From NCBI GenBank assembly GCA_008632985.1, contig QPGO01000052.1, positions 124,001 to 188,000 of the forward strand: 64,000 bases of DNA, read 5' to 3'. Numbering within the stretch: position 1 is the first letter of the stretch; the number at the start of each line of letters is the position of its first letter. The notes under the pieces were generated by a model, which was not told where the DNA came from, did not search any database, and was given only the letters and a program-made list of their open reading frames with translations. Below are positions 1-64,000 of this stretch, piece by piece. The translations under genes and the position numbers were made by a program. Source of the DNA: Psammoneis japonica. Taxonomy: Eukaryota.

Positions 1-89
1 ACTTCTCCCTATCAAGTCTCCCTCTCACATGCAAGCTTCGTTATCTTATCCAACTCTTGTGCAGCTGCTGGAAGCGGTTCGAATTGAAT

Positions 90-3000
90 ATGCCGAGATT
101 CACGGCACCATCATCATCGGATGAAGATTCGCCGTCGGCAAATCCTCTCTACGAAAAACTGACTCTTGATTCGCACATATCTAAAAGGAGGAGGGGAAAA
201 CGAGACAAGGATCGGAATTGGTCTAAGCGACGGAAGTTATCTGATGAAGCGAACAAAGCTCCAAAGTATCATTCAAACGGGGTGAGGAATCACCAAAGAG
301 AGCTCGACTCGAAACGGTCTTCAGAGCCCCTCCGCGCCCGCCAAAGCTCGCGTGAGACGGGCCGCGCTGAAACTATCCAATACCAAGAATATCTGACGTG
401 GACGGAGATTGATAAAAGCCTAGGGCCTATTCTCGGGGAATGCGACACTTCAACGACCCTACTTGGTTAGGAGGCCGATTGGATTGTCGGAAGAAGAAAC
501 GAAAGCTCTGACCACGACTCGAGTTTGCAACGATTTCAAACCATTTCAAGGGCCCAGTAATGAAATTCGAAAACGAAATCAAGGTAAGCGACACGCATTT
601 CATTTTGTTGCCAGCGCGATCACGACACTTTCTTCTCATCGACTTCATCTCTTTCTTTTGAATTTAGAAATAGCGAAGGCACCTTCTGCCTGGCATTATT
701 TTGTCAACGATACGAAACCGGCAGTCACTCCCAAGCAAACTTCGAGCAATACTATGGAATCGAGCAGAGCTCTAGAGGCAAACGGATTATCGTCTGACAC
801 GAAAGCCGGGAGTGCCGTTGTCTTGGACGCGTCTGGTGTTGTGAATCAGCGTGATACCAGCCCAGCTAGATTCAAGACGCAAGGGGGCACTGGAGGCCGC
901 CCGGTGCTTGTCAATAGCACGAATCATCAAAGCCTTCGCCGCGCTTCCTCTGGCAACCATTCAACTCGGACAAGGACATTTTCTTCTGCAGCCACTCCAC
1001 CCAAGAAGAAAACGCATCGGCCACTCTATCCCATTCCGGGTGTTTGCGAGACGAACGAAAAGGAAAACCAAGAAGCTGAACAAAACAAAGTCAACTGCAT
1101 TTCGTCCAAAGCTCCGCCCAACAGAGGTGTCAGGTCTACCAGCCGCAGTAAAGCAAATTCCGCATCACTTGATAGAGTACGCACTGCGTCGACAGTGGAT
1201 GCTGGCCTCGACAAATCCAGCTCCAAACGGAGTGGTCCTTCCGCAAAAGCGACACCTGCCACAAATGAAAACGTCTTTGCAGCCACCGCAGATTCAATGT
1301 TAGGTGCAAATAAGAGTCCTGAAAACAGTGGCTTGTCAGGGCACACTGTTTCAAATGTTCGCGGTAAGACATTGGTTTGATTTGTTTGCATCTTGTGTTT
1401 TTTCTTTACCCAATGCTCATTCTTGTCAATTTTTGTCTTGAATCTGCTATCCTTTAGTAGATGGCGCATCTATCAACACCCGGGCTGCTACGACAGTGGA
1501 AGTTGTCGCCAATGGATCAACATCAAGGGAGGACACAACTCAAGTTGCCAGTGGATCCGAAGTGCGAAGTGGGAAATCTCCTTCTGCCACTTTTTTGATT
1601 GGTGCAACCATGGGTATAGGAAGCACGCCCACTGCTGATGGACAAGAACGGGACGCCCTCAAGAAGACATCCGCTTCACCGCGTCAGTTTCCTGTTGCCC
1701 ACAACAAGGAAGGGCCAACCAAACATTTCATACCTCCTTTTTCCCATTACAATGCAGAGCCAACCGAAGATACGGCAAACGACTACGACCACACGGGGGA
1801 AAATCTTATAAGAAATGACAGTTCCATATCTCGATTGAGTGTGTACGATGCAGATTCGTTCGAGGTGAAGGGAGAAGAAGAAGCAAATAAAGAAGTCGTT
1901 GATAGCACCGTTATAGCCGCATCAGTCACACGAGTGCGCAATCTTGCCTCTGGAGTACCCCAAGTTGCGAACGGAACTGATGAGATGACCAACTTACAGG
2001 GACCATGTTCGGCAAGACGCCGCGACCAAGTTCAAGGTAAGAAAATCGACTCGCTTTTTGTTGCTGCCTGTGCGAATTGATTGTTGTTGCCACGACCTCC
2101 TTCATACCTTGCCAGTGCCTTCTCCTTTGTTTCAAATAGACGCAGACAATGGATCTTCTTGCGACAATAAAGGGCTGCTTGTTATCTCCCATGAAGAGGG
2201 AGAGGAGCAGGCCAAGGCACCCACGCCTTTCGCGAAAGCCGGCGACCGTGAATCTAGTGGATTAGGTACCTGTAGCTCGTTCATTGGAGGAGCGTCCGAC
2301 GGGTGTGGCCTTGCTTCGAAGGCACCCGCTAGAACGACTAAGAACGTTACCTCCGATGGGTCAATGGATCCAACCAGCAAATTCTCAGACATTTCTTCGA
2401 AAGAATCAGTTTTTACCCTGGATTCGGAAATGCCGAAGGGCAAGAGCAGTGAATGTTGTCCACAAAATGAAACCGCTGTGACCGTCACGGACTCATTACC
2501 AACGCAAGACCCGAGCGAGGAATGGAACGAAGAAGTCGATGACCGCTGCAAGCCCAACACCAAAGATTCTGCCATTTCAGAATCAGCGATACAAGTGCAC
2601 AGTGTTGCCTCTAGATCGTCACAAGCTGCAAACATATCCGATGCAATGGCCTCCTTGAACGGAGAAAGTCCCGCAAGAAAACGCAATCGAATTATAGGTA
2701 GAGAATATCTCGTGTTGTTGCTACTTGCACGACCGTAATTGTTGTTGACGCAATCTGCTGCAAATCAGTTTCAGATCATTTGCTGAATACAGACATAGGC
2801 AATGAATCTTCTGGTGACGATAAATCGCAGCGGTTTCTCTATGACTCTGATGAAGAAGAGGAAGGAGAAGTCAATGCGCCCGGATACTGCACGACAGTTG
2901 GCGACCGCGGAGCTAGCACTGTGGGCTACTCTGCCGCCGAGGCAGGAGCCTCCAATGTCTCTACTGAGGATACCGAAACAGCTACAATTGGTGACTTGAG

Positions 3001-4025
3001 CGGCGTACGCTTGGAGGATCCGTCTGCTACTGCGACCGGGACTCTGAGGTAGTTTGCTCCTGTCAAGGAAACTGCCAAACCGTCGAGAAAAGAACGTGTG
3101 AACAGAAGAAATAACGCGGTTGTGGGTGCTAGAATTATGCCCCTAGCCGAGGCTAAAGAACACGGATTTTGTTACGACAAAAGGCGCGTGCCGGTCGGAT
3201 ATTGCATTCCGGACACTTCATTTCGTATTCTGAAGCGCATGATTCCGGACAAAAAGGAGAGAGCGAAACAAGATATTTCTAAGCTGGCGATTCGAAACGA
3301 ATTAGCTCCAAGACGCGAATGGGTATCGGCCAAGAAATTCATACCGTTTTTGAGAGTAAAGGATTCGAAGCGCAAAAGTTACGCCACAACGAAAACCAAA
3401 GTAAACTGGAATTGCTTCTAAAAGGAGAGGGCGTGTATCTTGTGATCATTGATTTTGGGACGAGGTTGGCAGGAAAGTCAAACACGCAGTGGCATATTTT
3501 GCAGAGAATGGCGTCCTTATGGACACTCAGCCTCGTCTTACCTATGTCAAGCTTGATGAAAGGGATCGGGAGTTGTTGAATCGCCGAGACGACAACGCGA
3601 AACAGACAGCCAGAGAGATCTTTTGGACGTTATTTGATCAGCGAAATATCATCGACAGCATATTCAAGATCACAAGGAAAGTGGATCCGACAGCGGCATT
3701 AAGTCAAAAAGATAAGGAAGACACTTCTTCAGATACCAACAAGGTTGTAAGACAAGTGGAACCGACCGTGGGAGCAAGTCCAATGGAGGAGGACGACACA
3801 GCTTCATATGTACTCAAGAGACAAGAACCCTTAGATGAACAACAAGAACGGATAAAACAAAACAGGAGACAGAGACGCGCAAGAAACAAAAAGAGAAGGA
3901 AAGAGGCCAAACAGGCGAAGAGGGAGGAAGAAAGAGGCTCTCAGAAATGGCTGCTTCGACCGAATAGATGTGTTCGAATCCTACGACTGTTGCAACGACA
4001 CCGTTTTCACTACACAAGAAAATAA
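90..4025 (+). CDS. Multi-exon orphan gene 'A': long low-complexity S/T/E/K-rich region plus a conserved C-terminal globular domain (GYCIPD...KGFEAQ...EGVYLVI...HAVAYFAENGVLMDT); function unknown
   Basis: ATG at 90. GT-AG introns at about 584-670, 1364-1460, 2037-2139 and 2698-2774 join ORFs 57-470, 463-1380, 1496-2080, 2058-2738, 2780-3421 and 3319-4025. Collinear homology to the inverted paralog at 37550-41530. Several 1-bp frame breaks (about 465, 3040, 3350, 3470); those at 3040 and 3350 sit in homopolymers, so they are probably sequencing indels. Confidence 0.65.
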
Positions 4026-5625
4026 ATTGGAAAGTATAAATTATACCGGTATTTTGACTAGCTAGCTCTAGCTAGAGAAGAATCTAGAGCAACAGGAGGA
4101 GCAAAGCAGCGCCATCTTTTTGCTGGTCGGACGTCGTAGTTGAGCAAACCACTGTACGGTACCGTAGCTAAAAGCGGGCACCACAAAATAGCCAATTTAG
4201 ATCACAAAAATGACATCACGAGAAGGCGTTGCGTGCAAAATTGAATGCGTGTAAGTAGAGCGCCATTATTTTGGGAAAGTATCTATTCTGAAACGAGAAA
4301 AGATTTGAGCTATAAGTACAGTTTGTGAGCATAGCTGCGTACGAGTGAAAACCTTACGAAACAACAAGCGAACACCCAGAACAGCAAACCACTTGCTTTG
4401 GTTGAAATCTATCTCCCCCCTTGTTCAATAATATCATTCGTACCTTCGCTCTGTTTGTGTTAGCCTCCTTAGTATGGCCGGCTGAGAACAAATGTAAATG
4501 GAATCGGCAAAGGTCAAGTGACTGGCCACGTCCCACGTCTTTCAACGCTCTGTTCCTCCTCACCGTCCTCACGACAACTGACAGCAAAAGAACCAACTTG
4601 GCATTCTTATTTCCACAAACACAACGATGAACTCCAGTCTCCACCCTGGTCTTGATAACCCTTCACGAAACATGGTGGATAGACAATGTGTAGTCTCGTT
4701 GCAACGTCCGCCACGGAAATATTGTGAGTTCAAGCGTCCAAGACGAATTCACCACGACAACTCTAGCCATCTACAGCACCGCATTGCCCATGGAGCAGAC
4801 CAGACTAGACATTAACACCAATTTGATGGTCGTTGTCACAATATACTGTCGGCTGTCGGCACGACGAGTGTCATTATTTTTGCACGCTAGTTGCCATTGC
4901 CAGCCCGGCAACATCATATCATTGTGGGAATAGAACGAAAAGGCAAAAATTTTGATTCAAGAGCGTGAGGCTGAATTCCGCATAGCACGCGAAACGAAGT
5001 GCAGTGGGTGTACGAAAGCTAATGAAGGTTTGGAGCAAACGATTACTTGCTCAAGGTCACCATCGTCGGCGGTTGGCGACAGGCGACATGGAGGCAGGCG
5101 ACAGGCGACCCAGCCAGCAGCCAGCCATTTTCAGAGCTTCGAAATCGAGTGGCTTCCGGCTTCCAGATCCGAGTCAGCGGGCTCTTTGAAAACTAATACT
5201 TATGTATATATTCTAGAGCAACATAATTTATATTTCATTAAATATGATAGATACGAAAAGTAAATTTACATTTAAACATCTACATATCTTATTTCATCAG
5301 TGATCCTGTGCTATGTTCTCTTCTGTACATACAGTGCTGAATAAGTTTCGCAGCGCATCGCTGTTTCTCTTTTTTCGGCGAGCGAGCCAGTTTTCAAAAC
5401 CAAAACTGAAACTGCTCAGAACTTCGCCAACACAATGATAGGCGGCGATATCCGTGCGATTGTAGTAGTCGACAATGGACAATCCATCAAGCTGTCCTGC
5501 TCCGAGTGAAGCTCCAAACAGAACACCGAGTACAAGCCCTGCTCCCAGCTTGGAGCACAGTGCTCTAACGCCAATGCCTTTCCATCCACCGAGAGCGAGT
5601 CCCGCTCAGAATGATGTACAGACTC

Positions 5626-5650
5626 ACACGACACGACACGACACGACACG
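5626..5650 (+). repeat. (ACACG)5 microsatellite
   Basis: Five direct copies of acacg. Confidence 0.9.
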
Positions 5651-5660
5651 ACAACCGAGT

Positions 5661-6285
5661 CGTAGTCCTGCTCGAGTGATACGCCTAGTACGACTCCAAG
5701 TAGCAGCCCAGCGCCGAGCTCTAGTCCAAATGCAGCTCCGTTGTAGCTAACAACTGAACACTCGATGTACGTAAATTCCAAAATTGTGAGCATCAAAAAA
5801 GTAAAGTTTTTGGTAAAGACTGACGCGTGTTTCGCTCTTGTTGTCGTTGTCAAAGTTTGAAAGTCCCGCACCAAGTGATACGCCCAGTACGACTCCAAGT
5901 AGCAGCCCAGCGCCGAGCTCTAGTCCAAACGCAGCTCCGTTGTAGCCAATAACTGCACACTCAATGTACGTAAATTCCAAATTTGTGAGTATAAAAAAGT
6001 GAAGTTTTTGGTAAAGACTGACGCGTGTTTCGCTCTTGTTGTCGTTGTCAAAGTTTGAAAGGGACCCCGTCGTAGTCCCGCACCGAGTGATACGCCCAGT
6101 ACGACTCCAAGTAGCAGCCCAGCGCCGAGCTCTAGTCCAAACGCAGCTCCGTTGTAGCCAATAACTGCACACTCGATCGATGTACGTAATTCCAAATTTG
6201 TGAGTATAAAAAAGGGAAGTTTTTGGTAAAGACTGACGCGTGTTTTGCTCTTGTTGTCGTTGTCAAAGTTTGAAAGGGACCCCGT
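5661..6285 (+). repeat. Three-copy tandem repeat of about 200-212 bp; each unit is a Pro/Ser/Thr-coding exon plus an intron-like segment
   Basis: gtgatacgcc.agtacgactccaagtagcagcccagcgccgagctctagtcc... starts at about 5676, 5875 and 6087. It reads SPAPSDTPSTTPSSSPAPSSSPNAAPL*, followed by GTACGT...actgac...tcaaAG. Confidence 0.9.
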
Positions 6286-6359
6286 CGCCTAAAACTACCC
6301 CGATCCAATGGCTCCGTCAACCCTGGGGCCCAAAAAAGTATCTACACTTTATCCTACAT

Positions 6360-7273
6360 CAATTCCGAATCGGCTTGGCCCACCTGCTCCGCCTCTCGCA
6401 CTATTGTACTGAGTCCGAATCCAAGTCCTCCCACTACTACACCGGATCCGATCCGATCCAACTCCATCACCGACATTAGCCACTTCTGCTTGGGACAGAG
6501 AGAGCCAAGGGAATGTCCACACTTGGACGTAGCATTTTTTTAGCAATCCCTTTTCGTTGGCTGCACCTTGAGCTCTCTTGTCCCACACAGCAACCCTTAA
6601 TTTGATGAGGGTTTATTGGTTGGATCTGGCAACAGCGTACTGAGCCCGATCCTGCCACACAAACAACCCGACACCGTTCCTACTCACCAATTCCGAATCG
6701 GCTTGGCCCATCTGCTCCACCTCTTGCACTGCTGTACCGAGTCCGAATCCAAGTCCTCCCACTACTACGCCGAATCCGAATCCGATCCAACTCCATCACC
6801 GACATTAGCCACTTCTGCTTGGGACAGAGAGAGCCAAGGGAATGTCCACACTTGGACGTAGCATTTTTTAGCAATCCCTTTTCGTTGGCTGCACCTTGAG
6901 CTCTCTTGTCCCACACAGCAACCCTTAATTTGATGAGGGTTTATTGGTTGGATCTGGCAACAGCGTACTGAGCCCGATCCTGCCACACAAACAACCCGAC
7001 ACCGTTCCCTACTCACCAATTCCGAATCGGCTTGGCCCATCTGCTCCACCTCTTGCACTGCTGTACCGAGTCCGAATCTAGTCCTCCCACTACTACGCCG
7101 AATCCGAATCCGATCCAACTCCATCACCGACATTAGCTACTTCTGCTTGGGACAGAGAGAGCCAAGGGAATGTCCACACTGGACGTAGCATTTTTTTAGC
7201 AATCCCTTTTCGTTGGCTGCACCTTGAGCTCTCTTGTCCCACACAGCAACCTTAATTTGATGAGGGTTCATTG
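6360..7273 (+). repeat. Tandem repeat of about 328 bp, at least three near-identical copies running into the assembly gap
   Basis: caattccgaatcggcttggccca recurs at about 6360, 6688 and 7017; the unit contains a PSPNPSPPTTTPNP-type coding stretch. Confidence 0.92.
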
Positions 7274-8200
7274 NNNNNNNNNNNNNNNNNNNNNNNNNNN
7301 NNNNNNNNNNNNNNNNNNNNNNNNNNNNNNNNNNNNNNNNNNNNNNNNNNNNNNNNNNNNNNNNNNNNNNNNNNNNNNNNNNNNNNNNNNNNNNNNNNNN
7401 NNNNNNNNNNNNNNNNNNNNNNNNNNNNNNNNNNNNNNNNNNNNNNNNNNNNNNNNNNNNNNNNNNNNNNNNNNNNNNNNNNNNNNNNNNNNNNNNNNNN
7501 NNNNNNNNNNNNNNNNNNNNNNNNNNNNNNNNNNNNNNNNNNNNNNNNNNNNNNNNNNNNNNNNNNNNNNNNNNNNNNNNNNNNNNNNNNNNNNNNNNNN
7601 NNNNNNNNNNNNNNNNNNNNNNNNNNNNNNNNNNNNNNNNNNNNNNNNNNNNNNNNNNNNNNNNNNNNNNNNNNNNNNNNNNNNNNNNNNNNNNNNNNNN
7701 NNNNNNNNNNNNNNNNNNNNNNNNNNNNNNNNNNNNNNNNNNNNNNNNNNNNNNNNNNNNNNNNNNNNNNNNNNNNNNNNNNNNNNNNNNNNNNNNNNNN
7801 NNNNNNNNNNNNNNNNNNNNNNNNNNNNNNNNNNNNNNNNNNNNNNNNNNNNNNNNNNNNNNNNNNNNNNNNNNNNNNNNNNNNNNNNNNNNNNNNNNNN
7901 NNNNNNNNNNNNNNNNNNNNNNNNNNNNNNNNNNNNNNNNNNNNNNNNNNNNNNNNNNNNNNNNNNNNNNNNNNNNNNNNNNNNNNNNNNNNNNNNNNNN
8001 NNNNNNNNNNNNNNNNNNNNNNNNNNNNNNNNNNNNNNNNNNNNNNNNNNNNNNNNNNNNNNNNNNNNNNNNNNNNNNNNNNNNNNNNNNNNNNNNNNNN
8101 NNNNNNNNNNNNNNNNNNNNNNNNNNNNNNNNNNNNNNNNNNNNNNNNNNNNNNNNNNNNNNNNNNNNNNNNNNNNNNNNNNNNNNNNNNNNNNNNNNNN
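7274..8200. other. Assembly gap (N run)
   Basis: Continuous Ns. Confidence 1.
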
Positions 8201-9200
8201 TCATTTTGTTTTGGGTTTTTGCATGTCGAGAGTTCTCTTTTGCTCCCCTCTTGTTGGGTCGTCCAGTCAGACACCCTGACTGAAAGCTTTCGTGCACCAC
8301 TCTCATGCAAAAATTTCACTCAACTGTCCCACTGATCTTTTTAGCCAGGGATCTTACAGGCAAGAACAATGCAGAGGCCTTGAAGGCCGTTGCGTGCTCT
8401 TCAACATTTCATTGCTTGCCGCAGCAACTGTGTGATCATTCAGGGTGGTCTCCTGTGTCTGTTTCTTGACAGCTGCTCTTCATCGTCAAACCCAACACAG
8501 CTGCATCAAGGGAGTGCAACCTTTCAGCTTTAGATTTCTTGCAAGTCAAGAGTTTCCCTTTTGCTCCCCTCTTGTCAGGTCATTCAATTGGGTGCCCAAA
8601 TTGAAAGCTTCTGCGTGCTGTCCTCATGCAACAACTTCACCCAGCAACCTTTCCAATCTTTTTAGCAAGGAATCTCATGGGTGAGAACAGAACGGAGGCT
8701 TTGGAAGTCACACTCTGCAACATTTGATTGTGCGCCACAGCAACTTTGTGATCCTGGGTGGTCTTCTGTGTCTGTTTCTCAGCTCTGTGACCTTTCATGT
8801 CTTTTGTCTCACTGCAGCAACTGTGTGATTTGGGGTGGTCTCTTGTTTCTGTTTTTTGACAGTTCTTCATCCTCAAACCCAGTGCAGCTGCATCATGGAA
8901 GTGCAGCCCTCCAGTTTTTGGATTTCTTGCAAGTTGAGAGTTTCCCTTTTGCTCTTCTCTTGTCAGGTCTTTCAGTTGGGTGCCCAAACCAAAGCTTCCG
9001 CACACTGCTCTCATGCAACAATTTCATCCAGCGACCTTTCTAATCTTTTTGGCAAGGGATCTTGCAGGTGAGAACAGAGTGGAGGCTTTAGAAGTCACAC
9101 TCTTCAATGTTTCATTGCTCGCCACAGCGGCTTTGTGGTTCTGGGTGGTCTTCTGCATCTGATTCTCAGCTCTGCAACCTTTGATGTCTTTCATCTCTTT
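8201..9200. repeat. Degenerate three-copy tandem repeat (periods about 320 and 388 bp)
   Basis: gca.gtc/tg/aagag...ttttgctc..ctcttgt recurs at about 8221, 8541 and 8929. Confidence 0.85.
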
Positions 9201-9499
9201 GGATTGTGTTGGAAGAACATGTGTGCAAGTCAATCAAGATTTGTTCAAAGGTTTGCCATGTGCTGCTCCAGATGTCAGAGGGTGTGGCAAATGGCGTTGA
9301 GGGTGGAATTGATCTTTTGCCATGTCACTTCATCTGAGACAGCAATTGCCATTTTTGGTGATCTCTGAGAGAGCCAAAAAGAAGCAATGCCATAGCAAAG
9401 AGGCTGGAGACCATGGCACCCTTGCTTTCTGCGGCAGCACTGAGATGTGTTCCCAGAGCACATGAGTCAGATTTCTGTCCCATCACATTTTGAAGCCAT

Positions 9500-10560
9500 G
9501 GTCAGGCGACTCTTAATGAAACATCAAGCGGCGCCACCTGGCAATGTGGAAAAATCAGAACATGCAGGGGGGCAGGCGATGGCACCTGCAATGGCTTTGA
9601 ATGTTCTTGGAATGAGATGCAACATGTTCTGTGCACAAACCAGAAACTGCAGTGGGCAAAGTCATGGGGTTTTTCAAGGAGATTCATTTGCCAATTTCCC
9701 CACAACACTGAGCACCAGGATGTTGCTTTCACATGCTTCTCTGAACTTCAGAAACAACTTCTGTAAAAGCCAAAATGTGTTTGTTGTAGCAGCATCACAC
9801 TGTCAAGCTCCACAGCATGTCCAGCCTTTAAGCTGTTGTCAGCAGGTCAAAAAAACCTGCAAGAAACAGTGCATGGATGTGTTGCTTGCATGCAGGGTGT
9901 CAGCTTTCATTTCCCACCCCAGCGGCATCCATCATTTCCACATGTTTTGTTTTCCTGGAAAGCTGGCCACTCATGGCAGCACAACAATGTGTCAAATCAT
10001 TTGCCACAACAAGATGGTCGACATTCCCAGAGCACATTTGCTAGATTCCCATCCCAGCACCACATGCTTTGGAGCCACGGTTGGTTGATTCTCAATGAAA
10101 TGTCAAAAGGTGATGCATGGTGATGTTGAAAAATCAGGAAATGTGTGGAACCACTGCTGTGATGCCTGCAATTGCTTTGCATTTGTTTTTGAAGCAAGTT
10201 GCAACATCTTCAGTGCACACACTCCGTGGAAGCTGCAACAGGCAAAATTGTGGTCCCTGAAGGAGACTCATTTGCTGCTTTCTTTGCATCACCAAGCTCC
10301 AGAACACTGCTTTCTGCATGCTTCTGGGTTTCTCTTTGAAAATGTCTTCCACAAACCTCAAAATGTGCCTGTCATTGCAGTGCTGTGATGCCAAGCTTCA
10401 CAGCTTGCCTTGCCTTCCAGCAGCTGTCAGTGGGTCAAAAAAACCTGCAAAGGTGGTGTGCTGCTCACAGGGTGTGAGCTTTTGTTTGCCCAACCCAGCG
10501 CTGCTGTTGTCTCCACATTTTTCATTTCCCTTGCAAGCTGGGCACCTGTGACAGTGTGAC
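9500..10560. repeat. Degenerate direct duplication, period about 585 bp
   Basis: gaaaaatcag at about 9549 and 10128; ggtcaaaaaaacctgcaa at about 9845 and 10433. Confidence 0.7.
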
Positions 10561-13500
10561 AATTTGTCAAAATCATTTCTCTCAATGAGACAGCCAATGT
10601 TTGCTCAACTCTCAGCACAGATTTCCCAAGTGAGAAAATTGCTGTGTTTGGTGAAGAGATGTTCTGCACCAGAGGCAGCCTGCCACTGATGTGTTCTTCC
10701 TGTCTGAGCAAAAAAGAAATTCCATCCAAAGTCAGCAGCATCTGAAAAAAGCTGACAAAGGCTCAGATGTTCATGCCAAAATGATGCACAGGCAAAGGGA
10801 GTGCAGTGCCATGCAGCCTGCGAGAATTGCAAGGTGAAACAACACATCTTTGTGCAAGGCAACCAGGTCCTCAAGCTCATCCACCTGTTTCACCCATTGC
10901 CCTGCACACTGCCAGGACCATGCGGTGCTCAAGCCAATGGTGTGAGCCAAAGTGCAGAGTCTAGCGGCACCAAGTGTCCATGTCTGTCCAACCCACTGTG
11001 GTTGTCTTCCATGCTGCAAAGAACTGCACTCTTGCTTCTGGCACTCTTTCAAATGCAGTTGCATGTTTTTTGTTGCCAGAGTTGAAAAGAAAGCCACACA
11101 CATCACAAGCACTCAATGCAACAACTCGTTGACAGCATGTCACAGGCAGCAGGACTGACTGGCTCTGATTTTTTTGCCGGCTTGTCTGTCTGTCTCAATG
11201 CCAACCACACTTGGGCTCTTTTCTCCTGCTTGCTTTGGGAGGAAGAAATCCATTGTTGGCATGGCTTCATTTGCACTGTCATTGCTGCTTGCAGATGAAG
11301 ATGACAGCATGAAGTCACCTCAAATTCTCTGATTCTTGGGAGCACAACAGTGTGCGTGCAAGCTGCTGAGGCAAAACATCATTGCAACAGTGTGGTGTTG
11401 TTGCCCCCTGCTCTCCATCTTTGCCACACTGGATGCAGTGGAAAAAAGTTGAGTGGGCAAGTGGCTGCACAGCAGAGTTGCACAGTGAACATGTGGCCAG
11501 TTGAAGCCAATGATTTAGAGTTTGTGAAAATGCCAAATGCACAAACAAGGGTTGGGGACACCTTGTTTTGGTCTGTGACTCCGGCACAGCACCAGAAAAT
11601 GAACAACAGCCAGCACAGCATGTGCAGCTGTGTTGTGTTTGCACCAGTGTGGATTTCTTGCAAGTGCCATCAAGTGGGTTTCAGCACCAACATTTGTGTC
11701 AGTAAAAAGTGCAGAAATTCTGGCTTGAGGCTGTTGCTGAAGACAGAGTTGCTGCTGCTGTGGCAGCACTCTTTGCCAACATCCAAAAGATGCTGTGGCC
11801 TCACTGCCATTTGCTCCAATGCAGCAAATCAAGAAATCCCACATTGGGTGCATTTCTTTCTCCTGGGCAAGTGTAAGAAGTGCTCACCTTGCTTTGCACC
11901 AGCACTCTTGAGCAGCAGACTGGGGCATGCCAAGTGCCAGCAACCATGCCCCAACGACAACAAAAGAAAACACTCAATTTTCTTCAAAGCACAAGGCACT
12001 TGACATGGGTGCTGCTGACTGTCCCAGCTGATCTCTCAATCCAGAAGCACAGAAAGGCACCAAGCTCAAAACTCACAGGTGCCCTGCAAGAATGTGAACA
12101 CCTGCTGGAGTGTTTCTCAAAGACCAGCTTGTGCTCCTTTGCTGTTGAAGTTGTTGGTGTGGAAGAACCAAAACTGGAGTTGGCACTCATGGTTGTTCTT
12201 GGAAAGAATGTCGCCTTGTGCAAGCACAGCTTTGCAGCAGATGAGCATCTAAAAATGCTGCAAAATCCTGACAAGGTGCTTGGCAGTTGTGGCAGCAATG
12301 TGAAGCCTGCTTTGAAGAGGCCAGCTGCAAGATTAAAGAAAGAGTGTGTCACAAGCAAGAGACTTGCACAAAGCATTTGGTCAAAGCCACTGGTTGTGTG
12401 AAAGACTTTCCAGGCAACAAAGCACACAATGACCAGCTGATGGAATTGGAAGACAAAGAAGAAAGCAATGATGAAGCACATTGTTTGGGACCTGACTTTG
12501 ACAGAGCAAGTGGGGCTGGTGCCAGACAGTTGTGTGCAAACCAAATGTGTCAGTGTGCTGCCAGCTCACAAGTTGCATGTTTTACATTTTCAAATCCTTC
12601 CAACCAACTTTGAAAAATAAAGCTTGAAAACAAACACAGCCTTTTGAGACAGATTGTCCATCATGCAAGACACTTCATCTTGTGTGTCACCCAAACATCA
12701 GCTCTCTAACATGCCAAACTTTTCACAGGGAACACATTGTGGTGTCCAGAGTCAAACATCCAACCGACACAAACAACAACGCAGTGGTTGTGTGAAAAAC
12801 AGCAAAGCAACAGCTTTGTGCCCATCAAATCTTCAACAACACAACTTCTGGGCTTGTTGCAAATCACTTCTCTCTGTGCAGATGGTGATGCTTCAAAGCT
12901 GCGACAGTTTTTGGAGGAAACCTGTGTTGCAAAAACCCTTCATTTGAGCTGCAAACACAAGTTGATGATTGCCAGCTGCACCACAGCTGGTGGACACATT
13001 GATGTTGTCTGCAGTGCAACCCTTGCAAGGGAGAAAAATGCACAAGAAGTGTTTTCTGAGCCTTTCTTTGGGAGTCTGGCTGGACAACAACCACCAGTTG
13101 TTGACAACCTGCACTGAGCTGCACATTGTAGAACATTTTCTTGTGGCAACTTGCATGCTTTGCTGGGCTTTAGACTCTGAACAGCCTTGACTGCTTCTGG
13201 GTGCTGCCCTGCTTTTAAAATTGCACATGGCCTGTTCCCACAAACAGCATTTTTGATGTTGACTGGCTGCTGTCCAAGTTCAAAAACCAAGAGGCTCTTC
13301 TTCTCCTGTTTTGTTGTCATCTGCCACAGAGTGCTCCTTGGCTTCTTCTGCATCAAGCACTTGCACTTTGTCTGCTTCTTGACAAAAATCTTTCTGAAGT
13401 TTTCTTGACAAGAATCTTTCTGAAGTTCTTCTTGTTTCTTCAATTTCCCAACCTGCTGTTGGCTCAGCAGCACTCAAATGTTTGAGCATTGTTTTTTTGG

Positions 13501-15199
13501 CTTTTTCAACAACAGATCTTGTTTTTTGACATGCCAAGACCCAGAAGGTCATGCCTTGTTCTGCTGCAAGAGCTCAGCCATTGTGCCCATTTTCACACTC
13601 CCAGCCACACAAGTGAAGGGGAAAGCCATGCAGCCAAGAATCTTTGGAGCATGTCAAGGGGTCAATCTGTTTCAACTGCCTTGTTGCCATGAGACGGTTG
13701 GTGTCATCACAAATCAACTTTGCTTCAAATCATGCAGTGCAGCATTTTTTCTGAAGCTGAGGAGCTCAAGTAAGAAGACCAGCACCACAACCCTCTTGCA
13801 CATTGTCAAGTGACTGGCACTGCAGTTTGTTGAAAGACATTTTGCAGAAATTGCAAGGCTGGCACATGTCTGTGAAAATGGAGCTGTGCAAACAAGGAGC
13901 TGTGTGAACTCTTTCATTGGCCCATGTTTTGCATTGCACAACATGATCATCTCTGGGAGTGCATCAGCTGCGACAGCAGAGAAGGCAGGCAGCAGGTGAC
14001 AGAGGGCAGGGTTGCAGAATTTTTCTTGCACATGTCTTGTGTGCCATTTTGCACATGCAGCACATTTCTTGCCAAAGCAGGCATTGCTGTTTGGACAAAA
14101 AATTCCATGCAAAAACATCTTGCTTTCTCTTCCTGAAGCAAAACAGTGACCCCATTTCTGGGTGACCCCAAAGCCATTGCACAAAATCTCACACAAAACA
14201 AACACCAGATTTTGAACACAACTTCAAAAAACAACACACCGCAGCACCACTGCAATTGCTTTTGTTGTTTGCAGTTTGTCATTTCCTTGTTGGGCTCACC
14301 TCTGCACCAGAAGGGCAGACAACTCAAAGCAGTGCCATTGGGTGCACAGTGGACCAGCTTGAGCTGCTTGCCAGCACATGACAAGCCTGGCAGCAATGCC
14401 CCAACTTGGTGCAAGGAAGTTTGGAGTCAGCAAGCATCAACTCAAACTCAAACATTGGTTTGGATGAGCACAACACTGGCAACATTGCAAGTCAGTGTCT
14501 CCATTGTTGCACCAGCAATGTTGTCAGTGGACATTTTGAGCACTGAACAGGCATTGTTGCCAGTGGCTGTCTTGAGCATTGTGCTGGCAACATTGTTGGC
14601 GGTTGCCTCAATGGTGCTGCATGTTGTGCTGTCATTGTCATTGTGGTGGGTGCCTTGAGCATCACAAACAGCAGTGTTGCTGACCAATTGAGCACATGGT
14701 TGTCAGGCAGTTGCTCCACCTTTGGCATGGATGCATGCGGGGTTTGTGGCCCCTTGTGAAGATCAATGCCAAAAGTCCCAAGAACAATGTGAGTCATCAT
14801 TGGCTTGTTTGGAGCATGGATGGTGCAATCAGGCAGCACAGCCAGCCTCACCATCACAATGCAGAGCTCTCTGATTTGACTCCCTTGAAAACCAGTGGTT
14901 GGATCAAGAAGTTGCCCAGCGTTCCACTGAGCAGACCCCCATTTGAAAGGATCTGTTGCACCTTTTCTGGGTGCTTTGTAGAGAATGTGCAAAGAGCAGC
15001 CATCTTGTTCTATGATGCACAATTAACTTTTCTGATGAGGGACAATGTGCCAACCTGCAGTGCTGCAGTTTGGAGGGTGTCAGTGCTCTGAGACAAGACA
15101 ACAGCAGGTCTTGCTGGTGCTGATCTGGTTGCCACGACACCACCAGAGGGGATTCTCATTTTCCCCAATTTTTAGAAATGCTGGTGTGAGCGGCAGGGG

Positions 15200-15793
15200 T
15201 GTGTTGGAACATCTGGATCACAGGGACCACAAGAAACCTGGGTTCTCTGAGGAAAAGATGCTTTAGCTCCAAAATGTGGTGAACCAAGTGAAGCCACTGT
15301 TTGCTGAAGATTTTTCTCTGTTGCCAACCTTCCATCACCATTTTTGTCTCACACTTTGGAGTGAATCATTTGGCTCACTTGGCTCATTTGATTTGTCACC
15401 TGCTGCTGTTGTCATTTTTGAGTTTGGAGTTTGTGCTGACAACTTCAGGGCAACCTGACAAGTGCCACAGGAAGCCCAGCAGGGCCCCCTTTTGGCAACA
15501 TCAATTTTCTGGTTCGATGTCACCTGGAGGTTGTCAGTGCAAACTTTAAACTCACAAAATGACAACAACAGCTGTCCAGTGATGATGCTGAACAACATGT
15601 CAAGTGACAAACCAAATTGCTCACTCTAAAAAAGGAGGTGAAAGCAGAGGCAAGGGGTTGGCGACAGAGGAAATTCCCTGCCAGAGACCAGTCACTTGAG
15701 TCAACCACATCAGGAGTCAAAGCATCTTTTCCTCAATGGGCCCAGTGCAGGTTCTTTGCAATCCCTGTCCCCGTGACACAGGTGTTCCAACAT
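15200..15793. repeat. Degenerate inverted repeat (arms of about 260 bp, spacer of about 60 bp)
   Basis: 15201-15457 (tgttggaaca...gaggaaaagatgcttt...gttgtcatttttgagttt...ctgacaac) matches the reverse complement of 15518-15793. Confidence 0.8.
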
Positions 15794-17127
15794 TTTTTGC
15801 TGAACAGCTTAACAAAGCCCACTTGCCCCACTTTTGCTCACCTGAAAAGTGCTTGCATGTGCTTGAAGAAACCTCCTGTGCAAAGCAGGTTGATTGTGCT
15901 TTTTGCTGAAATGACATGAGGCAGGTGGGAGTGATGCACAGACTGCACTGCATTCTTGGGTGGAAATCCAGCAGCTGCAAGCAATGAATCTACTTGATTT
16001 TTCTTGCAAAATCACCAAAGTCCACCAGCAAGCATCTTGAGCCTTGCCTTGGGTGATGGCATCATTTCAGTCCTTTCATGATCTCATGTGATGGGCTGCT
16101 TGGCAAAGAAGCCAAGGCAGCACTCTGGTTGACAGCTGCATGGCTCTGGGAGCAAGCAGCAGAAGCCACCCTCTGAAGCATGTGGTTTTGCAAATGCAAG
16201 CACAAGCACTGCAGTTGTCAAAGCCACTCACATGTGCCTCTGAGGGTCCCACACATGCCCTCATCCCAGCTCAGCTCCTGGCACCCAAACAGGGAGCCGC
16301 TCTGCCCCTCTACAAGAATTGCCTCGCCAAGTCAAAAAATGACAAAAGCACACAGGTTTCTGCATGAATTTGGCACAAAACGAGTGCAAAGCTGCCCTCT
16401 GGGCACCACAGAAAAAAAACCAGCACCTTTGATCACTTCATTGTTGCTGCACTCTTCTTTTCATCATTCAACTGAGCTGTTGTTGCCATGACATTGCATG
16501 CCTCCACATCATCTGTCAGTGCTGAGAGATTGCGCTGCCAGAAACAACTCAACTTTCATTGGCTGCTGTTCAGTGCCCTCAAGGGGAGGTGACACTGGGC
16601 TTGAAGGTGGAACATGGCAAAACTGTCAGCATCATGCTGCCATCACCAAGTGAGTGCAACATGACTCCAGCTCTTCTTGGAGCAAAAGAGTTGATGCCCA
16701 TGAAGGAAAAACCAAAACAAAAAGTGGCAAACAAACAGCTCAGTCAATGTGACCACTTGTTGGAGTGGCCAACCAGTGGCAACAGTCACAGCAGCTCTTC
16801 TTGTCAAGCTTGGAAGCTCAATTTGTCCTCATCACATTGTCTTCTCTTCAAAAGTGAAGCTGAGAGATTGCTGGAGCTTGAAGATCTTGAGTTTTGTGGC
16901 AAGAGAAGAAGCAAATTTGCTTTTGGCAGAAGGCACTCCAGTCATTCAACATGTGAGACTGCCATGAGATTTGGCCACTGGCACTGCACAGGAAGCCTGG
17001 TGGGATTTTCTTTTGGCGACATTGACTTGCCAGCTCAACATTCACTCTAAAGAGTTGTTTGCTCATGTTGAGTGCACACCTGTCCATCAGTCCATCAGAA
17101 GATCATAAGATCATTGATGTCTGCACC

Positions 17128-18790
17128 ATGAGCAACAAAGAACATGGGAGGTTTGGAAAAGACCATGATCAACACAAGGGTCATGGTGGAAAAGGCAACA
17201 AGAGCCACACCAAGAGCAAGAAGTCCTTCAAGCATGAAATGAAGTTTTCCATCCTTCAACCCTGAACAGCAACATGTGCAATGCAGCACGCAAAGGTGTC
17301 AAAGAGAAGATCAGCAGATGCACACAGAAGGAGTTTAAACAGGGCAAATGTGTGGCAAGGTCCCCAGAGGACATGACGCATCCTGACTTTATTGCAGAAA
17401 AGCCAAAATTGAAACAGCCAGAGATCACACCCAATGAAGATGACTCCACATGCAAGGCTGACCCAAAGGACATTGAGCACAAGAACAAACAGTGTGAGTG
17501 CAAGCATCACACAGAATCCAAAGATTGCTGTGCCAAGCTGAAACAGTTTGAAGAGAACAAATCAAAGGCACCTGCCATGATTGTGGATGATCGACATCTG
17601 TTCTGTGCATTGACCAAGTCCCTGAAGAACACACTGCAGGTGAGGCAACAAGAGAATGAGTCCATTGCAGAGTGCCTGTCAAACGATTCAAGAACCAACA
17701 AGACTCCACCAGAGATGGTCTGGGTGCTAGCAAGATGCTAAATGGGTTCATTGAGAACATCAAGGAGCACATGACAAGTGGCGCTGGCAAGCAGGCTGAG
17801 CTGAAGAAGATGGCGTTTGAGGCCTGGACTGATTTCATGTTCATCAAGAACAGTGACGACCATTGCTGCAAGACATTGAAGCAAAGTTTTGTGAGAGACT
17901 GTGCAGTCTGGGAAACGATGCATGCCCAAAAGACCTGGACAGAGCAATGGATGCATTGCTCAATCATGAGTGGGGCAACAAGCAGAAATGTGCCAAGAAT
18001 CCTGACCATTGTGACAATGAGAATGGTGAGGACAAGAATGGGAACAAGAGCAAGAACCAGAGCCATGCACAGAAGGGTGGCACACAAGGCAAGACAATGT
18101 GCCACTGTTGCAGCAAGAAAGACCACAAGTCCCCAGATTGCCAACACAAGGACAAGGCAGCTGCCAATGACTGTTTCAAAAAAAGACCAGAAGGAAACCA
18201 GATCCAAGAGGGCAGAGTCATGCACAGATGAGAGATGACAATGATGACCACTCTTTGGTGGACAGTGATGTGAGCATCAATGCCACCAGATTGGCATCAT
18301 CAACCTGTTCAAGCTGGAGCAAGGGAGCTGCTTGGCACGGGTCACAACTGGCCAATGAGTGACCAGAGACAAGCATGAGCCAGACCAGTGTGGGCATTGA
18401 GGCTGATGAGATTGTCCTTGACAACTGCTCTGCCCTTGACATGGCAGCAAGCTGGAGATTGGTGCACAATGTGTGACAATGTGTGACTGGCAAAGATCAA
18501 GATTGGCCCATCCACAAACACAGGAGTGAACACCCTGGACAAGAACTGCACTGTGCCAGGTTGGGGCAACATGAAGCTGGGGTCAAAACCCACAACAGCA
18601 AACATCCTGAGTCTAAAGGATGTGAAGGCCAAGTGCCACATGATGACATGCTGCAAGAACCAAGTGGTGGAGGTGCTCCAGCTGCTGGACAAGAAAACTG
18701 GCAAACAAGTCACAGCATTTAAAGCAAATGACATTGGACTGCTCTTGTGCACGCCACCTTGGCCACAATGGCTGCGGCAGAAAGAGATGC
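17128..18790 (+). mobile_element. Decayed Ty1/Copia (diatom CoDi-like) gag and protease fragment
   Basis: Gag-like stretches (VKEKISRCTQKEFKQG; QQENESIAECL/KRFK; CPKDLDRAMDALLNHEW), zinc knuckle CHCCSKKDHKSPDC, protease-like IVLDNCSALD and ANILSLKDV. Frameshifts and stops present. Confidence 0.75.
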
Positions 18791-21149
18791 ACGAATTCAA
18801 ATGGGATGTGCATGGCACATTGGTTGTGCACTTCCTCAGAATCTGCAGCATCAGCAACCACAAGTGAGTGCAGTCCCTTGGGTGTCACCACAACATGCTG
18901 CTGGGAGCACAGCATGCATTGGCGCCCATGTTCCATGTGGTGCCAACTGAAATGCAGCATCACCAACAGGGGTGAGGGCAAACTGTCCCTGTGCCATGTC
19001 ACCCACAAGCACAGGTGTTGCCATCCCAAAGCTCCGGCGGTCTCATTGCCATGACCAGGCAAGCAGCAATGTGGTGCATGACTTGTGTGATGCCCTCGTT
19101 GGCATTGTCTTGGGGGTGTGACAGTGCATTGTGTGTGCCACAGGCATGTCATGACTCGACGTCGCCATGACTCACCCATGAAGGGCAGCCGGGTTGTGTT
19201 GGAGCTGTCCCTGTGATGGGGCTGCAAAGTCTGCCATGGAATCTGCACAGGCCCCATGGCAGCCATGGGTCATTTGCTCCAGCATTTTTATGATGATCCT
19301 GGCAATTGTGTGTGACCAGTGGCGGTGGTGGTCAATCTGAGGTGCTGGCTGTGCTTTCAGAGGTTGTTGCACTCCTTGCTGTCCTCCCACTGGAGGCACC
19401 ACATTTTTTTTTCACTGGTGCCTGAGGCGGTGGCAGCATGTTGCCCACTGGCAGAGGTTGCTGTGCACTGCCAGCAGTGCAGCATCATTTTGACCTTGCG
19501 AATTTGCTTTCTGTCCTGGCGGAGGCTGTCCTGCCTCTGCATTTGGTGCTGCTTGGTCACTCATCTTCCTGCAAGTGAAGCACACAGTGCCAGTGCAATG
19601 GCAAAGGCATCCTCAGTGCATCAACAGCAATGGAACTGTCCAGCTGGTTGTTGTTGCTTTGCTCCTCTTTGGAATGAGAGGAAGCAACACAAGCACTTTG
19701 CTCGACAACTTGCACAAGAAGCGCCGCGTTCAAATGGTTTGGCAGTTGGAATGACTCCAACGGTCGGAGGGTCATTTCACCTTTGTTGAACTTTGCGAGG
19801 TTGGTGCAATGGACATCAAAGTGTCAACCAACTGTTGTGACTGAAATCGATTCCTTGAGGTCATGGTCTGCCTGTGACTCGCAAAGCACGGGAAAAACAC
19901 CACGAGTGAGATTTCCCACACGATTTTCTGTTTAAATTTTGCCCCAGAAATCTGCCCAGCCCCCCCCCCCCCTGTGCTGCATTTGTTTTCTTGTTGTGGG
20001 CAGGACAAGGGCAGGAGTCTCTAGCTAGATGGCAGAGAGAGTCAGGTCATGTCCGTCACTCTCTACCGGCAGGGCCCTGCACTCTGGCACCGGCATTTAG
20101 AGGGCAACAACATCCACAGCACCGGCATGCTTTCTTGCACCGCATCTGCCGGCACTCGCACAGTGCTCTCTACTCTACTCTCTGCCAGCAGCTGGGAGCA
20201 CCGGTGCCGGTGCGGCAGCAGCCACCGGCAGAGCAGAGCTCCGGCACTGTGCTCTTAGTCCGCGCCGTCACTGAAGACCAGTGACCAGTTTGTGTCTGAT
20301 CTTAAATGCCTTTTTGTAACATGCTTCATCACATGTGAAGATGTCCTGCCATTCCTGCAGCACTTGCACCTGAATCTGAACAAAAAGCATTGCTGTGACA
20401 GTTCACTGCCATGCCACCAACAGTGCTCTCCATTTGTTCTGATGCAACAAATGAGTGTAGCCAGAAAACATGCATCAGTGTGTGATGCCAAGGCATCACA
20501 TGAAATGTGTTGAGCACTGAATGACAATGCAAGAGACAACAACATGTCTTGCTTTAACCACGAAACAAAAGCTTGCTTGCATCTCTTTTGCCCCCCTTCC
20601 ACAATTCCAAGCACAGCTCACAGTTGGAATGTCTCACACAGCAACAACAACAGCAACCACATGAATGCAGTCAAATTGTTGCAGAGGAAAAATTGGCAAT
20701 GACAGCAACTACAACATTGAAATAAAAAAAAATGCCACTGGAAAATGGTGGAGGACATCACCTGCCATGGTGGCTCTGCAACAATGGCAAATGCAACAAT
20801 GCTGTTGTGGCTGTTGGCATCACCACCCTTGTGGTGTGTGGTGGGTGCACATCATGAAAAACATGTGCATCTGCACACCATGCAAAAAATTCCAATCTAA
20901 TCTATTCTGGCAAACAAAGAGTTAAGATGGCACACAGTTCTCACACCACCAATTTCCAGTTGCCAGAATTGTCCACAACTGCAGAACTTGTGTGTGAAGT
21001 TCACCACACACACAGCTGATCATTGGGCAAACCTGACATGGTTGTTGGATGAGACATGCTAGAGTGGCCAAAGGTTAACAACAAGATGCCATTTAAATGC
21101 ACAGAAGCCACTGCAGAAACCTCCATCTGTTTTCAAGATCCAGAGCCAC

Positions 21150-21840
21150 TGTTTTCAGAAAGCAATGGAATTTTAAAGATCTCAGATGCCAAGCATGTGC
21201 CAGCATGCCTTGAGGACACAATGCAGGGAGCAACAGGACTTGACAGCAACTGGAAAGTGAAGCTGCTCAGTTTGTTGAAAAAGTGTGAGTCCTTGTTTGA
21301 TGGCATGTCAGGTGAATGGAAAGGGGGTCCTCACCACACCCAGCTTAAAGAGGATCATGCTGAGCCATGTTGCTGACAACAGACATCCTTGCAAAGCCCC
21401 AAGGGGATGTGAAGTGATGCCAAGAGAAAGGAAGTGGAGTGCATTTGTGAAATTCTCATCACTGGATGCACAACCAGCTGTGTCTGCAGTGTGCCGCTTC
21501 ATCATTTTCCTTGCCAAAGCAAGATTTTCTGCTGGCATGGTTTCTTGGTGATTTCTGGGAGCTCAACAATGGGGTCAAAAGATTGACCCACCCAATTCCT
21601 CACATCCAGGACATGCTGCATGAGCTTGAAGGCTTTGTGTGGTGGGTGACATCATTGGATCTCCTCAATGCTGGATGCCACCACATTTGACTTGTTGATG
21701 GTGGCAGCCAAAAGATGTGCATGCTTGTCTGCCCATGAGGAAGGTGGTGCAAGACACGCAGGTCCTGCAAATGGGCTCATGCAATGACTCACCCAACATT
21801 CTCTAGGAAAAGATGTCATGGCCATGGAAAGCTTAGAGAG
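21150..21840 (+). mobile_element. Decayed Ty3/Gypsy reverse transcriptase fragment
   Basis: DAKHV...KLLSLLKKCESLFDGMSGEW and DFWELNNGVKRLTHPIPHIQDMLHELEGF..VTSLDL.NAGCHHI correspond to Gypsy RT DFRELNK.IKRKPYPIP.I.D.L..LEGF.YATSLDLNMGYYHI. Confidence 0.85.
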
Positions 21841-22399
21841 CTCATTTTGGTGTGCAAGTGCAACCCCATGTGGGGCTCCATGCATGCATGCGCCATGCAC
21901 AATTCTGTGATGCACCATGCAGACATCATGAAGAGACATGAGGAGTGAAGATGCTGCACTCTACAATGGTGCAACAGCAGAGGCCACCATTTGAAGTTCC
22001 CACCACTTCATGGCAACTGCAGCATTGTCTCTGCATGCAACAATGTCCCACAAGTGTGCATGTGCTGCCATCAGAGTGTTTGGACCACATGCTGAGACTT
22101 GTTTTGTGGCAATTGAAAAAGCAGATGTTGCCAACATGGAAGTTGTTTTTAGGCAGGGTGCCCCATGGATTCAAAGCACAATCTCTGCCAGTCTTCCAAA
22201 ATGACCAAATCATGCATCAGGACCATCTGAAGATCAACGCTTGCTTGGCAGTTCTGAGGCACTCATGTGGGGGTGGTGCAGCAGCCAAGCTCACAAACCA
22301 CCATTTAATGTGCACCTTGGCAGTGTGCCAATGACAGGAACATTGTCGCTGCCCAGTGCATCTCCAAATTGCTGATGTGTGCCAGAACATGACATGTTC

Positions 22400-23130
22400 A
22401 TCAACAATCATTTGTGCTGTCTTGTCAAGAAAGACACACTGTGGCAAGGCTGCAAGAAAGTGCTGACAACTCTGCCACATCATCATCACAAAAAAGTGCT
22501 GTTGGCTGTCTCATGCAAGCTTGAACAACAATGTGATGAACTCCTGCAGTTTGAGCAAAACAGGCTGCTCTCCTTCACACCAGCCATCAATGCTCATCTG
22601 CAGTCTTGTCACATCATGAAAGACACGCTGTTGTGGCACAGCTGTGGGAAAGTGTTGACATGCCACCACCATGTTGTCATTGTGTTGGCACCATTGGTCT
22701 CTCCTTCAAATTCGAACAAGCCAGTGACTCCCACAATTTGAGCAAAAGTGGTTGTTCTCTTTTTGTGCCAGCCATCAGCACTCATCTGTGTTGTGAAGAA
22801 AGACACCCTGCAACAAGGCTGCAGAAAAGTGCTTGCAACACCATCATGAAAGTGGTGCCAGTCTCATGCAAGTTTGAACAAAATGATGAGCTCTCCTGCA
22901 GTTTGAGCAAAATGGGCCATTCTGATGCACCAGCCATTGGCACTCATCTGTGTTGTCATGTCAATGACAACATTGTGCCATTGCATGGCAGCAGAAAAGT
23001 GCTGACAGTTCTGCCACCACACTGTCATCATGTTCATCCATTGGCCTCTCATGCAAATTTGGGAGAGCCAATGACTCCTGCACATCAACCATCAGTGCTC
23101 ATCTGCATTGTTGCATCAAGAAAAACATGA
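22400..23130. repeat. Degenerate tandem repeat, about 4-5 units of 160-190 bp
   Basis: catc/ttgtg..gt...aaagacac...aaagtgc/ttg recurs at about 22409, 22595, 22783, 22945 and 23100. Confidence 0.7.
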
Positions 23131-25169
23131 TGTGGCATGGCAGTGCACAATCTGCCATAGATTGCACATGTCTGTGTCAGCACACCATCTTGTGGATGCA
23201 AAGTGTTGCTGTCACTCATGCTGACAACACTGGCAGGACCTGCATGACAACCAGTTCTGTGTTTTGTCTTTTTGCCCTTGTTTGACAACAAGTGCCAACT
23301 GCCCTGTGGTGTGTTGGCACTCCTTTTGTTCCATGCTTTTGCATTTGTCATTTGAGTGCATCAGCTTCAGCTTTCTGCATCAGGTGTGCCACCACTTGGC
23401 ACAAAGGGCAATGGACAGAAGAGCTGCATCATGTCAAAGGCCAATTGTTTGGGATTTGCCCATGCAGTGGCATGTGATGCAGCATGCATGACAGAAGCCA
23501 TGGCTGAAAGGATGCCCTTCCCCTTGTCCAACTCCATGTCCCACACTGAAAATGAGCACACCACATTTCCAAGTGTCTGTCATGTGCACTTTGCAGAAGT
23601 GCTTGCCTGTGGATTTGGATGCACCTGCACATGGCCAGGGAGGTTTGCTTCATGACATTTGCCTGGTGACTCTGTGACACCTGCATCATGTTTGGCAGAC
23701 ACTTCCACAATCTTGGCACTTGAATCTTCCTGGTGCCTGTGCAGTCACAGTTGCTGTTCACTGTTGCAGAGTGTCTTTTCCAAATCACTCAATTTGGTGG
23801 GACCCCATGTCACATCCACACACAAGGTCTCCTGCAGGATTCTTTTGGCTGTTTTTTGGACTTCTGACAGCTTCTTGCAATGCTGTGTCTGGCATTTCAT
23901 CTCCTGGCATTGTTTGCACTTGACACATGCAGAATGCACTGCAGCATCATGATGCCAGGCCAGTGGAAGTGATGGGCAGTGGATGTTTCTGCACATGTCT
24001 TGCCAGGGCAGTGCAGCTGCTCATGCACCACTCAGCTGGTGGAGGCATTGTCAACACCTCCAGGCAGCACAACAATTTTGTCTTGATGGCATCCTGGCTG
24101 TTGTTGTGTGCCTCCCCCCACAAAGCACACAGGTGAAGGGTGAACTGGAGTGCAGTGCATTTGGCAAACATGCAGCTGCTCTTTTTGCAGCTGCACTTTT
24201 TGATGTCAGCTGCACATTCTGGTCTCCATGCGGGTTTGTGCACAACTTCTTGCACTGATGTTGCCCTTCTCAGATGGTGTCATGTTGGCTCCAACAAGCC
24301 CATTTTGTTCACATTTGCCAACTGCAGCATGACAAGCAACATTCTTCAGCAGAAAATTGTGTGTGTCAAAGCCTTGTGGCTCACACACTGGTTGTTGTTT
24401 CTCTCAAATTTCTTTCTGTCATCTCAGAAACCTTCTTGCACAGGTTCCAGCTCAAGTTCTGCAGGACTCAGAAGAAACTGTTGACAATCTGCATGTCACA
24501 TCTCTAGACTGCTTCTGTCCATGCCAGTGGGTTCTCTTCAACACTGCTTCTTTTTTCCCTCACTCTGAAAGCACTGCCTCTGTTGTTGGATCCCTTTCTA
24601 GCGCAAGCATGAGTCATCCTCCAGTGTCCATTGATCATTCATTTGCTGTGCCTGTTGGCTTTTCTGGGCAAGATCTGGCATTGTTTCTGCATGAAACCAC
24701 TGACTGTTAGCTTGTCATGACTCTGGATGACTGCTTCCATCCACACCAGTCAGTCTTCAATGCCACCTCTTTTCTTTGCTGTTCAATCAAGTCCTTTGCT
24801 CTTCAGGGTAAAAGTGTTGCCTCTGTTGCAGTCCTTGTGAGCATGAATGTGAGTTCACAGAAAACAAAGATGACTGAGTGGAAGAAAACAATGACTCCTT
24901 GCTGCTGTCTAAACAGCAGATGAGTGCTCATGCAGACAATGTGTTGTGGGAGCCCAAAGACTGGGGTGTCATGATGTGGGTGCCACTGTCACAATTCTCA
25001 TGAGCCAAGTGGCTCAAAAGCAAACTGCATTGTGTGTCATGTGCAGAACTGAAAGCACACACATTTTTGTGCAACAAACTAAAATCTTGTTCAATCCTGT
25101 CACTCCTCAGTTTGCTTGAGGAGTCCACAGCAGCAACAGATTCAAAGTCAGATTGACTAAAGGCCTCAG

Positions 25170-25885
25170 GATCAAAGTTCCAAAACATGAGAGGATGGAG
25201 GAGGTTCCAACCCTGGGAGCAACCCCAGTGTTTGCTGAGGATGTCAGCGGGGTTGCAGGAACCTTCAAGAAGTCGAACTTGAGGAAACCAGAGGCAATTG
25301 CCTCACACACATGATGGAACAAGAGGGCGGTGTGTCGCTTGTGTAACTTGGAGTGGGGGATGGTGGCACTGTCCACAACTGACTTGTTGTCCCCAAACAT
25401 GCAACATGTGTTGTGGATTGGGACAACAAGGTGATGCAATGTGATGCACAGATCAATGATCTGTTGTTCAACACACATCCCAGCAGCAACAAACAACTCA
25501 GATCCATGAGTTGCAGTCTCAACTGCAGCTTGTTTCTTGAAGAACCAATCAGCTGGAAACTTGTTGAGGAAATGAAAAATGATGCCTGTGACAGAGCATC
25601 CAGTGAGCATGCAATGGAGCAAGCTTGCATCAACACAATGGGTCATGGTGACAAAGTTGCCAAGAGGGCTGCGCATGTCTTTGGGAATCAGTTGCTCCAC
25701 ATCACCATGTGCGGTTTGAGCCCAGTCATGCACAGGCTTAGAAAGGTCCAAACAGTCGTGTTCCTTGGCATGCAATTGCAGGGCACCATGTTGAATCTTG
25801 CACAAGAATCCACAGACATGTTTGGTGCAATCCAAACAGCCTTGACGGGGTGCAGCATGGAAGCTGGAGAGGGACATGATGGTTG
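25170..25885 (-). mobile_element. Decayed Ty1/Copia RT C-terminus and RNase H
   Basis: SSFHAAPRQGCLD...THCVDASL.H...TGCSVTG...DWFFKKQAAVETATHGSE.FVAA...MFGDNKSVVDS..IPHSKLHKRH...CEAIAS...NPADILSKHWG. Confidence 0.92.
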
Positions 25886-26499
25886 CAGTGATGTGATGCA
25901 GCCCATTGCACTTCTCTAAGATCTGTGACATTGTGAACTGGCAGAAACTGTGGACAAACATGCTGTGGTGCATCCCTTGTGCTGAGGTGTGCAGGGAAGT
26001 CACAGCCACTCAAATCTGACACATGGAATCAATGCCAGCAGTGCCACAGGACCAACTGCGACCAGGATGGGGAAATGCGTGCAGCACCATGGTCAGAGAC
26101 TGTGAAATTCCGGCAACTGAAGGGTCTTCAAACAAACAAGGACCAAAAAAATCGAGAACTGACTCCCATCTGATTGGGCTGATGGACAATTGGGTGGTTG
26201 CTTGGACACCGATTGGAGTTGAACAATCCAAACAGTCCATTGATGATGCAGGAAGGGATGGAATGACGATTTCACAAACTCAAACCAACCAAGATGATGA
26301 CATGGAATCACTGTCCTCATCAGCTGCCACCAACAGCTACAATCTCACTCAGAAATCTCCTCAAAAGCAAGCCAGGCAGTTTCAAACTCGTCATGGTTGA
26401 TCCAACCATTCAGGACATCACCACAGACATGGAGGCAGAGGGGATTTATGACATCACAAGCCACAATGCCCACCCGCTCCATTGGAACTCGAGGCCACA

Positions 26500-28290
26500 G
26501 CTCACTGCTGTTCCCTGGTGATCCATGATACAACCCCTGCTTCCTGCTGACCCAAGAGTGAACCAATCCAATCACAATGAGGGTGAGGAGGACAACCCCG
26601 AACAAAACAATTCCACCCTGGCCCAAAATGAAAACTCTCAAGAAGACCATGGCCCATCTGGAAACAACTCTGATGCTGCTCCAGTGACTGGTGCTCCAAA
26701 GGACAATCAGAGCTCTTGGAACACAGAAACCTCCACCTCAAACCCACCCCCCAGGAGATGGTTCAGCAACTCATGCTGGCGGTTCAGGCTGCACCCAGGA
26801 CCCACTGACACAGGTGCATGCTCATCATCAAGTTCATTGCCAAGAAGGACAGGAGTGAGGCTAGAAAATGCCATCAGGATGTCCTGGCAGAGAACTGCTC
26901 CAGGAAGTGGACACATCACACATGCCATGCCCATGAAGAGAGGGCTTGAACAAGAAGCCACTGACAAAACCACAAGAGCCACCCAAGAATGATGCACAGA
27001 TGAGGGAGCACTTTCACAAGTGCTGTGTCACCCAAAAGGAGGTGGAGGCTTTTCACAACAACTTCATTAGAAGCAACAAGTCCCACAACACCATCATGGA
27101 GGAGGTTGACCACTTCTTCCAGGACAACGATGTCAGACTGTACCCTGGCTCAGTGCCACTTCCACAGGAGCTCTCCAAGCTGGGTTGGCTGCTTTGTTCC
27201 TTTGAGGACCACAACCGTGAAGCCCACAAGGTTGTTTTCCAGGAAGCCGTGGGCCAGGAGGCAGGCTTTAGATGGAGAAATGTCAATGTGCAGGAACCAG
27301 GCCAGAGGCGGGACATGAAGACAAACAAAGTCTGTGCTTTCGAAGCCAAAGCTGAAGCCAATTCCAAAAAGGAACACCAAGGCAGGAAGGCTCTGCAGCG
27401 TGTTTGCTCCTCAAAAGCAAAAGATAGATTCCCTTCAGGCCAATGCTGCCATTTCGTTCCAAGCTGTAGAAACATCTTCAATGACTGGTCAAAATGGGGT
27501 GCACAGATGCTGCGAGCTGGGTGAGACACTTTTGTCAGGATGATGAGAAGCAATGACTGCTGCCAGGAATCAATGGACCAGATCTTTGAACTTGGCTGCA
27601 AATCTGAAAGTCAGCCAAACAGCAAATCCTTGTGTGAGGCAACAATGCAGATGGATTCCAACAAGCACCCAGGAGAGAAACTTTTCCCAGTCATCAACAA
27701 GCACAAGAAAATGCCGGGATGCACAAAATTCAACTTTTTGCCCAAGCTGTCCAACAAAGCAACAGGAAGAGAATCACCAGTCTCCTGCCACTCTTAAAGC
27801 ACCACCACTCAGATGAGCAACACCATCTGAACTTCATGACTGCTGCCAACAAGCTGGCAGACTCTCTCATCTTTGATCCTTCCAATGGCGCAGCAGCAGC
27901 AACTGAGGAAGACCTCACCCCAGCTGAGTTGCTTGAAGGAGACAAGGATCTTTAATTCACAAACTTCACAGACAGATCCAAGCCTGGGGCAAGCAACAAA
28001 CCCAAGCTGCCTGAACAACCAGCCCCCAAGATGCATTGAAGCCAATGTGATTTCTGCCCGGATGTCACCAACAAATCTGTGGCCACAATGGGCTCAAATT
28101 GCCCATTGGAACCAGGCCTCATCAACTTAATTCACCAGCTTCAATCAACGCAAAGCACACCCACCTTAGCTGCAGATGAACCAGAACAGATGCAAACACA
28201 GACAGCTGAGATGGAAGCCACCATCAGGAACCTTCAAGTTGCAGACAGCTTCATGTTTTTCTCCCTCACAGCCAGGCAGTCTCTGAGCTC
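26500..28290 (+). mobile_element. Probable decayed ORF1 of a diatom-type non-LTR (LINE) retrotransposon
   Basis: LGWLLCS...GFRWRNV...VCAFE...CSSKAKDRFPSGQCCHFVP and SLCEATMQMDSNKHPGEKLFPVINK resemble diatom LINE ORF1 blocks (GWLLYS / GLRWR / FP.G.RMRFVP). Recognised from memory only; no ORF2 seen. Confidence 0.55.
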
Positions 28291-29959
28291 TTGAGTCCCC
28301 CCTCCTTTGCAGCCATGCAGGCTCTGAACTCTTTCCTCTCCTCCTCCATCCCTTTCTTGGCCAAAGGCACCTCTTCACTTGATGTGCTCAAGATGCTCAA
28401 AAATGAAAAAAAAACATTGTCAAGCAACTTGTCTTCCTTCTCTGCAACCAAGCAATGCTGCAACAGGTTTCCTCCTTTGCACTTGCCATCATTTGTCATC
28501 ATTTAAAAGCCACCCTTCCTCAGCTCATGCCTGCAATGGTGTTGTTTCTTTGGCATGCACAGGAAAGTCAGTGACTGTGCTGCGTGCTGGTCCTGTGCAC
28601 ACCAAAAGTGAGAAAGATGGGTGACTCTCTTTTGTCAAGACCAAATGGTTCCACCAAATGGCTTGCCCTCCCAAATTTCTTCATGGTCATCCTTGAAATC
28701 TCAGCTCTGCCAATCCTCTTGGGTGGTGAGATCATTGCTCTCTGAAAAGGTGTGCTTGCACATTGGGTTTGTCATCTCCAAAAAAGGGAGCCAAGCAGCA
28801 TGTCTCATGGGACAGGGAACAAATTGTTGTTTCTTGTTGACCACTCCAGAGCATGCTCCAGTTTTCAGCTGTTGTGGTCAGCGTGTGCAGTCAACACCAG
28901 CCACATGCAGCATGCTGAGTTTTGTGCTTTGCTTGTGCACGTGGAATGATTTGTAGAAAGGACATGCAAATGGCAGAGTTGCTGGGACCAATCATTTCTC
29001 TCCTTTTAGTTTGCTGCACTGTGCAAGCATGCATCATGGCAGCACAGGGGGGCCTGTGGATCAACAACTCAGGCCATTGAGGACACAAAGATGATGACAC
29101 ATGCAGGCACAGCAATGCAGGCACAGCATGCACATGTGCACACATGATGACATGCAGACAATGTCAGAGCCAAGAAACTTAAATGCAGCTGATTCAAGGA
29201 TGAACAATCAGCTCTTGGCAAATTTTTAAACAGCTCATGCTTTGTTCATGTTGTTTTGAATGCCTCTCTTGAGTTCCCCCAAACACTTGGAACAGATCCA
29301 CTGCCCACCAGGGCTGCAACACCTTCCATGCAATGTGTGCTGATCAACCTTCAAATTCAAAATGCCAATTTTTGAATTTACCACAGCTGTCACATTCAAC
29401 AAGCAAACCACTGTTTTTTGCCAAAAATGCACTGATTGTGGTTGGACAAGGCACAACTTCCCAGGAAATGCCAACAGCTGGCATTTGACCGGCTGCAGAT
29501 GACATGTCCAGAGTTGCCAAGCTGAACATGATGCATGGCCATGATCATCATCATCAGTGGACTCTTTGTTGTTTTGCAAATGGACAAAAGTTGGCTCATT
29601 GTTGAAATTTATTTGGCAAGCACATGTGATGATGCATCTGGTTTTTTTCAAAACTTGTGCAAATTCTGAATGAAGCCAGCTGTGGGCCAAATCAACACAG
29701 CCTCATTGCAGCCCATGGTGCAAATCAACAAGAGAATTTCCACATTTCCTGCTCACACCACTCCATTTTCTAGAGACAAACCAGCCTCACAACAACTTTC
29801 ACAAAATGCAGCTTTGGCACCCTCTGCTGTTTCCCCATGTCATCACCTGACAGTGCACCAGGCACAGTGGTGTTGCTCCCACAAGTGCCCAAGGTTGTGA
29901 TGTCAGCCACACCAACAACAAATCAACCAATCATGAATGAGCAGGTTGAGCCACATGAA

Positions 29960-30230
29960 CTCTGCTGAAATGTCTGGAGAAGAAGGCATTGTCAAAAAGA
30001 GAGTGCTTGACATGTGAGCTCAGGAACTTGCCAGAGCTGATGCTGACAGCCCAATGCACAAGCTGAATGTTCTGCACTTTTTTGCCAGTGTGTGAAGTGC
30101 ACACCCAGTCATTGTGTCTGTGCAGTGCAGGCTGGCTCCCGCTGTGTCATGGCAGGGCAAAATGACACATGTGTCTTGACATTGGCAGTGGACTTCCCAG
30201 GCAATGGCCAAACATGAAGATCAAGCCGCA
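29960..30230 (+). mobile_element. Gypsy-type gag fragment, copy 1 (heavily decayed)
   Basis: gagctcaggaac...atgctgacagccc...gcacttttttgc is homologous to 31180-31460. Confidence 0.5.
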
Positions 30231-31149
30231 GCACAGCTGTTGGAACATTCTCAAGATTTGCTCAAGAACAGCAGCACCCATGAGCTTGCTGATTTTTTCA
30301 GTTTGAACACTTGCAAGTTTAGCCTTCATGTCATTGCTTTTTCTTTGGAGTCTGCAACATGCTTTGATCAGGGAACAGGATGGGGGGTGTTGGCACACCA
30401 AGAGCACAGAGATCCACATCTTGGACCAGCAGATCAAGTCCATGAGATGACTCTTCTCACTCATCTCACAGACATGCAGTTGCCATGGCCACAGCTGGCT
30501 TCTTGTGTGTCTGACACCCCAGTTCCACAGTTTGAGCAATTTGAGGGCCTGGGACCAACTGACACACTGACTCCAGCTGCTGACAGTTCTTGCTTTTGCT
30601 GCACACTCAAATGCATTTTCATGTGAGCTGTCCTTGCCGCACATTTGTGATTCCACTTTTTCTGTTCACAGCCCAAATGTGTGCCTGCTGCAGAGTCCAT
30701 TGTCCTTTCTTTGAATTTTCTTTTGTCTGACCCCAAGGTGACACCAAAGCAGCTTGTCACATCAAACCACTTTGCAGCTTCTTGTGAAGCATGATTTCAC
30801 TGCTTTGGGCCATGGTGGTCAGGGACACCACCCCCTGACCATGCCAGGTGCACACAACTTGTGTTGTTGCAACTGGAAATGAGATGCACTTGGGCTGCTT
30901 TTCCACTGCTTTTTGGCTGGCAGTTTGAACTCAGGTGGCTCATCATCACCAGCAGGCATCAACTGATCAACAATTGACAAGCACTCACTCAACACTCACC
31001 TTCATCACAGAATCCTTGTCTTTTCTTGGTGTTTTTTGGCATGAATTGACCTCTGAAGCTGCAGGATTCTTGTCTGCCAACTCCCTTCTTTTGCACACAT
31101 TCATGCAAGTGTGCCAGGTTTCAACGCCACAGTTGATGAACTGACCAAT

Positions 31150-31460
31150 CATGAAGAAGTGGAGTGAGCTGCCAATTCCTTTGCAACATCTGGAGAAGAG
31201 AAGGCACTGTCAAAAGGTGAGTTTGACATTTGAGCTCAGGAACCCTCCAGCCAATGCTGACAGTCCTGTGCTTGAACTGAGTTTTCAGCACTTTTCTGCA
31301 GGTGCATGTGAAGAGCACCTGTTGTTCCTGTGCAATGTGCAAACCATGTTGTGGCAGGGTAAAACATTCTTGCCCTTTGTCTGGAGAAGCATCAGGAGCC
31401 TGTGCACCAGCTGCTTGAAAGCAGCACCTGGACCATGTTTGAGATGATGCATCTAAAGAA
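31150..31460 (+). mobile_element. Gypsy-type gag fragment, copy 2
   Basis: FELRNPPANADSPVLELSFQHFSAGACEEHLLFL resembles diatom Gypsy gag FKLR.NP.DADSP.YE....F..GT.EEWL.F. Confidence 0.55.
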
Positions 31461-33432
31461 CACATTGAATGGAGACCAGTGCATCATTTGAGGTGTGCAT
31501 CAAGTTGAAGTTGCCAAAGACAAGTGGGAGGAAGGTCATGCCAAGCTTCTTCCAGGCAACAAAGCTGCAGAGCAAACAGCCCTTGGTGTTGGTGCCTGCA
31601 GCAGCAGCCGGTGGAGGTGCAGAACTTGAGGCACAAGACAACTTCATGCATGGAGCATCACAAACACATCATCCCAACATGCAAAAGATTGGAAATGCAC
31701 CAGGATGGAAGAAGAGAAAAAAGTCTCAACATGGACTGTTGTGGTGTCACAACCATCTGAGATTGCCTTGATCACAGCTTTCTAAAGATTGGCATGGTTT
31801 GGACAAATTGAAGAAGCTTCAGGAGCAGCCACAAAGAGAGAGCTTTGTCCACAATCAATCAAATCTGTTCAAGATCTTCAGTCAGTGCAGCTTTGGCGGT
31901 GACAAGGTCATGAACGCTGAGTTGTCACCAGCAGATGCAGCCCATTGCCAGTTGCAAGCAAGTGAGCTGCTGCAAAACTTTGAGAAACAAGGCTGATGAG
32001 CTTTTGCAAGGACAAGCAACGTGCACATTTGAAATCACACAAACAAGCTGTGCAAACATGGTGTGTGACTTTGACTCCAACAAATTGTTCACAGAGACCA
32101 CGCCAGCTTTCATGGCTCCGATTGCAGCAGATTTGATTGACCTTGAGTTCTTCCACAAGAGAAATGTGAGATGTCCAAAATGGTGTCAAGCTGACAACTG
32201 TTAAAACAGAGGCTCTTCCATGAGTTAAACATGGTTGTTGCTGACATGGTTTTTGGACCAGCAGATGGCAATGAGGACTGCCCTCCTCCCTGCAACAGCT
32301 CATCAACATGCCACACCATTTGTTGTTCCACACCTTGCTTCCAGGCTGTGGCTTTGTCAAGCAGCAGCTGCTTTTGCTCTGTTTCAAAGCTGCAAACTGT
32401 TTTGTGGTGTGTGATGGAATGATGAGTCTGCCCTCAAACTTGCAAGTCCATCCTCTGAACCAGGTTTGACAGGTGATGCAGCAAAAAGCTTCCAAAGAGA
32501 CAGCTTGCCCCACTTGCAGCAGCATGTGAGTGAAGCTGTGGGCAGAGAGCAGGGCACAGTTCCCAGCAGCTGGTGAGAGTGAGGAGCTGACAAAAGCTTG
32601 TGGCTGGCTGGGAGTGTCATGAGAGGGCCCATGGAAGAAATCTGGAGTGCTGCAAAAGGAGGCATCAGCAACAGCCAGATGGAGAGCTTGGCAAGCCCAA
32701 CAAAGCTGTGCAAAGGGCAGAGGTCACCAAAAGTGACAGCTCAGAGGAGCTCATGTTCAGAGAATTCTTAAGTTGCTGCTGTCAGATGATGGTGAGGGTG
32801 CACTCATTGAGTGTGTCACAGCAGGCCAGGAGGAGATGCCTCTTCCCTCATCTCAGTTTCTGTGTTGCATCTGAGTTCTGTTCAGGGTGCATTTTAAACA
32901 TCCCTTCCACTGAACCACTGTTTGTGTGAACCACAGCAACATTTTTTTATTTTGTCCATGGTGTGCTCCTGCATGGTGGTTGCACAGAGCCCATGTGCTT
33001 TTTCTCAACACCAGGAGTGCCCCCATGGCATTTTGTCTCTTGTTCAGATGAGTCAACACATGTTTGTCAAACACAAAAATGTCACAAGGACAGCCTGAGG
33101 ACATTTGAAGACAACTGGCTGTGTTTCTTGAAACAACAAAGATCAAACACAACAAAGTTCCAGCCTGCAGAGTCGCAAGTCAAATGCCAAGTGTGATTCA
33201 TGGATGATGCTTCCAGTCATCAATCTCTGCTTCTGGAAGAAATGTCCATTGAGTCTTCTGGCAACAGCAACCAGAGTGACACACAAAACCGTCAGGTCAA
33301 AATGCAATCTCCAGTCAATTGTGATTGTCATCCTCTGCACTGCATTGTGATGACATCCCATCCTGCAGTGATCTTCTGTGCTGCAATCCTGTCCTTGCAG
33401 TTGATCTTTTGTGTCAAATCCTCATCCAGCAT

Positions 33433-36400
33433 CATGTCTGATTCTGATGCCACTGCTCCCAGAAAGGATCTGGAAATGTTCAAGAAGTTTGCCGAGGCTT
33501 TTGCAGCCATGCAAGCATCCAACGCACATCCACCCATCCCAACCCCCATCCATGGTGAATTGCATCCCTCTTGTGGCATGTGCCTTGGTGGGGCTCTTCT
33601 CTTGATGACACTCTCAGCATTGCCATCCAAAGGCTGTCAAGTCCATCAAGCAATCCCTTTGTGAACAACTTGCTTCAGCAACTGTCTCAAAGTTCATCAG
33701 TCAAATCAAGCTGTCCAACGGTCCAAGCACCAAACTGGACAAGAAAGACTTTGTCAAAACCATCCAAGACCTTGTCAGTTGCACGGGCAAGAAATTTTCT
33801 GCCATTGAAAGAGGACGTCTGTCAGCAAGGTTGTTTGTCTGTTAGACTCCCTTCATGCCATCTCTGTCAGCAACCTTCTTGAGAAGGAGTGCAAGTCTTG
33901 TAATGCTGCTTCAGGTGACAAAGGCTGTGACAATTACAAGAAGGACAATGTCGGTCTCTCTCAACTCCAAGTCAAGTCTCAAATCACGGAAACGTCCTGC
34001 AAGAAGATCAAAGTCAAGTTCAACCACATCAAGGACTTCAAGGATCTTCCAGGGTCAGTGTTGTTTGTGATGGCTCTGGACACTTGCAATGCAAGTGCTC
34101 TTGTTGATGTCAAGTCCACCAAGGAGAAGCTCAAGGCACTGTTGCTCAAGTTCCACCCTGGCAAGGATTGCACTGAGCTTGTGGCCAAAGCTCTTCCTCT
34201 GGCCAAGATTGTGAAGATGGACTGTGTGCTGCTGGTTGACACAGGTTCTGCCATTTTAACCAAAGCATCCAAGACTTCATCCAAGTTCTTTAATCATCAA
34301 GCATTCTTGAAGATGGATGATGTTAAGAAGATGGAACACAAAAGTGTTGTCTCTGCAACCTGGCTAAAGTGCCAAACCACTCTGACTGCACAATTTCAGG
34401 GCCTGTTGGCCACATTGGCTGGATTGCCATGACCCATGACAAGCTCATCAGTGATGAAGACTGGCCTGCCTCAACAGCTAAACTCCCCGAGTCGAGCAAC
34501 ACTTCCATCAAGGACAAGCACTCACCAAGCATGCGTGTTCTGCATGTGAGAAAGAGCACATGGCAGTGCAGAGGGTGAAAGCAGATGAGTCCAAGAACAA
34601 CACAAAGAAGACAGACAGGGGCTCACCATCTCCAAAACCAAAACCTTCCAAGCCCACCTGGCATTTCGTGAACAAGGAACCCACCCTCACTGATGACAAA
34701 GGCATGCTCTGGAAATTGTGTGACAAGTGCATCAACAAGGAAACCAGTGAGATGGGCATGTGACAAGGCCATTCAAGTGCTGAACACACCAGCAAATTTT
34801 CACCCACCTCCAGTGCCGCTGCTTCAGCAAATCTCTCTGCTGCAAATGATCCTTCTGTGGGTGTCCCATTTGGTCCTCCTGAGCAAACAACGGCTCCACC
34901 GATGGACAAGGACTCTGACGCCAATGAAGAACTTGTCCATTGTGGCATGTGGTGTGCTCCTGTTGACAATGCTGTGGGCAGCCCTCCTGTGGTCATTGCT
35001 TCTGCATCTTTCACTCCTGCTCCAATGGCCAAGAGGGAAACTGCCATGGCCACACCTGCTCCAATCTTGGTCAAGACAGTTGACCCCAAAGACACTGACA
35101 ATTTCCACAAGCTCTCCAATGCTCTGTCCTCTTTTAACTTGGAACTGCCAGCTCTTGAGTTGTTTTCAGCCTGCACACTGCATGAGAGATCAAGAATCCA
35201 GTTGTGTTTCATGACGCCACATCAAGTCACATGGAAGGACTGTCAGACAGCATGTTGGCTGACCTTGTGCATGAAGCAAGCAACCCAGCATCTTTTAATG
35301 ACACCTGTGAGAACTCACCTCCAAGCATCCACCATCACTGGTTTGACTTCTGTGATTCTGTGACCCTGAAACCACTTCTGTCATCAATGACTTGCCGGGC
35401 CCCTGCAGATCCCAGACAATCCACTCACGCTCAGAGGCATGGACTGCTTTCAAACTGCCTCCACCGGACACACCTGATGTCCACATTGAAGTTCCCAATG
35501 CACCTGATGACCCTCCAGTCCTCTGCCTGTGCTCCTGCAGAACTGCCACCAGGGTTAAAACCACCACCTGCCGTCACTCTGCCTGAACCTGCTCCTCCAA
35601 CAATGCCAACAACACCGGAATCTCCTCCTGCCACTTCTCCAGAGTTAGCTCCTCCACTGTGCTGTTCAAGTTGATCAAACAAGGGTCAGTTGCTGTCTGA
35701 AAGGTTCATGGACAAAGTCTTCTTTGCTCCAGCAAACTCAAAAGATGAGCTGCTTGGGACTGCAGCTCAGTTGGTGCATCTTGCTGCTCTGGACACCTGC
35801 ATTGATTTGCAGACCTGAAACTTTGATGATCCCAGGGTTTGCGCAAAGGGTTTGTGCAACTGCAAAGAAACACAAGGACCCTGATGTGCCATCCCTGCAT
35901 GAAGCTGTGTGCAGCCACAGGGCCAACAAATGGGTCCATGAAGATTGAGATGAATGCGCTGCTCCACTCGTGCATGGGAAATGGTGCCAAGGACTGATGA
36001 CATGAATGCATTGCCTGGCACATGGGCTTTCTGGCTTAAAAGACTTTCTGATGGTGCACCCTTGAAGCACAAAGCCCAGTGTTGTGTTCATGGTGATTTG
36101 CAGATGTGCAAGGTGTTGATTGTTTTAAGACCTGTGCGTCATGCAATGGTCATTAATTTGGCTTCTCCTCACAATGGTGCTCAAAGAAGGTTGGACCACT
36201 CATCAAATTGACTGTGTTTCCAAGCTGATGTCAAGGAGAAAGTCTGTGTGGAGCCTCCTGAGAGTTTTCAGCAGAAATCAGGTGCTGACTTGGCACCAAA
36301 ATTGTTGAAAGACCTGCATGGACTCTGCCAGTCTCCCAAGTGCTTCTGTGAAAAGCTGCACCATGGATTGATTGAACAAGGATGGATTCAGTCTGCTGTT

Positions 36401-37540
36401 GACCCTTGCATTTGTTTCAAGAAGGGCATGTTGTGCATGGCATGTGTTGACAATGACTTGTTCACCGGAGTGTCATCTGTAGAACTTGAAGCTGAGATTG
36501 CCAAATTGGGTGTTTCCAATGATGAGCAATGCCATGCATTCAACCTGCATGATGCAGGCAAAGTCGGCAACTTTTTTGGCATCAAGAAGATCCAGAAACT
36601 CAAGGATGGCTGCTTTCTGCCAACCCAACCTGGCCCAATTGAGAAAGTGCTGCATGCCACCCAGACAGAAAACTGCAACAGAGCTCCTGCTCCCACACTT
36701 CCTGCACCTGCTGGCAGTGGTTCTGAAGGCCCATCATTCGATGAACCTTGTGGCAACTGTCGGCCCATGGTCGGCATGTTGACACATCTGGCATCCAACA
36801 GCCACCTGGACATTGCCTGTACCACCCACCAAGTTGCTCAGTTCTCCTTTGCTCCCAAGGCCTCCCATGCTGTTGAAATCAAGCACATTCTTTGGCACTT
36901 GAAGGACACTGCTGACAAGGGTCTCATCCGAGCACCCACTGCAGATCATTGGCTTGATTGTCATGTTGTTGCTGATTTTGCAGGACTCTTTGGCATTGAA
37001 GATGGACAAAACCACACTTCTGTCAAGTCACACACCAGTTGTGTTGTTTGTTGTGGCAGATGTCCCATCATCTGGGTGTCCAAGCTGCAGACCCTGGCGG
37101 CACTTTCTGGGATGGAAGCCAAGCATGTTGCACTCTCCCAAGCAATGTGCGATCTCACCCCCCTTTGCAAGATCTTGAAGGAAATTAACACACACATCTT
37201 TGCACAACCGGATGCTCACAACAAGGCAGCTGCCCACTCCGAGGCCTTCCTGCAGGCCAACGACAGCACCGATTCCTCACCCATCAATGCTGCCAACCTG
37301 TCAGCATCTGTTGTGCATGAAGACAATGCTGCTTGCCCCCAGCTTGCTTGCATGCCTAAATTGTCCCCATGAACCAAGCCCATCGGCATTCCATGCCACT
37401 GGTTTTGCACTGGGGTTGAGGCTTTGGAGATCAAGATTGAGCCTGTCAGCTCTGCTGCACAGCTTGTCTGCCATTTTGCTAAAGGATTGGCCACTGATGT
37501 GTTCTGAATTGGTCGTAAAGCCCTCATGGGCTGGTGGCTG
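33433..37540 (+). mobile_element. Decayed Ty1/Copia (CoDi-like) element: gag, Pro-rich linker, RT and RNase H; protease and integrase not seen; no LTR recognised
   Basis: Gag knuckle WKLCDKC...HSSAEH (about 34710-34790); KDPDVPSLHEA; MNALPGTWAF.LKRLSDG...KHKAQCCVHGDLQ; LHGLCQSP; QSAVDPCI; ACVDNDL; CHVVADFAG; WVSKLQTLAALSGMEAKHVALSQAM; VHEDNAAC; ends RKALMGW. Confidence 0.93.
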
Positions 37541-37549
37541 TCACCGCGT

Positions 37550-40500
37550 CTAGAATGCTGCTGTCTTAAGTCTCTCCTTACAGTTTTATGCAGTGGTTTG
37601 CAAAATGGTTTTATTGCGCTCTGTGCAACTGATTATGAAAAACCTGACTGCCCGTTTCATTTTGTTTTCTTCGCCGTTGCTTTCTTGATGGACGTCTTGT
37701 TTCGGCGCTTAAGAGTCCCTCGATCCTTCTCTTCAAGCCTGACGAAGTGAGTGCAAGGCTCAGTGTCTACGAGGACACCATGCTTCGCAAAATATGCCAC
37801 TGCATGCTTGGCCATCACGTTTTTGACCCTGTCCATGCAATCCACGATGACAAGATGTACGCCTTCTTCTTTCAGAAGCAACGCCATTTTACTTCGAGAT
37901 TCTTCACGGCACAACAGTTGCGCCTCAAATCCTTTGCTCGCACAAAAAGGGACGCATTTCTTGGACGCTACCCATTGGCCTAATTCCTTTCGAATCGCCG
38001 CTTTGGACATCTTTAATCCCCTTCTCACGTTTTTGTCGTGAACCATGTTAAGGAAGATAAGACGAAGCATGTCCGGAATGCAATGGCCTGCCGGTGCAAG
38101 CCCTTTGTCGAAGCTCAATCCGGTTTTTGAAGCCTCTGCTTGAGTCATCAACCTAGCGCCTGCACCACTTTTCCATCTCTTGACACGATGTCCTTTTTCC
38201 CAAGGTTTGGCAGCCTTTTCTACAGCTTGCTCAGAGTTCCCGGTCGCAGCAGCAGGTGGAGCCCCTAAATCTAGGCTGTCCAAATCGTCGCCTTCACTCA
38301 CAGCTGCTTCGGTGTCTTCTGTCATGGCATCAGGCACCCCCCCCAATGACAGAGCCACCCAAGTCACTGGCACCTCCGCAGCCACCGGCGGCAATGAAAC
38401 GCGTGGGTGCACCGGCATTGGTTTCTTCTGCTTCCTCTTCTTCATCAGAGTCACAAAGAGCAAGCTGCAAGTCACCCTCGCCAGAAGATCCATTGTAGTC
38501 TCTGTCTCTGTTCAGCAAACGAGACGACATGGTAGAAACTGAATGATTCGAGCAAGTGGAAGTGGACTTGCTTGTTGGATCCGTTGACCCATTGGTCTCA
38601 GTCGCATCAACGGTTGTGTTCGAAGCCAGGCCCAGCCCATCCGACGCTCCTTGAATGGGATGGCCACGCCACCCACCAGCTTCACGGTCACGGGCTGTCG
38701 TGGGAAGCATGGGTGCCTTGGCTGCTTCTTCCTCTTCTTCAACAGAGTCGCAAGCATCAAGCTGCCTCTCAACCTCGCCAGAAGATCTGTTTTCTGCACC
38801 TGCATTCAATGAAATGAGATGATGCCGGCAAGAGGCAGTGTCAACAACAATGAAATCACACAGGCAGTGATGAAAAGGGAATCATCATCTTCTTGCCTGA
38901 AATTCGGTTGTGGCTTGATTCTTTGGACGAAGCGGTGGGAGCACCAAATGAGTCATTGGACAGGATGCCAGCGGCAGCAACAGGTGAAGATCCCAAAGGA
39001 AAGTCACCCAAGGTGTCAGATTCACATTCTCCATCGTTGCCAAAAGATGCATTTTCAGAGTCTGTGTTCAATGAGTGAGATGACACCGATGAGAAGGGGG
39101 TCGCATCAACATTGACAGCAGACAACAGAAGCAACAAGCAAAACGTGGGCAACTGTCCCACCTGCAGTTTGTTTGCGTTTTCTGGGAGAGGGCTCGTTTG
39201 GCAAGCCACCGGTTTCACTTCCTGCATTGGCAGCATGTGCCAATCCGCCGGAAGAATCGCCCATTTGGATTGATGACGCAGCAACAACAGGTTCTGTAAC
39301 TTTGGGCGTGGGATTTTCATCGTCTTCTTGGTTTGCTTCTTTGTCAGGCTCTTGCATGGGGAATGAATCCATTTCATCAAATCTCATTGTGGTCTTGTGA
39401 CAATCATCTCTGCGCTTGAAATTCGGCATTTCCAAATCCATGGTAGAAACGGATGCGTCCGGAGAAGCAGCCTTTTGTTTCCCCGTGTGCTCAGTTGATC
39501 CCGATTTCAAACTTACATCAGGCATCCTGGCTTGGATCTTCCCAAGTTGACTCGTGACAGCGGGTGCGTCCAAGACAACAACACGGGCAGAGCGTGCGTC
39601 CACACGAAACGAACAAGATGTGAAAGTGGTGAGAATAAATTCCTCGTCAAGAACAAGGCACAGCGAAACAAACCAAACCATTTTCCTGCCTGTGATGTTC
39701 AAGGCATGCTCTTTCGACAGACCGGCCATTTTTGGAGTTCCATTTGCAGCTGAAGGTGAGGCTTGGGCAGCAACATGTGCACCTTCATTGGTGGCAGTGT
39801 TCTCGTTCTCGGAACGACCGCACCGTTCACCACCACATTGCAAAGTTCTCTGTTTCTTGGGAGCTGCAGCTTTGCCGGTTGGGACAAGTGGAGGAGCTGG
39901 AACTGTGTTTCTTTGCGAACGACTCATTTTGAATTCACAATTGCTCACAGACGTCTTGGCTTGGTCCGTCCCACTGGGACTTGTGTTCTTCTTGGCAGTC
40001 ACACCATCAATTACATCGCACTCTTCAGGAATGCTCGGAAGGGGATTGAGTGCACAATGTGGTTTCTTCTTCTTGACTCTGGCTTTTATTTGCACTCTAG
40101 ACTCAGGCTTGCTTGCAGCAGAAGTGCTCACAGCAGCGGCGACGGGGTTGCCGGAATGAGCGCAGTGGACACGCAGACGATTCGCACCATCACAAAGGAC
40201 CCCCTTCTCGTTTGGAGCAACAGCTTCCTGTCCTGTGGGAATCGGCGGCTTTGCTGTGCCAGCTGCAGCAGCAGCAGCGCGAAGCTCACTTGTTTTCTCA
40301 GAAGCCATGTTCTGACGCAATCTTCGACAGTCCGCATCACGGGCAGCAGTTGCTTGTGGTGACAGGGTGCCAGACCGTTTCAAATGAGCGCCACTGCTGA
40401 GTTTTTGAGATCCAGTGTCAGTCAGTGTTGCGCCAAAAGACATGGTCGTCTTCTTGCGAGCACCAACAGCTTTGATTGTTCTCACGGCTAAGTCGGGGGC

Positions 40501-41530
40501 TTGGCATTCACGGCGACCATCGGAAGTGATCCTGCAATGTCCTTCCCAAGGGCTCCATTGCCACTTCTGTTTGCTGTCAGGTGTCTTGGCTTTGCCAGCA
40601 CCACGTGGACTCTTCTTCTTGCTGGCAGCAGCGCCTTGTGCATTTCCTGCATTCACATCATGATTGTTTTGATGGTTGCCCTGCTTNNNNNNNNNNNNNN
40701 NNNNNNNNNNNNNNNNNNNNNNNNNNNNNNNNNNNNNNNNNNNNNNNNNNNNNNNNNNNNNNNNNNNNNNNNNNNNNNNNNNNNNNNNNNNNNNNNNNNN
40801 NNNNNNNNNNNNNNNNNNNNNNNNNNNNNNNNNNNNNNNNNNNNNNNNNNNNNNNNNNNNNNNNNNNNNNNNNNNNNNNNNNNNNNNNNNNNNNNNNNNN
40901 NNNNNNNNNNNNNNNNNNNNNNNNNNNNNNNNNNNNNNNNNNNNNNNNNNNNNGAAGCTCCATCTGTGCCCACATTCAACAAATGAGATGAAATTGACAA
41001 GAATGAGTTTCATGATGACAATCATCATCATGCAGGAAACAAACAAAGCGAGTCACGATCTCACCTGGACCTCGTTGGCGCTTCTTCACGGAAGATTCTT
41101 CTGGGAAGCCGCCAGCTTTGGCGCTTCTGTTCAAAACTTGTGGCTTTCCAGCGGCAAACTCACTCGTTCGTTTCACATGCGCTGCACGTGAAGATGGCAT
41201 TTGCTTGACAGCATGCGATTTGCTTGTCCCATTTGTGGCAGCAGCACGGCTTTGACGGTCTTGAGTGTGGGACAATGTCGAGTCGGGCAAAGGAATGTTG
41301 TTGGCAAAATGGTGCCAGGGAGACAGCATCTTTTCATTTGATGGCTTCGCTTCAACAAACAGCTTCCACCTTTTGTCCCAATTCTGGTCATTGTCTCGTT
41401 TGCCCTTCCTCCGTTTAGACTTTCCATTGTGCGAATCCCGAGTGCGCTCTTCACAGAGGGCATTTGTTGATGGTGAATCCTCCCATGGTGAGTCCTCATC
41501 CAATGACGACGGTGCCGTGAATGTCGCCAT
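37550..41530 (-). pseudogene. Inverted, mutated and 3'-truncated paralog 'B' of gene A
   Basis: MATFTAPSSLDEDSP...NALCEE..DSH..KRRKGKRD matches A MPRFTAPSSSDEDSP.ANPLYEK..DSH.SKRRRGKRD. GHCIPD, KGFEAQ, EGVHLVI and HAVAYFAKHGVLVDT match the A C-terminal domain. Upstream sequence is also homologous; intron-2 splice sites are destroyed. Confidence 0.88.
40687..40953. other. Assembly gap (N run)
   Basis: Continuous Ns. Confidence 1.
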
Positions 41531-43601
41531 GCTTGATTTTAATGGCCTGCAAGACAACCTTCAAGCTTCACTTGCGGGAAAGACGAAAACAAAGCATGTT
41601 TGTCAGAGAGAGACAGAGATGGGGAGACTTCCACAAAGAGGAGAACGGACAAATGCAACAGCGACACAAAGAAATTCTTGCCTCTCGCCAGACGGAAAGG
41701 ACAACGGTTTTTCAAGTCGATTTCAAACTCGACACTGCCGGTAAATCCGAGCTTTGATTTGTCGTTTGACACCTGCCAGAGCGTCTCTCAACGTTGCTGC
41801 AAACAGAAGTGACACACGAGACGCACGACAAGGAAATCGAACGCAACAACAATCAGAATGGAACTGCACAAGACCAACACTCACCGCTTGGAAGCCAACA
41901 AAGAAAAACAATCGACCAGCAACAAAACGGCTGAATTTGGAAATTTGAAAATTGTGAGCCAAGTCGCGGACGGCCCAACGGATTTCTCGCTCTGGCGAGA
42001 ATCTCGTGGTAGTAAAATCAACGTAGGTTTTTCGTAGCCACGAATTTCGAGCAAACTGAGCGCGCGGTGCGCGCGTGGCCGACCGAATGTTCGCCCTGAA
42101 TGAATCGATGTTGTGTTTGTCGCTGTTGACATCCTCATCAACCATCAACCACCGCATCGTCGATCACAGCACCAATTATTCTCGTTAGTTCGAAAGTCGG
42201 AAATTCTTCAATGTACGTATGGTCGAATCGACTTGACCATACCGCCAGTTTTGAAAGCATACAAAAGAGTACTTGAGCAACGGGAACATTCACCATACAA
42301 TGTACCGGTAGGCCCTACCTGTACAAGGGCTTATTGAGCATCCCAAACAACGAAACGCTTTCGAGCACAGTTCAGTGTGGAGTGCAGTGTGGGGCAAGTT
42401 TCGTAGACAAGATGATACCTCTCGAGTTTGATTATTTGATGGATGGATTGGATGATGACTGCCGGCCGTGTTGCGTAACAACAAAAAGAGTTGAAGTAGC
42501 TACCCACCAGAACGGAAAAGCGACGCGCAACTTGCCTGCGCGTCATTATCGCTCCTGAGCAGGTCGAGCATCCCAGTTTGAAGAATCGTCTCGTACTGAA
42601 TTAAAACGGGTGTACTGTATGGAGCACCCGACATCAAGGAAACTAAAATTCACCGCTTCGGACGCACAGGTCGAGCTGGAAAAGAGGGCCAAGGTTTGTT
42701 GGTGCTACTACCCTTTGAAGAGACCTTTTTTTAAGACAGCGAGGACGGCGAAGACGCTTGGAATCGATACTGTACCCGTCGAGTTTACCGGTGATGAGAG
42801 TTCTGGCTTGCTCGCAGAAAGATACTGCGCAAGTCCTCCTCCGTGCGAAGACTCCTTACGGTGTTCTGCATCCTTAGTATTGCAATCCCTTGGAGCCCGC
42901 TGTCAGATCGTTTGAAAGGTCATAGTGGGCACTGAGATCTGTGTTGCCTTTTTCCAATGAATTTGGACTCATGAAAGACGGTGCGGCACTGATGCTTTCT
43001 CTAATGGATCAAAGAACCAATTCCCACTGTTTCGAAACTCGGAAATTCTTCACCGATTTTCCTGAATGAGCCAAGGCGTTTGAGAGGAGTCTTCCAAAAA
43101 TTTCAAATTCCTGTTTCGACAGCTTCATGACACTAGTCTGTATGAATCTCGAACGTCCATGCACCATGCGTAAAGAGTTGTGTCTGCTTCATGTGTTTCC
43201 TTCGTTGTGGGCTTTCCAAGACCCCCTGCATTGGCAAAGAAAACCAGCAAGTCTCTGTCTTTGTGAAGCTTTTGCAAGTTGGGTAAGTTTTGGTGCAGTC
43301 CAAAGGTGTTGCATCCGGCTTGGTTACCTGCCGGTATTTCACATTGAAAGGAGTCTAGCTAGCTAGAGAGAGGGTCCTACAATCACACTGCAGGCTCGCA
43401 TTGCATTTTTAATTTGCTATGGCCGTGTGGTGCCGTGTGGTGGGTCTGTCTGTGTAGTACCGTATGTAGGTCTGTGCTGGAACGTGGAGCCAGACAGACC
43501 GTCACTGTTTTATGTTGTACTAAAAGCTGAATAAAAATATTTCGAATTTAACGCCTGCCGTACGACCACTGAAACAGCGAGCACCACTTTTAGCTTTCCC
43601 G

Positions 43602-45021
43602 TCAATGCAAATCGGGTCGAGATTGGGAACGTAGCGCAAGGTCAAGGATCACATGAAAAGACAGCATCCGCCACTGTAGCATCAGACAGCATACCGTTGC
43701 CATGACCGGCGGACAAGTGAAAGAACGAGGAATGCCACCTTTGATCGGAGATGCAGTGGCTTTTGTCATGAGGGGAATTGGCCCGAAATCTATTGGCTTT
43801 TCCAGGTGCAGCATTGACCAGCACATTCTGAAAATTGCTTGCACGTCCTTGATGTGTGGGGTGGGGAGAGAGCGCAGATTGCTTTGCCACAATGTGCTCG
43901 AGACAGATGTCGTCGAACGGCGCTTGGCTTCTGACCACAAGACACTGGAGACTCTGCGAGAGGAAGTTGTTTCAAAGCGGTGAACAACACTGGCATTGTC
44001 ATTGAACAATGAACTGTTGAGAATGCGTCTCCGATTGACATGCCATGCCGCTTGACATGTGACGTAGACCGGAGTCGACTGCAGCTGCCGGCACTCATCA
44101 TCATGAGCTGTCAGTCTGACTCTGAACCAGAACCGTCCCTAACTGTTTGCTTAATTGTAACCACTGAATGCTGATTTCGAAGGTAGAGCAGCATGTCAGC
44201 AGCAGCAAAGACGCACTTCAAGTGCTTGTCCCACACTTTGGACTGGCTCGGCACTTGGATGCAGGCATGCTGTCGTCCAGCATTTCTCCGCGCCCAAGAG
44301 CGCAGAGACATCTGAGGAGAATGAACTCCTGATTGCATGCAAGCTTTGTTAAAGTTGACCGATTCGACAGCTCCAATGAATCAAACTTTTTTGTCGGGCA
44401 AAGGGTGATCAGGATGGTGTGAAAAAACTTGAAGATTTTCTCGAGCGCTTCTTTCATTTCGCTCGTCCAATCATCCTGCGAGTGAGTGGGCAGAACCGTT
44501 GAAACAACCGCAATGTCACCGTCCTCTTTGTATCCAGCAAAGGTCAGTGAAGAACAATCGTGAATCCTTGATGACGTGATGTGAGTGTTGTCTCCGAAGA
44601 GTTGGTCCGGTGTTTCCTTGTTTCGGATGAAATGACGCACCGGATCCATCTTGGAATTGGGAGGAGTGATTTTATGATGGCTGGGTTGTTTAATTGGTTT
44701 GACAGTGCTATTATGACGTTCAAAACGGACTGCATGTATTGCATGTTAGGTTGTTTGTCTGTTGCATGCCCCGCAGCACAGCGTTGCATCACAACCTCTC
44801 AACGCGACAGTGCTGCCAAAGCAACTGACGCATGTTGCACATTTGTCGGCACAACCCAGCTCATAACAGCTTTCAGTTGAAGTATATATTGCATTCTCAC
44901 AACTTGTACACGTCTTCTCCGACGAATAAAACGATCCGAGCTCACATTCAACAGTCACCCCGTTTGACCGAGACGAACCACCATGCACTCTCCGAGCCCT
45001 TTTCTTCGCTGACATTGACAT
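43602..45021 (-). pseudogene. Fragmented gene remnant with an N-terminal RING-like Cys cluster
   Basis: CTSC...ELGCADKCATCVSC...CCGAC in 44746-45051, followed by broken ORFs 44218-44649, 44111-44338 and 43602-44009; partly TA-poor. Confidence 0.4.
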
Positions 45022-45390
45022 CCTGTGAAAAATTTGAAGATACAGTGTCACTTGAGTGTAGAAGAAGAAACGGTTCCTTTAGTATGACTGTGATGAGCCT
45101 TGTAGTTATTGTGAAATAAACGTCCGCAAGACGGCGCTCGTCATGGCGTGCGTTTTTTTTGATGTTTTTCAAAAAGTGCTTTTTTACAGTACCCCGACGA
45201 AGTCCAGACGGAACCGCTGCGCGCGGCGCTAGTTTCCAGATGAAAAGGCAGGCGGGCGGTATCTTTTCCTTGCTTTTTTTTGTTGTCCTTTTGTCTTTTG
45301 TCTCTTGCTTTTCTGCATCATTGAGCGTTGCGGGTTTGTATGTGACGGTGGCTTCTGCATTCTGCATGCAACTCAAAATTATTGGTGAAA

Positions 45391-46970
45391 ATGGCGCCTA
45401 ACAACGACAAGGATGAGGATGAAATGAAAGGCGATCCGAACGGAGCGACGAAAACAAAAGATCCGACCGAAAAAAGCACTACCAGTAGCAGCAAATCCTC
45501 GCTCATTTTGTGCGGTGTGGTGGCGTTGCTCGCTTTCGTCGCTGGTCTCTGGACACCCTCCTTCTTGGCCAACAAGGGTGCTTCAGAGAGTAGGAAGCTC
45601 AATTCCATATCACCTAGTGTCTGTGACGAAGAAGCATTGTCTCACTTTTTGCATCAAGAGGCGGTGGCGGGGATGCACGTGATTTGCGCAGAAAAGTCTG
45701 AAAATGACTCGCTGAAACTCAAGCTTTTTGCAGGAGCTCAGGAAACGACTGCGCCGCTGACTGTCGCGTCCAATAACAGCTGGACTGGAATACGTGATGC
45801 ACTCGAGAACAACTTGCATCTGAAACCACAGGACGAACTACACCAGCCGTGGGCAATCTTTTCATCCGTCGGGGAAAGACTAGTGGACGAGGACGTTAGT
45901 GATGACCGGCCAGACGTTGTCGACACGCTCGTCTCTTCTGGTTTGGTGTTGCTCTTTGAAGGCGGCCAGTGGATTTGGCCCGGCGTCAGGTACGTGGCAT
46001 GTACAGATTAGGATGCTCCACTTGTGAGAAGGGTTCTGGGTTCGTCCTGCTTCTGTGCGATCACTGGTGCTCTTCAAATCTTGCGAGTTATACCAGAAAC
46101 TAACAGCGTTTCTAAATATCGAACAGAGTGGGATTTAAGCGTACTATCGATCTATATTCCATCATGCCGGGATCGAAGCCATCGATAGACCTACCGGAGA
46201 AAACGACCACAACCTTGGAAACCCTCTCACTCAAACCCCTTGTGTTCTCCGTAGAGAACTTCTTAACTGAGGAAGAATGCGACCGTGTTCAAGCAGCGGC
46301 TCTTCCTACTATGCGGCATTCGTCGGTCTCGTTCACAGACGCTGACCGAGGAAAAGATGCTAGTGAATTTCGCACGTCAAGCAACACCTTTATCAGTGCA
46401 ACGGATGACATGTTGAAGGATCTCGACTACCGCACAGCGAGCTTGACACGAGTGCCAAGAAGTCACCAAGAATCAGTGCAGGTACTTCGATACGAAAAGA
46501 CGGAACATTATGTGGCGCATCATGACTACTTCAACCCAATGTTCTATTCGAAGGATAAGGCCACTTTGAGACTGATTGAGAATGGAAGGAAGAACCGCAT
46601 GAGTACAGTCTTTTGGTATTTGAGTGATGTTGCTAAAGGTGGCGAGACTGTCTTTCCCCGCTGGAACGGTGGGCCGCAACCGAGTGACTTTCACGACTGC
46701 ACGGTTGGCCTCAAGGTCAAACCGCAGCGCGGAAAGGTTGTCATATTTTACAGTCTTACTGCTGATGGGGAGATGGACCCATATTCACTTCATGGAGCAT
46801 GCCCGGTCGAGGAGGGCGTCAAGTGGGGCGCAAACAAATGGTAAGAAATTACTATCGTGGCTTCGAACTCTACTGAAAGACGCGTTATTCTCCGACTTAC
46901 ACGCCCTAATGTTGCTTTCATTGCTCGTAGGTGTTGGAATTTGCCTATGAAATATATTTATGATGCATGA
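45391..46970 (+). CDS. P4H: Prolyl 4-hydroxylase alpha-like 2OG-Fe(II) dioxygenase, type II membrane anchored (paralog 1)
   Basis: Exons 45391-45989, 46127-46840 and 46931-46970. N-terminal TM segment, ETLSLKPLVF, RTSS, QVLRY, HHD, GGETVFP, SLHGACPV and ANKW motifs. Confidence 0.93.
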
Positions 46971-47586
46971 GGCGGAGAGGATCTCTCGATTTAACTGAAC
47001 ACGGACCGAATACTGAAACTTTTCTCTCTCTCTCTTTCCCTGTTATGAATCATTAAGTCTAGCTAGAACTCTATTTGGCTGGACATGACCGAATTCGTAA
47101 AATAGTCGATTACAATGGTTGAATATGCTACTGTACGTATCGAAACGCTACTCGGGCAACTTCAGCACAGTACGGGCACGATTCCTCTCCACACACTGAA
47201 TACAACAAAATAGAAAGCATCACAGATCCTGCGGCCCACTGTACGTTGACGGTCGCAGTAGAAGACGAAAGTGTATCAAAGACTGGCCGTTATTGAGAAA
47301 CGTGAGAAAGTGGCAAGCTACGACAATATGACAAACCGAAGGATTGTGGTTTGTGGTCCCTCTAACGAGGAAGCAAGCCAGGCAACGTCGTCATCCAGTC
47401 CCATCAAAGTTGCACCGTTCCAAAATCCCGAGGCAATCGAAGTCAAATCAATCCAGAAGTATCACGTCCAATCTGGAGGCGAACGCGACGTCATTACTGT
47501 ACGTTACGGAATGTTAGCGTTATCGAGGTATCGAGGCAGGAGAAATCCAGAGTCGAGTCGTCGTCATCATCATCTACTTGTACTAG

Positions 47587-47829
47587 CCCTAAACTCTACT
47601 GTAGCTGCTACTAGTAGCTAGAGCAAATCCTTGAGCTACTAGAGGGCCCGTCCAGTCTAGACTAGACTATCTGCGACGATATGGGCGGGACCCTAAACTC
47701 TACTGTAGCTGCTACTAGTAGCTAGAGCAAATCCTTGAGCTACTCTAGAGGGCCCGTCCAGTCTCTAGACTCTAGACTATAACTACCGGGCGGTATCTGC
47801 GACCATCTGCGACGACATGGGCGGGACCG
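47587..47829 (+). repeat. Two-copy tandem duplication (104-bp first unit) of a CTAG/TAC-rich intergenic segment
   Basis: ccctaaactctactgtagctgctactagtagctagagc at 47587 and 47691. Confidence 0.92.
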
Positions 47830-48006
47830 CGCGATTCAAATGTTTTTTCAATGTTGTTGATGATTGATTCTTCGTGACATTCGTGAAGAACGCGCCATCT
47901 GCAGACGAAGAACGAAGAGGGAAGAGGAAGAGGCGAAGCTTAGTAGCTAGATGCGGCAAGGGTAGTTGTTGTACAGTGGTCAAATTGCTGCTTCCGAATA
48001 CAGAAG

Positions 48007-48771
48007 ATGCTTGGTTCTCTCTTCCTGCTCTGCTCTCTACCAACAGTCTCGACCCTCACTCATGTCACGTTGCCAGTCTGGAGAAGCATCGGACGAGTGA
48101 ATGGAACGCCCGGGAAAGGCCTCATGTCTGTCGCGACACACCTTGTTGAACCTACTGAGCGTGACACTCGCTATGGAAGCCCGCTTAACGTAGCTCAGTA
48201 CCTAGTCGATCTTAACGACGCCAAGGCCACCTTTGATTTTTGTGGTGGCATGTTGTTTCAATTGGTCTTGTCTGATAAGTTGAGAAATCACCTCGCCAAT
48301 GTTGCTGCTGGCAACGGAGCAGAGCAACCTTTGATCGCCGACGCTTCCAAGGCCAGGATGTTCCAAATCGACGGGTATGCCAAGAGTGGCGATGCCGATA
48401 ATATTCAGCTCTTTCATGGGAGAGAAATCCGAAAAGTGCCTCATGCAGCTGGTGGCATGGGATTTGTGTTGCAACTGAGCCTGGCTGGTGATGACGACCC
48501 AGAAGGATGGACCTCTCAGGAAGTTGAAAATTATGATGGTTGGGGCCATGATGTCGGGAGAATTTGGAGAAAGGGTGAGAGACTTGAAGAGGAAGGCTTC
48601 AAGGATTTTCGAACGAGATATGGACCCGATTCCTTCGCTTTGCATCACAGATTCTATTTGCACTTCGACAGGCGAAACAGAATCTGGCTTTCGGCTGAAG
48701 ATGGATGTGAAGGAACTCCAGCAAATCCGTCTTCTAATCCACTTGCCGCTTTGTTGGGCTTTGGTCGCTAA
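48007..48771 (+). CDS. Hypothetical protein (254 aa) with a signal-peptide-like N-terminus
   Basis: Intact single-exon ORF with globular-looking blocks (FDFCGGMLFQLVLS, YDGWGHD, LHHRFYLHFD, WLSAEDGCEG). Confidence 0.8.
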   Translation: MLGSLFLLCSLPTVSTLTHVTLPVWRSIGRVNGTPGKGLMSVATHLVEPTERDTRYGSPLNVAQYLVDLNDAKATFDFCGGMLFQLVLSDKLRNHLANVAAGNGAEQPLIADASKARMFQIDGYAKSGDADNIQLFHGREIRKVPHAAGGMGFVLQLSLAGDDDPEGWTSQEVENYDGWGHDVGRIWRKGERLEEEGFKDFRTRYGPDSFALHHRFYLHFDRRNRIWLSAEDGCEGTPANPSSNPLAALLGFGR

Positions 48772-49331
48772 GGACAGTGCGTTCTACATGGCCTAGAAAG
48801 GTTTTCTCGCTACGGTAGCGATGATAAAGTCTGACAGTAGGGCACTTTAGGAACCCATATTTCCCAGCTGGGGTCATTTTAAAATACTAATATATGTGGT
48901 CTCTCTCTTCGCTGTACCATTTTCGGTCTAGGGCCCAGTTTGTACCGAGTCTACTGCGATTATTTTGGTTATCTCTCTCGTCCTCATCACAGCTACCGTA
49001 CTCTCTACTCTAGCTCTAGAGCTACAATTGCTGGGGTAGCTACTTAGGCTTACTCTAGAGAGTAGACTCTCTAGCAACTTCGAGGTAGTAGAGTAGACTC
49101 TCTCTACTACTAGAGTAGCACCGGTGCTGTCCACTCTGAACTCTGCGCGACGACAACCCCGAACCCGGAAACCGCCACGCTCCACGATTGATGTTAGCGA
49201 TGCGGCGATGAGCGATGATCAGATGGCAAACTACTTCTTCTGTACAGTGGATAGTAGCAGCGATAGCAGCAGATGGTTATGCATGTCTTTTCAGACAGCG
49301 CACAACGCAACAGTCGTAATCAGCTAGCATA

Positions 49332-50908
49332 ATGGCGGCTAGTGACAAGAAGACAGAGACCGGGAAGATCATGAGCAAGAGAGTGTCACAGACAAAGCCC
49401 CCTTTCTTTGTTTCGGTTTCGATTGCGCTGCTGTCGTTGAGCGCTGGGATTTTGACGCCGCCCCTAGTTTCTTATTTCGACATTTCTCATCCTTTGGGGG
49501 GAGAAAATGCGATACAGAGATGGATTTCTCAATTTTCTACGCCACAACCGCACCCTTGTTCCGAGGAAGCATTGTCTCACTTTTTACATGAAGAGTCGGT
49601 GGCAGGTATGCACGTGATCTGCGCAGAAAAGTCTTCTGACAATAACTCGCTGAAGCTCATACTATTTGCTGGAGCAAAGGAAACGACTGCGCCGCAGGAG
49701 TTCACATCCAATAACAGCTGGGCTGGAATACGCGATGCACTCGAGAGCAATTTACATCTAAAACCACAGGACGAACTTCATCAGCCATGGGCGATCTTTT
49801 CGTCTGTCGGAGAAAGACTAGTTGACGAAGATACTAGTGATGACCGGCCAGATGTAAGAGACACGCTCGTCTCCTCTGGTTTAGTGTTACTTTTTGAAGG
49901 CGGCCAGTGGCTTTGGCCCGGCGTCAGGTACGCGACGTGCACTGGTCAGGTTCTTCGATATGGGCGTGCCTTTTTTGTGCTGGACCCACGCTCACTTGTA
50001 AACCTTGTCACCAACGATGCGTTTGACTCCCAGAGTAGGATTCATGCGCTCTGTTGAGCTGTACTCTATAATGCCGGGAAATTCAAATCTTAGTTTGTCT
50101 GAGAAGAGAAGGACAGTGGTGTTGGAAACTCTTTCTCTTAAACCTCTTGTATTGTCAGTGGAGGGTTTCTTGTCGCCTTTTGAATGCGACCATGTTAGAA
50201 CTGTCGCAGAACCCATGATGGAATATTCCCCAGTTGTTCTTATGGACAAGGATAGGGGAAAGGAAGCGAGTGAATGGAGGACAAGCCAGACGGCATTCGT
50301 CGCCGGTCAAGATGAAGTGTTTGTAGATCTTGAACACCGAACCGCAAGTTTGACGCGTATACCAGTGAACCACCAAGGTAAGTGCTAGTACGTGCACCAA
50401 CGCAGACTAACATTGGGGAAATCGATGCAGGCATTGAAATACTATGTTAGGGATGCCGACCCGGATGACTCACAAGCTTCGTGTTCTGAACTTATTGCAA
50501 TTTATCAAAGAACATTTGCAAGTTCTTCGCTACGGCGTCAACGAGCACTATGCCGCACACACCGACTACTTCGATCCGGCTTACTACCGGGAAGACCCCG
50601 ACACACTCGAACTGATTCAGAACGGTAGGCGACAGAGACTGGCGACTGTGTTTTGGTATCTATCGAATGTGGAAGATGGAGGGGAGACTGCCTTTCCGTA
50701 CGCCGTTGGTCACGAGACCGAGGACGAGTGCGAAGATGGTCTAAGAGTGAAACCACAGAGGGGAAAAGTCATTATTTTCTATAGCTTAACGGCTGGTGGT
50801 GAGATGGACATACTCTCAACGCATGCCGCCTGTCCCGTCAAGGCTGGCCTGAAGAATGCGGCGAATAAATGGGTTTGGAATGGGGCCTTTTCTGAGGATG
50901 AAATGTGA
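49332..50908 (+). CDS. P4H: Prolyl 4-hydroxylase alpha-like dioxygenase (paralog 2)
   Basis: Exons 49332-49927, 50034-50377 and 50511-50908; QVLRY, HTD, GGETAFP, STHAACPV and ANKWVWN motifs. Confidence 0.93.
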
Positions 50909-51564
50909 TGAGCGGTTTTAGATGATATGGATTTGCTGTGATTGCGGTCTTAACGAATTCGAAATCCGTAGGAAACCATAGTCGAACAGTAAAACTTAAT
51001 TTCTACACAACGCACGGAAACTAGCAAAGTATGAAAAAGATCAGAATGACTGATGCCTCCTCCGTAGTGAAGAGGCTCTGCATGGCTTCGGAACAACGCA
51101 TCACGTAGCTCCTGCTCTAAGTCCCGTAGCCACCGGTACGACCACGGCATGAGGCTGATCACCCCTGACTTGAATTGCGAATACTGTCCATTCAGAAATG
51201 ATCAACGGTGCTCTACTAGCTCTACTCTGTCTCTAGAGAGTACCTACAGTGTAGAGGTACTACAGTAGCTACTCTAGCTACAAAGTCTGGGACCAAAAAA
51301 GTTGTGAGTTCAGTGCCGTCCGTCCGTCATGCAGGCGGTGCGTGGTGGTTCATGCATCGTCGCAGTCGTCAGAAGAGCTGCGGTCAGAGAACCACACTCC
51401 ACCCTCATGAGATGATTCATGATACATGTTGACGAATAGCCCTACAGTACCAACTTTTAACTAATTGTTTCCAGCGTTGGCTACTGCTATAGAGAGAAAA
51501 GAGAGTTGAATGAGGAGAGATAAAGAAACATGGGAGTGCCTTCTACGATTGAAACTTTGCAAGT

Positions 51565-53625
51565 ATGAGCCTTCGTCATGGTGCTGTCACGGCATTTGCA
51601 CGAAGCGTACGGTGCACGCATCGTGCGATGGTGCGTTCGAGAAAAAGGCACCGACGTTGTGGTCGACTCGATGGAGTCCATGTACCGGTACACAGCACAC
51701 ACCTGCCGCCATCTCTACCAGTTCATTGCATACAAGCATATTCCACATCAGGTGAAGAACGAGAATCATCCAGCGCCTGCGATATTTCGCGCAAACATAT
51801 TGACACAAGAGAGTACGCGGAGGAGATTGTCCACTTGTTCAACTCGGGCGGCCGCGATGCAGGACGCAAGGCCGAGAGGCTCTTGATGGAAATGGAAAAA
51901 GCATCGGAAAATAACAAAGATGTGGAGCCTCCGCCAACTTCTTTGTACAACAAAGTGATTTCAATGTACGGAAGGACTTCAAGAGGTCACGATGCCGAAC
52001 GGATACTCAGACATATGTTTTCCAGGCTTGACACAACGCCTGGGAGTACCAGAAATGATTGGGCGCAACCAAACTCTGTCAGCTTCAATGCGTGCATATC
52101 CGCATGGGCAGCTTCTCGAGGTGGGGCAATGCGTGCGGAAACACTGCTTCGTGAAATGATTGAACGTCACGACATGGGTGACAATAATTTGACCCCGGAT
52201 TCACACTCGTTCAACGCAGTGATTGCTTCCTACGTGCGTGGAGAACGCCAACATGATCGACTTGGAGTTATCATGCAACTCATGATTCAGTGTTCAGAGA
52301 GACCTGACTCAAATGTAAAAGTTGACACGGTCACTCTTTCCAATGTCATTAGGCTGTTAGCAAAGAGCCGCAGTAAGGGTGCTGCACGGCAGGCCTTGGC
52401 AATTCTTGAGAGAATGGAAGTTATGTACGAACGAGGAAACGAGACTGTAAAACCTGATGGTATCGCCTACTCGTCTGCTATTACAGCGCTAGCCAAGAGT
52501 GGCGAAGCGGGTGCAGCCGACAAAGCGCTTCAGCTCTTCCAACGTATGGAGCTTCAATACAACAAATCGGGTGATTTTGGTGTGAAACCAGACACTGTGA
52601 CGTTCAATGCTGTCCTTGATGCTTTTGCTAACAGCAGAGAACGAGGGAGCGCCAATAAAGCTCAGAGTTTGCTGCAACTTATGCATCATCGATACAAAGC
52701 AGGCAACGCCGATGTTAGGCCAAACACTGTCAGTTATGCCACCGTCATGTTGGCGTGGAAGAACAGTCAAGATGTAAATGCTGCCGATAAAGCTGAGGCA
52801 CTGCTACGAAAATTGCAAGAGTTACACCGAGCGGGAGATGAGTGCATGGAGGTGAATACTATTTGTTTCTCCACTGTCATTTCTGCCTATTCAAAAGTCG
52901 GGACACGGCACGCTGCCGAACGTGCAGAAGCGCTTTTGAACGAAATGAACGAGCTTCATGCATCTGGACTCGATAGCGTTCATCCGAATGCAGTCACGTA
53001 CACTTCCGTTGTCGAGGCTTGGGCTACAACTGGGGATCCTCAAGCGGTGACCAGAGCAGAAGACATCATTCGGAAGATGGAGTTGGCAAGTGCCAACAAT
53101 GCAGCTTTGGAACCTACCACATTACCTTCAACACATTGATAAAAGCGATCGAAAAGAGTCACATAGAGGACAAGGCGCGAAAGGCTGAGAAGATCTTAAT
53201 CACCATGCGAGCGTTGAACGATGCCGGCAAGAGCCGCGTGAAGCCAACTGTTCGCACCTATAACGCCGTTTGCAGGCTTGCGCGACTACAGAAGGTAGCT
53301 TAGAGGTCAAGGAGAACGCACTTGGGCTAGTACTGAACTTATTGCAAGAATTACGAGGAAGAGATTGCGATGTACAGCCCGATCTCTACACATACCCCAC
53401 TGCTCTTAAGGCATGTGGTAACTTGGCGGAAACAGCAACTCTTTCCGGAAAGTATTTGATTTCTGCTGCATAGATGGCATGGTGAATTTGATGGCCCTCA
53501 ACCATGTCCGACGAGTTGCACCTGGTTACCTACAAAAGTTGGTGGGAGCCCCGGCCTCGGACATACGGCTAGAACACGTCCCACCAACGTGGACTCGAAG
53601 GGTTCGAAGGAAGCGGGAGAAATGA
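51565..53625 (+). CDS. Pentatricopeptide repeat (PPR) protein, probably organelle-targeted
   Basis: Repeated PN/PD.VSFNA.I.AWA...A.RAE.LL..M units; ends VPPTWTRRVRRKREK*. Three apparent 1-bp frame breaks near 53120, 53270 and 53460. Confidence 0.9.
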
Positions 53626-53651
53626 TCATCGACTCAAGATGAGCTGTCACA

Positions 53652-54725
53652 TCAACTTTGTTGCTTTCGCCTTTTGTCGTGCCATAGCCATTTGAGCCGA
53701 CAAGCTTTGAATGTGATCTTGCTGCTCACATGTTGTGCTGCGAAGTGTTTAGCAATACTCAATTTCGCATACATCAAACGCCAGGTTGCACACACTGGTA
53801 GTATAATGATGATACAGGCATCCGCTTCAATCCGACACTCATCCAAACATTCCACCTCTTCGTCCTTGTCCTCTTCATCCTCGTCCAGTTCGAAGCATTG
53901 ATCCTCACACAGTTCTTGCAAGTCAAAGCAACGGTTTCTAGCTACCTCCACGCACTCTTCGAGGCCTGCAGTGCACTGACTGCATGCGTTATTGTTGCCC
54001 GCATCGTCATCATCCACGTATGCAGCACGGTCGATACTAGATGGATTGTCATCGCTACTGCTTTCGCCTGTTCCAATGACGACAACAGCCGTCACAGTCA
54101 CAACAGCGGCGACAGCTACCGCGACAACAAGTAGCAAACACAAAACCCGTCGTTTTCCGAGCAACGTGAGATACGTCTCTTGCCTGCTTTCTGCTGGTAG
54201 TGGTCTGTCAGGTATTGCCGACGCCTCGACAATGGGCTGAGCGGCATCCACCAGTACAACAGAATCAGAGGCAACTGGATCATCGTGTATCAACTCGGCA
54301 TTGACAATGGGAGCATCTTGCACGCTTCCACCATGGGAACTTGCCGTGAGACGCCGTTGAAAGACTGCTCCAGGCGCCCGTGGCGCCATTTCTTCTTGCG
54401 TTTCATCGCGGTCTTGCTTCGATGGGGGTTGCGGTACAGACGAAGTATCCTGCTCTTCACTCGCACTCTTGTCTTCTTGATCTAGCACCTTTTCAACTTC
54501 ATGACTAATTTCTGCACATCTTTGCTCCTCGACATCATTCAATAGCACACTTTCCACATCATCGTCATTCACGGGGACTGCTGTGCTTATTTCCTCATTG
54601 ACCGTACTAGTAGCACCTTCTTCGTCGTCACTCGCAGCGTCTGCCGACGTCACTTCTCCTGACGGTCTCTGAATTTCAGAATTGTCTCCATCTTCTTTGT
54701 CCGTGTTGCATTCTTTAGAATTCAT
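53652..54725 (-). CDS. Hypothetical single-pass membrane protein: acidic N-terminus, TM helix, Cys-rich C-terminal part
   Basis: 357-aa ORF; VLCLLLVVAVAVAAVVTVTAVVVIG TM segment, then periodic Cys residues. The 3' end is uncertain. Confidence 0.7.
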   Translation of the reverse strand: MNSKECNTDKEDGDNSEIQRPSGEVTSADAASDDEEGATSTVNEEISTAVPVNDDDVESVLLNDVEEQRCAEISHEVEKVLDQEDKSASEEQDTSSVPQPPSKQDRDETQEEMAPRAPGAVFQRRLTASSHGGSVQDAPIVNAELIHDDPVASDSVVLVDAAQPIVEASAIPDRPLPAESRQETYLTLLGKRRVLCLLLVVAVAVAAVVTVTAVVVIGTGESSSDDNPSSIDRAAYVDDDDAGNNNACSQCTAGLEECVEVARNRCFDLQELCEDQCFELDEDEEDKDEEVECLDECRIEADACIIIILPVCATWRLMYAKLSIAKHFAAQHVSSKITFKACRLKWLWHDKRRKQQS

Positions 54726-55049
54726 TCTGATGCTTCTTGACGTCTTGAAGCGAGTGAGATGGGAATGAGGTTACCTTAATACCTTTAGTTTTGGTTATTG
54801 TTGACCTCAAACCTCAAACTCAAAACACGTTGTGCTTTTGGAAGGATCGGATCGCTCGTGGGCTCCCGCAGTTTTGTTGTCGCCTTGATGCATGGACAGA
54901 CTTTCCCGCGCGATCTTTCATATCCGGGTTTCTTGTCTATCGTGAGCCACGAGCCACGAGCCACGAGCGAAACTCACAATGACAGATGCTACTTGGCTAT
55001 TGTGCGCTGCGGTCATCAGCTTTGTGTGAAACATTAGTTAGCTGAGAAC

Positions 55050-58000
55050 ATGTATCCACCACCGCCACCTCCTCCTCCACCTCCTCCTCCACCACCGCCG
55101 CCGCGATCGTTGCAGCATACGTCTTATTCTGGAGCAGGGTACACAAAGAATGAACCTTACGGTGCAGTTCCTGTTTCCACCACGCGGCGTCGGACATCCG
55201 AAGCGTTGCAGTCGTCGCAGCCGTATCAACAGCAGCAGCAACAGCAGCAGCATTATCAACAGCAGTCATCTCCAAGCTACTATGTGTCAGCTCCGCCGCC
55301 ACAGCAGTCCTATGCGACGTCTTCTGCGCCCACGTCTGCCGGGGTGATGCGCTCTGCTTCCTTTTCTTCCGCTACAGCAGCACGGTATCAGCACAACGTC
55401 ACCGCCCTGCTGTTTATGTCGCCTATTTTGACGGTTTTGTGGTGGAATCCATCATCTGTTCCGCTTCAGGTTTCTCTCTTTGTATGCTTGGCACTGTATG
55501 CCATGGACTTGGCGAATGAACGAGACATGGCTGCTCTCACAGTGTGGATTGCCTTTGCGATTCTGGCGGTCACCAACGCGTGGTGCAGTCTAGGAAGCCC
55601 GTTGTTGGATAGCACTTCTCAGGGCTTTGAGGGAGGAGTTCGCACTGTGCTGGTGGAAACTTTGCTTTTTCTGTGTGCGGCATGTTTGGCTACACTGCAA
55701 TTCGAATGGCTGTTTGCAGATACCGCCTCCTTTGCAATAAAAACGGAGCGATTACTTCATTCCCTTCTTCCACCGGTTGCGGCCAGCATTGTCACGTTTC
55801 AACTAACTTCAATATTGGAAAGCTATTGGGGTGTTGATCGAGCTGCCACTGCGAGTCCTTTTTTGTTTGCAATACTTTTGACGTGTGGGATGCTGTTTGT
55901 TGGATGCGCCACGACGTCGTTCTCATCAATGCCGGCAGATGACAAAAAGGACCTGCGCTTTGTGCTATCGCTTACCGATGCGCGACTTCACTCTGCTTTA
56001 CTGCTCATTGTTCCAAGCTTGATGCACACGACAGCGTTCTGGCGTAGGATTATCAGCTCCTACGCATCGACGGATGAATGGTACGATTTGATATTGGTTT
56101 GGTCTGTCCCATACATGCTGCAATATGGATTGGGACTGTTACATCATGCAGGGGTATGGAAGGGACCTTATGCTATGTCATCATCGGTTTTCTTTCCTCA
56201 ATCTGGAAACACACTACGAGGTGTCGTGGTTCCCATGGTGGTATCCACAATGGCGTCGTTGGCATTACAACAACGACACTTGATTCCGGTGTGTAATGCA
56301 ATATCCTATCAGTTTAACGGACACACCATGCCCTCGAGCACAGTCGTGTCAATGTTCTTATCCCTGTCCACGGTGCTTGCGTTGCTTGCCATTTGGGTTT
56401 GGGGAAGAACGTCGGCTGCGACAGGCGAACCGCTGTTCGGTGAATACCATGAGGACGTGGTCCAGTTGAGTTTAGGTCTTAGTGGGATGTTCGCTGGTAA
56501 GGCCGTGGGGATGCCGTGGACTCTGACTCCCCTTCCCGTCCTTGCCTTCTTGGGATTGTCGGTTTGGGTTACAACACGCATGGTACGTTCAACGTAAACG
56601 TTTCGGGATAATTTCTTTCTTCAACGAATCGTTCCTCTCATCACCGCTTTCGTTGGTGTCCTTCAGTTGCGATTCTTGGCCATTGTCTTGTTTGCTCTAC
56701 ACTCTGCTGCGGCACTTCTTTTTTCCTACCGGTTTGCTGGCATCGACTATACCGTTGTACTGTCCATCGGGATTAGCTTGAGGTTGATGCAGTTGGGCAT
56801 GGCGATTGTGTTTGAGTCCATCTTGGTAGGCCTTGTCACGGGACTTGCTGTACGACCGTCCGGAGGAGTAGGTGCATCATATCTGAAGAAGTATGACGTA
56901 CCGGGAATCCTGCTTGCTTGTTATGGAGCATTTCTCACGGTGTTGGAATGCACGCTGCTTAAGGAACCTCTCCCGTTTCATCAATTGATTGACAATGAGG
57001 GACTTGAGGACTCAGATGTTGATCCAGATGCAACCCTCTACACCCCGCTGCTGGCCCTGACCACAAGTTTGATTCTTTTGGTCATGACTTGGTTCATGAA
57101 GCGATTTAAGATCGTGTCAAGTCAAACCGCCGTCGTCACGTCGTCGATCGCAATTGGAAAGGCGATTGCAGTAATGGTGGACATGAGCGGATTCGATGAC
57201 GATGATGCTGCCGCCACCACTCTCAGTCAAAGAGAAGACCCAATCACAGAGAATCGATTGGTGGCCTACAAAATGCTTCGACGATCCTTTGTTGCCTCCA
57301 TGTTGCTAGTGACGATGATAGCCCCATCTGCGTACCTGACTCCGGTTCACGTGAAGACACCTGGGACATCACGATTTAGGCGTTCCCTGAGACCTAGTGG
57401 AGAGCCAGCATCCGGGGTCCCTCGGAACGTCTCTCGTACCATTGCTATTTACTCATTAGTAATCCTTCCTGTCGCTTTGATTCTGGCGGTACCACTTGTG
57501 ATTTCCCCAATGATCGGTTTGCTGTCGGGACGCTACAGCGGCGCCTACTACAGCGTTTCACCTGGTTTTTCCGAGCTTTTGGGTTTGCTTCCGCTTTGTG
57601 GGGTGCGTCGTCGTTGTCTATGATCAATCATTATCTTCCAGATGGCGGTGGTGAAGGGTGGAAAAAGGCATCTGCGCTAACGTTTCTCATGGGGCTGGGC
57701 ATCACACTGTCTGCTCCTACGATTCCCAACTGGTTTGGTTCCAACAAATCTGGACCCAACCCGTTTGCCTCCATTTCCAGTCTCGGGTCGACAATTGTAA
57801 GCACTGGTCGCAGTAAGAGTGGGGGGTGGGGTTTGCTTGCGTCGGCGTTGGCTATGCTTTTGGCCCTCACTGGTCCACTGGAACTACGAGAGCGCCACGA
57901 ACCAACTGGGCGAAAAGATAAGTCACTGTTGCTACGTCTCATGGTATTCAGTCTTTTGTTCGGGGGAGGGGTCGCATGGTTCATCACACTTCAGTTTATG

Positions 58001-59307
58001 AGCGAAGAAAGGTTCTTGCCTGTCTTTCTTACAACAACTGCAAGTATGTCGATGACCTTTTTCGGGACTGTGGCTGGGGTCATGGGTTACTTCTTAGAAT
58101 TAGATGACCTGGAGGAAGTCGAGCAAGTTGTTAGTGTCTGGGCAGGTGCATTCCCGGTGTTTCTGGTAATCTCCGCGACATCGGAGTTTGTTCAAGAAAA
58201 GGCTCATCCATTTGGGATTGGTGGGTGGCTTTCGACGTACCTTTTCGTTTGTGCTATGGTTGCGTTGTCTTTTGCAATGGCCTTGCGTTCGAGAACAACG
58301 AAGAATGCAGCCACACGCGGAATCGGAAATCTCAGCTGTGTTGTGTCTTGGTCCTTCACAATCATTCTGCTTTATGGAAGGTAGGCTCTCCTTGGATTTT
58401 CGCTTTTGGCGTTCGTTTTGCGCTACTGCCTCACGCGTGTCTTGTGTGCCATTCGATGTAATGTCAGATTTGGCATTTCGGGACTGGATGCAGCTTTTGA
58501 CGTCACTCTCATTTTGGGTACACCCGTAAGTTTTTTCTTTTCCTCTGGTTGGTGTTTCTTGGCTTCGATGTTGACCGAATTTATTGATGTTTGGCTTCTT
58601 CCTTCCCTTTCCAGGCATCCGTTTTCGGCACATGTTTGTCGTCACTGATTTTGCTGGCACTAGAAGGGGAAAGCAGTTCGATGGACCGACGGAATAAAAT
58701 CCAGCGAGTTAGCGCTCAACCCCAGAGACCGAAGAAGCTGTCGTACGTGGGCCTGAATTTAAAGGATCTGAATCGTTCAAATAGGTTTGCTCCGCCCGTG
58801 GCGGCTACATCATCGGTTTTAGTCATTGCAGCTGTTTACGGCGTCTTCTTTCGTGGATGCGGCTGGATGGGCAACGTACCAACCAGTCACGAGGGTGTGT
58901 TCGCCAGTGTATATGGCATGGCGTCTCGAACAACGTCTGCCTCTTCGGGCGATGACTTGGCGGCGTTGGCTGCTAAGAACTTGGTTCATAGTCAAGCAAT
59001 GGTGACAGCGGCAAGGATGGCGGGGAGTGGATTTTGGACAGCTGACAGTATTTTTGGTCCACTTCTTCATCTTGTTGGAATAACTGCAACCCTTCCAAGC
59101 CTGTACCTGTTGATACATCACATGTGGAATGGACAGAAGGTCCCGATCGCAAAAGCAACCTTGGCGCTACCGCTTACTTTGATACCGTTAGTGCTTTGTC
59201 GGGGACTCCCCCCATTACGCGCCGTAGCCTTGTTGGCGGGAGTTGGGCTACTGATCCAGCTTCTCCGCTCTAGACATCAGAACTGGCAATCGCGAATGAG
59301 CATATGA
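55050..59307 (+). CDS. Large multi-pass membrane protein similar to plant NO EXINE FORMATION 1 (NEF1)
   Basis: Exons 55050-56582, 56667-58380 (frame break at about 57590), 58468-58525 and 58615-59307. CLATLQFEWL...ERLLHSLLP resembles NEF1 CWTSLQFKWL...ERLLFACVP; poly-P/Q N-terminus. Confidence 0.8.
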
Positions 59308-59966
59308 CGTAAAAGTGTAGAAAAGGCCTTTACAATTGACGCAGAGCGAAGACCAGTCTTGAGGTACAGTTCGCGAAGTCTTAGAAGTATAATAGATCTT
59401 GCGGTGCGTACATTGTTCATAATTCATAATCGAAATACGAATTGTCCTTCCTTGAGGTATTCCACCAGAGCGATATTTGTGTCATCGAAAGGCCTCCGTC
59501 GTCACCACGGTTTCCGGATCCAGAACGCACAAATTGGTAATGAGGTAGCAGCAGAGTGGCTCAGCAAGTGCGAAAGGCTGGGGAAAATCAATAACAAATG
59601 TCATCACTGCATGGTATGTACCGTACCGATCATCTCGACGGGTAAATTGCAAGTATAGGGCAGTCCACGAGCCACGAGGGAGAGCAACACGGAACTACAG
59701 GGGCGAAGGACTGTCCAGGAATTGACTACTCGTTTTACGGTGCCGCTCAGCGTCTCGATGGCGATCGGTCAGCCGCGCCATTCTACGGCAATGCTTTCAT
59801 AAGATCTTTCGCATGCATAGAACCAAGTGCTATTGGAGCAACTACCAAACTCACTGAGAACAAGTGGAGTTTGTTCATCCGATGAAAACGGAGCTCAATC
59901 AGTTGAACTCTAGAATTGTCGCTCTAGATGCATCGTCACTGATTTAGTCTGTTCCAACACGACTTC

Positions 59967-60947
59967 TCACAGACTTCCATTTTGAGGAGCGATCTCAATC
60001 AAGATATTGTCGACCACTAAACCAACACTCCATGGTACGCCCAGTGCCTTGGATGAAGCTTGTCCGCAAGTACGAAGCCTGAGAGCGCTGGCCGATAGGC
60101 GCAGTTTGTGTAATGGCAAGCTTTCGCCTCTAGATTGAGCAGTAAAAGGCACTCGAATGGGCGCCCACAAAGCCTTAATACTTGGGGTCCACAATACAGG
60201 CAAAGCTCCCCATCGAGTTTTGGAATCGTCGCTGCGTAGTATTTGAGAATTTCTCCAACCGTTGACTACTATCTGCGCTTGCTGCGACACAGCAGAATCC
60301 GGAGGAGCCGCTACAAACAATGATTCTTTTTCTCCACCTTGTAAGAACTGAATGTCCGCCTCCTCTGCAGGAACATTCCAAATTTCTCGACATACATCTT
60401 CTGCCTCTTTCGTGCTTACATACAATCTAGAGCCCCACTGCCCAAGTGCTCCTCCCTTGAAAACTAAGGCTCCCATGGTAACGTATTCACGATATGGACC
60501 TTCAGCGGATAATGTCAAGTCAGAAGTTGTTTAGTATCAACAAATAAAAGCGAACAAACGCGTTTATGCTGCAAGAGAGTTCCCTAAGCTCACCAACTGG
60601 AGAATCATCGTATTCCAGAGCGACCACTCCACCTATCGTCCACCCGAAGAGCGACAAAATGGAGACTCCGTCTGGCGGAGCCGGCAAATTGTTTTCGCGG
60701 CTCGAAACTGCTTTATCACAGACAAGTTCAATTTAATCGGTAGTTAGCCGCAATCCATTAGCATTGTAAATTTAATTCGTATATGAAATCAACCCTTACC
60801 CAGAACAAACGACGGTCGGAACCACAGTCGACCAGAGAAGCAGTAGGGATAATCTTTGCTGCCATTGCTGTTTCGGTTCATCAAAGACAACGCAGCTGCC
60901 GCTGGACGCAGTAGCAGAAGCAAGAGCAAACGGTGCAAGAGCGTCAT
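59967..60947 (-). CDS. Acetoacetate-decarboxylase-fold / NEOXANTHIN-DEFICIENT 1-like protein with a signal peptide
   Basis: Three exons (60947-60800, about 60710-60594, about 60500-59967) give YPYCFSGRLWF...LFGWTIGGVVALEYDDSPVGPYREY...WGSRLYVS...IWNVPAE, resembling NXD1 FGYTLGG...YDDSPAG. Confidence 0.72.
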
Positions 60948-61029
60948 TCGAATGCTTTGGGCGATTGTGACATACACTGGAAGTGCTTGCTGCTACCAGT
61001 AAGGCTTGTATCTTGCATCTTCTAAAAAA

Positions 61030-63900
61030 TCGAACACCGACCATGGCCACACCCCTGAGCAGGGGCTTTCTGGCCTGGTGAGATCTGATTGGTTCGGAGC
61101 TCACTGTGCACGCTTCTCGCTTCAAAACGTTGTCACCTCATGTTGGGATCGATTTTCACTGACAACCATTGTGCACCAGGCAAAAGGCTTTCCTCAGAGG
61201 CCCCTGGCTGCACTGTGCAAGCAGTCCTTCTTGCACTCCCAAATCTGGCTTGGCTCTCACAGGACCCCATTTTTCCTTTGGCCCTGGCACAAAAAAGGGA
61301 GGGGGCAAAGAACAGCAGCCCACACAGCTTTGCCTGTGCACAGCCATGTGTGCCATTTTCACACTTTGCTGCCACAGACAGGTGCTGAGCCACAAGTCAT
61401 GGGCAGTGCTGCTGATGATGCATGGGCACTGGTGCATCCCACACAGTGGCAGTGAGAAGCAGGCTGTTGCGAACAACTCAACAAATGTCGCAACATTTTT
61501 TTTGTGAGATTTTGTGCTCAGCCAGGCACTTCTCTTGTGAGCACTCTGTTTGGCTCTGCTTGTGCTTTGCACAACAAGAGCTCTGCAGTGTTTCTTGTTG
61601 TGTGCTGCCATAAAATGATGTGACAAGGTGCCAGCACGGAGAAAGACACCCTCTTCAGAGCTGCCTGCCTGATGCAGGGAGAGTGAGCAAGAGAGAAACC
61701 TGCTTTTTGGCTCTCTGTCTGGGGGTGCCCCACTTGGGAAACCCACTCAGGAAAAATTTCAAGCAAAGCAACAAACAGAGGCAATCTGCTGGCAGGCAGA
61801 AAACCGCCATTTGACCAGGTGATCAAAGTGCGGCATGGCTTTGTTGCCCGTGCACAACCTCCCTCCCTTTGGACTGCACTTTTCTGAGTCCCGCCTGGTG
61901 CTGTTGAATGATGTGTGGGTGCTCTGGTGTGCGCTGGATTTGTGCACAGCAGCTGTGAAGCAACAAAAACAACTCAACAAATCTCATGAAATTTTTAGAT
62001 GCCAAGATTTCATGTTGTTTCAGACATGCTTCTCTTGTGACCAGCACTCTGTTTGCTCTGCTTGTTTTTTGAGCAAGAGGAAAGAGGAGTGCTGGCGGCA
62101 CAGAGAAAGTCAGCCTTCAGAGCTGCCTGTTGCATGGAGAGAAAGAAAAAAAAGAGAAAAATTTGCTCTTTTGCTCTCTGCCCAGATGTCCCACCCAGGA
62201 GAAGAGTTTGTCCTGCTCCTGAGACAAAAAAGCAACGGCAAATGCAGAGACAACCTCCTGCTGCAATTTTGCAAAGCCAGCTGAAGTTGTGATCTGTCAC
62301 ACACACACACACACACACTTTTGAAACAAATTGCTGTGTCAATTGTCATGGTTGCTTTGGCTGTTTTCTGATGACACATGGCTCATCCAAATTTCATTGT
62401 GAGCTGGATCTGCCGGAGTCAAGTCATCATTGAATGACATCATCTGCACGTGATTGCTGTGCAAACATGAAAGCTCAAGCCCTTGTTGGCTCTTCTATGC
62501 ACTTGATTGAGCACTTCTTTGGAAGTTGGTTTGAGGCAAAATGATGTGTTTGCCTGTGGAAGCAGTCATCTGATTTGCTGGCCACAATGGAGAAACACCA
62601 TTTGATGACCAGCAAGCTTGCTTCTTGCGTGTGCGTCAATTGCATGCACAGGCCCAGTGCAGCAGTTGACATTTGTGCTCTTCTTTTTGATTGTTTGTGT
62701 TGTTCAAGCAGGCGCCATGGGCAAGGGCAAGCCTCGGTGCACATGACAGAAGGCAGCCTTTTTTCACAAAGGTCGCAGGGTGCTTCAAACAGCTTGACAG
62801 AGGGCAGCCTTTTTCACGAAGGTCGCAAGGTGCTTCAGACAGCTTGGGTGGCTCTTTGAGCATGTCATGTCTGAACCCCCATGGACCCAACAACACCTGT
62901 GAGTTGTGGGCCCATTTCAATGTGTTTCGTTTGCAATTTGATCATCTTGCTGAGTCACAACTTGTGTCTCACACTCTTTTTTCCAGATGTTGACCACACA
63001 TTTGCAGATGAATGTGCATGGCCAATGGTGAAAAGCAGGAGCCAAACATTTGTGCAACTCTCATCTCTGTTTGAGCACCACAGCCATGTGCATTCTCAAG
63101 ATTGTTGCTCATTCAAGCCACCCAAATGTCTGGACCACACTTGTTTTTTCTCTGACTTTTCCTGCTTGCAGCCAGCTTGTAAGACTGCAAGACCCACAAG
63201 CACAATCAGGACAGAATGTTTTGTGTGCTTTGAGTGCCCACGCACAACTGCGCCATTGGCCACAAGTCTCGGACAAGCAGAAATCACCTGTCTTCTCAAG
63301 TCCTCACCCAAGAACATGACAACAGTTTTCCAAGTCACAAGTCAGTCAATGTGCCAGGATTCTTGTTTGAATCATCAGGCTGTTTTGAGTCAAAACAGTT
63401 AAAGACAGAAGAAATGCCAGGACATTTCAACAGCATTTGTTGTTCTGCAGGAATGGCATTCTGTTTCTTGGGGTCATGGTTTGTGTCATGCACCCTCAGA
63501 GCCTTTTGCATTGATTTCAGTCCTCTGCTTGAATCGCGTTGACACTCCCAAGATTCTGTCATCCATGCTGCCAAGAACCAAGCGAGACAAAGAATCACAT
63601 TTGCATTCAGGATTTGTGGAGCTCAACAAGACCTGCCAATTGTCTTCAAACGAAGAACTCTGTCACAGGTTTGACAAAATGTTGTGATGACAATCAAGAT
63701 GTGGCACGCTGTGTTGCTGCCTCAAGCCCACCGGTTGAATGGGAGTTCAAGTGGATGATTGGCTCAAAGTCTCCAACATTCCAATGTCAGACGCTCTCCC
63801 ATGAAACAGCTGCTCAGGTTTCTCAAACTCTGGGATCTTGAATGAAGCGAATCTTCCTCCAAGCTTGAAGTCGACGGCGAGCGACGGAAGCTTTGAACTC
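61030..63900. other. Second TpA/CpG-depleted domain (unidentified decayed repeat or transposon) with internal duplications
   Basis: About five TA dinucleotides in about 2.9 kb. Duplicated blocks at 61474/61970, a 51-bp tandem pair at 62744-62845, and (CA)10 at about 62298-62318. Confidence 0.85.
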
Positions 63901-64000
63901 TACGTGCAAGCTAAGCTCCTCCAAGCATCGATCACTCAAGTCATTCGGGTTTCTCCATAGCACGAACTGCATCGACATGCATCTCGCAGTTTCATCGAGT

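Follow-up and report, generated by a model that had tools for sequence, protein, structure and literature searches.

Fungal RIP makes C:G>T:A transitions, mostly CpA>TpA, raising TA content and lowering GC. Vertebrate CpG decay leaves a CpG observed/expected (o/e) ratio of roughly 0.2, and ADAR/APOBEC editing of retroelements precedes insertion and leaves clusters of A>G or C>T on one strand of the element alone. Closest to the locus described here is a hypermutation of the chlorarachniophyte Bigelowiella natans that changes A>G/T>C at TpA only; it was measured in mutation-accumulation lines (Mettrop et al., bioRxiv 10.64898/2026.01.13.699255), where it accounts for 230 of 231 de novo mutations in two viral regions. 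According to the available text of that preprint, RT and DDE domains are enriched among TpA-poor genes of B. natans, its genome contains TpA-poor, CpA+TpG-rich clusters, and the authors propose an ADAT2-type adenine deaminase. ADAT2/ADAT3 enzymes of the TadA family are natural deaminases of both A and C in DNA; the amphioxus enzyme BjADAT2 is described as acting in GAA and TCG contexts within hairpin loops (PMC10354150).

Base composition was expressed as o/e ratios for TA, CG, TG and CA in 2-kb windows across a 64-kb window, the whole stretch of DNA that was analysed. Between positions 8001 and 38000, TA o/e was 0.02–0.18 and CG o/e 0.04–0.34, with TG at 1.64–2.13 and CA at 1.50–2.18, compared with TA at 0.33–0.84 and CG at 0.87–1.06 in the flank (42001–60000). 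TA is thus as scarce as CG over about 30 kb beside normal neighbours, as the first-pass annotation had stated; its single interval of double depletion, 8201..42005, holds only as far as about 37515, beyond which lie a normal stretch and a zone lacking TA alone, and a second doubly depleted block begins at about 61024. The resulting layout is as follows.

8201..37515: domain 1, TpA and CpG nearly gone (TA ~4.5/kb, CG ~6.8/kb, TG 112/kb, CA 119/kb)
37516..38272: island within copy B of the A/B element where TA and CG density is normal, with a depleted block on either side
38273..42009, minus strand: TA-only zone, CG mostly retained (o/e 0.6–1.1), part of copy B, containing an N gap at 40687–40953
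61024..64000: domain 2, doubly depleted (TA o/e 0–0.09, CG o/e 0.12–0.28), reaching the window end

Domain 1 as a whole has a TA o/e of ~0.06 and a CG o/e of ~0.1. The 29,300 bases of 8201–37500 hold 132 TA and 200 CG, against 1125 and 1688 expected at the flank rate (Poisson log10 P ~ −310 for the TA shortfall). An N gap at 7274–8200 forms the left limit of this domain, whose real start may lie further left. The TpA boundaries fall at ~37515, 38273, 42010 and 61024, all but one of them located to within ~270 bases; at the edge of domain 2 the TA boundary lies somewhere in 61023–61611 and the CG boundary ~130 bases deeper (61024/61150), and CG o/e in the last 500 bases is 0.71. Depletion runs uninterrupted across ~29 kb of unrelated, mixed or unrecognisable sequence rather than element by element; only about 3 kb of domain 1 is recognisable as transposon, and the remainder gave no family match, a point against the reading proposed below. 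Adjoining the domain are two genes for 2OG-Fe(II) oxygenases, of prolyl-hydroxylase type (PF13640).

Relative to the flank, domain 1 has lost 84.7 TA+CG per kb and gained 82.1 TG+CA per kb, a balance that argues for conversion of once-normal sequence and against a native composition, while GC content is unchanged (48.2% versus 49.1% in the flank). Like RIP, this is context-specific transition hypermutation at the DNA level that permanently kills transposons; unlike RIP, it destroys TA and raises CA, with no shift in GC. DNMT4 enzymes, relatives of the fungal RID protein, do occur in diatoms, in 31 of the 60 species surveyed in the available account (PMC9998398).

We consider it probable that two context-specific processes shaped the locus, namely TpA hypermutation of the B. 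natans type on silenced repeat blocks and a slower CpG decay. Both would have acted on the DNA of repeat blocks, presumably silenced, with their sequences already in place. The first would be a fast, TpA-specific A:T>G:C transition giving TpG or CpA, equally likely on either strand and confined to sharply bounded domains, and its most likely chemistry is that an enzyme deaminates adenine at 5'-TA in DNA. The second would be CpG>TpG/CpA decay, for which deamination of putative 5-methylcytosine (5mC) is the simplest route because diatom transposons are CG-methylated heterochromatin: in the parts of the sources available, 5mC is restricted to transposons in the diatom P. tricornutum (PMC12344493) and diatom 5mC co-localises with heterochromatin marks (PMC4504042). 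With both processes at saturation almost no TA or CG would remain; where only the fast one had time or access, TA would be gone and CG mostly kept.

The direction of change can be read from conserved residues of two Copia-type fragments in domain 1.

35666..37534, plus strand: RT/RNase H fragment of Copia type, family 1 (its Pfam RVT_2 match, E 3.6e-07, falls narrowly below the curated cut-off)
25102..25904, minus strand: C-terminal fragment of a Copia-type pol, family 2 (DNA run X1 reaches a very high summed contig depth in this stretch)

The family 1 fragment keeps none of 10 conserved Tyr (five are now Cys, TGT, and five His, CAY) and none of 12 conserved Arg, in contrast to 139 of 195 remaining conserved residues; its 386-residue ORF is entirely without Tyr. 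Family 2 likewise keeps none of eight Tyr (three His, two Cys) and two of 15 Arg (six His, four Cys, one Gln). Taken together, all 18 Tyr are lost, 15 of them to His (eight, CAY) or Cys (seven, TGY), as are 25 of 27 Arg, with 21 of the 27 positions now His (11), Cys (6), Gln (3) or Trp (1). These replacements of catalytic and conserved Tyr and Arg are exactly those expected from single transitions. The altered peptides that the first-pass annotation had picked out are present: LHGL (36314), CVDN (36443), KHKAQ (36065), GCHHI (21673) and, on the minus strand, ETATHGSE (25497–25520) and THCVDA (25626–25643). Relatives, for their part, are not TA-free: TA is ordinary (o/e at least 0.36) at 79 of 80 loci, and their proteins contain 3.0–4.4% Tyr, encoded by TAY only. 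The pattern of Tyr and Arg loss beside TA-normal relatives indicates that the domain sequence was once normal and was then mutated. At saturation Tyr codons are absent, Arg codons of the CGN type are few, and the sole stop codon left is TGA.

A second comparison comes from the A/B element, for which an unmutated comparator lies in the same window.

1..4022, plus strand: copy A of the orphan A/B element, of ordinary composition (TA o/e 0.40–0.64, CG o/e 0.84–1.37)

The two copies are 66–67% identical, and the 318-residue ORF of copy A is without relatives. Where copy B is depleted, 17 of the 25 TA sites of copy A read TG or CA; in the reverse direction, the three TA of copy B are all TA in copy A too (0/3 converted). 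A/T>G/C changes there affect 20 of 48 positions at TpA and 53 of 319 elsewhere (p=1.7e-4), compared with 9 of 49 and 30 of 224 where that element is undepleted. Rates at TpA therefore exceed those in other contexts, and the earlier proposal of directional TpA>TpG/CpA and CpG>TpG/CpA change in dead transposon sequence is borne out by the residue replacements, the paralogue pair and the mass balance alike, as is the need for a distinct process at TpA. For the description of this process as repeat-targeted, in the sense of RIP, which duplication triggers and which hits every copy beyond a certain length and identity, the pair gives no support: part of copy B alone is mutated, with a boundary inside it, and copy A is untouched, but the identity of the two copies is limited. 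Two observations on this element count against the two-process reading. At TpA in the pair, A>G (14/23) exceeds T>C (6/25), a strand bias that a symmetric model does not predict, albeit in small numbers; and the island at 37516–38272 within copy B is not accounted for.

The TpA and CpG losses are separable, given a 3.7-kb zone without TA that has kept most of its CG: measured over 38501–40686, it holds 4.1 TA and 42.6 CG per kb against 38.4 and 57.6 in the flank, that is, 11% and 74% of flank density. The word 'dual', if taken to mean one coupled process, is not supported by this zone. Losses of TA follow an order of contexts that is reproducible between two separate zones, the fractions of flank density being 0.03 and 0.03 for ATA/TAT, 0.08 and 0.05 for GTA/TAC, 0.10 and 0.13 for CTA/TAG, and 0.19 and 0.29 for TTA/TAA. 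These data bear on a single dual-specificity deaminase of the ADAT2/TadA kind, whose targeted chromatin would lose TpA through attack on adenine and CpG through attack on cytosine. The nearly shared TA and CG boundaries of domains 1 and 2 (~37515 and 61024/61150) would also fit one such coupled system, and amphioxus ADAT2/3, reported to act on both A and C in DNA, favours TCG among cytosine contexts (PMC10354150); TCG/CGA is numerically the most reduced CG context in the TA-only zone (0.72 versus 0.81–0.89 of flank, with 75–86 sites per class). However, the zone itself speaks against a shared enzyme, all four NCG contexts are lost alike in the saturated domain (0.10–0.17 of flank), the adenine context of the amphioxus enzyme is GAA rather than TA in the available account, and 230 of 231 B. 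natans changes lie at A:T, with none at CpG in the available report (bioRxiv 10.64898/2026.01.13.699255). We regard this alternative as unlikely.

Less probable still, in our judgement, is thymine chemistry at TpA, in which thymine oxidised or otherwise modified in silenced chromatin (5hmU or 5-formyluracil, JBP/TET-type) would mispair with G and yield T>C. TpA is self-complementary, and sequence alone cannot separate attack on A from attack on T, which leaves A>G and T>C indistinguishable for this purpose; 5-formyluracil does mispair with G. The two adjoining 2OG-Fe(II) oxygenase genes lend no real support, being of the prolyl-hydroxylase type. Against this chemistry, literature searches aimed at other subjects surfaced no report of thymine modification in diatoms, and in the only measured system with this signature the authors' candidate, itself unproven in the available text, is an adenine deaminase.

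Whether the changes arose before or after insertion can be judged from local duplicates within domain 1, among them the following.

8421..9191: 387-bp tandem repeat (TG<->CA in 8 of 16 adjacent double mismatches)
9450..10578: local direct repeat pair (TG<->CA in 22 of 44)
22399..23078: local direct repeat pair (TG<->CA in 10 of 18)

Across six repeat pairs inside the domain, TG<->CA accounts for 58 of 120 adjacent double mismatches, compared with 6 of 86 in ten other pairs. The strands are equally affected: domain 1 contains 3286 TG and 3496 CA (runs test z=−0.07), and the coding strands of the two Copia fragments show Tyr>Cys 7 times and Tyr>His 8 times. Independent TG<->CA outcomes in local duplicates, together with TG/CA parity, indicate that mutation occurred in place on DNA. 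A pre-integration origin, with transposon RNA or cDNA hyper-edited (ADAR-like A>I, APOBEC-like C>U) and then inserted, is hardly credible in this light. In its favour, what can be recognised derives from retrotransposons, animals are known to carry edited retroelement copies, and clustered changes in such copies are common to both; the changes here are instead strand-symmetric (Tyr>Cys 5 and Tyr>His 5 within the family 1 fragment alone), domain-wide and in place, continuing over 29 kb of mixed or unrecognisable sequence and into an orphan copy that is not a retroelement, with a depletion boundary falling within an element and independent outcomes in duplicates that arose within the genome.

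Contigs from DNA run X1 cover all 30 bins of 20001–40000, with a summed depth of ~113–434 in 28 of them, and match the window at ~99% (the longest piece, 2397 bases, carries 19 differences). The assembled bases are not an artefact on this support, which backs them as the first-pass annotation had asked of the reads, although X1 may be the same data as the assembly and hence possibly not independent. With the raised rate at TpA and the TA-containing relatives, none of the three outcomes that the first-pass annotation had named as refuting its idea was observed. Error in sequencing or assembly, or a foreign element that was always TA- and CG-poor, is scarcely tenable: that caveat about X1 and one TA-poor metagenomic relative (L023) that still has in-frame Tyr codons are outweighed by the X1 contigs, the single-transition replacements of Tyr and Arg, the 79 TA-ordinary loci and the mass balance. 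Among 40 listed of the 202 differences between window and X1 (~1% divergence), 10 positions form five adjacent CA<->TG swaps and another 10 are single CpG<->TpG/CpA changes, which we read as indirect signs of recent activity. If TA is at equilibrium, loss would run at about 50 times the rate of back-mutation.

Set beside B. natans, the two-process reading shares A:T>G:C change at TpA, giving TpG or CpA by strand, and confinement to discrete regions of invading DNA with the neighbouring genome unaffected. The first-pass annotation knew of no described mechanism, a statement overtaken by the B. natans measurements (bioRxiv 10.64898/2026.01.13.699255). The differences, as far as the available text of that preprint extends, are several. 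The host here is apparently a diatom and B. natans belongs to the Rhizaria; its targets are integrated giant viruses and virophages with partial depletion (Rho TpA 0.45, one region not depleted), as opposed to transposon blocks at saturation here, so that the same enzyme is only a candidate. Its per-site rate was measured, lying orders of magnitude over that of the remaining genome, and here we infer mutation from sequence. CpG does not occur in that text, whereas G:C sites are involved in domains 1 and 2, where CpG is co-depleted, though separably so in the TA-only zone. That component resembles 5mC-driven decay in giving CpG>TpG/CpA on both strands and conserved Arg CGN codons turned into CAY, CAR, TGY or TGG, with a CG o/e lower than in vertebrate decay; the role of 5mC is putative.

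Our literature search found no report of TpA hypermutation in diatoms, and the signature here matches, in its TpA part, what was previously seen in B. natans alone, an unrelated alga. The match hints at a wider genome defence. It is conceivable, and we put it forward tentatively, that TpA editing is a defence shared by marine protists of distant lineages, Rhizaria and diatoms at the least, which in diatoms would be aimed at 5mC heterochromatic domains, run to saturation and be strong enough to shape transposon evolution. In the TA-poor metagenomic relative, the five remaining TA are all in-frame Tyr codons, Phe has taken the place of four conserved Tyr, and AGR encodes five of six retained Arg; if such a defence exists, this pattern hints at its effect on transposon evolution. 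For a flanking gene in the window, the distant relatives that bear names are diatoms.

The scarcity of TA and CG and the accompanying gain of TG and CA, described in the first-pass annotation, were confirmed and sharpened by 2-kb windows, absolute counts and a mass balance. Across 8001-38000, observed/expected ratios (o/e) in 2-kb windows were 0.02-0.18 for TA, 0.04-0.34 for CG, 1.64-2.13 for TG and 1.50-2.18 for CA, compared with 0.33-0.84 for TA and 0.87-1.06 for CG in the gene-bearing flank (42001-60000) that served as our reference. The 29,300 bases of 8201-37500 contain 132 TA and 200 CG sites, where flank density would give 1125 and 1688. Relative to the flank, the doubly depleted block (domain 1) is short of 84.7 TA+CG per kb and carries an additional 82.1 TG+CA per kb, with the remaining dinucleotides each shifting by at most 19 per kb and GC content unchanged (48.2% in domain 1, 49.1% in the flank). 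Contigs from a DNA run, X1, span all 30 bins of 20001-40000, with a summed depth of ~113-434 in 28 of these, and match the window at ~99% (longest piece 2397 bases, 19 differences). A further run, X2, contributed just three short pieces. Because these contigs, perhaps not independent of the assembly, reproduce the bases, the depletion is not an assembly artefact, and the concern that reads might fail to support the sequence is not borne out.

Using a 500-base map and the positions of individual TA and CG sites, we refined the boundaries.

Compositional domains of the window
Edge of the N gap (7274-8200) to ~37515: domain 1; both TA and CG lost
37516-38272: island inside copy B of the A/B element, between two depleted blocks; TA and CG normal
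38273-42009: TA-only zone; TA o/e 0.03-0.15, most CG kept (o/e 0.60-1.11)
From ~61024 for TA and ~61150 for CG: domain 2; extends past the window end

Normal TA density resumes abruptly at 42010. The TA-only zone belongs to copy B of a repeated element, which is 66-67% identical to copy A over the main matches. Copy A (1-4 kb) is of ordinary composition and only part of copy B is depleted; this pair lends no support to a RIP-like dependence on duplication. The island is not accounted for by recent conversion from copy A, the two copies being no more alike in it (0.74 vs 0.72). Within domain 1, a small patch at 19700-20500 is intermediate in both TA (20001-20500 holds 10 sites) and CG (13-15 per 500 bases), and may have been inserted more recently or been partly shielded. 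Adjoining the TA-only zone, the seemingly ordinary gene-bearing stretch 43001-46000 shows a TA o/e of only 0.19-0.49 with CG near normal, which may mean that the TpA process has leaked mildly into it, or may be purely a matter of local composition.

To establish the direction of change, we aligned two coding remnants with their relatives.

Retroelement fragments in domain 1
35666-37534, (+): fragment 1, Copia-type pol with a weak Pfam RVT_2 match; relatives 40-49% identical
25102-25904, (-): fragment 2, Copia-type pol; relatives 45-64% identical

Tyrosine is encoded only by TAY, so a reading frame devoid of TA cannot contain it. The fragment 1 frame indeed has no Tyr in 386 residues, compared with 3.0-4.4% in relatives. 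In its alignment with seven relatives (a column counting as conserved when a residue was common to at least 80% of these sequences), none of 10 conserved Tyr is kept, five having become Cys (TGT) and five His (CAT/CAC). Likewise, none of 12 conserved Arg survives (5 His, 2 Gln, 2 Cys, 1 Trp and 2 Lys), compared with retention of 139/195 other conserved residues. Fragment 2, aligned with 13 relatives, gave the same picture: 0/8 conserved Tyr kept (3 His, 2 Cys, 3 other) and 2/15 conserved Arg (6 His, 4 Cys, 1 Gln and 2 other among those lost). The peptides that the first-pass annotation had quoted as instances of Tyr replacement were all found, at the kind of place it had described.

The A/B pair provided a test outside retroelements. 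Among 25 TA sites of copy A facing the TA-depleted part of copy B, 17 are now TG (12) or CA (5), and all three TA sites left in that part are also TA in copy A; in the island, TA exchange is roughly balanced (7/24 vs 3/11). A/T>G/C differences in the depleted part affect 20/48 TpA sites vs 53/319 other A/T sites (p=1.7e-4), and in the island 9/49 vs 30/224 (p=0.37). For 80 related elements in metagenomic DNA, the median o/e is 0.64 for TA and 0.79 for CG, with TA at 0.36 or above in 79 of them. Two objections that had been anticipated, that A>G and T>C changes are no more frequent at TpA than elsewhere and that intact copies are TA-free from the outset, are thus not borne out.

The sole locus of the 80 that shares the signature, L023:1-1789, is a metagenome contig related to fragment 1, with a TA o/e of 0.04 and a CG o/e of 0.20. 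Its five remaining TA sites all encode in-frame Tyr (TAC), Phe stands at four conserved Tyr positions, AGR encodes five of six retained Arg, and the frame is broken by one stop. It may represent a transposon lineage shaped by TpA and CpG pressure, or no more than a copy midway through decay.

If two copies of an ancestral TA (or CG) mutate independently of each other, one will end up as TG and the other as CA half the time, which is visible as an adjacent double mismatch. Six local repeat pairs within domain 1 showed such TG<->CA swaps at 58/120 adjacent double mismatches, compared with 6/86 in the ten remaining repeat pairs of the window. This excess places the mutations in the genome, after the local duplications, rather than in RNA or cDNA prior to insertion. 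Both strands are hit alike: domain 1 holds 3286 TG and 3496 CA, and on the coding strands of both fragments Tyr>Cys occurred 7 times and Tyr>His 8 times. Strand-coordinated clusters, expected of a processive single-strand deaminase, were not seen in domain 1 by a runs test (3386 TG/CA runs vs 3388.7 expected, z=-0.07) or in 1-kb bins (chi2 42.2, 29 df). The exception to symmetry is the A/B pair, where at TpA A>G (14/23) is commoner than T>C (6/25).

The X1 contigs also bear on timing. They are ~1% divergent from the window, share 0.73 of 31-letter words with it and differ by 160 transitions and 42 transversions. Among the 40 listed of these 202 differences, 10 positions make up five adjacent CA<->TG swaps, another 10 are lone CpG<->TpG/CpA changes, one is TA>CA and 19 are other. 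Double changes at one dinucleotide at 1% divergence suggest continued activity of the process after the two genomes or copies separated, whether X1 represents a strain, a haplotype or close paralogues.

We then considered whether TA and CG are lost by a single coupled, 'dual' mutator. TpA loss is separable from CpG decay in the TA-only zone, where TA has fallen to 4.1 per kb (11% of flank) and CG stands at 42.6 per kb (74% of flank). Given exponential decay of both from flank densities, the TpA rate would be at least ~7 times the CpG rate. If residual TA in the saturated domain is at equilibrium with back-mutation, TA loss would be ~50 times faster per site than TG/CA back-transitions, and CG loss ~34 times faster on the same assumption. 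All four NCG contexts are similarly lost (0.10-0.17 of flank), and the saturated domain showed no TCG bias of the kind that would mark an ADAT2-like enzyme. TA loss does depend on the flanking bases, and their order, with TAT/TAC lost most and TAA least, is reproduced in the TA-only zone and the saturated domains; TTAA holds 38 of the 132 surviving TA sites.

Surviving TA by context, as fractions of flank density
ATA/TAT: TA-only zone 0.03; saturated domains 0.03
GTA/TAC: TA-only zone 0.08; saturated domains 0.05
CTA/TAG: TA-only zone 0.10; saturated domains 0.13
TTA/TAA: TA-only zone 0.19; saturated domains 0.29

We read these data as two processes with different kinetics and common targets, unlike a single coupled mutator. 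What stands of the earlier interpretation is a second, TpA-directed process acting on dead repeats.

That process, for which the first-pass annotation knew of no mechanism, has a described counterpart, the only paper with a TpA signature returned by our full-text search. In a preprint by Mettrop et al. (bioRxiv 10.64898/2026.01.13.699255), Bigelowiella natans mutation-accumulation lines carried 231 of 302 nuclear mutations in integrated giant virus and virophage DNA; 230 of the 231 were A>G or T>C, every one at TpA, at rates ~1000 times background and in some lines only. The authors also describe 124 TpA-poor, CpA+TpG-rich genomic clusters and an enrichment of TpA-poor genes in DDE and reverse transcriptase domains; as the enzyme they put forward an adenine deaminase of the ADAT2 type, and CpG goes unmentioned. 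Amphioxus ADAT2/3 is described as a DNA deaminase of both A (at GAA) and C (at TCG) (PMC10354150). In the diatom P. tricornutum, 5mC is reported to be confined to transposons (PMC12344493), diatom 5mC is reported to co-localize with heterochromatin marks (PMC4504042), and the diatom DNMT4 enzymes are related to the fungal RIP protein RID, with a function described as unknown there (PMC9998398). The search, of mostly freely accessible literature, returned no report of TpA depletion or hypermutation in diatoms or their transposons; in Maumus et al. 2009 (PMC2806351) the terms 'hypermut-', 'deamination' and 'dinucleotide' are all absent. Judged by its sequence signature, our case would best be filed as TpA hypermutation of the B. 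natans type on top of ordinary CpG decay of presumably methylated transposons, differing in its new lineage and in depletion at saturation.

If so, TpA-specific hypermutation, first measured in 2026 in B. natans, would operate also in diatoms, which are among the main primary producers of the ocean and whose transposons would be killed outright through removal of every Tyr codon. A directed A:T>G:C mutator would then be a widespread eukaryotic genome defence, beyond one lineage, and a simple sequence test, TA o/e <0.1 offset by extra TG+CA, could locate such domains in any genome. The search for the enzyme is concretely constrained by the flanking-base order, the TA-only zone and the saturated domains.

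The description of the depleted DNA as transposon debris holds for ~3 kb, the two pol fragments. RVT_2 was the sole transposon match in a Pfam search of 136 ORFs of at least 110 residues, more permissive scans of 34 and 22 ORFs yielded nothing further of use, and tblastn with relatives recovered no pieces beyond the two fragments; the remainder of domain 1 is without a family match in the Pfam scans. Two bins at 24670-26003 have summed X1 depths of 28166 and 12582 (~113-434 in the other 28), indicating a very high copy number for sequence at least 90% like the mutated Copia piece. The A/B element is still an orphan, the longest ORF of copy A (424-1377) having no relatives among 1.84 billion representative proteins, and a 519-residue ORF had no usable match in a protein atlas.

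Many ORFs of 150-370 residues lie on both strands of 8201-37515 in overlapping frames. With TAA and TAG nearly gone and TGA alone left as a stop, these are composition by-products rather than genes. For annotation, TA-free DNA thus yields long spurious ORFs in all frames, and its transposon content escapes profile searches.

Just outside domain 1, 5659-7273 holds two tandem arrays (units of ~205 and 328 bases, copies 91-96% identical), the second interrupted by the assembly gap. Their 30 polarized singletons gave no sign of the TpA signature, the spectrum being mixed (8 CpG transitions, 4 CpA>TpA and 3 TpA>CpA among them). On the other side, the flank contains paralogous 2OG-Fe(II) oxygenase-domain genes at 45346-46841 and 49320-50905 (PF13640, E 4.5e-14 and 2.2e-15) that share a 389-base stretch at 84% identity; their type is that of prolyl-hydroxylases, and nothing evident connects them with the mutation process. 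An intact PPR-repeat gene at 51565-53136, whose distant relatives make a diatom the likeliest host and B. natans an improbable one, encodes 524 residues in a single ORF. Among 120 listed relatives of its product, the 11 with an organism name are nine diatoms, one dinoflagellate and one 'Lepto...', at identities of only 24-36%, and Bacillariophyta is the commonest phylum in the nearest protein-atlas clusters of the flanking gene.

Follow-up and report, generated by a model that had tools for sequence, protein, structure and literature searches.

The window analysed here, a stretch of 64,000 nt from contig QPGO01000052.1 of Psammoneis japonica, opens with a spliced gene (A) whose GT..AG introns at 1363-1456, 2035-2113 and 2696-2766 are defined by the contigs of run X2. 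It is followed by a long block of a type that we call M2, from which the dinucleotides CG and TA have been nearly erased, by a zone (M1) that contains a decayed copy of gene A (B), and by a second M2-type block (Table 1). Over the two M2 blocks together (32,050 nt) the observed/expected ratios (o/e) are 0.13 for CG, 0.06 for TA, 1.88 for TG and 1.81 for CA, versus 0.96, 0.60, 1.18 and 1.15, respectively, in the normal DNA of the window (26,273 nt). Only 236 CG and 139 TA are left in these 32 kb, a depletion near saturation. The fractions of A, C, G and T are nonetheless the same as in normal DNA to within 1-2 points, with a G+C content of 0.48 in the block vs 0.49 outside. The edges at about 37540, 42010 and 61030 are sharp to within tens of bases and lie in gap-free sequence. 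The right edge of the long block coincides with the end of a copia pol remnant, and its left edge is hidden by an N assembly gap (7274-8200). Within M1, TA is nearly missing from about 38500 to 42010 and mildly reduced at 37550-38500; another assembly gap (40687-40953) falls inside this zone. Just outside the long block, near-identical repeats at 5659-6287 (91-92% identity) and 6352-7273 (94-96.5%) have normal CG and TA.

Table 1. Features of the window, with positions counted from its first nucleotide.
Feature	Positions	Strand	Basis or remarks
Gene A, normal composition, unmutated reference for B	90-3568	+	Spliced contigs of run X2
M2 block, CG and TA nearly erased	8201-37534	.	Dinucleotide o/e
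Repeat unit U1	8201-8528	.	MAFFT alignment
Repeat unit U2	8521-8916	.	MAFFT alignment
Repeat unit U3	8909-9215	.	82% identity to U2
Old tandem duplicate in block	9450-10002 / 10024-10578	.	67% identity; 32 CA/TG doubles vs 6.18 expected
Old tandem duplicate in block	22399-23078	.	70% identity; 17 CA/TG doubles vs 2.95 expected
Second copia-type pol, weak trace (RNase H part)	25269-25631	-	tblastn to P0128, E 4e-07
Dispersed duplicate in block	29926-30102 / 31144-31318	.	73% identity; 8 CA/TG doubles vs 1.83 expected
Copia-type pol remnant (reverse transcriptase and RNase H)	35642-37534	+	tblastn to P0122, E 5e-147
M1 zone	37535-42010	.	TA o/e 0.13 but CG 0.73
Copy B of gene A, decayed, inverted, partly re-duplicated	37721-41530	-	DNA alignment
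Second M2-type block	61030-63750	.	Dinucleotide o/e; abrupt left edge near 61030

The pol remnant at the right edge of the long block has the domain order expected of Ty1/copia, an RVT_2-type reverse transcriptase, then RNase H, and at the end the conserved pol C-terminus, and is best assigned to that group. Its Pfam match to RVT_2 (E 3.6e-07) has a bit score of 30.5, just below the cut-off of 31.6, and no integrase, gag or LTRs were found with it. Nine stops interrupt its frame, all of them TGA; its 631 codons include no Tyr, and the catalytic YVDD box has become CVDN. Pfam searches, which took in sets of 17, 18 and 82 ORFs, returned this RVT_2 remnant as the only in-block match and no recognisable protein remnant over most of 8-35 kb, so that the label of a 'transposon island' rests on the two copia traces. 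Weak matches to DUF6439, CDRT4, Orbi_NS3, SRP54, DUF2304 and RET_CRD (E 0.004-0.03, all below cut-offs) are attributed to chance, and an Rfam search of 8201-12000 gave no match. ORF lists from the block are worthless as gene evidence because TGA stops are the only ones that remain. Copy B is a DNA-level copy and can be aligned across the second intron of A. We regard the block as probably a silent, sharply bounded domain with transposon and pseudogene remnants in a diatom-like nuclear genome.

The left end of the long block consists of three repeat units spaced by 321 nt and then 387-388 nt, a copy number that is a minimum because the assembly gap truncates U1 on its left. U1 is the most diverged unit (~71% identity to U2 and to U3), and U2 carries a 77-nt internal duplication (8713-8797 / 8790-8874). 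The first-pass annotation had read these copies as independent outcomes at the same TA and CG sites, and the strings on which it relied are found exactly and share columns in a MAFFT alignment: atctTACAgg (8351), atctCATGgg (8672) and atctTGCAgg (9059); gtCGag (8225), gtCAag (8545) and gtTGag (8933); ttttAg (8339, 8660) and ttttGg (9046); and ctttGgaag in U2 aligned with ctttAgaag in U3. U1 has kept a CG (8227) and a TA (8355) that are gone from U2 and U3. The proposed ancestral TACG at 8355-8358 stands for its first dinucleotide, where TA/CA/TG indicates TA, but the second (CA/TG/CA) could derive equally from CG or TA, which makes TACG one of two equally parsimonious ancestors.

All three copies are present in 267 columns of the three-way alignment, 100 of which are variable, 78 by transitions only; the pairwise differences are 92, 80 and 56, with 71, 62 and 46 transitions among them. 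Dinucleotides that read CG, TA, TG or CA in all three units number 42. Among them 23 are variable, 16 of these having both TG and CA, and five show three distinct states (three CA/CG/TG and two CA/TA/TG). The anticipated enrichment of variable columns for TA- and CG-derived changes is present but modest: such columns make up 39 of the 100, and the variable share is 0.46 inside CG/TA/TG/CA dinucleotides versus 0.33 outside. Many transitions thus fall outside these dinucleotides and form a large background, which implies that the process may be less context-pure than stated.

A stronger signal than column enrichment is the double difference in which one unit has CA where the other has TG, seen at 11, 11 and 8 aligned dinucleotides in the three pairwise comparisons of the units. 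Expectations were obtained by placing the transitions and transversions of each pair at random, in unchanged numbers, 2000 times. The U1-U2 pair has 10 such doubles for 2.55 expected and the U2-U3 pair 10 for 1.45, values reached in none of the 2000 simulations in either case. Including the three older duplicates of Table 1, the doubles are 4-7 times the expectation in five of five in-block pairs (0/2000 simulations each), whereas neither of two control pairs outside the block has an excess. The transition/transversion ratio is 1.6-5.4 in the block duplicates vs 1.4-1.7 in the control pairs. The earlier proposal that the copies took independent outcomes after duplication is therefore well supported, inside the block and not outside it.

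The direction of change is given by the pol remnant, in which consensus Tyr and Arg columns were defined from five outgroup copia proteins. None of the 14 consensus Tyr (TAY) is kept; seven are His (CAY), six are Cys (TGY) and one is Phe. Consensus Arg is kept at 6 of 28 columns, and 17 have become CAN (9) or TGN (8), including two TGA. In three control relatives, Tyr is retained at 11-13 of 13-14 columns and Arg at 18-19 of 20-22. The outgroup comparison thus shows that TG and CA are not ancestral, in agreement with the direction first proposed, and the balance of His and Cys from Tyr and of TGN and CAN from Arg, within one element, agrees with the strand symmetry claimed for it. Editing of RNA or cDNA before integration, ADAR-like (A-to-I) and APOBEC-like (C-to-U), would yield A-to-G and C-to-T changes as the two deaminase outcomes, and the recognisable remnants are retroelements, which APOBEC3 (G-to-A) and ADAR (A-to-G) inactivate through clustered transitions. 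However, such editing is single-strand specific, and hence asymmetric by nature, and occurs before integration, whereas both strands of the pol remnant are hit equally, the tandem copies diverged after duplication, and integrated host-derived DNA, the intron-retaining duplicate B, is also affected. We consider this origin scarcely conceivable.

The same signature is present in independent data. Five of 158 public copia relatives contain less than 1% Tyr and have Cys or His at the consensus Tyr positions; four of the five keep most of their Arg and one has lost it, with Arg retained in the Tyr-less relatives at 10/15, 10/14, 5/6 and 4/7 consensus columns. Loss of TA with CG largely kept is seen in the public ORFs P0177, P0224, P0269 and P0272, the first of which is a Tyr-less copia ORF open over 2061 aa. 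Among 80 metagenome copia loci, two have TA o/e values of 0.04 and 0.18, with CG at 0.20 and 0.10, and 11 are CG-poor only. In one metagenome locus (L037), all five leftover TA belong to in-frame TAC (Tyr) codons.

A bias of this kind could in principle be imported or selected, the block being viral, horizontally acquired or functional DNA that avoids CG and TA. In the available part of PMC3829696, many RNA viruses and mRNAs are described as suppressing CpG and UpA jointly, with UpG and CpA in excess, so that the same two dinucleotides are low and the same two high as in our block; the leftover in-frame codons of L037 also indicate that selection can add to the pressure. That bias is mild and attributed to selection on functional RNA, whereas the depletion here is near-total (0.06 for TA and 0.13 for CG), equal on both strands and located in non-functional DNA, with 30 kb lacking recognisable genes and a pol ORF that has been destroyed by its TGA stops, its loss of Tyr and the change of its catalytic box. 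A foreign source is further opposed by the sequencing depth of the block, which equals that of the host flank, and by the host-gene paralogue B, which is affected in place. Selection or import is accordingly a very improbable source of the signature.

Gene A serves as the reference for B in a comparison that has no outgroup and in which the copies are only ~67% identical. Of 49 aligned TA of A, eight are intact in B and 24 have become TG or CA, with three changes in the reverse direction. The corresponding figures for the 81 CG are 27 intact, 29 changed to TG or CA and 18 in reverse, and other dinucleotides of A are intact in B at about 55-60%. T-to-C change per site is 0.30 at TpA and 0.13-0.19 in other contexts; the A-to-B substitution counts are 65 A>G, 49 T>C, 42 G>A and 38 C>T. 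A tblastx comparison and a frame check of the nucleotide alignment gave fragmented matches in several frames, B being re-duplicated internally and the window containing indels. B has lost TA while CG was largely spared (CG o/e of 0.73 in the zone), so that the TA process can be told apart from CG decay and is an activity of its own. The first-pass annotation, which saw one corner of a 30-kb feature, did not have this separability among its points.

Two forms of context-specific hypermutation that act on silenced repeats have been described, the decay of methylated CpG, seen in vertebrate genomes and in CG-methylated transposons, and the repeat-induced point mutation (RIP) of fungi; C changes to T in each. 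The block resembles the former in the conversion of CG to TG or CA on both strands (nine CAN and eight TGN among the changed Arg codons), in its confinement to silenced repeats and in the excess of TG and CA, and the 11 metagenome loci that are poor in CG alone have this CG-only pattern. Methylated-CpG decay, however, leaves TA alone, whereas the loss of TA here is even deeper than that of CG, and it does not account for the whole signature: TA stands at 0.13 where CG is still at 0.73, the Tyr-less public relatives mostly keep their Arg, and G+C is steady. RIP in ascomycetes depends on RID/DIM-2, acts in a premeiotic stage and makes C:G to T:A changes only, chiefly CpA to TpA, which creates TA and AT-rich isochores. 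A RIP-like, duplication-triggered defence would sense homology, for example through the RID-related DNMT4 enzymes present in many diatoms, and mutate repeats in bursts. Like RIP, the process recorded here inactivates transposons and duplicated genes by transition hypermutation, in sharp blocks and with independent outcomes in each copy; it has struck retroelements and a gene duplicate, and P0177, still open over 2061 aa, would fit a burst, though no stop can arise from the loss of TA in any case. In the available part of PMC9998398, the DNMT4 of diatoms is placed in one group with fungal RID, and its function is given as unknown. The changes found here nevertheless differ from those of RIP in polarity, since half of them are A:T to G:C, among them 13 of the 14 consensus Tyr changed to His or Cys. 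TA is destroyed and not created (0.06 vs 0.60 outside), and G+C stays the same where RIP lowers it. In addition, RIP mutates both copies of a duplication, but gene A is normal and B mutated, the repeats of 91-96.5% identity at 5659-7273 are unaffected, and the edges are sharply positional. Such a defence is, in our view, improbable here.

Separate sequencing runs were compared with the window over 20 kb. Contigs of X1, a separate DNA run, are as poor in CG and TA as the window, at a mean 31-mer depth of about 173-192 in the flank and mostly 137-179 in the block. X2 resembles RNA, as its contigs are spliced, and matched only 1-5.5 kb of the 20 kb, and no RNA run was listed for the block; no contig of X3 matched in this interval. 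X1 and the window differ at 300 positions, 236 of them transitions. Among the differences listed (40 of 303), the flank (7.3 kb) has 12 and the interval 8343-9381 has 28, which corresponds to a divergence of about 0.17% in the flank and about 2.4% in the block. The interval 8201-9400 holds 15 CG and 7 TA in the window, and 12 CG and 5 TA once the 28 listed X1 letters are inserted: six CG and two TA of the window are lost in X1, and three CG are gained. Hence 8 of the 22 surviving CG and TA differ between the two, with two TG/CA doubles, and the other 20 listed differences are spread over roughly 1,150 remaining positions. Allelic or strain variation, or paralogues left unresolved, could account for these differences, and X1 and the assembly may share one sample as their source.

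These data bear on a technical origin, in which modified DNA would have been mis-called as TG or CA by a long-read base-caller, or a contaminant mis-assembled. The window is an assembly of the noisy long-read type, set apart from X1 and X2 alike by about a dozen single-base indels over 7 kb, and an N gap marks the left edge of the long block. On the other hand, X1 shows the same depletion at flank-like depth, which supports the first-pass annotation in setting base-calling error aside, and its differences from the window run both ways. Moreover, the edges at 37.5, 42 and 61 kb fall within continuous sequence, the affected zone contains a paralogue of a nearby host gene, and the change of Tyr to His or Cys is seen again in proteins and contigs of other origin. 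This origin is already largely refuted and highly improbable.

The comparison with X1 also bears on whether the block is a fossil, that is, the signature of an old episode of CG and TA conversion that has stopped, in a block now neutral whose duplications predate the episode. The near-saturation of the depletion and the age of the in-block duplicates (67-82% identity) are in line with such a history. Against it, the window and X1 disagree at 8 of the 22 CG and TA that survive in 8201-9400, the divergence among the differences listed is far higher in the block than in the flank, U1 retains CG and TA that were lost from U2 and U3, and the M1 zone represents an intermediate state. We find a fossil signature unlikely. 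The original statement that mutation is ongoing receives indirect support only, from the surviving sites at which window and X1 differ, and the process is possibly still running.

Based on the above data, we propose that the block was shaped by a DNA-level, strand-symmetric, domain-restricted and context-specific transition hypermutation made up of two superimposed processes, an explanation that we hold to be likely. The first would convert CG to TG or CA and is probably driven by methylation, most likely through 5-methylcytosine being deaminated where repeats are methylated at CG; in the available part of PMC5124317, CG methylation is described for diatom repeats. The second would convert TA to CA or TG, so that T:A becomes C:G at TpA, a palindromic step. 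The TA process is at least as strong as the CG process. G+C would stay at 48% because the loss in one process is offset by the gain in the other, with TG and CA as the sink of both. In copies that arose beforehand or while the process ran, every ancestral CG or TA would have its own outcome in each copy, giving rise to disagreements between TG and CA. In a retroelement, the TA process would erase Tyr codons, including that of the catalytic YxDD box, together with TAA and TAG stops, and would create no new stops. The affected domain may correspond to heterochromatin and the TA component may be enzyme-driven; candidates are adenine deamination and the mispairing of G with a thymine that has been modified or oxidised at TpA. 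Repair synthesis of the Pol-eta type, which has WA hotspots, is not favoured as the TA mutator: AA has an o/e of 1.18, and T-to-C change is lowest at TpT (0.13).

Thymine hypermodification with a preference for TpA exists as 5-hydroxymethyluracil in dinoflagellates and base J in kinetoplastids. Such a system would supply a TpA-directed mark, and mispairing of an oxidised T with G would give the T:A to C:G change. To our knowledge, neither 5-hydroxymethyluracil nor base J has been demonstrated in diatoms, and we know of no genome-wide erasure of TA in the dinoflagellate and kinetoplastid systems. Literature searches on 5-hydroxymethyluracil and TpA in diatoms returned nothing relevant, and searches for joint TA and CG conversion in diatoms or protists, in which subscription journals were thinly covered, returned no description. 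A TA-directed mutation process beside methylated-CG decay is apparently undescribed so far.

A further reading, which we regard as a real possibility though short of an even chance, is that diatoms, or a subgroup of them, own a dedicated and still-active genome defence that acts by TpA-directed hypermutation, independently of cytosine methylation, with some elements, such as L037 with its in-frame Tyr codons, evolving under it. In this scheme, an enzyme would mark or deaminate T or A at TpA in silenced domains and thereby convert T:A to C:G on both strands. If true, this defence would remove Tyr codons, TAA and TAG stops, TATA boxes and AATAAA, while leaving G+C and open reading frames intact, so that it would have escaped RIP-style and GC-based scans.

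The TA process is G+C-neutral and creates no stops, and is for this reason invisible to scans of GC content and RIP indices. It also produces long spurious ORFs, such as the public Tyr-less 'protein' P0177, which affects gene prediction. The signature is nevertheless easily screened, as an absence of Tyr, an excess of Cys and His, and a TA o/e below 0.2, so that genomes, methylomes and mutation-accumulation data already in existence allow a direct test. If our explanation is correct, the near-complete, strand-symmetric conversion of TpA to CpA or TpG would be a third form of repeat hypermutation, of opposite polarity (A:T to G:C), and would imply a novel DNA-modifying or DNA-editing activity in one of the main groups of primary producers in the sea.

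Dinucleotide profiles divide the window into three states, whose boundaries are sharp within tens of bases: DNA of normal composition, blocks in which CG and TA are both nearly erased (M2), and a TA-poor zone in which CG is largely kept (M1). Base composition is the same in each, and what changes is purely how the four pyrimidine-purine steps share the sequence. The repeat units singled out by the first-pass annotation (U1–U3) occupy the left margin of the first M2 block, and the phenomenon is far larger than this repeat. Of the 139 TA surviving in 8201-37500 and 61000-63750, most have the form YTAR (TTAA 39, TTAG 22, CTAA 19, CTAG 11), with RTAY nearly missing (4 cases); neighbouring bases may influence the TA process, or surviving TA may have newly arisen. 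A small island in M2 with raised CG and TA may have been inserted more recently or may be protected. A PPR gene, an RT of copia type and short introns of the GT..AG kind mark the window as eukaryotic, and the mostly diatom relatives of the PPR ORF, at ~30% identity, make its source diatom-like.

Features of the window; dinucleotide values are observed/expected ratios
Feature	Position	Strand	Description
Normal DNA	1-7273 and 42010-61030		26,273 nt; CG 0.96, TA 0.60, TG 1.18, CA 1.15
M2	8201-37534 and 61030-63750		32,050 nt; CG 0.13, TA 0.06, TG 1.88, CA 1.81
M1	37535-42010		4,233 nt; CG 0.73, TA 0.13, TG 1.32, CA 1.54
Gene A	90-3568	+	normal composition; three introns by spliced X2 contigs
Tandem array	5659-6287		period ~205 nt; 91-92% identical; normal CG and TA
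Tandem array	6352-7273		period 328 nt; 94-96.5% identical; at least 2.8 copies, continuing into the gap; normal CG and TA
U1	8201-8528		truncated by assembly gap 7274-8200
U2	8521-8916		internal 77-nt duplication
U3	8909-9215		
Island in M2	19751-20500		12 CG and 6 TA in 20001-20250
copia-type pol remnant	35642-37534	+	end of first M2 block
Copy B	41530-37721		inverted, decayed, DNA-level copy of A from window self-comparison; inside M1
2OG-Fe(II) oxygenase	45346-46844		PF13640, E 4e-14; upstream part 45627-46012
2OG-Fe(II) oxygenase	49320-50908		PF13640, E 2e-15; tandem paralogue of the preceding; upstream part 49562-49950
PPR ORF	51565-53139		named relatives all diatoms bar one; identity only ~30%

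The strings quoted in that annotation are present and occupy the same alignment columns. U2 and U3 are 82% identical and U1 is ~71% identical to either; Tandem Repeats Finder detects the younger pair (U2-U3) only, with period 387. The pairs U1-U2, U1-U3 and U2-U3 show 92, 80 and 56 differences, including 71, 62 and 46 transitions and 10-11, 11 and 8-10 CA-versus-TG dinucleotides, respectively. Among the 267 columns with all three units, 100 are variable and 78 of these are transition-only; 42 dinucleotides are CG, TA, TG or CA in every unit, and 23 of them vary, with TG and CA both present in 16 and three states in 5. The predicted enrichment of variable columns for TA- or CG-derived changes is modest (39 of 100; variable share 0.46 inside such dinucleotides vs 0.33 outside). 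The decisive statistic for the units, rather than this share, is the double difference CA-versus-TG, which represents two transitions at one site. Random placement of the observed substitutions yields an expectation of 2.55 doubles for U1-U2 and 1.45 for U2-U3, compared with 10 observed in each case, a value reached in 0 of 2000 simulations for either pair. All five old duplicate pairs in M2, two repeat-unit and three others (32, 17 and 8 doubles vs 6.18, 2.95 and 1.83 expected), show the CA/TG excess, which is absent from two duplicate pairs in normal DNA in the same comparison. In the oxygenase paralogues, whose upstream parts are 84% identical and normal in composition, single CG/TA to TG/CA interchanges make up 21 of 47 transitions, with no CA/TG doubles. 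The ancestral TACG proposed at 8355-8358 is possible, as one of two equally parsimonious readings, because its second dinucleotide could descend from either CG or TA.

The direction of change was read from the pol remnant, aligned with five outgroup copia proteins from a homology search, a Tyr column being one on which at least three outgroups agree. None of the 14 consensus Tyr columns is Tyr in the remnant (His 7, CAC/CAT; Cys 6, TGC/TGT; Phe 1), and only 6 of 28 consensus Arg are kept (four AGR, two CGT), the lost columns including His 6, Cys 5, Gln 3, TGA 2 and Trp 1. In three outgroups scored likewise, Tyr survives at 11-13 of 13-14 columns and Arg at 18-19 of 20-22. Over its 631 codons the remnant lacks Tyr altogether; its nine in-frame stops are all TGA, and its catalytic box is CVDN in place of YVDD. 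By the outgroups, the ancestral states are TA and CG, and not the TG/CA that the first-pass annotation had weighed against its own reading; its observation of different outcomes per copy is confirmed, and its interpretation as strand-symmetric mutation after duplication is supported. The near-equal His/Cys and CAN/TGN splits show that both strands of a single element were mutated, which rules out that a single-stranded intermediate, RNA or cDNA, was edited.

Copy B, alignable across one intron of gene A, separates the two components. Of 49 aligned TA in A, 8 are kept in B and 24 read TG/CA there, with 3 reverse changes; for 81 aligned CG the figures are 27, 29 and 18, and the remaining dinucleotides of A are ~55-60% retained. 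Per site, T-to-C change is 0.30 at TpA vs 0.13-0.19 in other contexts, and C-to-T change is 0.20 at CpG vs 0.08-0.15. These counts argue that host-derived DNA was mutated in place, its partner copy being spared, and that TA loss precedes, or occurs without, CG loss. The 91-96.5% identical repeats at 5659-7273 lie outside the block with normal composition, which points to position or chromatin, and not duplication as such, as the trigger. Both arrays are found immediately to the left of the assembly gap, with depths of 545 and 266 in X1, a separate public DNA run, vs ~175 elsewhere. A and B are inverted relative to each other and flank the first M2 block, an arrangement that may or may not be connected with the block's origin. 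Copy B is re-duplicated internally: A 2783-2914 has two matches in it, 38809-38678 and 38494-38411, and the match of A 2319-2729 is at 39540-39130.

Run X1, possibly from the assembly's own sample, contains 60% of sampled words of 8201-18200, and its contigs span flank and block at similar depth. Against X1, the window shows indels of one base in the genic flank and substitutions in the block, with 300 differing places over 20 kb (236 transitions). Among the 40 of 303 differences listed, 12 fall in 1-7273 and 28, all transitions, in 8343-9381; with these 28 X1 letters applied, 8201-9400 has 12 CG and 5 TA vs 15 and 7 in the window. This region is equally poor in either version, so the depletion is not specific to the assembly, which bears out the annotation's exclusion of base-calling error. 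Among the differences listed, 8 of 22 surviving CG/TA are not shared by window and X1, at least three CG occur in X1 only, and at two sites TG in one version faces CA in the other. Such differences fit, and possibly reflect, diverged alleles or strains in which the surviving sites continue to decay, locally at a very high rate; paralogous contigs are a possible alternative. The indels in 1-7273 split the frame of gene A into several ORFs and look like uncorrected consensus errors of a long-read type assembly; they occur against both X1 and X2, a run with spliced, RNA-like contigs, at 435, 3037, 3053, 3346, 3452, 3930 and 4933, and against X1 alone at 2699, 4268, 5157, 6187 and 6450.

The same signature recurs outside the window. 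The RT remnant served as query in an exhaustive profile search, which gave the best 150 relatives, and of 158 relatives aligned over 200 residues or more, five have Tyr below 1% in the RT region (P0177, P0224, P0254, P0269, P0272), their consensus Tyr columns being mostly Cys or His; they come from several ENA assemblies, Logan and NCBI. Four of the five retain most consensus Arg, as in the TA-only state of M1, whereas P0254 has lost Arg as well, as in M2; P0258 shows a partial pattern. P0177, a predicted protein of public data, has an ORF open over 2061 aa with one Tyr, and keeps 0 of 36 Tyr of its nearest normal relative, 27 being Cys or His. Double depletion is found in 2 of 80 metagenome copia loci, L037 (TA 0.04, CG 0.20) and L036 (TA 0.18, CG 0.10), the third-lowest TA being 0.36, whereas 11 are CG-poor only; CG-only decay is thus common, and TA loss rare and distinct. 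In L037, a 1,789-nt contig, each of the five TA that are left belongs to an in-frame TAC codon, which hints that some elements may be evolving under selection against TA-loss pressure. The matched RT frame at 554-1546 of this contig is open, and its YxDD box reads CVDD.

Based on the above data, the changes are DNA-level, strand-symmetric and context-specific transitions from CG/TA to TG/CA, confined to bounded domains, and their TA and CG components can be uncoupled. The CG component would be deamination of 5-methylcytosine; repeats of diatoms carry CG methylation (PMC5124317). The 32 kb of M2 hold ~140 TA vs several thousand TG plus CA, so that, at equilibrium, TA loss would be tens of times faster than gain; the TA component is probably enzyme-driven. 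A target that is a palindromic dinucleotide, as TpA is, is characteristic of DNA-modifying enzymes. Candidate chemistries are oxidation or hypermodification of thymine at TpA to a base mispairing with G, and deamination of adenine to hypoxanthine. Error-prone repair of the Pol-eta type is disfavoured as the TA mutator, because AA is not depleted.

Like RIP and methyl-CpG decay, the process inactivates silenced repeats by context-specific transitions. However, the defining features of RIP, namely polarity, TA gain, G+C loss and duplication dependence, are all absent, and methyl-CpG decay spares TA, which is also lost here. Diatom DNMT4 enzymes cluster with fungal RID, their function being given as not known (PMC9998398); this grouping is a lead, not evidence. 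Literature searches, with limited coverage of subscription journals, found no account of TA and CG being converted together. Judged from a single 64-kb window, we rate the process as probable context-specific hypermutation of silent DNA, with a putative, apparently undescribed TpA-directed component. Since TA loss removes Tyr codons and TAA/TAG and never creates stops, elements lose function with their ORFs still open or even extended, and genomes with TA loss will give long spurious ORFs, as with P0177.

Follow-up and report, generated by a model that had tools for sequence, protein, structure and literature searches.

RIP, a hypermutation system of filamentous fungi, turns CpA into TpA, and TA is therefore enriched in the DNA that it has acted on. 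APOBEC enzymes change C to T at TC or CC, and the ADARs, which are animal enzymes, have a loose neighbour preference in which a 3' G is favoured. In enterobacteria, very-short-patch repair depletes CTAG through a bias from T to C in a defined context. Among known genome-defence and mutational signatures, we know of none in which TpA is lost ~15-fold within limited blocks under a clean half-site rule. A full-text literature search likewise found no description of block-limited TpA loss with a neighbour rule, and a term search within text from PMC2806351 returned no relevant passage there. According to passages of PMC9998398, many diatoms carry DNMT4 enzymes related to fungal RID, the function of which is not known.

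Here we describe TA loss of opposite polarity to RIP in a window of 64,000 nucleotides from Psammoneis japonica (contig QPGO01000052.1, positions 124,001 to 188,000). The window is a diatom-like nuclear scaffold in which three sharp blocks have lost TA about 15-fold (Table 1).

Results

Block A, counted over 8201-37450 (29,250 bases), retains 131 TAs and has a TA observed/expected ratio (o/e) of 0.07, against 0.60 in the 26,272 bases outside the blocks that served as baseline. The blocks have sharp borders, spanning no more than 250 bases. On the right, block A stops at ~37480-37535, where the reading frame of a Copia polymerase remnant also ends; on the left, its edge is masked by an N gap (7274-8200). 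CG is also lost in two of the three blocks (A and C); its loss in block B is slight despite the TA depletion. Block B belongs to an inverted paralogue pair in which only one arm is depleted, and we used the other, arm 1, as comparator for the fate of TA in block B.

Table 1. Features of the window (strand given as a dot where none applies)
Feature	Position	Strand	Remarks
Arm 1, undepleted paralogue of 41551-37699	90..3590	+	TA o/e 0.5, CG 1.05
Block A	8201..37535	.	TA o/e 0.07, CG o/e 0.12, CA/TG o/e 1.85, GC 0.48
Tandem repeat, three copies	8201..9210	+	unit ~330-390 bases
Less depleted sub-block of block A	20000..21250	.	20 TAs, o/e 0.24
Second Copia fragment, RNase H-like, within block A	25269..25631	-	tblastn E = 4e-7 to P0139
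Dead Copia-type polymerase remnant (reverse transcriptase + RNase H)	35519..37534	+	in-frame stops
Transition zone, start of inverted arm 2	37540..38500	.	TA o/e 0.35, CG o/e 0.78
Block B, inverted paralogue of 90-2821	38501..42000	.	12 TAs, TA o/e 0.06, CG 0.72, CA/TG 1.48
Block C	61001..63750	.	7 TAs, TA o/e 0.04, CG o/e 0.23, CA/TG 1.78

A Pfam search of the 136 open reading frames of at least 110 residues in the window gave a single match inside the depleted blocks, the Copia reverse transcriptase, and no RID/DNMT4-type methyltransferase anywhere in the window. Neither an LTR pair for the Copia element in the window nor its integrase/gag half upstream of 35519 was found. The arm 1 frame at 424-1380 has no homologue at E ≤ 0.001 (proteins of 174-557 residues), and a tblastx comparison of the two arms matches all frames alike, so no coding frame can be assigned there.

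The initial annotation had noticed that the few TAs left tend to follow a pyrimidine and precede a purine. Its example words are in place (TA at 8342, 8663, 11516, 15173, 13216, 12250, 15627, 15547 and 24505), and the tendency holds over the whole of block A, where the 131 TAs divide into 87 YTAR, 22 RTAR, 19 YTAY and 3 RTAY, against 213, 232, 290 and 295 of the 1030 outside the blocks (contingency chi-square 135.4, p = 3.7e-29). A first-order Markov expectation drawn from block A itself is 42.0, 32.6, 31.7 and 24.7 for the same classes (chi-square 75.9, p = 2e-16), and 78 metagenomic Copia loci (355 kb), taken as a second baseline, give the same class ranking. The description of TAC/TAT and GTA/ATA as nearly absent is roughly right (TAY 22 and RTA 25 of 131). 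The NTAN words do not survive in proportion to background (deviance of uniform survival 214.7, 15 df): comparing tetranucleotides inside and outside, RTAY is the most depleted, and YTAR and words with T-tract or A-tract flanks are spared. T stands at -2 in 148 of the 262 half-sites of remaining TAs, versus 25% outside. TTAA is depleted little or not at all, with survival of 1.0 on the flanking baseline and 0.59 on the 78 Copia loci; TTAG/CTAA and CTAG rank high in survival, CTAG as one of the less depleted words (0.12-0.15). Among words counted on both strands of block A there are 135 TAA and 80 TAG, versus 1495 TGA. The context dependence of NCGN is mild, from 0.05 (ACGT) to 0.30 (CCGG).

These counts are described by a model with four parameters, in which the strands are attacked independently at a rate that depends on the base 5' of T. 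It accounts for all 16 NTAN contexts (deviance 8.7, 12 df, p = 0.72), with per-strand survival on the flanking baseline, for which bootstrap intervals were computed, of 0.069 after A, 0.134 after G, 0.384 after C and 0.977 after T. With the 78 Copia loci as baseline the values are 0.054, 0.12, 0.41 and 0.74 (deviance 14.1, p = 0.30). Because two half-sites suffice for the fit, the rule is a half-site, V-T-A (T-A-B on the other strand), with T at -2 protecting further. The initial annotation had proposed RTAY as a preferred target; this ranking is correct, but a palindromic RTAY site is not needed, since the half-site model fits (4.5 RTAY predicted, 3 seen). YTAY sites of the arm 1/block B pair became TG nine times and CA never, in line with the model; RTAR sites became CA four times and TG four times, where the model predicts mostly CA, and this counts against it. 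In blocks B and C the bias runs in the same direction, but replication of the neighbour rule there is weak because the TAs are too few (12 and 7); in the two together RTAR is in excess, with 7 sites where the model predicts 2.7, and the model improves on the log-likelihood of uniform survival by just 2.5. Most of the TAs still present have probably outlived a process that destroys TA.

The change ran from TA to CA/TG. The Copia remnant has no Tyr in 386 residues, and its nine columns with Tyr in at least three of five homologues hold His (5) or Cys (4). By tblastn with seven homologues, all 13 conserved Tyr sites are changed, seven to Cys and six to His. In place of conserved Arg residues the remnant has His, Gln, Cys, Trp, Lys or stop. 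Between the 5' base and the His or Cys outcome of Tyr sites, the relation runs in the predicted direction and is not significant (6:3 vs 3:6). Within the tandem repeat, two homologous sites carry TA, CA and TG across the three copies, and a third site has TA in two copies and TG in the other. When the TAs of arm 1 are aligned to block B (n = 25), 11 correspond to TG, 7 to CA, 2 to TA and 5 to other dinucleotides. For each 5' context, the loss of NTA and NCG equals the gain of NCA and NTG to within ~10%. The strands are symmetric (3492 CA vs 3278 TG), with 13 of 15 two-kb blocks balanced. TCA is not depleted, at 25.6 per 1000 in block A versus 18.2 outside; the AA o/e of block A is 1.18, and its TC/GA o/e is 0.96 versus 1.11 outside.

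Logan contigs of a public sequencing run (X1), short-read-like and perhaps from the same sample as the window assembly, cover 28001-37500 at a word depth of ~130-300 with ~0.7% differences, and are equally TA- and CG-poor. Tandem CA/TG doublet exchanges make up 4 of the ~33 listed X1 changes, a pattern that short-lived intermediates, TA or CG, would leave, and just one listed change touches a TA. Of 37 listed polymorphic differences, 11 fall at CG sites and none creates a TA. Contig depth is ~130-155 in block A versus ~61 at 45-47.6 kb. Contigs of a further run (X2) resemble transcripts: two joints (45986/46124 and 46839/46930) are spliced as GT..AG, and at 47088 there is a loose end with poly-A. 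As far as compared, they cover 37.3-38.7 kb and 42-48 kb, outside blocks A and B, and an uncovered stretch is not to be equated with a silent one. The signature recurs in two of 80 metagenomic Copia loci, L037 (TA 0.04, CG 0.20) and L036 (0.18, 0.10). The reading frame of L037 is intact and its five remaining TAs are all TAC Tyr codons, so survival there is decided by selection and not by context.

Discussion

We consider it probable that most TAs present today are left over from a mutational process converting TpA to CpA or TpG under a half-site neighbour rule. Such a process would make A:T to G:C transitions over whole transposon-derived or repeated blocks, with ordinary decay of CpG to TpG/CpA in parallel. 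Each strand would be attacked independently, and the chance of T to C (A to G on the other strand) would depend on the base 5' of T, falling in the order A, G, C and nearly vanishing when that base is T, with a T two bases upstream giving further protection. A TA would be kept only if both its half-sites were protected, hence the almost complete lack of RTAY and an excess of YTAR that is strongest for TTAA and TTTAAA. Against this stands that the ancestral NTAN composition of block A comes to us through baselines, and that TTAA survival varies with the baseline chosen.

The order could also be reversed: all ancestral TAs might have been removed regardless of context, and those present made later from CA/TG by a cytosine deaminase-like, APOBEC-type agent changing C to T after T or C (YCA to YTA). 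The order T, C, G, A at -1 and the pyrimidine at -2 resemble the contexts of APOBEC3, block A is slightly poorer in TC/GA than the DNA outside, and at two repeat sites TA stands in one copy of three and TG in two, so those TAs could be new. We nevertheless regard this history as unlikely. The abundance of the precursors fails to account for the TAs (chi-square 184.5 against NCAN+NTGN), TCA is undiminished, and TA-creating polymorphisms are lacking among the listed differences. Some TAs are common to two repeat copies, and TA, CA and TG are all present at some sites; the less depleted sub-block of block A is already biased (YTAR 12, RTAR 3, YTAY 5, RTAY 0); and two special processes would be required where one suffices. 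That the ancestral transposons or repeats were already rich in YTAR, or that the block is foreign DNA with a composition of its own, draws on the same dependence of TTAA on the baseline and on the ancestral sequence not being at hand, and is very improbable. The two baselines, flanking genome and Copia loci, are unrelated and both have ~21% YTAR and ~29% RTAY; every conserved Tyr codon is gone from the Copia remnant; block B is the paralogue of a normally composed stretch on the same scaffold; and the mass balance ties the composition of the block to that outside.

Selection, whether TA and CG are avoided because of a nuclease or sensor or the remaining TAs are functional, gains some footing from L037, whose Tyr-only TAs indicate that it can shape TA survival in live elements. 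For block A it is hardly credible, as this is dead DNA (a stop-bearing polymerase remnant, tandem repeats and no other Pfam match) in which the survivors are not Tyr codons, TAY being the most depleted class, and the ~15-fold loss lies far above the selective avoidance of TA that we know of. An error of sequencing or assembly, for example systematic miscalls at modified bases, might be suspected in a scaffold that contains N gaps. We give it almost no weight: the X1 contigs carry the same TA- and CG-poor sequence, though X1 may be the source sample of the window, two metagenome contigs from other records bear the signature, and the amino-acid changes are coherent, from Tyr to His or Cys.

Transition hypermutation in sharply bounded transposon or repeat blocks, with a dinucleotide context and wrecked reading frames, recalls RIP. 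Its polarity, with TpA raised and CpA/TpG lowered, is the reverse of that in block A, where TA is destroyed by A:T to G:C changes and CA/TG is the sink (TA o/e 0.07, CA/TG o/e 1.85). The CG loss of blocks A and C (o/e 0.12-0.23, with an excess of TG/CA) would fit decay of methylated CpG, methylation being assumed: the CpG deficit is matched by TpG/CpA excess in the mass balance and in the Arg codon changes of the Copia remnant. This decay has no route from TA and does not account for the TA loss, and block B, with TA at 0.06 but CG at 0.72, indicates that the TA process is separate from CpG decay or much faster. APOBEC3-type footprints share context-dependent transitions on retroelement DNA and a neighbour hierarchy at -1 and -2, but in the blocks A:T pairs change, on balance, in the opposite direction, and DNA other than retroelements (the tandem repeat, block B) is affected too; TCA has risen, not fallen, and Tyr to His needs T to C. 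ADAR-type hyperediting has the same net A to G change (T to C on the other strand). It would touch many A positions with no strict 5' T, whereas the loss seen here requires a 5' T: TA alone is lost, AA stands at 1.18, and TAG is among the best survivors. Very-short-patch repair is an earlier case in which a bias from T to C clears a word containing TA from a genome, but it is bacterial, genome-wide and bound to one pentanucleotide, and CTAG is here among the less depleted words. The half-site specificity does not match those known for RIP, APOBEC or ADAR.

We infer that a dedicated enzyme activity aimed at silent or repeated chromatin is the cause. Candidate activities would be adenine deamination at 5'-TA-B or thymine modification at 5'-V-TA. 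The initial annotation had suggested that the bias could serve as a fingerprint of the responsible enzyme; the fingerprint is sharp, but no enzyme can be identified from it, and neither a candidate enzyme gene nor a modified base was seen in the window. Two 2OG-Fe(II) oxygenase genes beside the block were considered as the enzyme and rejected: they match PF13640 (prolyl-hydroxylase-type), with no TET/JBP match.

If an enzyme is the cause, its rule could be tested in vitro: TA after A, G or C should be attacked and TA after T should not, each strand independently. The near loss of TAA and TAG from such blocks leaves long spurious open reading frames, by which gene finders will be misled. A natural A:T to G:C activity on DNA would be of interest to genome defence, diatom epigenetics and base editing. 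We put forward only tentatively that diatoms, or this lineage, possess a TpA-specific A:T to G:C DNA mutator acting on silent or repeated chromatin, a RIP-like defence of reversed polarity. Such a mutator would work by adenine deamination or enzymatic thymine modification with V-TA half-site specificity, and it would strip transposons of their Tyr codons and of two stop codons out of three. Live lineages such as L037 would then have adapted by shedding all TAs but those of essential Tyr codons.

Results

TA and CG counts per kb drop abruptly in three stretches of the window, blocks A, B and C (see table), while GC content is ~0.48 everywhere. Observed/expected (o/e) values are 0.60 for TA and 0.96 for CG outside the blocks, and inside them dinucleotides other than TA, CG and CA/TG are about normal. 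With dinucleotide frequencies corrected for, trinucleotides deviate only if they contain TA (ATA 0.25, GTA 0.57, CTA 1.17, TTA 1.69). Statistics for block A were computed on 8201-37450.

Features of the window and of two related metagenomic loci (each locus in its own coordinates)
Feature	Position	TA o/e	CG o/e	CA/TG o/e	Remarks
N gaps	7274-8200; 40687-40953				window is a eukaryotic nuclear scaffold
Block A	8201 to ~37535	0.07	0.12	1.85	
Dead Copia-type polymerase	35519-37534				right end of block A; single frame with in-frame stops
Block B	38501-42000	0.06	0.72	1.48	
Pentatricopeptide-repeat ORF	51553-53139				528 residues
Block C	61001-63750	0.04	0.23		
Copia locus L037	1-1789	0.04	0.20	1.67	reading frame almost intact
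Copia locus L036	1-1776	0.18	0.10		

The pentatricopeptide-repeat ORF has only diatoms among its named relatives (Leptocylindrus, Proboscia, Attheya, Thalassiosira, Amphora, Cyclotella); as identity is just ~30%, we take the source to be a diatom or something closely related. Two 2OG-Fe(II) oxygenase genes (PF13640; 45385-47088 and ~49320-50905) stand in tandem and share segments that are 84-85% identical; a transcript-like contig from run X2 places two GT..AG introns in the first of them (45987-46123, 46840-46929), which ends in poly-A at 47088. Tandem repeat arrays at 5659-6287 and 6352-7273 (periods ~200-215 and 328 bases, identity 91-100%) have normal TA and CG and adjoin the N gap that obscures where block A begins. 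On both strands, block A holds 135 TAA and 80 TAG words versus 1495 TGA; this scarcity leaves many ORFs of 150-390 codons in all six frames that are not genes, a pitfall for gene prediction.

The initial annotation proposed that the remaining TAs favor a preceding pyrimidine and a following purine, and every example word it cited is in the sequence. The excess is real: 87 of 131 TAs in block A are YTAR (Y pyrimidine, R purine), with 22 RTAR, 19 YTAY and 3 RTAY, as against 213, 232, 290 and 295 among 1030 TAs outside (p = 3.7e-29; p = 2e-16 if compared with a Markov expectation based only on block A). The genic segment 43001-46000 has a TA o/e of 0.37 and unbiased flanks (YTAR 20, RTAR 18, YTAY 13, RTAY 22), so low TA alone does not create the pattern.

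We measured context survival as the TA share among pyrimidine-purine steps with identical flanks, which cancels differences in flank abundance. Block A/outside ratios fall from 1.01 for TTAA through 0.36 (CTAA/TTAG), 0.12 (CTAG), 0.11 (GTAA/TTAC), 0.07 (CTAC/GTAG), 0.06 (ATAA/TTAT) and 0.05 (ATAG/CTAT) to 0.015 (GTAC), 0.007 (ATAC/GTAT) and 0 (ATAT); NCGN contexts spread just six-fold on the same measure, from 0.05 (ACGT) to 0.30 (CCGG). Survival in proportion to background can be dismissed (uniform-survival deviance 214.7, 15 df). All 16 contexts are fitted (deviance 8.7, 12 df, p = 0.72) by a four-parameter model that multiplies two survival factors, one for each strand, and lets nothing but the nucleotide 5' of the T on that strand set each of them. 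Against the outside baseline, per-strand survival comes to 0.069 where A precedes the T, 0.134 for G, 0.384 for C and 0.977 for T, and bootstrap intervals do not overlap among A or G, C, and T. A baseline of 78 metagenomic Copia loci (355 kb) gives 0.054, 0.12, 0.41 and 0.74 (fit p = 0.30) and puts TTAA survival at 0.59, so that the choice of baseline decides whether TTAA counts as slightly depleted or as undepleted. The suggested RTAY-type target stands insofar as RTAY is strongly depleted, but a palindromic site is unneeded, since the model predicts 4.5 such TAs and 3 are seen: RTAY is the case with both half-sites susceptible. The A-tract protection also claimed is an effect of T at position -2, found at 148 of 262 surviving half-sites in block A versus 25% outside; TT-TA is the best protected half-site. 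Strands are balanced overall (CA 3492, TG 3278) and in 13 of 15 two-kb blocks.

The Copia remnant records the direction of change. Its ORF of 386 residues has no Tyr, against 3.7% in the same columns of homologues, and nine columns with Tyr in at least three of five homologues now hold His (5) or Cys (4); 15 conserved Arg columns hold no Arg. By tblastn with seven homologues, every one of the 13 sites where three or more carry Tyr is Cys (7) or His (6); where two or more carry it there are 22 sites, 18 of them His or Cys and none Tyr. Tyr codons are TAY, so TA became CA and TG after insertion.

The normally composed 90-2821 and block B are inverted paralogues (~65% identical); the 25 TAs of 90-2821 that can be aligned face TG (11), CA (7), TA (2) or others (5) in block B. 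The whole inverted duplication, 90-3590 (+) and 41551-37699 (-), also ~65% identical, flanks block A on both sides, and only one arm is TA-depleted. The arms may be non-coding, since tblastx matches all frames equally and no homologue emerged for the longest ORF in arm 1 (90-3590). Taken separately for every 5' base, what NTA and NCG together lose relative to outside is regained as NCA and NTG within ~10%, and block GC content is consistent with TA and CG conversions alone.

Discussion

The present TAs could instead be newcomers, created by C-to-T change at YCA after all ancestral TAs were lost. Two sites in the tandem repeat at 8201-9210 (three copies), where a single copy has TA and the others TG, would suit this origin. 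However, precursor abundance does not predict the NTAN pattern (chi-square 184.5), TCA is not depleted in block A, and the less depleted sub-block 20000-21250 is already biased alike (YTAR 12, RTAR 3, YTAY 5, RTAY 0). At two other homologous sites of that repeat each copy differs (TA, CA or TG), pointing to TA as the original state, and at another TA is common to two copies with TG in the third; such shared or three-state sites indicate relics. The sequence itself is supported by contigs of public run X1, possibly the window's source sample, which cover 28001-37500, are equally TA- and CG-poor and differ from the window at ~7-10 positions per kb, mostly by transitions. None of the 37 differences listed (~260 others lie beyond these) creates a TA. 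We therefore consider an origin as newcomers improbable.

Among those 37, 11 have CG in one allele and one has TA (33901, a GTAA site); the scarcity of polymorphic TAs fits survivors in protected contexts. Four of ~33 listed events are tandem CA<->TG doublets (29910/11, 30686/7, 32123/4, 33477/8), as expected from a TA or CG intermediate rapidly resolved either way. X1 word depth is 130-155 in the block A contigs, about twice the 61 of a gene region contig (45216-47616), which could reflect collapsed copies or haplotypes separated in the gene region. Decay products partially support the half-site model, which predicts TG from YTAY (TG 9, CA 0) and CA from RTAR (CA 4, TG 4).

Among 80 metagenomic loci whose products are related to the Copia remnant, two share the signature. 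All five TAs of L037 are TAC Tyr codons in a near-intact frame, so selection picks the TAs kept in a live element; for the dead copy in block A the deciding factor is context.

Decay of TA to CA or TG is block-limited, strand-symmetric and half-site-dependent. The accompanying CG loss with TG/CA gain resembles methylation-driven decay, which would leave the same product. CG in block B is ~30% below its paralogue while TA loss is nearly complete, so either the processes are separate or that acting on TA is several-fold faster. The >100-fold context range for TA, against six-fold for CG, suggests protein recognition rather than spontaneous chemistry, and we infer an enzyme activity directed at silent or repeated DNA. 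The A of 5'-T-A-B might be deaminated and then read as G, or the T of 5'-V-T-A modified to a form mispairing with G; the footprint, being symmetric, is equally compatible with attack on either base. To our knowledge, the specificities of fungal RIP, APOBEC and ADAR do not match the TA pattern. Full-text literature searches returned no report of extreme block-wise TpA depletion, in a diatom or any other genome, or of TA-directed transposon hypermutation. DNMT4, present in many diatoms, related to the RIP enzyme RID and of unknown function (PMC9998398), is a lead, not evidence. A dedicated A:T-to-G:C mutator would be a bolder reading, to which we give tentative and minority credence; we place the block-limited decay of TA within repeat-directed hypermutation, as a new form of it.

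Follow-up and report, generated by a model that had tools for sequence, protein, structure and literature searches.

A TpA-poor, CpG-retaining domain with defined borders in the nuclear DNA of the diatom Psammoneis japonica

Within the window analysed here, a 64,000-nucleotide stretch of diatom nuclear DNA (contig QPGO01000052.1, positions 124,001–188,000 of the forward strand), a bounded domain at positions 38273–42009 has lost nearly all of its TA dinucleotides while retaining most of its CG. We consider it probable that TpA-specific A:T→G:C transitions have run close to saturation in this domain, that the same process, together with CpG decay, also emptied the neighbouring islands, and that its agent is separate from that of CpG decay.

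Composition and borders of the domain

The domain was delimited by dinucleotide observed/expected (O/E) ratios and change points and, like the spacer, N run, islands and zones described below, carries no strand assignment. It holds 13 TA (O/E 0.06) and 159 CG (O/E 0.71) among 3,468 dinucleotides, with CA and TG at O/E 1.60 and 1.35; a run of 267 N inside it (40687–40953), which is either a gap in the assembly or sequence that was withheld, was excluded from every count. The expected number of TA is 141 at the background frequency (Poisson P = 6e-44) and 114 at that of the paralogue at 1–4000 (P = 2e-33). A preliminary description had counted three TA against roughly 50 CG in 40954–42005 and about ten TA with CG kept in 38300–40700; the computed values are 3 TA and 55 CG, and 10 TA and 101 CG, respectively. 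The dense return of TA that it placed right after about 42005 is likewise seen, at 42010, 42013, 42024 and 42035.

Maximum-likelihood change points place the right TA border at 42007|42010 (2-lnL support 41923–42010, delta lnL 22.5), where the TA share of TA, CA and TG steps goes from 3/186 before to 57/276 after, and the left TA border at 38272|38277 (support 38266–38347). When TA and CG profiles were computed separately at the domain edges of the window, as had been proposed, no maximum-likelihood CG change point was found at either TA border. Dinucleotide counts in the outer 510 bp (41500–42009) reveal the loss of 95% of TA, with two remaining (O/E 0.06), and no detectable CpG loss (33 CG, O/E 1.11). 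Neither border coincides with a tRNA, an Rfam family or a repeat end. Because a contig from a public DNA run, possibly of the assembly's own sample, crosses the right border (41584–42182) with 0 differences, the sequence there is not an assembly artefact.

The left border falls within a gene. This gene, copy B (37657–41560, minus strand), encodes an acidic-repeat protein with a C-terminal Cys/His/Asp domain and is an old inverted paralogue of copy A (1–4025, plus strand), which keeps both TA (O/E 0.51) and CG (O/E 1.02). Since Tyr codons are almost gone from the TA-poor part of copy B, its sequence suggests that it is probably a pseudogene. Only three distant homologues of the gene were found among 1.84 billion representatives, and the domain is a lineage-specific gene paralogue that is decaying. 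A Pfam search of copies A and B and the three homologues returned no family, and a Foldseek search of the C-terminal domain against the PDB, based on a poor structure model (pLDDT 56.7), returned no match at E ≤ 0.001; its weak top rows are papain-like cysteine peptidases, a hint only. The 3′ part of copy B, homologous to 3000–3568 of copy A, forms an untouched spacer of ~800 bp (37480–38272; TA O/E 0.41, CG O/E 0.83) between the domain and the adjacent transposon island, and its normal TA and CG content rules out the domain as the fringe of a large TA/CG-poor island.

A border lying within a gene would suit a historical origin of the TA-poverty, be it by mosaic formation or gene conversion with a heavily mutated donor elsewhere or through an ancestral or selected composition, as would the existence of close relatives or alleles implied by DNA-run contigs 88–99% alike and the frameshifts that copy A carries relative to copy B in the C-terminal part. 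Such an origin is nevertheless quite unlikely: transversion divergence from copy A is alike across the domain border (0.155 and 0.136 per site), depletion spans coding and upstream DNA in every reading frame, an O/E of 0.06 lies far beyond the background range of 0.4–1.0, the motif-dependent survival of TA described below is the same in the domain as in the islands, and a conversion donor would itself need the same hypermutation.

Direction, strands and sequence context of TA loss

Copy A served as the reference for polarising changes in copy B. At the 36 TA sites of copy A aligned to the TA-poor part of copy B, the latter has CA or TG at 21, retains TA at 4 and shows some other dinucleotide at 11; with the polarisation reversed, TA in copy B corresponds to CA or TG in copy A at 1/7 sites. 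In the Ty1/Copia-type RT/RNase H remnant at the right end of the transposon island (36212–37372, plus strand), conserved Tyr has been replaced at 10/10 positions (His 5, Cys 5). The summed fraction of TA, CG, CA and TG is 0.245 in the background, 0.243 in the island and 0.234 in the domain, with CA and TG rising in parallel, and this conserved YpR total points to transitions without a transversion component. Collectively, the comparison with copy A, the Tyr replacements and the constant YpR total indicate, at the level of sequence comparison, that TA is converted to CA or TG by transitions on both DNA strands. The order of CA and TG along island DNA is random (runs-test z = −0.01), no strand-coordinated clusters above background were detected by this test, and five duplicate pairs within the island differ by 64 CA<->TG doubles over 1,632 nt, against 0 in 1,373 nt for three background pairs; the random order and the doubles speak for changes made in place on both strands.

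ADAR-type editing fixed via retrotransposition leaves A→G changes on the sense strand only and prefers a 3′ G. The Copia-type retroelement in the island, together with the preference of ADARs for U 5′ of the edited A (quoted in bioRxiv 10.64898/2026.01.13.699255), would be compatible with ADAR-like A→I editing of transcripts followed by reverse transcription and reinsertion into DNA. We regard this route as very improbable, however, since the strands are hit equally, as seen in the even Tyr→Cys and Tyr→His counts on the RT sense strand (five each), the changes extend to a tandem repeat as well as to a gene outside the retroelements and the DNA upstream of it, and the 3′ preference runs Y > G > A instead of favouring G.

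The motif on the putatively deaminated strand is T-A-Y, and TTAA is nearly spared. Taking the gene-rich background as an approximation of the islands' ancestral composition, tetramer survival is 0.77 for TTAA, 0.29 for CTAA/TTAG, 0.013 for GTAC, 0.005 for ATAC/GTAT and 0 for ATAT, and fitted hits by 3′ base are 0.2 for A, 0.86 for G, 2.06 for C and 2.43 for T. The mass balance of tetramers follows ATAA→ACAA, GTAA→GCAA and GTAG→GCAG, and among 21 polarised events Y stands at +1 on the hit strand in 14 and on the other strand in 5. A milder TA-poor zone (43640–44760; TA O/E 0.22, CG 0.77, CA 1.43, TG 1.51) may represent the same process at an early stage; its depletion order, TAG < TAC < TAT < TAA across 43500–45000, fits the motif inexactly, on small counts. 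Among the differences listed between the window and the DNA-run contigs (40 of 276), which may mix alleles with paralogues, 34 lie in the domain and 29 of these are YpR interconversions, including four TG<->CA doubles; the contigs over 41584–42415 show 0 differences. This clustering in the domain hints at recent activity of the TpA process.

TpA loss in relation to CpG decay

Both dinucleotides are depleted in the degenerate TE island of ~30 kb at 8201–37479 (TA O/E 0.07, CG 0.12, CA/TG 1.8–1.9), the left edge of which is masked by an N run (7274–8200). Its Copia RT remnant has lost conserved Arg at 12/12 positions (His 5, Gln 2, Cys 2, Trp 1, Lys 2), and its right edge is marked by change points at 37477|37480 for TA and 37510|37514 for CG. 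At 20320–21350, CG is almost absent and some TA are kept, many of them TTAA. A second island (61030–64000; TA O/E 0.04, CG 0.29) has its TA border at 61023|61035 and its CG border at 61150|61157, ~125 bp apart with support intervals that do not overlap, and its last 500 bp (63501–64000) are again TA-poor (0.09), with CG at 0.71.

What appears from the sequence to be a CpG decay signature of the 5mC type is present in the island (CG O/E 0.12) and over most of the domain (0.58–0.71), the outer 510 bp excepted; in the comparison with copy A, polarised CpG losses amount to 34/76 against 11/49 (P = 0.013). TpA loss and CpG decay both leave the spacer alone and both stop at the island edge, so defining domains common to both, and their targeting is probably common too. 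The earlier proposition that the two are uncoupled holds in that they are separate processes, but overstates the case, given that most of the domain shows measurable CpG decay and the domains are shared. Its further claim, that TpA is lost through a mechanism distinct from 5mC deamination and not secondary to it, agrees with A:T→G:C change at TpA that is saturated where CpG is ~30% decayed. The greater speed and wider reach ascribed to TpA loss are upheld by −ln ratios of about 7–8 times CpG loss in two domains, by the composition of 41500–42009 and by the second island's TA border lying outside its CG border. A constant 7:1 rate model fits two domains and fails in 41500–42009 and 20320–21350; a constant ratio throughout is contradicted by the lack of CpG loss in the former and by the near-absence of CG, with some TA left, in the latter.

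Pol eta favours A→G at TA. This preference, together with the loss of TA and CG in the same domains and their common ends at 37480–37514 and at 38273, could speak for a single mechanism in which TA loss is a side effect of T:G mismatch repair after 5mC deamination, through non-canonical mismatch repair with an error-prone Pol eta-type polymerase acting at WA. We judge this unlikely. The outer 510 bp have lost their TA yet keep CG at O/E 1.11, and TA loss is everywhere more advanced than CG loss: among 124 windows of 500 bp, none has lost CG and kept TA, and five have lost TA and kept CG. The mutation of A in both TA and AA and the transversion share associated with Pol eta at WA motifs were not found, AA being undepleted (O/E 1.17–1.24 versus 1.07–1.10) and the YpR total conserved. 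Furthermore, among 80 related Copia loci in other organisms, six combine CG O/E < 0.40 with TA ≥ 0.40, and one (L023) has lost both.

We propose instead that TpA-specific A:T→G:C transitions would turn TA into TG or CA, almost to saturation, acting on DNA in place and on both strands equally and independently, with a hit-strand preference for 5′-T-A-Y-3′; T-A-G would be hit less and T-A-A hardly, so that TTAA survives. In the neighbouring TE islands, the same process and ordinary CpG→TpG/CpA decay, most simply by 5mC deamination, would have removed both dinucleotides, the two being chemically different, confined to the same domains and unequal in pace, with TA loss roughly 7 times faster and extending a few hundred bp further. 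As a silenced domain of more recent origin or lower methylation, the 3.7-kb stretch would show what looks like loss of TA alone. The agent would be an enzyme that deaminates DNA adenine to inosine, which is read as G; it may be related to the TadA/ADAT2 type and would be targeted to silenced chromatin or foreign/repeated DNA, by analogy with the proposal for Bigelowiella natans (bioRxiv 10.64898/2026.01.13.699255).

Known systems and implications

In the main text of the B. natans preprint, de novo TpA→TpG/CpA mutations are described only in integrated viral regions (NCLDV, virophage), arising in culture at a rate ~1000-fold over background, with ADAT2 as the enzyme candidate (Mettrop et al., bioRxiv 10.64898/2026.01.13.699255). 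The diatom signature shares with these data A:T→G:C change restricted to TpA, the products TpG and CpA, confinement to bounded regions against a normal background, and long-term TpA depletion with CpA/TpG enrichment, which in B. natans is seen in clusters with, among others, reverse-transcriptase and DDE genes. It differs in its host, a diatom (Stramenopiles) as opposed to a chlorarachniophyte (Rhizaria); in its targets, transposon islands and a decaying gene paralogue as opposed to viral insertions; in its depth, near saturation at O/E 0.04–0.07 versus Rho 0.45 in the B. natans NCLDV region; and in being read from comparison of sequences, as opposed to de novo mutations. CpG decay accompanies TpA loss here and goes unmentioned in the preprint's main text, which also gives no 3′ context to set beside T-A-Y and the sparing of TTAA, a point on which its supplements may bear. 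As to target origin, the islands hold the Copia RT remnant, but a Pfam RVT_2 match occurs in 1/44 island ORFs, and the domain derives from a lineage-specific gene. A literature search returned no report of TpA hypermutation in diatoms; PMC4504042, retrieved as a 'TpA' report, matched through the word 'Tpase' and was discarded.

Fungal RIP has in common with the diatom signature in-place hypermutation of repeated or foreign DNA that is dinucleotide-specific, limited to transitions and fairly sharp-edged. RIP changes CpA to TpA in duplicated DNA, raising TpA and A+T; here, in contrast, TpA drops to O/E 0.06–0.07, CpA stands at 1.6–1.8, G+C stays at 0.47–0.51, and tandem P4H paralogues 84% alike keep TA, which gives no sign of the duplication dependence of RIP. 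TadA/ADAT2-type deaminases convert A to I beside a 5′ T (U33-A34 in tRNA), and T-A-C is a context reminiscent of the anticodon loop of tRNA-Arg; T-A-T, however, is hit here as often as T-A-C and is, to our knowledge, not a known natural ADAT/TadA context, and we know of no demonstration that enzymes of this type act naturally on DNA in algae. Methylation of transposons by DNMT5 has been described in Phaeodactylum (PMC9998398). Decay at methylated transposons matches the CG→TG/CA loss in the islands and, in part, in the domain, but cannot remove TpA, and related Copia loci decay at CpG without TA loss.

The known forms of defence hypermutation, fungal RIP and animal APOBEC, deaminate cytosine. 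For adenine, a counterpart has so far been reported only in one chlorarachniophyte, in a 2026 preprint (bioRxiv 10.64898/2026.01.13.699255). The same signature in a diatom, saturated and over tens of kb, brings a major lineage of marine primary producers into the range of the TpA process. The hitting of T-A-Y and sparing of TTAA provide a sharper target motif for enzyme hunting, and neighbouring domains at different stages show directly whether TA loss or CpG decay comes first and how fast each proceeds relative to the other. Long false ORFs arise in such domains because TGA is the only stop left, and transposons within them are concealed from profile searches, as illustrated by the single recognisable ORF in the island. 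Tentatively, diatoms might carry a T-A-Y-specific DNA adenine deaminase aimed at chromatin or foreign DNA, a RIP-like defence several-fold faster than 5mC decay and reaching slightly past the methylated zone; since a rhizarian alga carries this TpA signature too, such a system could be old and widespread in SAR. If true, eukaryotic genome defence would have a second arm, based on adenine.

A TA-poor stretch with sharp borders

From a list of every TA and CG, with change points fitted to the fraction of TA among all TA, CA and TG steps, we placed the TA-poor stretch at 38273–42009. Its left border lies between 38272 and 38277 (support 38266–38347), and its right border at 42007|42010 (support 41923–42010), where the TA count goes from 3 in 186 steps to 57 in 276, in agreement with the sharp border near 42005 given in the preliminary description. 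Low TA with CG kept, as reported there for two segments, was reproduced on recounting, with three TA and 55 CG in 40954–42005, and ten TA and 101 CG in 38300–40700. A change point in CG was sought at both TA borders of 38273–42009 and found at neither. Overall, the stretch holds 13 TA among 3,468 dinucleotides, against 141 expected from the background frequency (P = 6e-44); the depletion is genuine and lies far outside chance expectation. A run of 267 N (40687–40953) falls inside the stretch.

In a public DNA run, possibly made from the assembled sample, one contig spans 41584–42182 with 0 differences, and the right border is therefore genuine sequence; DNA-run contigs over 41584–42415 likewise show 0 differences. 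Elsewhere, 34 of the 40 differences listed (of 276) fall in the stretch, and 29 of these 34 are interconversions among TA, CG, CA and TG (YpR). Among these 29, the window has TG/CA where the read has CG in 11 and the reverse in 5, TA is kept in the read in 5, and four TG<->CA doubles account for 8. This clustering is only a hint of recent activity, because alleles and paralogues are inseparable in these differences.

Depleted islands and their setting

The DNA of the window is nuclear and comes from a diatom. A conserved ORF has its best named relatives in Attheya, Odontella, Synedropsis and Thalassiosira (54–66% identity), and a PPR protein has mainly Bacillariophyta among its nearest protein-atlas clusters. 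The degenerate TE island at 8.2–37.5 kb has a TA observed/expected ratio (O/E) of 0.07, a CG O/E of 0.12 and CA and TG O/E of up to 1.8–1.9; a second island starts at 61030. The stretch might be taken for a fringe of the first island, a reading ruled out by the 800-bp spacer between them (37480–38272), in which TA and CG are normal.

Because TAA and TAG are gone, 39 long false ORFs (>=130 aa) crowd both strands of 8201–37479. Of 44 long ORFs put through a Pfam scan, 39 of them in this island and 5 in the second, only one still has a match, to RVT_2 at 36212–37369 scoring 30.5 bits, slightly below the gathering score; this ORF has 12 homologues at 40–48% identity, seven of them carrying PF07727. 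Apart from this reverse transcriptase (RT) remnant, the transposon content of the island is undetectable by Pfam. Within the island, a patch at 19700–20320 has near-normal CG density, and likewise TA from 20022, while 18750–20020 to its left keeps 28 CG and only 2 TA; the patch is a more recent insert or else is protected. A run of 927 N (7274–8200) conceals the left border of the island and is flanked by tandem repeats. The outer repeats (5659–7273; periods ~200 and 328 bp) are 91–98% alike and keep TA, their few differences being mostly YpR transitions, and the inner repeat (8421–9191; 387 bp) is 82–84% alike, TA-poor and marked by 10 CA<->TG double differences.

Gene copy B runs on the minus strand of the stretch from about 41560 to 37657. 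It is colinear with an inverted paralogue, copy A (1–4025, plus strand), and the pair sits either side of the island. The two are duplicates of old standing, their transversion divergence per site being 0.14–0.16 to either side of the TA border. The family is rare, with only three distant homologues among 1.84 billion representatives, in which no Pfam family was found. Each copy codes for an acidic-repeat protein whose C-terminal domain carries invariant Cys, Pro-Asp, His and Asp; relative to B, frameshifts occur in this part of copy A. Weak fold matches, all of them to papain-like cysteine peptidases, together with the invariant Cys/His/Asp, faintly hint that the domain may be such a peptidase.

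Direction of the TA change and its extended target

Among 36 TA sites of copy A aligned to the TA-poor part of B, 21 are CA/TG in B, 4 are TA and 11 are other; in the reverse comparison, A has CA/TG at one of seven TA sites of B. In the Copia RT remnant, the ten Tyr that seven intact homologues share have all become His (5) or Cys (5) and none of the 12 conserved Arg is left (now His 5, Gln 2, Cys 2, Trp 1, Lys 2), with Gln (8/8) and Cys (4/4) kept. The YpR dinucleotides sum to a share of 0.245 (background), 0.243 (island) and 0.234 (stretch), unchanged throughout, and TA and CG therefore became CA/TG through transitions alone. CA and TG increase jointly and in random order along the DNA; conversion strikes both strands. 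Fungal RIP changes CpA to TpA, the opposite direction to the diatom TA loss, and is excluded.

Five duplicated segments within the island carry 64 adjacent CA<->TG double changes per 1,632 aligned nt, and three outside carry 0 per 1,373 nt; independent in-place conversion of one ancestral TA/CG in each copy would give such doubles. A signal-anchored 2OG-Fe(II) oxygenase gene (prolyl-4-hydroxylase-like) is present as tandem paralogues (45346–46844 and 49320–50908, 84% alike over 389 nt) that keep TA, and duplication alone therefore has no triggering effect.

Survival of each TA tetramer was taken as its density in depleted DNA over that in background, the background being gene-rich DNA that only approximates the ancestral composition of the islands. 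TTAA is nearly immune (0.77; depleted DNA has 40 sites in 35.3 kb, background 30 in 20.6 kb), followed by CTAA/TTAG (0.29), GTAA/TTAC (0.11), CTAG (0.10), ATAA/TTAT (0.065), CTAC/GTAG (0.064) and ATAG/CTAT (0.053); GTAC (0.013), ATAC/GTAT (0.005) and ATAT (0) are all but extinct across the TA/CG-poor domains of the window. Under a two-strand model, cumulative hits per 3' base are 0.2 for A, 0.86 for G, 2.06 for C and 2.43 for T. The mass balance of products shows ATAA going to ACAA (not ATGA), GTAA to GCAA and GTAG to GCAG, and in 21 polarised A/B events a pyrimidine (Y) stands at +1 on the hit strand 14 times and on its complement 5 times; the hit strand is therefore targeted at 5'-T-A-Y-3'. 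ADAR prefers a 3' G, whereas the diatom loss prefers a 3' Y, and ADAR plus retrotransposition and mutagenesis by Pol eta at WA motifs both fail, given the strand symmetry, the 3' preference, the unchanged AA and the lack of transversions. The T-A-C part of the motif we take to be reminiscent of the TadA/ADAT tRNA context.

Relation to CpG decay and a candidate process

The preliminary description had TA loss as a distinct process, uncoupled from CpG loss, and faster or wider in extent. TA loss does emerge as a process of its own and not a by-product of CpG decay, but "uncoupled" overstates the case, because both act in shared domains and the stretch is itself partly CG-decayed. Its first three blocks have CG O/E values of 0.58, 0.69 and 0.71, and 34 of 76 CG sites of A are TG/CA in B, compared with 11 of 49 the other way round (P = 0.013). 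In the spacer, such losses are equal both ways (10/42 and 8/31), and it was thus spared by both processes. At the right edge of the island, the TA border (37477|37480) and the CG border (37510|37514) show the two stopping together. TA loss is nevertheless ahead of CG loss: among 124 windows of 500 bp, none combines CG <0.30 with TA >=0.40, and five combine TA <0.15 with CG >=0.60.

The greater speed was upheld, TA loss exceeding CG loss 7.8-fold in the stretch and 7.2-fold in a mild zone (43500–45000), from -ln ratios; in the old islands this ratio is saturated, at 2.3 and 1.1. The TA-poor part of that zone (43640–44760; O/E of TA 0.22, CG 0.77, CA 1.43, TG 1.51), whose two minus-strand ORFs lack Pfam matches, may be undergoing the same process at an early stage. 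TA loss also proved somewhat wider: 41500–42009 holds 2 TA and 33 CG (O/E 1.11; P = 0.002 vs 0.64 in 38273–40686), the TA border of the second island (61023–61071) lies outside its CG border (61128–61177), and 63501–64000 is TA-poor again (0.09) at CG 0.71. In 20320–21350, CG is gone and some TA, much of it TTAA, is left. A constant TA:CG loss ratio throughout breaks down locally, in this segment and in 41500–42009.

Among 80 related Copia loci taken from metagenome contigs, one (L023:1-1789, from a public contig) has lost both dinucleotides (TA O/E 0.04, CG 0.20; CA/TG 1.67) and shares no nucleotide similarity with the window. This single case sets a lower bound, the search patterns being biased against hypermutated copies. 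Six of the 80 combine CG <0.40 with TA >=0.40, and the element body of L001, the closest relative, has CG 0.11–0.49 and TA 0.35–0.57. Strong CpG decay (CG O/E of 0.11–0.38) with TA kept (0.35–0.75) was seen in L001:1501-5066, L016, L080, L040, L046, L056 and L030, all of them from other organisms. CpG decay therefore does not alone remove TA.

The stretch is best explained by TpA-directed (T-A-Y) adenine-to-guanine hypermutation, which would act on silenced DNA in the diatom. Our literature search found one such process, in a 2026 preprint on Bigelowiella natans (bioRxiv 10.64898/2026.01.13.699255), which reports that two integrated viral regions gained 231 de novo mutations, 230 of them A to G or T to C, that these GC-biased changes were all at TpA and that TpA-depleted, CpA+TpG-enriched clusters occur genome-wide; an ADAT2 homologue is the proposed agent, and CpG, 3' context and diatoms go unmentioned in its main text. 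For the diatom, we infer an enzyme and a targeting signal behind the TA loss, which on the best reading would be the same kind of process as that just described in a chlorarachniophyte.

Follow-up and report, generated by a model that had tools for sequence, protein, structure and literature searches.

The 64,000-nt window of the Psammoneis japonica genome analysed here contains two members of one gene family, gene A (90-4,025, plus strand) and gene B (37,657-41,530, minus strand, running from an ATG at 41,530 to a TGA at 37,659-37,657). Our preferred reading, to which as a whole we assign a probability of about 0.7, is that A and B are old paralogs of a diatom-restricted family, that B was eroded by a regional, sharply bordered process directed at TpA dinucleotides, and that A, situated outside the affected block, kept a normal composition and decayed by an ordinary route.

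B was initially annotated as an inverted paralog of A, which is borne out by blastn: five blocks align at 60-67% nucleotide identity (E down to 2e-97) and bridge the positions of A introns 2, 3, and 4, so these three positions are common to both genes. Divergence at synonymous sites (dS 0.67-1.0) identifies them, at the sequence level, as ancient paralogs; dN/dS is 0.16 in exon 1 and 0.46 across the C-terminal domain. The family would combine acidic repeat modules with a C-terminal domain of papain-like Cys/His/Asp fold. Five distant homologs were found, one of them from Amphora, while a search for a close ortholog or a further paralog returned none. A structure model of the domain (pLDDT 71) is best matched by staphopain C (Z 10.4) and C39 peptidase domains (Z 9.5-9.9). 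Fifteen columns are invariant over seven aligned family members (B included), the Cys, His, and Asp among them, and B has the family residue in all. The predicted fold and the order of the conserved Cys, His, and Asp thus resemble those of clan CA (papain-fold) cysteine peptidases, such as staphopain (C47) and the bacteriocin-processing C39 family. Unlike in these peptidases, clan membership comes without sequence-level support and a peptidase-like role is a prediction from the model: Pfam gave nothing at threshold for the domain and its homologs (the best weak match of B is DUF7928, E = 0.045; one homolog has a sub-threshold match to Peptidase_C39, E = 0.18), and a profile built from the domain alignment had no matches among PDB sequences at E <= 1.

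B lies within a TpA-depleted block of about 34 kb (8.2-42.0 kb). The core of the block (8,201-37,500), whose left edge is masked by an assembly gap (7,274-8,200), has almost no TpA or CpG but abundant TpG and CpA. Between 8,230 and 37,000, TA occurs 129 times against 1,933 expected (rho 0.067) and CG 192 times against 1,666 expected (rho 0.115). YR steps are as frequent in the core as in the flanks (24.27 vs 24.22 per 100 bp), TG or CA making up 95% of them in the core, where the joint share of TA and CG falls from 40% to 4.5%. As YR steps hold their number while TA and CG drop, the changes are transitions only; GC content is unchanged (0.45-0.53). TTAA is spared, and an additive fit ranks the 3' neighbours T > C > G >> A. 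Under the preferred reading, the block would have undergone near-saturating transitions at TpA, TA to TG on one strand being TA to CA on the other. A Pfam scan of 150 ORFs (130 from the block as far as 37,550 and 20 from another TpA- and CpG-depleted domain, which occupies the right end of the window, 61,000-64,000, TA rho 0.01-0.07, CG rho 0.22-0.43) gave a single credible domain match: a decayed copia-type reverse transcriptase remnant (RVT_2, 36,212-37,369, plus strand, E = 3.6e-7; 30.5 bits, marginally below the 31.6-bit cut-off) which adjoins the 3' end of B.

The left border coincides with a run of N and another gap (40,687-40,953, 267 N) removes part of B, as might be expected if the block were an artefact of assembly, polishing or base calling, or contaminant DNA. 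This is barely credible, since contigs of run X1, with a word depth of about 100-400, span 30/30 bins of 33,000-40,686 with identical composition, B is homologous to A and has introns in common with it, and the right border at 42,010 falls in continuous sequence.

That border is sharp: TA is absent from 41,743-42,009 and occurs 9-13 times per 250 bp beyond it. The region upstream of B (41,531-42,009, minus strand) has only two TpA, at 41,540 and 41,742. CpG depletion stops elsewhere, at about 37.5 kb near the 3' end of B, and B, most of whose TpA is gone, is missing just a fifth to a quarter or so of its CpG. The TpA process is therefore separable from CpG decay. Methylation-driven decay of silenced transposons (5mC deamination) would account for CpG to TpG/CpA change in the transposon-derived core, but TpA loss is unexplained by it and the two borders (about 37.5 vs 42.0 kb) differ. 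One observation counts against the preferred reading: an island of about 800 bp at the 3' end of B (37,480-38,300, minus strand, about 22 TpA), which includes the C-terminal papain-fold domain and the 3' UTR, has near-normal TpA despite lying in the block. Most of its TA stand at positions where a change to TG would leave the protein unaltered, so that their retention is not explained by selection on the protein.

Comparison of the two genes gives the direction of change. At 68 aligned sites with TA in A (all aligned columns), B has TG 17 times, CA 15 times and TA nine times; at 19 sites with TA in B, A has TG three times and CA once. The resulting asymmetry (32 vs 4, binomial p = 1.9e-6) exceeds that of CpG (45 vs 25, p = 0.02), and the balance of TG and CA outcomes in B implies no transcription-strand bias. 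The TA share of YR steps is 3.0% in B, against 14.5% in A and 16.1% in the flanks; TA rho is 0.05-0.28 in B, matching the adjoining core, 0.45-0.57 in A, and 0.5-1.0 in the flanks. These data support an excess of TpA-directed change which is confined to the B lineage and reaches its splice signals, much as the initial annotation had it. About 80% of the TpA of B would have been removed alike across exons, introns, UTR, and promoter. Two findings weigh against the preferred reading here: TpA-directed changes make up only about 32 of about 620 A/B mismatches (about 5%), and the strand-specific flank rule fitted to the core does not predict TG vs CA outcomes in B.

Polarity is supported by composition, as B is anomalous relative to the flanks and A is not, and by a single outgroup-informative residue, both marking B as the probable derived copy. 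The residue is the one in GVYL (A) vs GVHL (B), where all five distant homologs have Y or F; GYC/GHC is uninformative, as the outgroups carry T or N. Most sites are formally unpolarised for want of close outgroups, so the reverse can be argued: TG/CA of B would be ancestral and A would have gained TpA by RIP-like C-to-T change at CpA/TpG, which makes TA and TAG/TAA stops and could have produced the in-frame TAG present in A. We regard this as highly improbable. TA rho of A is not above that of the flanks, introns, UTR, and promoter of B are depleted as well, the outgroups side with A at GVYL, and the remaining lesions of A are indels, not RIP-type changes.

The effect on the product of B is recoding. 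All substitutions listed in the initial annotation were found in place on reading the sequence: LYE/LCE, GYC/GHC, GVYL/GVHL, and LYDSDEE/LCDSDEE (A/B) reflect TAY to TGY or CAY, DRNW/DQNW and KRRK/KRWK reflect CGG to CAG or TGG, and tctcccTAtc of A corresponds to tctcccCAtc of B. Tyrosine codons number 2 of 1,095 in B and 19 of 1,139 in A, and Cys (25 vs 14), His (28 vs 19), and Met (25 vs 12) are more numerous in B. Such a pattern is consistent with Tyr having been turned into Cys or His, and Ile (ATA) into Met or Thr.

The same process would have rewritten every TA-bearing splice signal of B, GTA donors becoming GCA or GTG and TAG acceptors CAG or TGG. The four introns of A (584-667, 1365-1461, 2038-2139, and 2698-2793) are all GT-AG, with donors GTAAGC, GTAAGA, GTAAGA, and GTAGAG, respectively. 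On the minus strand, B has intron 1 (40,964-41,064, donor GTGAGA, acceptor CACAG), a former intron 2 (39,601-39,689, 89 nt, donor GCAGGA, TGG and no AG at the acceptor position), intron 3, homologous to A intron 4 (39,062-39,161, donor GTGGGA for GTAGAG in A, acceptor CACAG), and intron 4, homologous to A intron 3 (38,800-38,896, donor GCAAGA, acceptor TGCAG). TpA-directed change has thus converted GT to GC at two donors and AG to GG at one acceptor. At intron 2, the donor is GGTAAGA in A (1364) and GGCAGGA in B (39,690-39,684), and the acceptor GTAG/AT in A and GTGG/AC in B (about 39,603-39,600); elsewhere TTATAG/GTAGAG of A corresponds to CTGCAG/GTGGGA. GC-AG introns can be spliced, and a phase check by hand found the exons around intron 4 still compatible if it is removed. 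Former intron 2 is stop-free, lies within a 508-codon open frame (40,686-39,163), and matches the frame of both adjoining exons only when retained.

TA to TG/CA change cannot, by the genetic code, yield a stop or a frameshift, so the frames of B stay open: the 1,095 coding-frame codons include no stop, against 93 in the other two frames. The only frame-breaking lesion is a G8 run (38,337-38,344, minus strand) which shifts frame 2 to frame 3, the old frame meeting a TGA at once, and which cuts off the N-terminal ~870 codons from the C-terminal domain. The earlier claim that TpA changes killed B is not supported by this result; the decisive lesion of its reading frame is, as assembled, an ordinary indel and no TpA change. 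The run length is matched by X1 contig record 7 (38,241-38,605, no gaps, five other differences, depth ~99), though this support is not fully independent, as sequencing run X1 may itself be the source of the assembly. With this fixed frameshift, an intron lacking GT and AG, and the last, C-terminal helix of the family absent, B is at present probably non-functional.

B might still be a working gene adapted to TpA-hostile surroundings, its introns exonised or left with GC donors and its peptidase-like domain retained. The open frame, two in-frame intron-derived stretches, the complete set of 15 invariant residues, dN/dS below one, and the CpG mostly kept, in contrast to the adjoining junk, all fit this idea, which we nevertheless hold to be distinctly unlikely: the G8 run parts most of the protein from the domain and is seen in a second contig or allele, the terminal helix is missing, stop-free TpA erosion predicts open frames anyway, TA kept in the domain is mostly at synonymous positions, and dN/dS is an average across the long history that the two copies share.

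A had been taken as the normal comparator. Its composition is indeed normal, but the gene is not intact. An in-frame TAG (3050-3052, plus strand) interrupts coding sequence at a point where the homologous open frame of B reads ...TGNSEQAVEKAAKP... uninterrupted. A first frameshift (3350-3356, frame 2 to 1) falls within the conserved C-terminal domain, separating WVSAKKFIPF in frame 2 from SKGFEAQ in frame 1, with no such break in B; a second (3455-3482, frame 1 to 3) directly precedes the HAVAYF motif, and B reads through. By its assembled sequence, A itself is likely disabled, by its nonsense codon and both frameshifts, the ordinary route of decay that the preferred reading assigns to it.

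These lesions bear on the interpretation first given to the pair, in which A is an intact reference, B lost its function to TpA-directed changes, among them the loss of splice sites, and position rather than homology pairing decides which copy is hit. The 32 vs 4 asymmetry, the altered donors and acceptor, the near absence of Tyr from B, and the sharp border at 42,010 agree with it. We consider it rather unlikely given the TAG and frameshifts in A, the stop-free frame of B broken by a homopolymer indel, the in-frame read-through of former intron 2, the spliceability of GC-AG introns, and 61-67% identity, at which the pair does not probe pairing models. Homology-dependent RIP is known to need about 80% identity. 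With A and B at 61-67%, the finding that one copy only is affected does not separate position from pairing models, so the argument once drawn from the unaffected state of A against RIP-like pairing is not supported; at this divergence, pairing of the two copies by such a process would be unexpected in any case.

Fungal RIP likewise degrades genomic regions by dinucleotide-directed transitions and may reach genes that are adjacent or duplicated, but it runs in the opposite direction, from CpA/TpG to TpA, giving AT-rich DNA and stops, whereas here TpA is lost, GC is unchanged and no stops arise. It also needs closely similar repeats, whereas the only paralog visible for B is 61-67% identical to it. 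A-to-G change after a 5'-T is what would be expected of adenosine deaminases of the ADAR/ADAT type, which convert A to I (read as G) and favour a 5' U or T. ADAR prefers 3'-G, unlike the flank pattern of the core, where TTAA is spared and T > C > G >> A follow.

The signature of the block matches one described in 2026 in Bigelowiella natans, where integrated viral regions undergo TpA-specific hypermutation. Of 231 mutations that arose there in two viral-derived regions of mutation-accumulation lines, 230 were A to G or T to C, all of them at TpA, and the genome contains 124 TpA-poor, CpA+TpG-rich clusters; an ADAT2-like enzyme is proposed (Mettrop et al., 2026, bioRxiv 10.64898/2026.01.13.699255), adenine deamination being a proposal there as well. 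By analogy, we infer that a DNA deaminase editing adenine at TpA may have acted here, possibly targeted through chromatin or position. There are differences: B. natans is a rhizarian and the present organism a stramenopile whose sequences match best, among named taxa, diatoms, brown algae, and oomycetes; TA rho is 0.067 in our core, near saturation, vs 0.45 published for the NCLDV region of B. natans; our core is also CpG-depleted and holds a retrotransposon remnant in place of viral genes; and de novo mutations were observed in B. natans, our evidence being drawn from standing sequence. Searching the text of the preprint (bioRxiv 10.64898/2026.01.13.699255) for CpG, introns, and diatoms gave no hits. 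In both organisms, change is restricted to transitions from TpA to TpG/CpA and has left long-term clusters of TpA-poor, CpA+TpG-rich windows. It is also regional in both, and the single-copy target in B. natans, together with the sharp borders and the otherwise unique gene seen here, makes a regional model plausible. Some host-type genes lie within the depleted sequences of B. natans, as B does in the block.

The composition of the window was followed as dinucleotide odds ratios (rho, observed over expected) taken in 1-kb steps. GC content is about 0.48 (range 0.45-0.53) and does not shift along the sequence. Between the assembly gap (7,274-8,200) and about 37 kb, TpA rho falls to 0.01-0.25 and CpG rho to 0.00-0.33, and the rho of TpG and CpA in the windows of 8,001-37,000 is mostly 1.5-2.4. 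The core of this depleted block (8,230-37,000) contains 129 TA where 1,933 are expected and 192 CG where 1,666 are expected. The total of pyrimidine-purine (YR) steps is practically the same in the core and in the flanks (24.27 vs 24.22 per 100 bp); 95% of the YR steps in the core are TG or CA, and the share of TA is down to 1.8%. Therefore, the lost TA and CG were converted into TG and CA by transitions. The TpA part of the pattern is that of A to G and T to C changes almost exclusively at TpA, seen here as a long-term signature and not as observed mutations. The left border of the block is hidden by the 927-N assembly gap, which is flanked by tandem and direct repeats (5659-7273 and 8209-9197, units 71-96% identical).

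Decay of methylated CpG would lower CpG and raise TpG and CpA, and this signature is indeed present in the core, but only weakly in B, the inverted gene copy at 37,657-41,530 (-) inside the block. The depletion of CpG goes no further than about 37.5 kb, the 3' end of B, while that of TpA reaches 42,010, with a boundary confined to 270 bp of continuous sequence. In B, CG rho is 0.55-0.92, and the copy has lost about 80% of its TpA, whereas its CpG losses amount to between a fifth and a quarter. The unequal borders of the two losses argue against a TpA process that merely tracks 5mC. Just outside the block, 43001-46000 has intermediate TpA rho (0.28-0.43) and normal CpG, possibly a fainter or more ancient mark of the same process, possibly ordinary variation. 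A second depleted domain begins near 61 kb (61000-64000) and runs past the window end, with TpA rho of 0.01-0.07 and CpG rho of 0.22-0.43.

Which TpA remain in the core is strongly tied to the flanking bases. TTAA shows no depletion: it accounts for 37 of the 129 residual TA and has the same density as in the flanks. Survival is about 0.35 for TTAG and CTAA and about 0-0.01 for ATAT, GTAT and ATAC, ATAT and GTAT being absent. An additive per-strand model fitted on the core reproduces all 16 NTAN counts, with hazards of 0.05, 0.96, 1.95 and 2.66 for A, G, C and T as the 3' neighbour, and predicts conversion of GTAAG donors to GCAAG. Used as a strand rule for the outcome (TG or CA) of the 31 changes from A, the copy outside the block, to B, the model was rejected (log-likelihood -31.2 vs -21.5 for a 50:50 choice). 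Thus there is a flank effect on residual TpA, and a directional strand rule is not supported.

A (90-4,025, +) and B align in five blocks with 60-67% identity (E down to 2e-97), and the inverted paralogy proposed in the initial annotation, together with all its examples of substitutions and altered splice signals, is found in the sequence. The alignment blocks cross introns 2, 3 and 4 of A, so the intron positions are common to both copies and B is not a retrocopy; a processed pseudogene would not carry, as B does, alignable introns at the positions of A introns 3 and 4 and a relic of intron 2. The order of repeat modules differs between the copies. Homology extends upstream, where A 4-89 matches B 41,627-41,531. 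A and B are convergent and bracket the depleted core in the manner of an inverted duplication, and the window begins at the 5' end of A.

The direction of change between the copies is strongly asymmetric. Among all aligned dinucleotides, the 68 sites with TA in A have TG in B at 17, CA at 15 and TA at 9, while the 19 sites with TA in B have TG in A at 3 and CA at 1. This gives 32 changes from A to B vs 4 in reverse (p = 1.9e-6) and upholds the proposal that TpA-directed change took place in the B lineage. With TG and CA balanced as outcomes in B, the change has no transcription-strand bias. The corresponding CpG counts are 45 vs 25 (p = 0.02). The share of TA among YR steps is 3.0% for B, compared with 14.5% for A and 16.1% for the flanks; B is the copy with anomalous composition.

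Outgroups give some polarity. When 1.84 billion representatives were scanned with HMMER, the C-terminal domain proved to have five distant homologs (E 1e-8 to 8e-4, 25-32% identity). In their alignment, the position that reads GVYL in A and GVHL in B has Y or F in 5/5 outgroups, so the His of B is derived; the GYC/GHC position has T or N and is uninformative. The polarisation proposed earlier is thus borne out at the first of these two positions. A word-index search with the C-terminal 230 aa of B gave no closer outgroup in the near-length range, and a scan of metagenomes with the protein query found no homologs.

In-frame stops are absent from the 1,095 codons of B, while its two alternative frames contain 34 and 59. 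Under the genetic code, loss of TpA turns TAY into TGY or CAY, NTA into NTG or NCA and TAA into TGA or CAA, making TpA erosion stop-free. Since open frames are expected under such erosion, those of B are no evidence of function, and for annotation the same applies to long open frames inside such depleted blocks generally. The longest chance ORF within the core has 300 codons. A Pfam scan of 150 stop-to-stop ORFs, of which 130 come from the block as far as 37,550 and the other 20 from the second depleted domain, yielded a single credible match, the remnant of a copia-type reverse transcriptase (36,212-37,369).

The coding sequence of B is recoded. Tyr is represented by 2 of the 1,095 codons of B and 19 of the 1,139 codons of A, and Ile by 21 and 40, respectively; Cys (25 in B, 14 in A), His (28 and 19) and Met (25 and 12) are more numerous in B. 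The splice signals are rewritten as well. The donors of A are GTAAGC, GTAAGA, GTAAGA and GTAGAG and its acceptors TTTAG, AGTAG, AATAG and TACAG; B has GTGAGA, GCAGGA, GTGGGA and GCAAGA as donors and CACAG, TGTGG, CACAG and TGCAG as acceptors. TA is absent from all of these signals in B, two donors have become GC and one acceptor has lost its AG. The former intron 2 of B (39,689-39,601, 89 nt) contains no stop and fits the frame of both adjoining exons only when retained; exon phases would be preserved if introns 3 and 4 were spliced.

The single frame-breaking lesion of B is located in a G8 run at 38,337-38,344. It is crossed unchanged by a contig (depth about 99, with no gaps and with 5 differences elsewhere) from X1, a sequencing run that covers 33,000-40,686 of the window and is possibly the assembly's own source. 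B also contains a 267-N gap. We consider B to be probably non-functional. The initial annotation had B killed by TpA-directed changes; this agrees with the rewritten splice signals, but not with the stop-free frame and its disruption by the G8-run lesion, and we judge that TpA changes alone did not cause this probable inactivation.

A cannot serve as the normal comparator it was earlier taken for. As read in the assembly, it carries an in-frame TAG at 3050-3052 where B reads through, and frameshifts at about 3350-3356 and about 3455-3482 where B is continuous; with these three lesions A is no intact control. One more frame change near 430-470, excluded from the lesion count, may represent an unrecognised intron, and none of the candidate donors and acceptors tried there by hand restored the phase. 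The C-terminal helix of the family (IF.ITRK) is kept in A and absent from B.

The codon-wise dS between A and B is 0.67-1.0, and dN/dS is 0.16 in exon 1 and 0.22-0.65 in the C-terminal domain taken as three pieces (0.46 for the whole). Therefore, the duplication is old and both copies were constrained for much of their history. The TpA-directed changes (about 32) are a small fraction of about 620 mismatches. Exclusive damage to B had been put forward as an argument for position dependence and against RIP-like pairing; at 61-67% identity, however, the pair says little about homology-dependent models. RIP of the fungal type does not describe the region: TpA is depleted and not enriched, GC remains at 0.45-0.53, B lacks in-frame stops and the copies are only 61-67% identical. 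Fungal RIP works on highly similar repeats, and its direction (C to T at CpA, with TpA excess, AT enrichment and stops) is opposite to the change seen here. On the whole, the initial observation is confirmed and its interpretation partly supported.

TpA-specific hypermutation of chosen regions was first described in 2026, in a preprint on one chlorarachniophyte, Bigelowiella natans (10.64898/2026.01.13.699255). It reports that two viral-derived regions have an about 1000-fold higher mutation rate than the remaining genome, that 230 of the 231 mutations there are changes of A to G or T to C, without exception at TpA, and that the genome has 124 TpA-poor clusters rich in CpA and TpG, and it puts forward an ADAT2-like deaminase as the agent (10.64898/2026.01.13.699255). 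The window carries the same signature, read here as long-term composition and not as de novo mutations. The 8,001-37,000 windows have the low TA and the raised TG and CA of clusters of the B. natans type; the five 1-kb windows of B (TA rho 0.05-0.28, TG 1.31-1.62, CA 1.38-1.87) are borderline in the latter respect. The present case differs from the published one in lineage (a stramenopile here), in a block far nearer saturation and in the added CpG loss of the core. A word search of the preprint text found no mention of CpG, introns or diatoms (10.64898/2026.01.13.699255), and we found no report of TpA-specific hypermutation in diatoms in the literature.

We tentatively propose, with a probability of roughly 0.45, that a TpA-directed DNA-editing system like that of B. 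natans also operates in stramenopiles (the diatom lineage), is saturated over sharply bounded blocks, is independent of CpG methylation decay and disables genes in a manner opposite to RIP, B being the first intron-bearing cellular gene in which its action can be read base by base. Such a system would disable genes while leaving frames open, by erasing GTA donors, TAG acceptors and Tyr codons; TATA and poly-A signals would probably be erased as well. If the process is the same in a diatom-like stramenopile, the A/B pair shows its effect on a normal intron-bearing gene: open frames, lost Tyr codons, GT to GC donors and AG to GG acceptors. The process would then either have an early origin within the SAR supergroup or have arisen repeatedly. 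Diatoms, with their genetics, methylomes and mutation-accumulation protocols, could serve in the search for its enzyme and its targeting signal.

Between the window and the X1 contigs there are 84 differences within 33000-40686, of which 73 are transitions. YR steps account for 25 of the 40 differences listed, including two TA/CA sites and four double differences where the window reads TG and the contig CA (33477/8, 35951/2, 38313/4 and 38894/5). This would fit continuing, independent decay of ancestral CG or TA in separate alleles; the contigs may also be paralogs.

An island of about 800 bp at the 3' end of B (37,480-38,300) lies inside the block and has near-normal TpA, with about 22 TpA kept. 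Selection at the protein level does not explain it, since the retained TA are mostly in the UTR or at positions where a change of TA to TG would be synonymous.

B looks host-type, given its spliceosomal introns and diatom homologs. The one named homolog of the family, from Amphora, shares the layout of acidic repeats followed by the C-terminal domain. No exon of A or B, and none of the five homologs, matched a Pfam family above threshold, and the C-terminal domain had no sequence match in PDB. Its predicted structure is of moderate quality (pLDDT 71.4, from a 7-sequence alignment). VIA-align matched the prediction to staphopain C (Z 10.4, rmsd 3.0, 121 aligned) and to C39 domains (Z 9.5-9.9); Foldseek was weak (best E 0.18, nothing in PDB at E <= 0.001). 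C54, H146 and D159 are invariant across the 7 sequences. The predicted domain thus resembles papain-fold cysteine peptidases (clan CA, C39/C47-like), in which a catalytic Cys is followed by His and then by Asp or Asn, and is a candidate relative of them.

Among neighbouring genes, the PPR gene (51,565-53,139) has its best named matches in diatoms (about 30% identity), and the named matches of the prolyl-hydroxylase-like ORF (46,116-46,844) are all stramenopile among the 120 listed, its best match overall, an unnamed one, having 77% identity. There are no Bigelowiella proteins among the matches listed for either. Together with the Amphora homolog of the A/B family, these matches point to a stramenopile, probably a diatom, as the source. 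The latter ORF belongs to a duplicated two-gene unit (45346-46844 and 49320-50908), in which an ORF of unknown function is followed by a prolyl-4-hydroxylase-like 2OG oxygenase. Within this unit, 45627-46012 and 49562-49950 are 84% identical, and the composition is normal.
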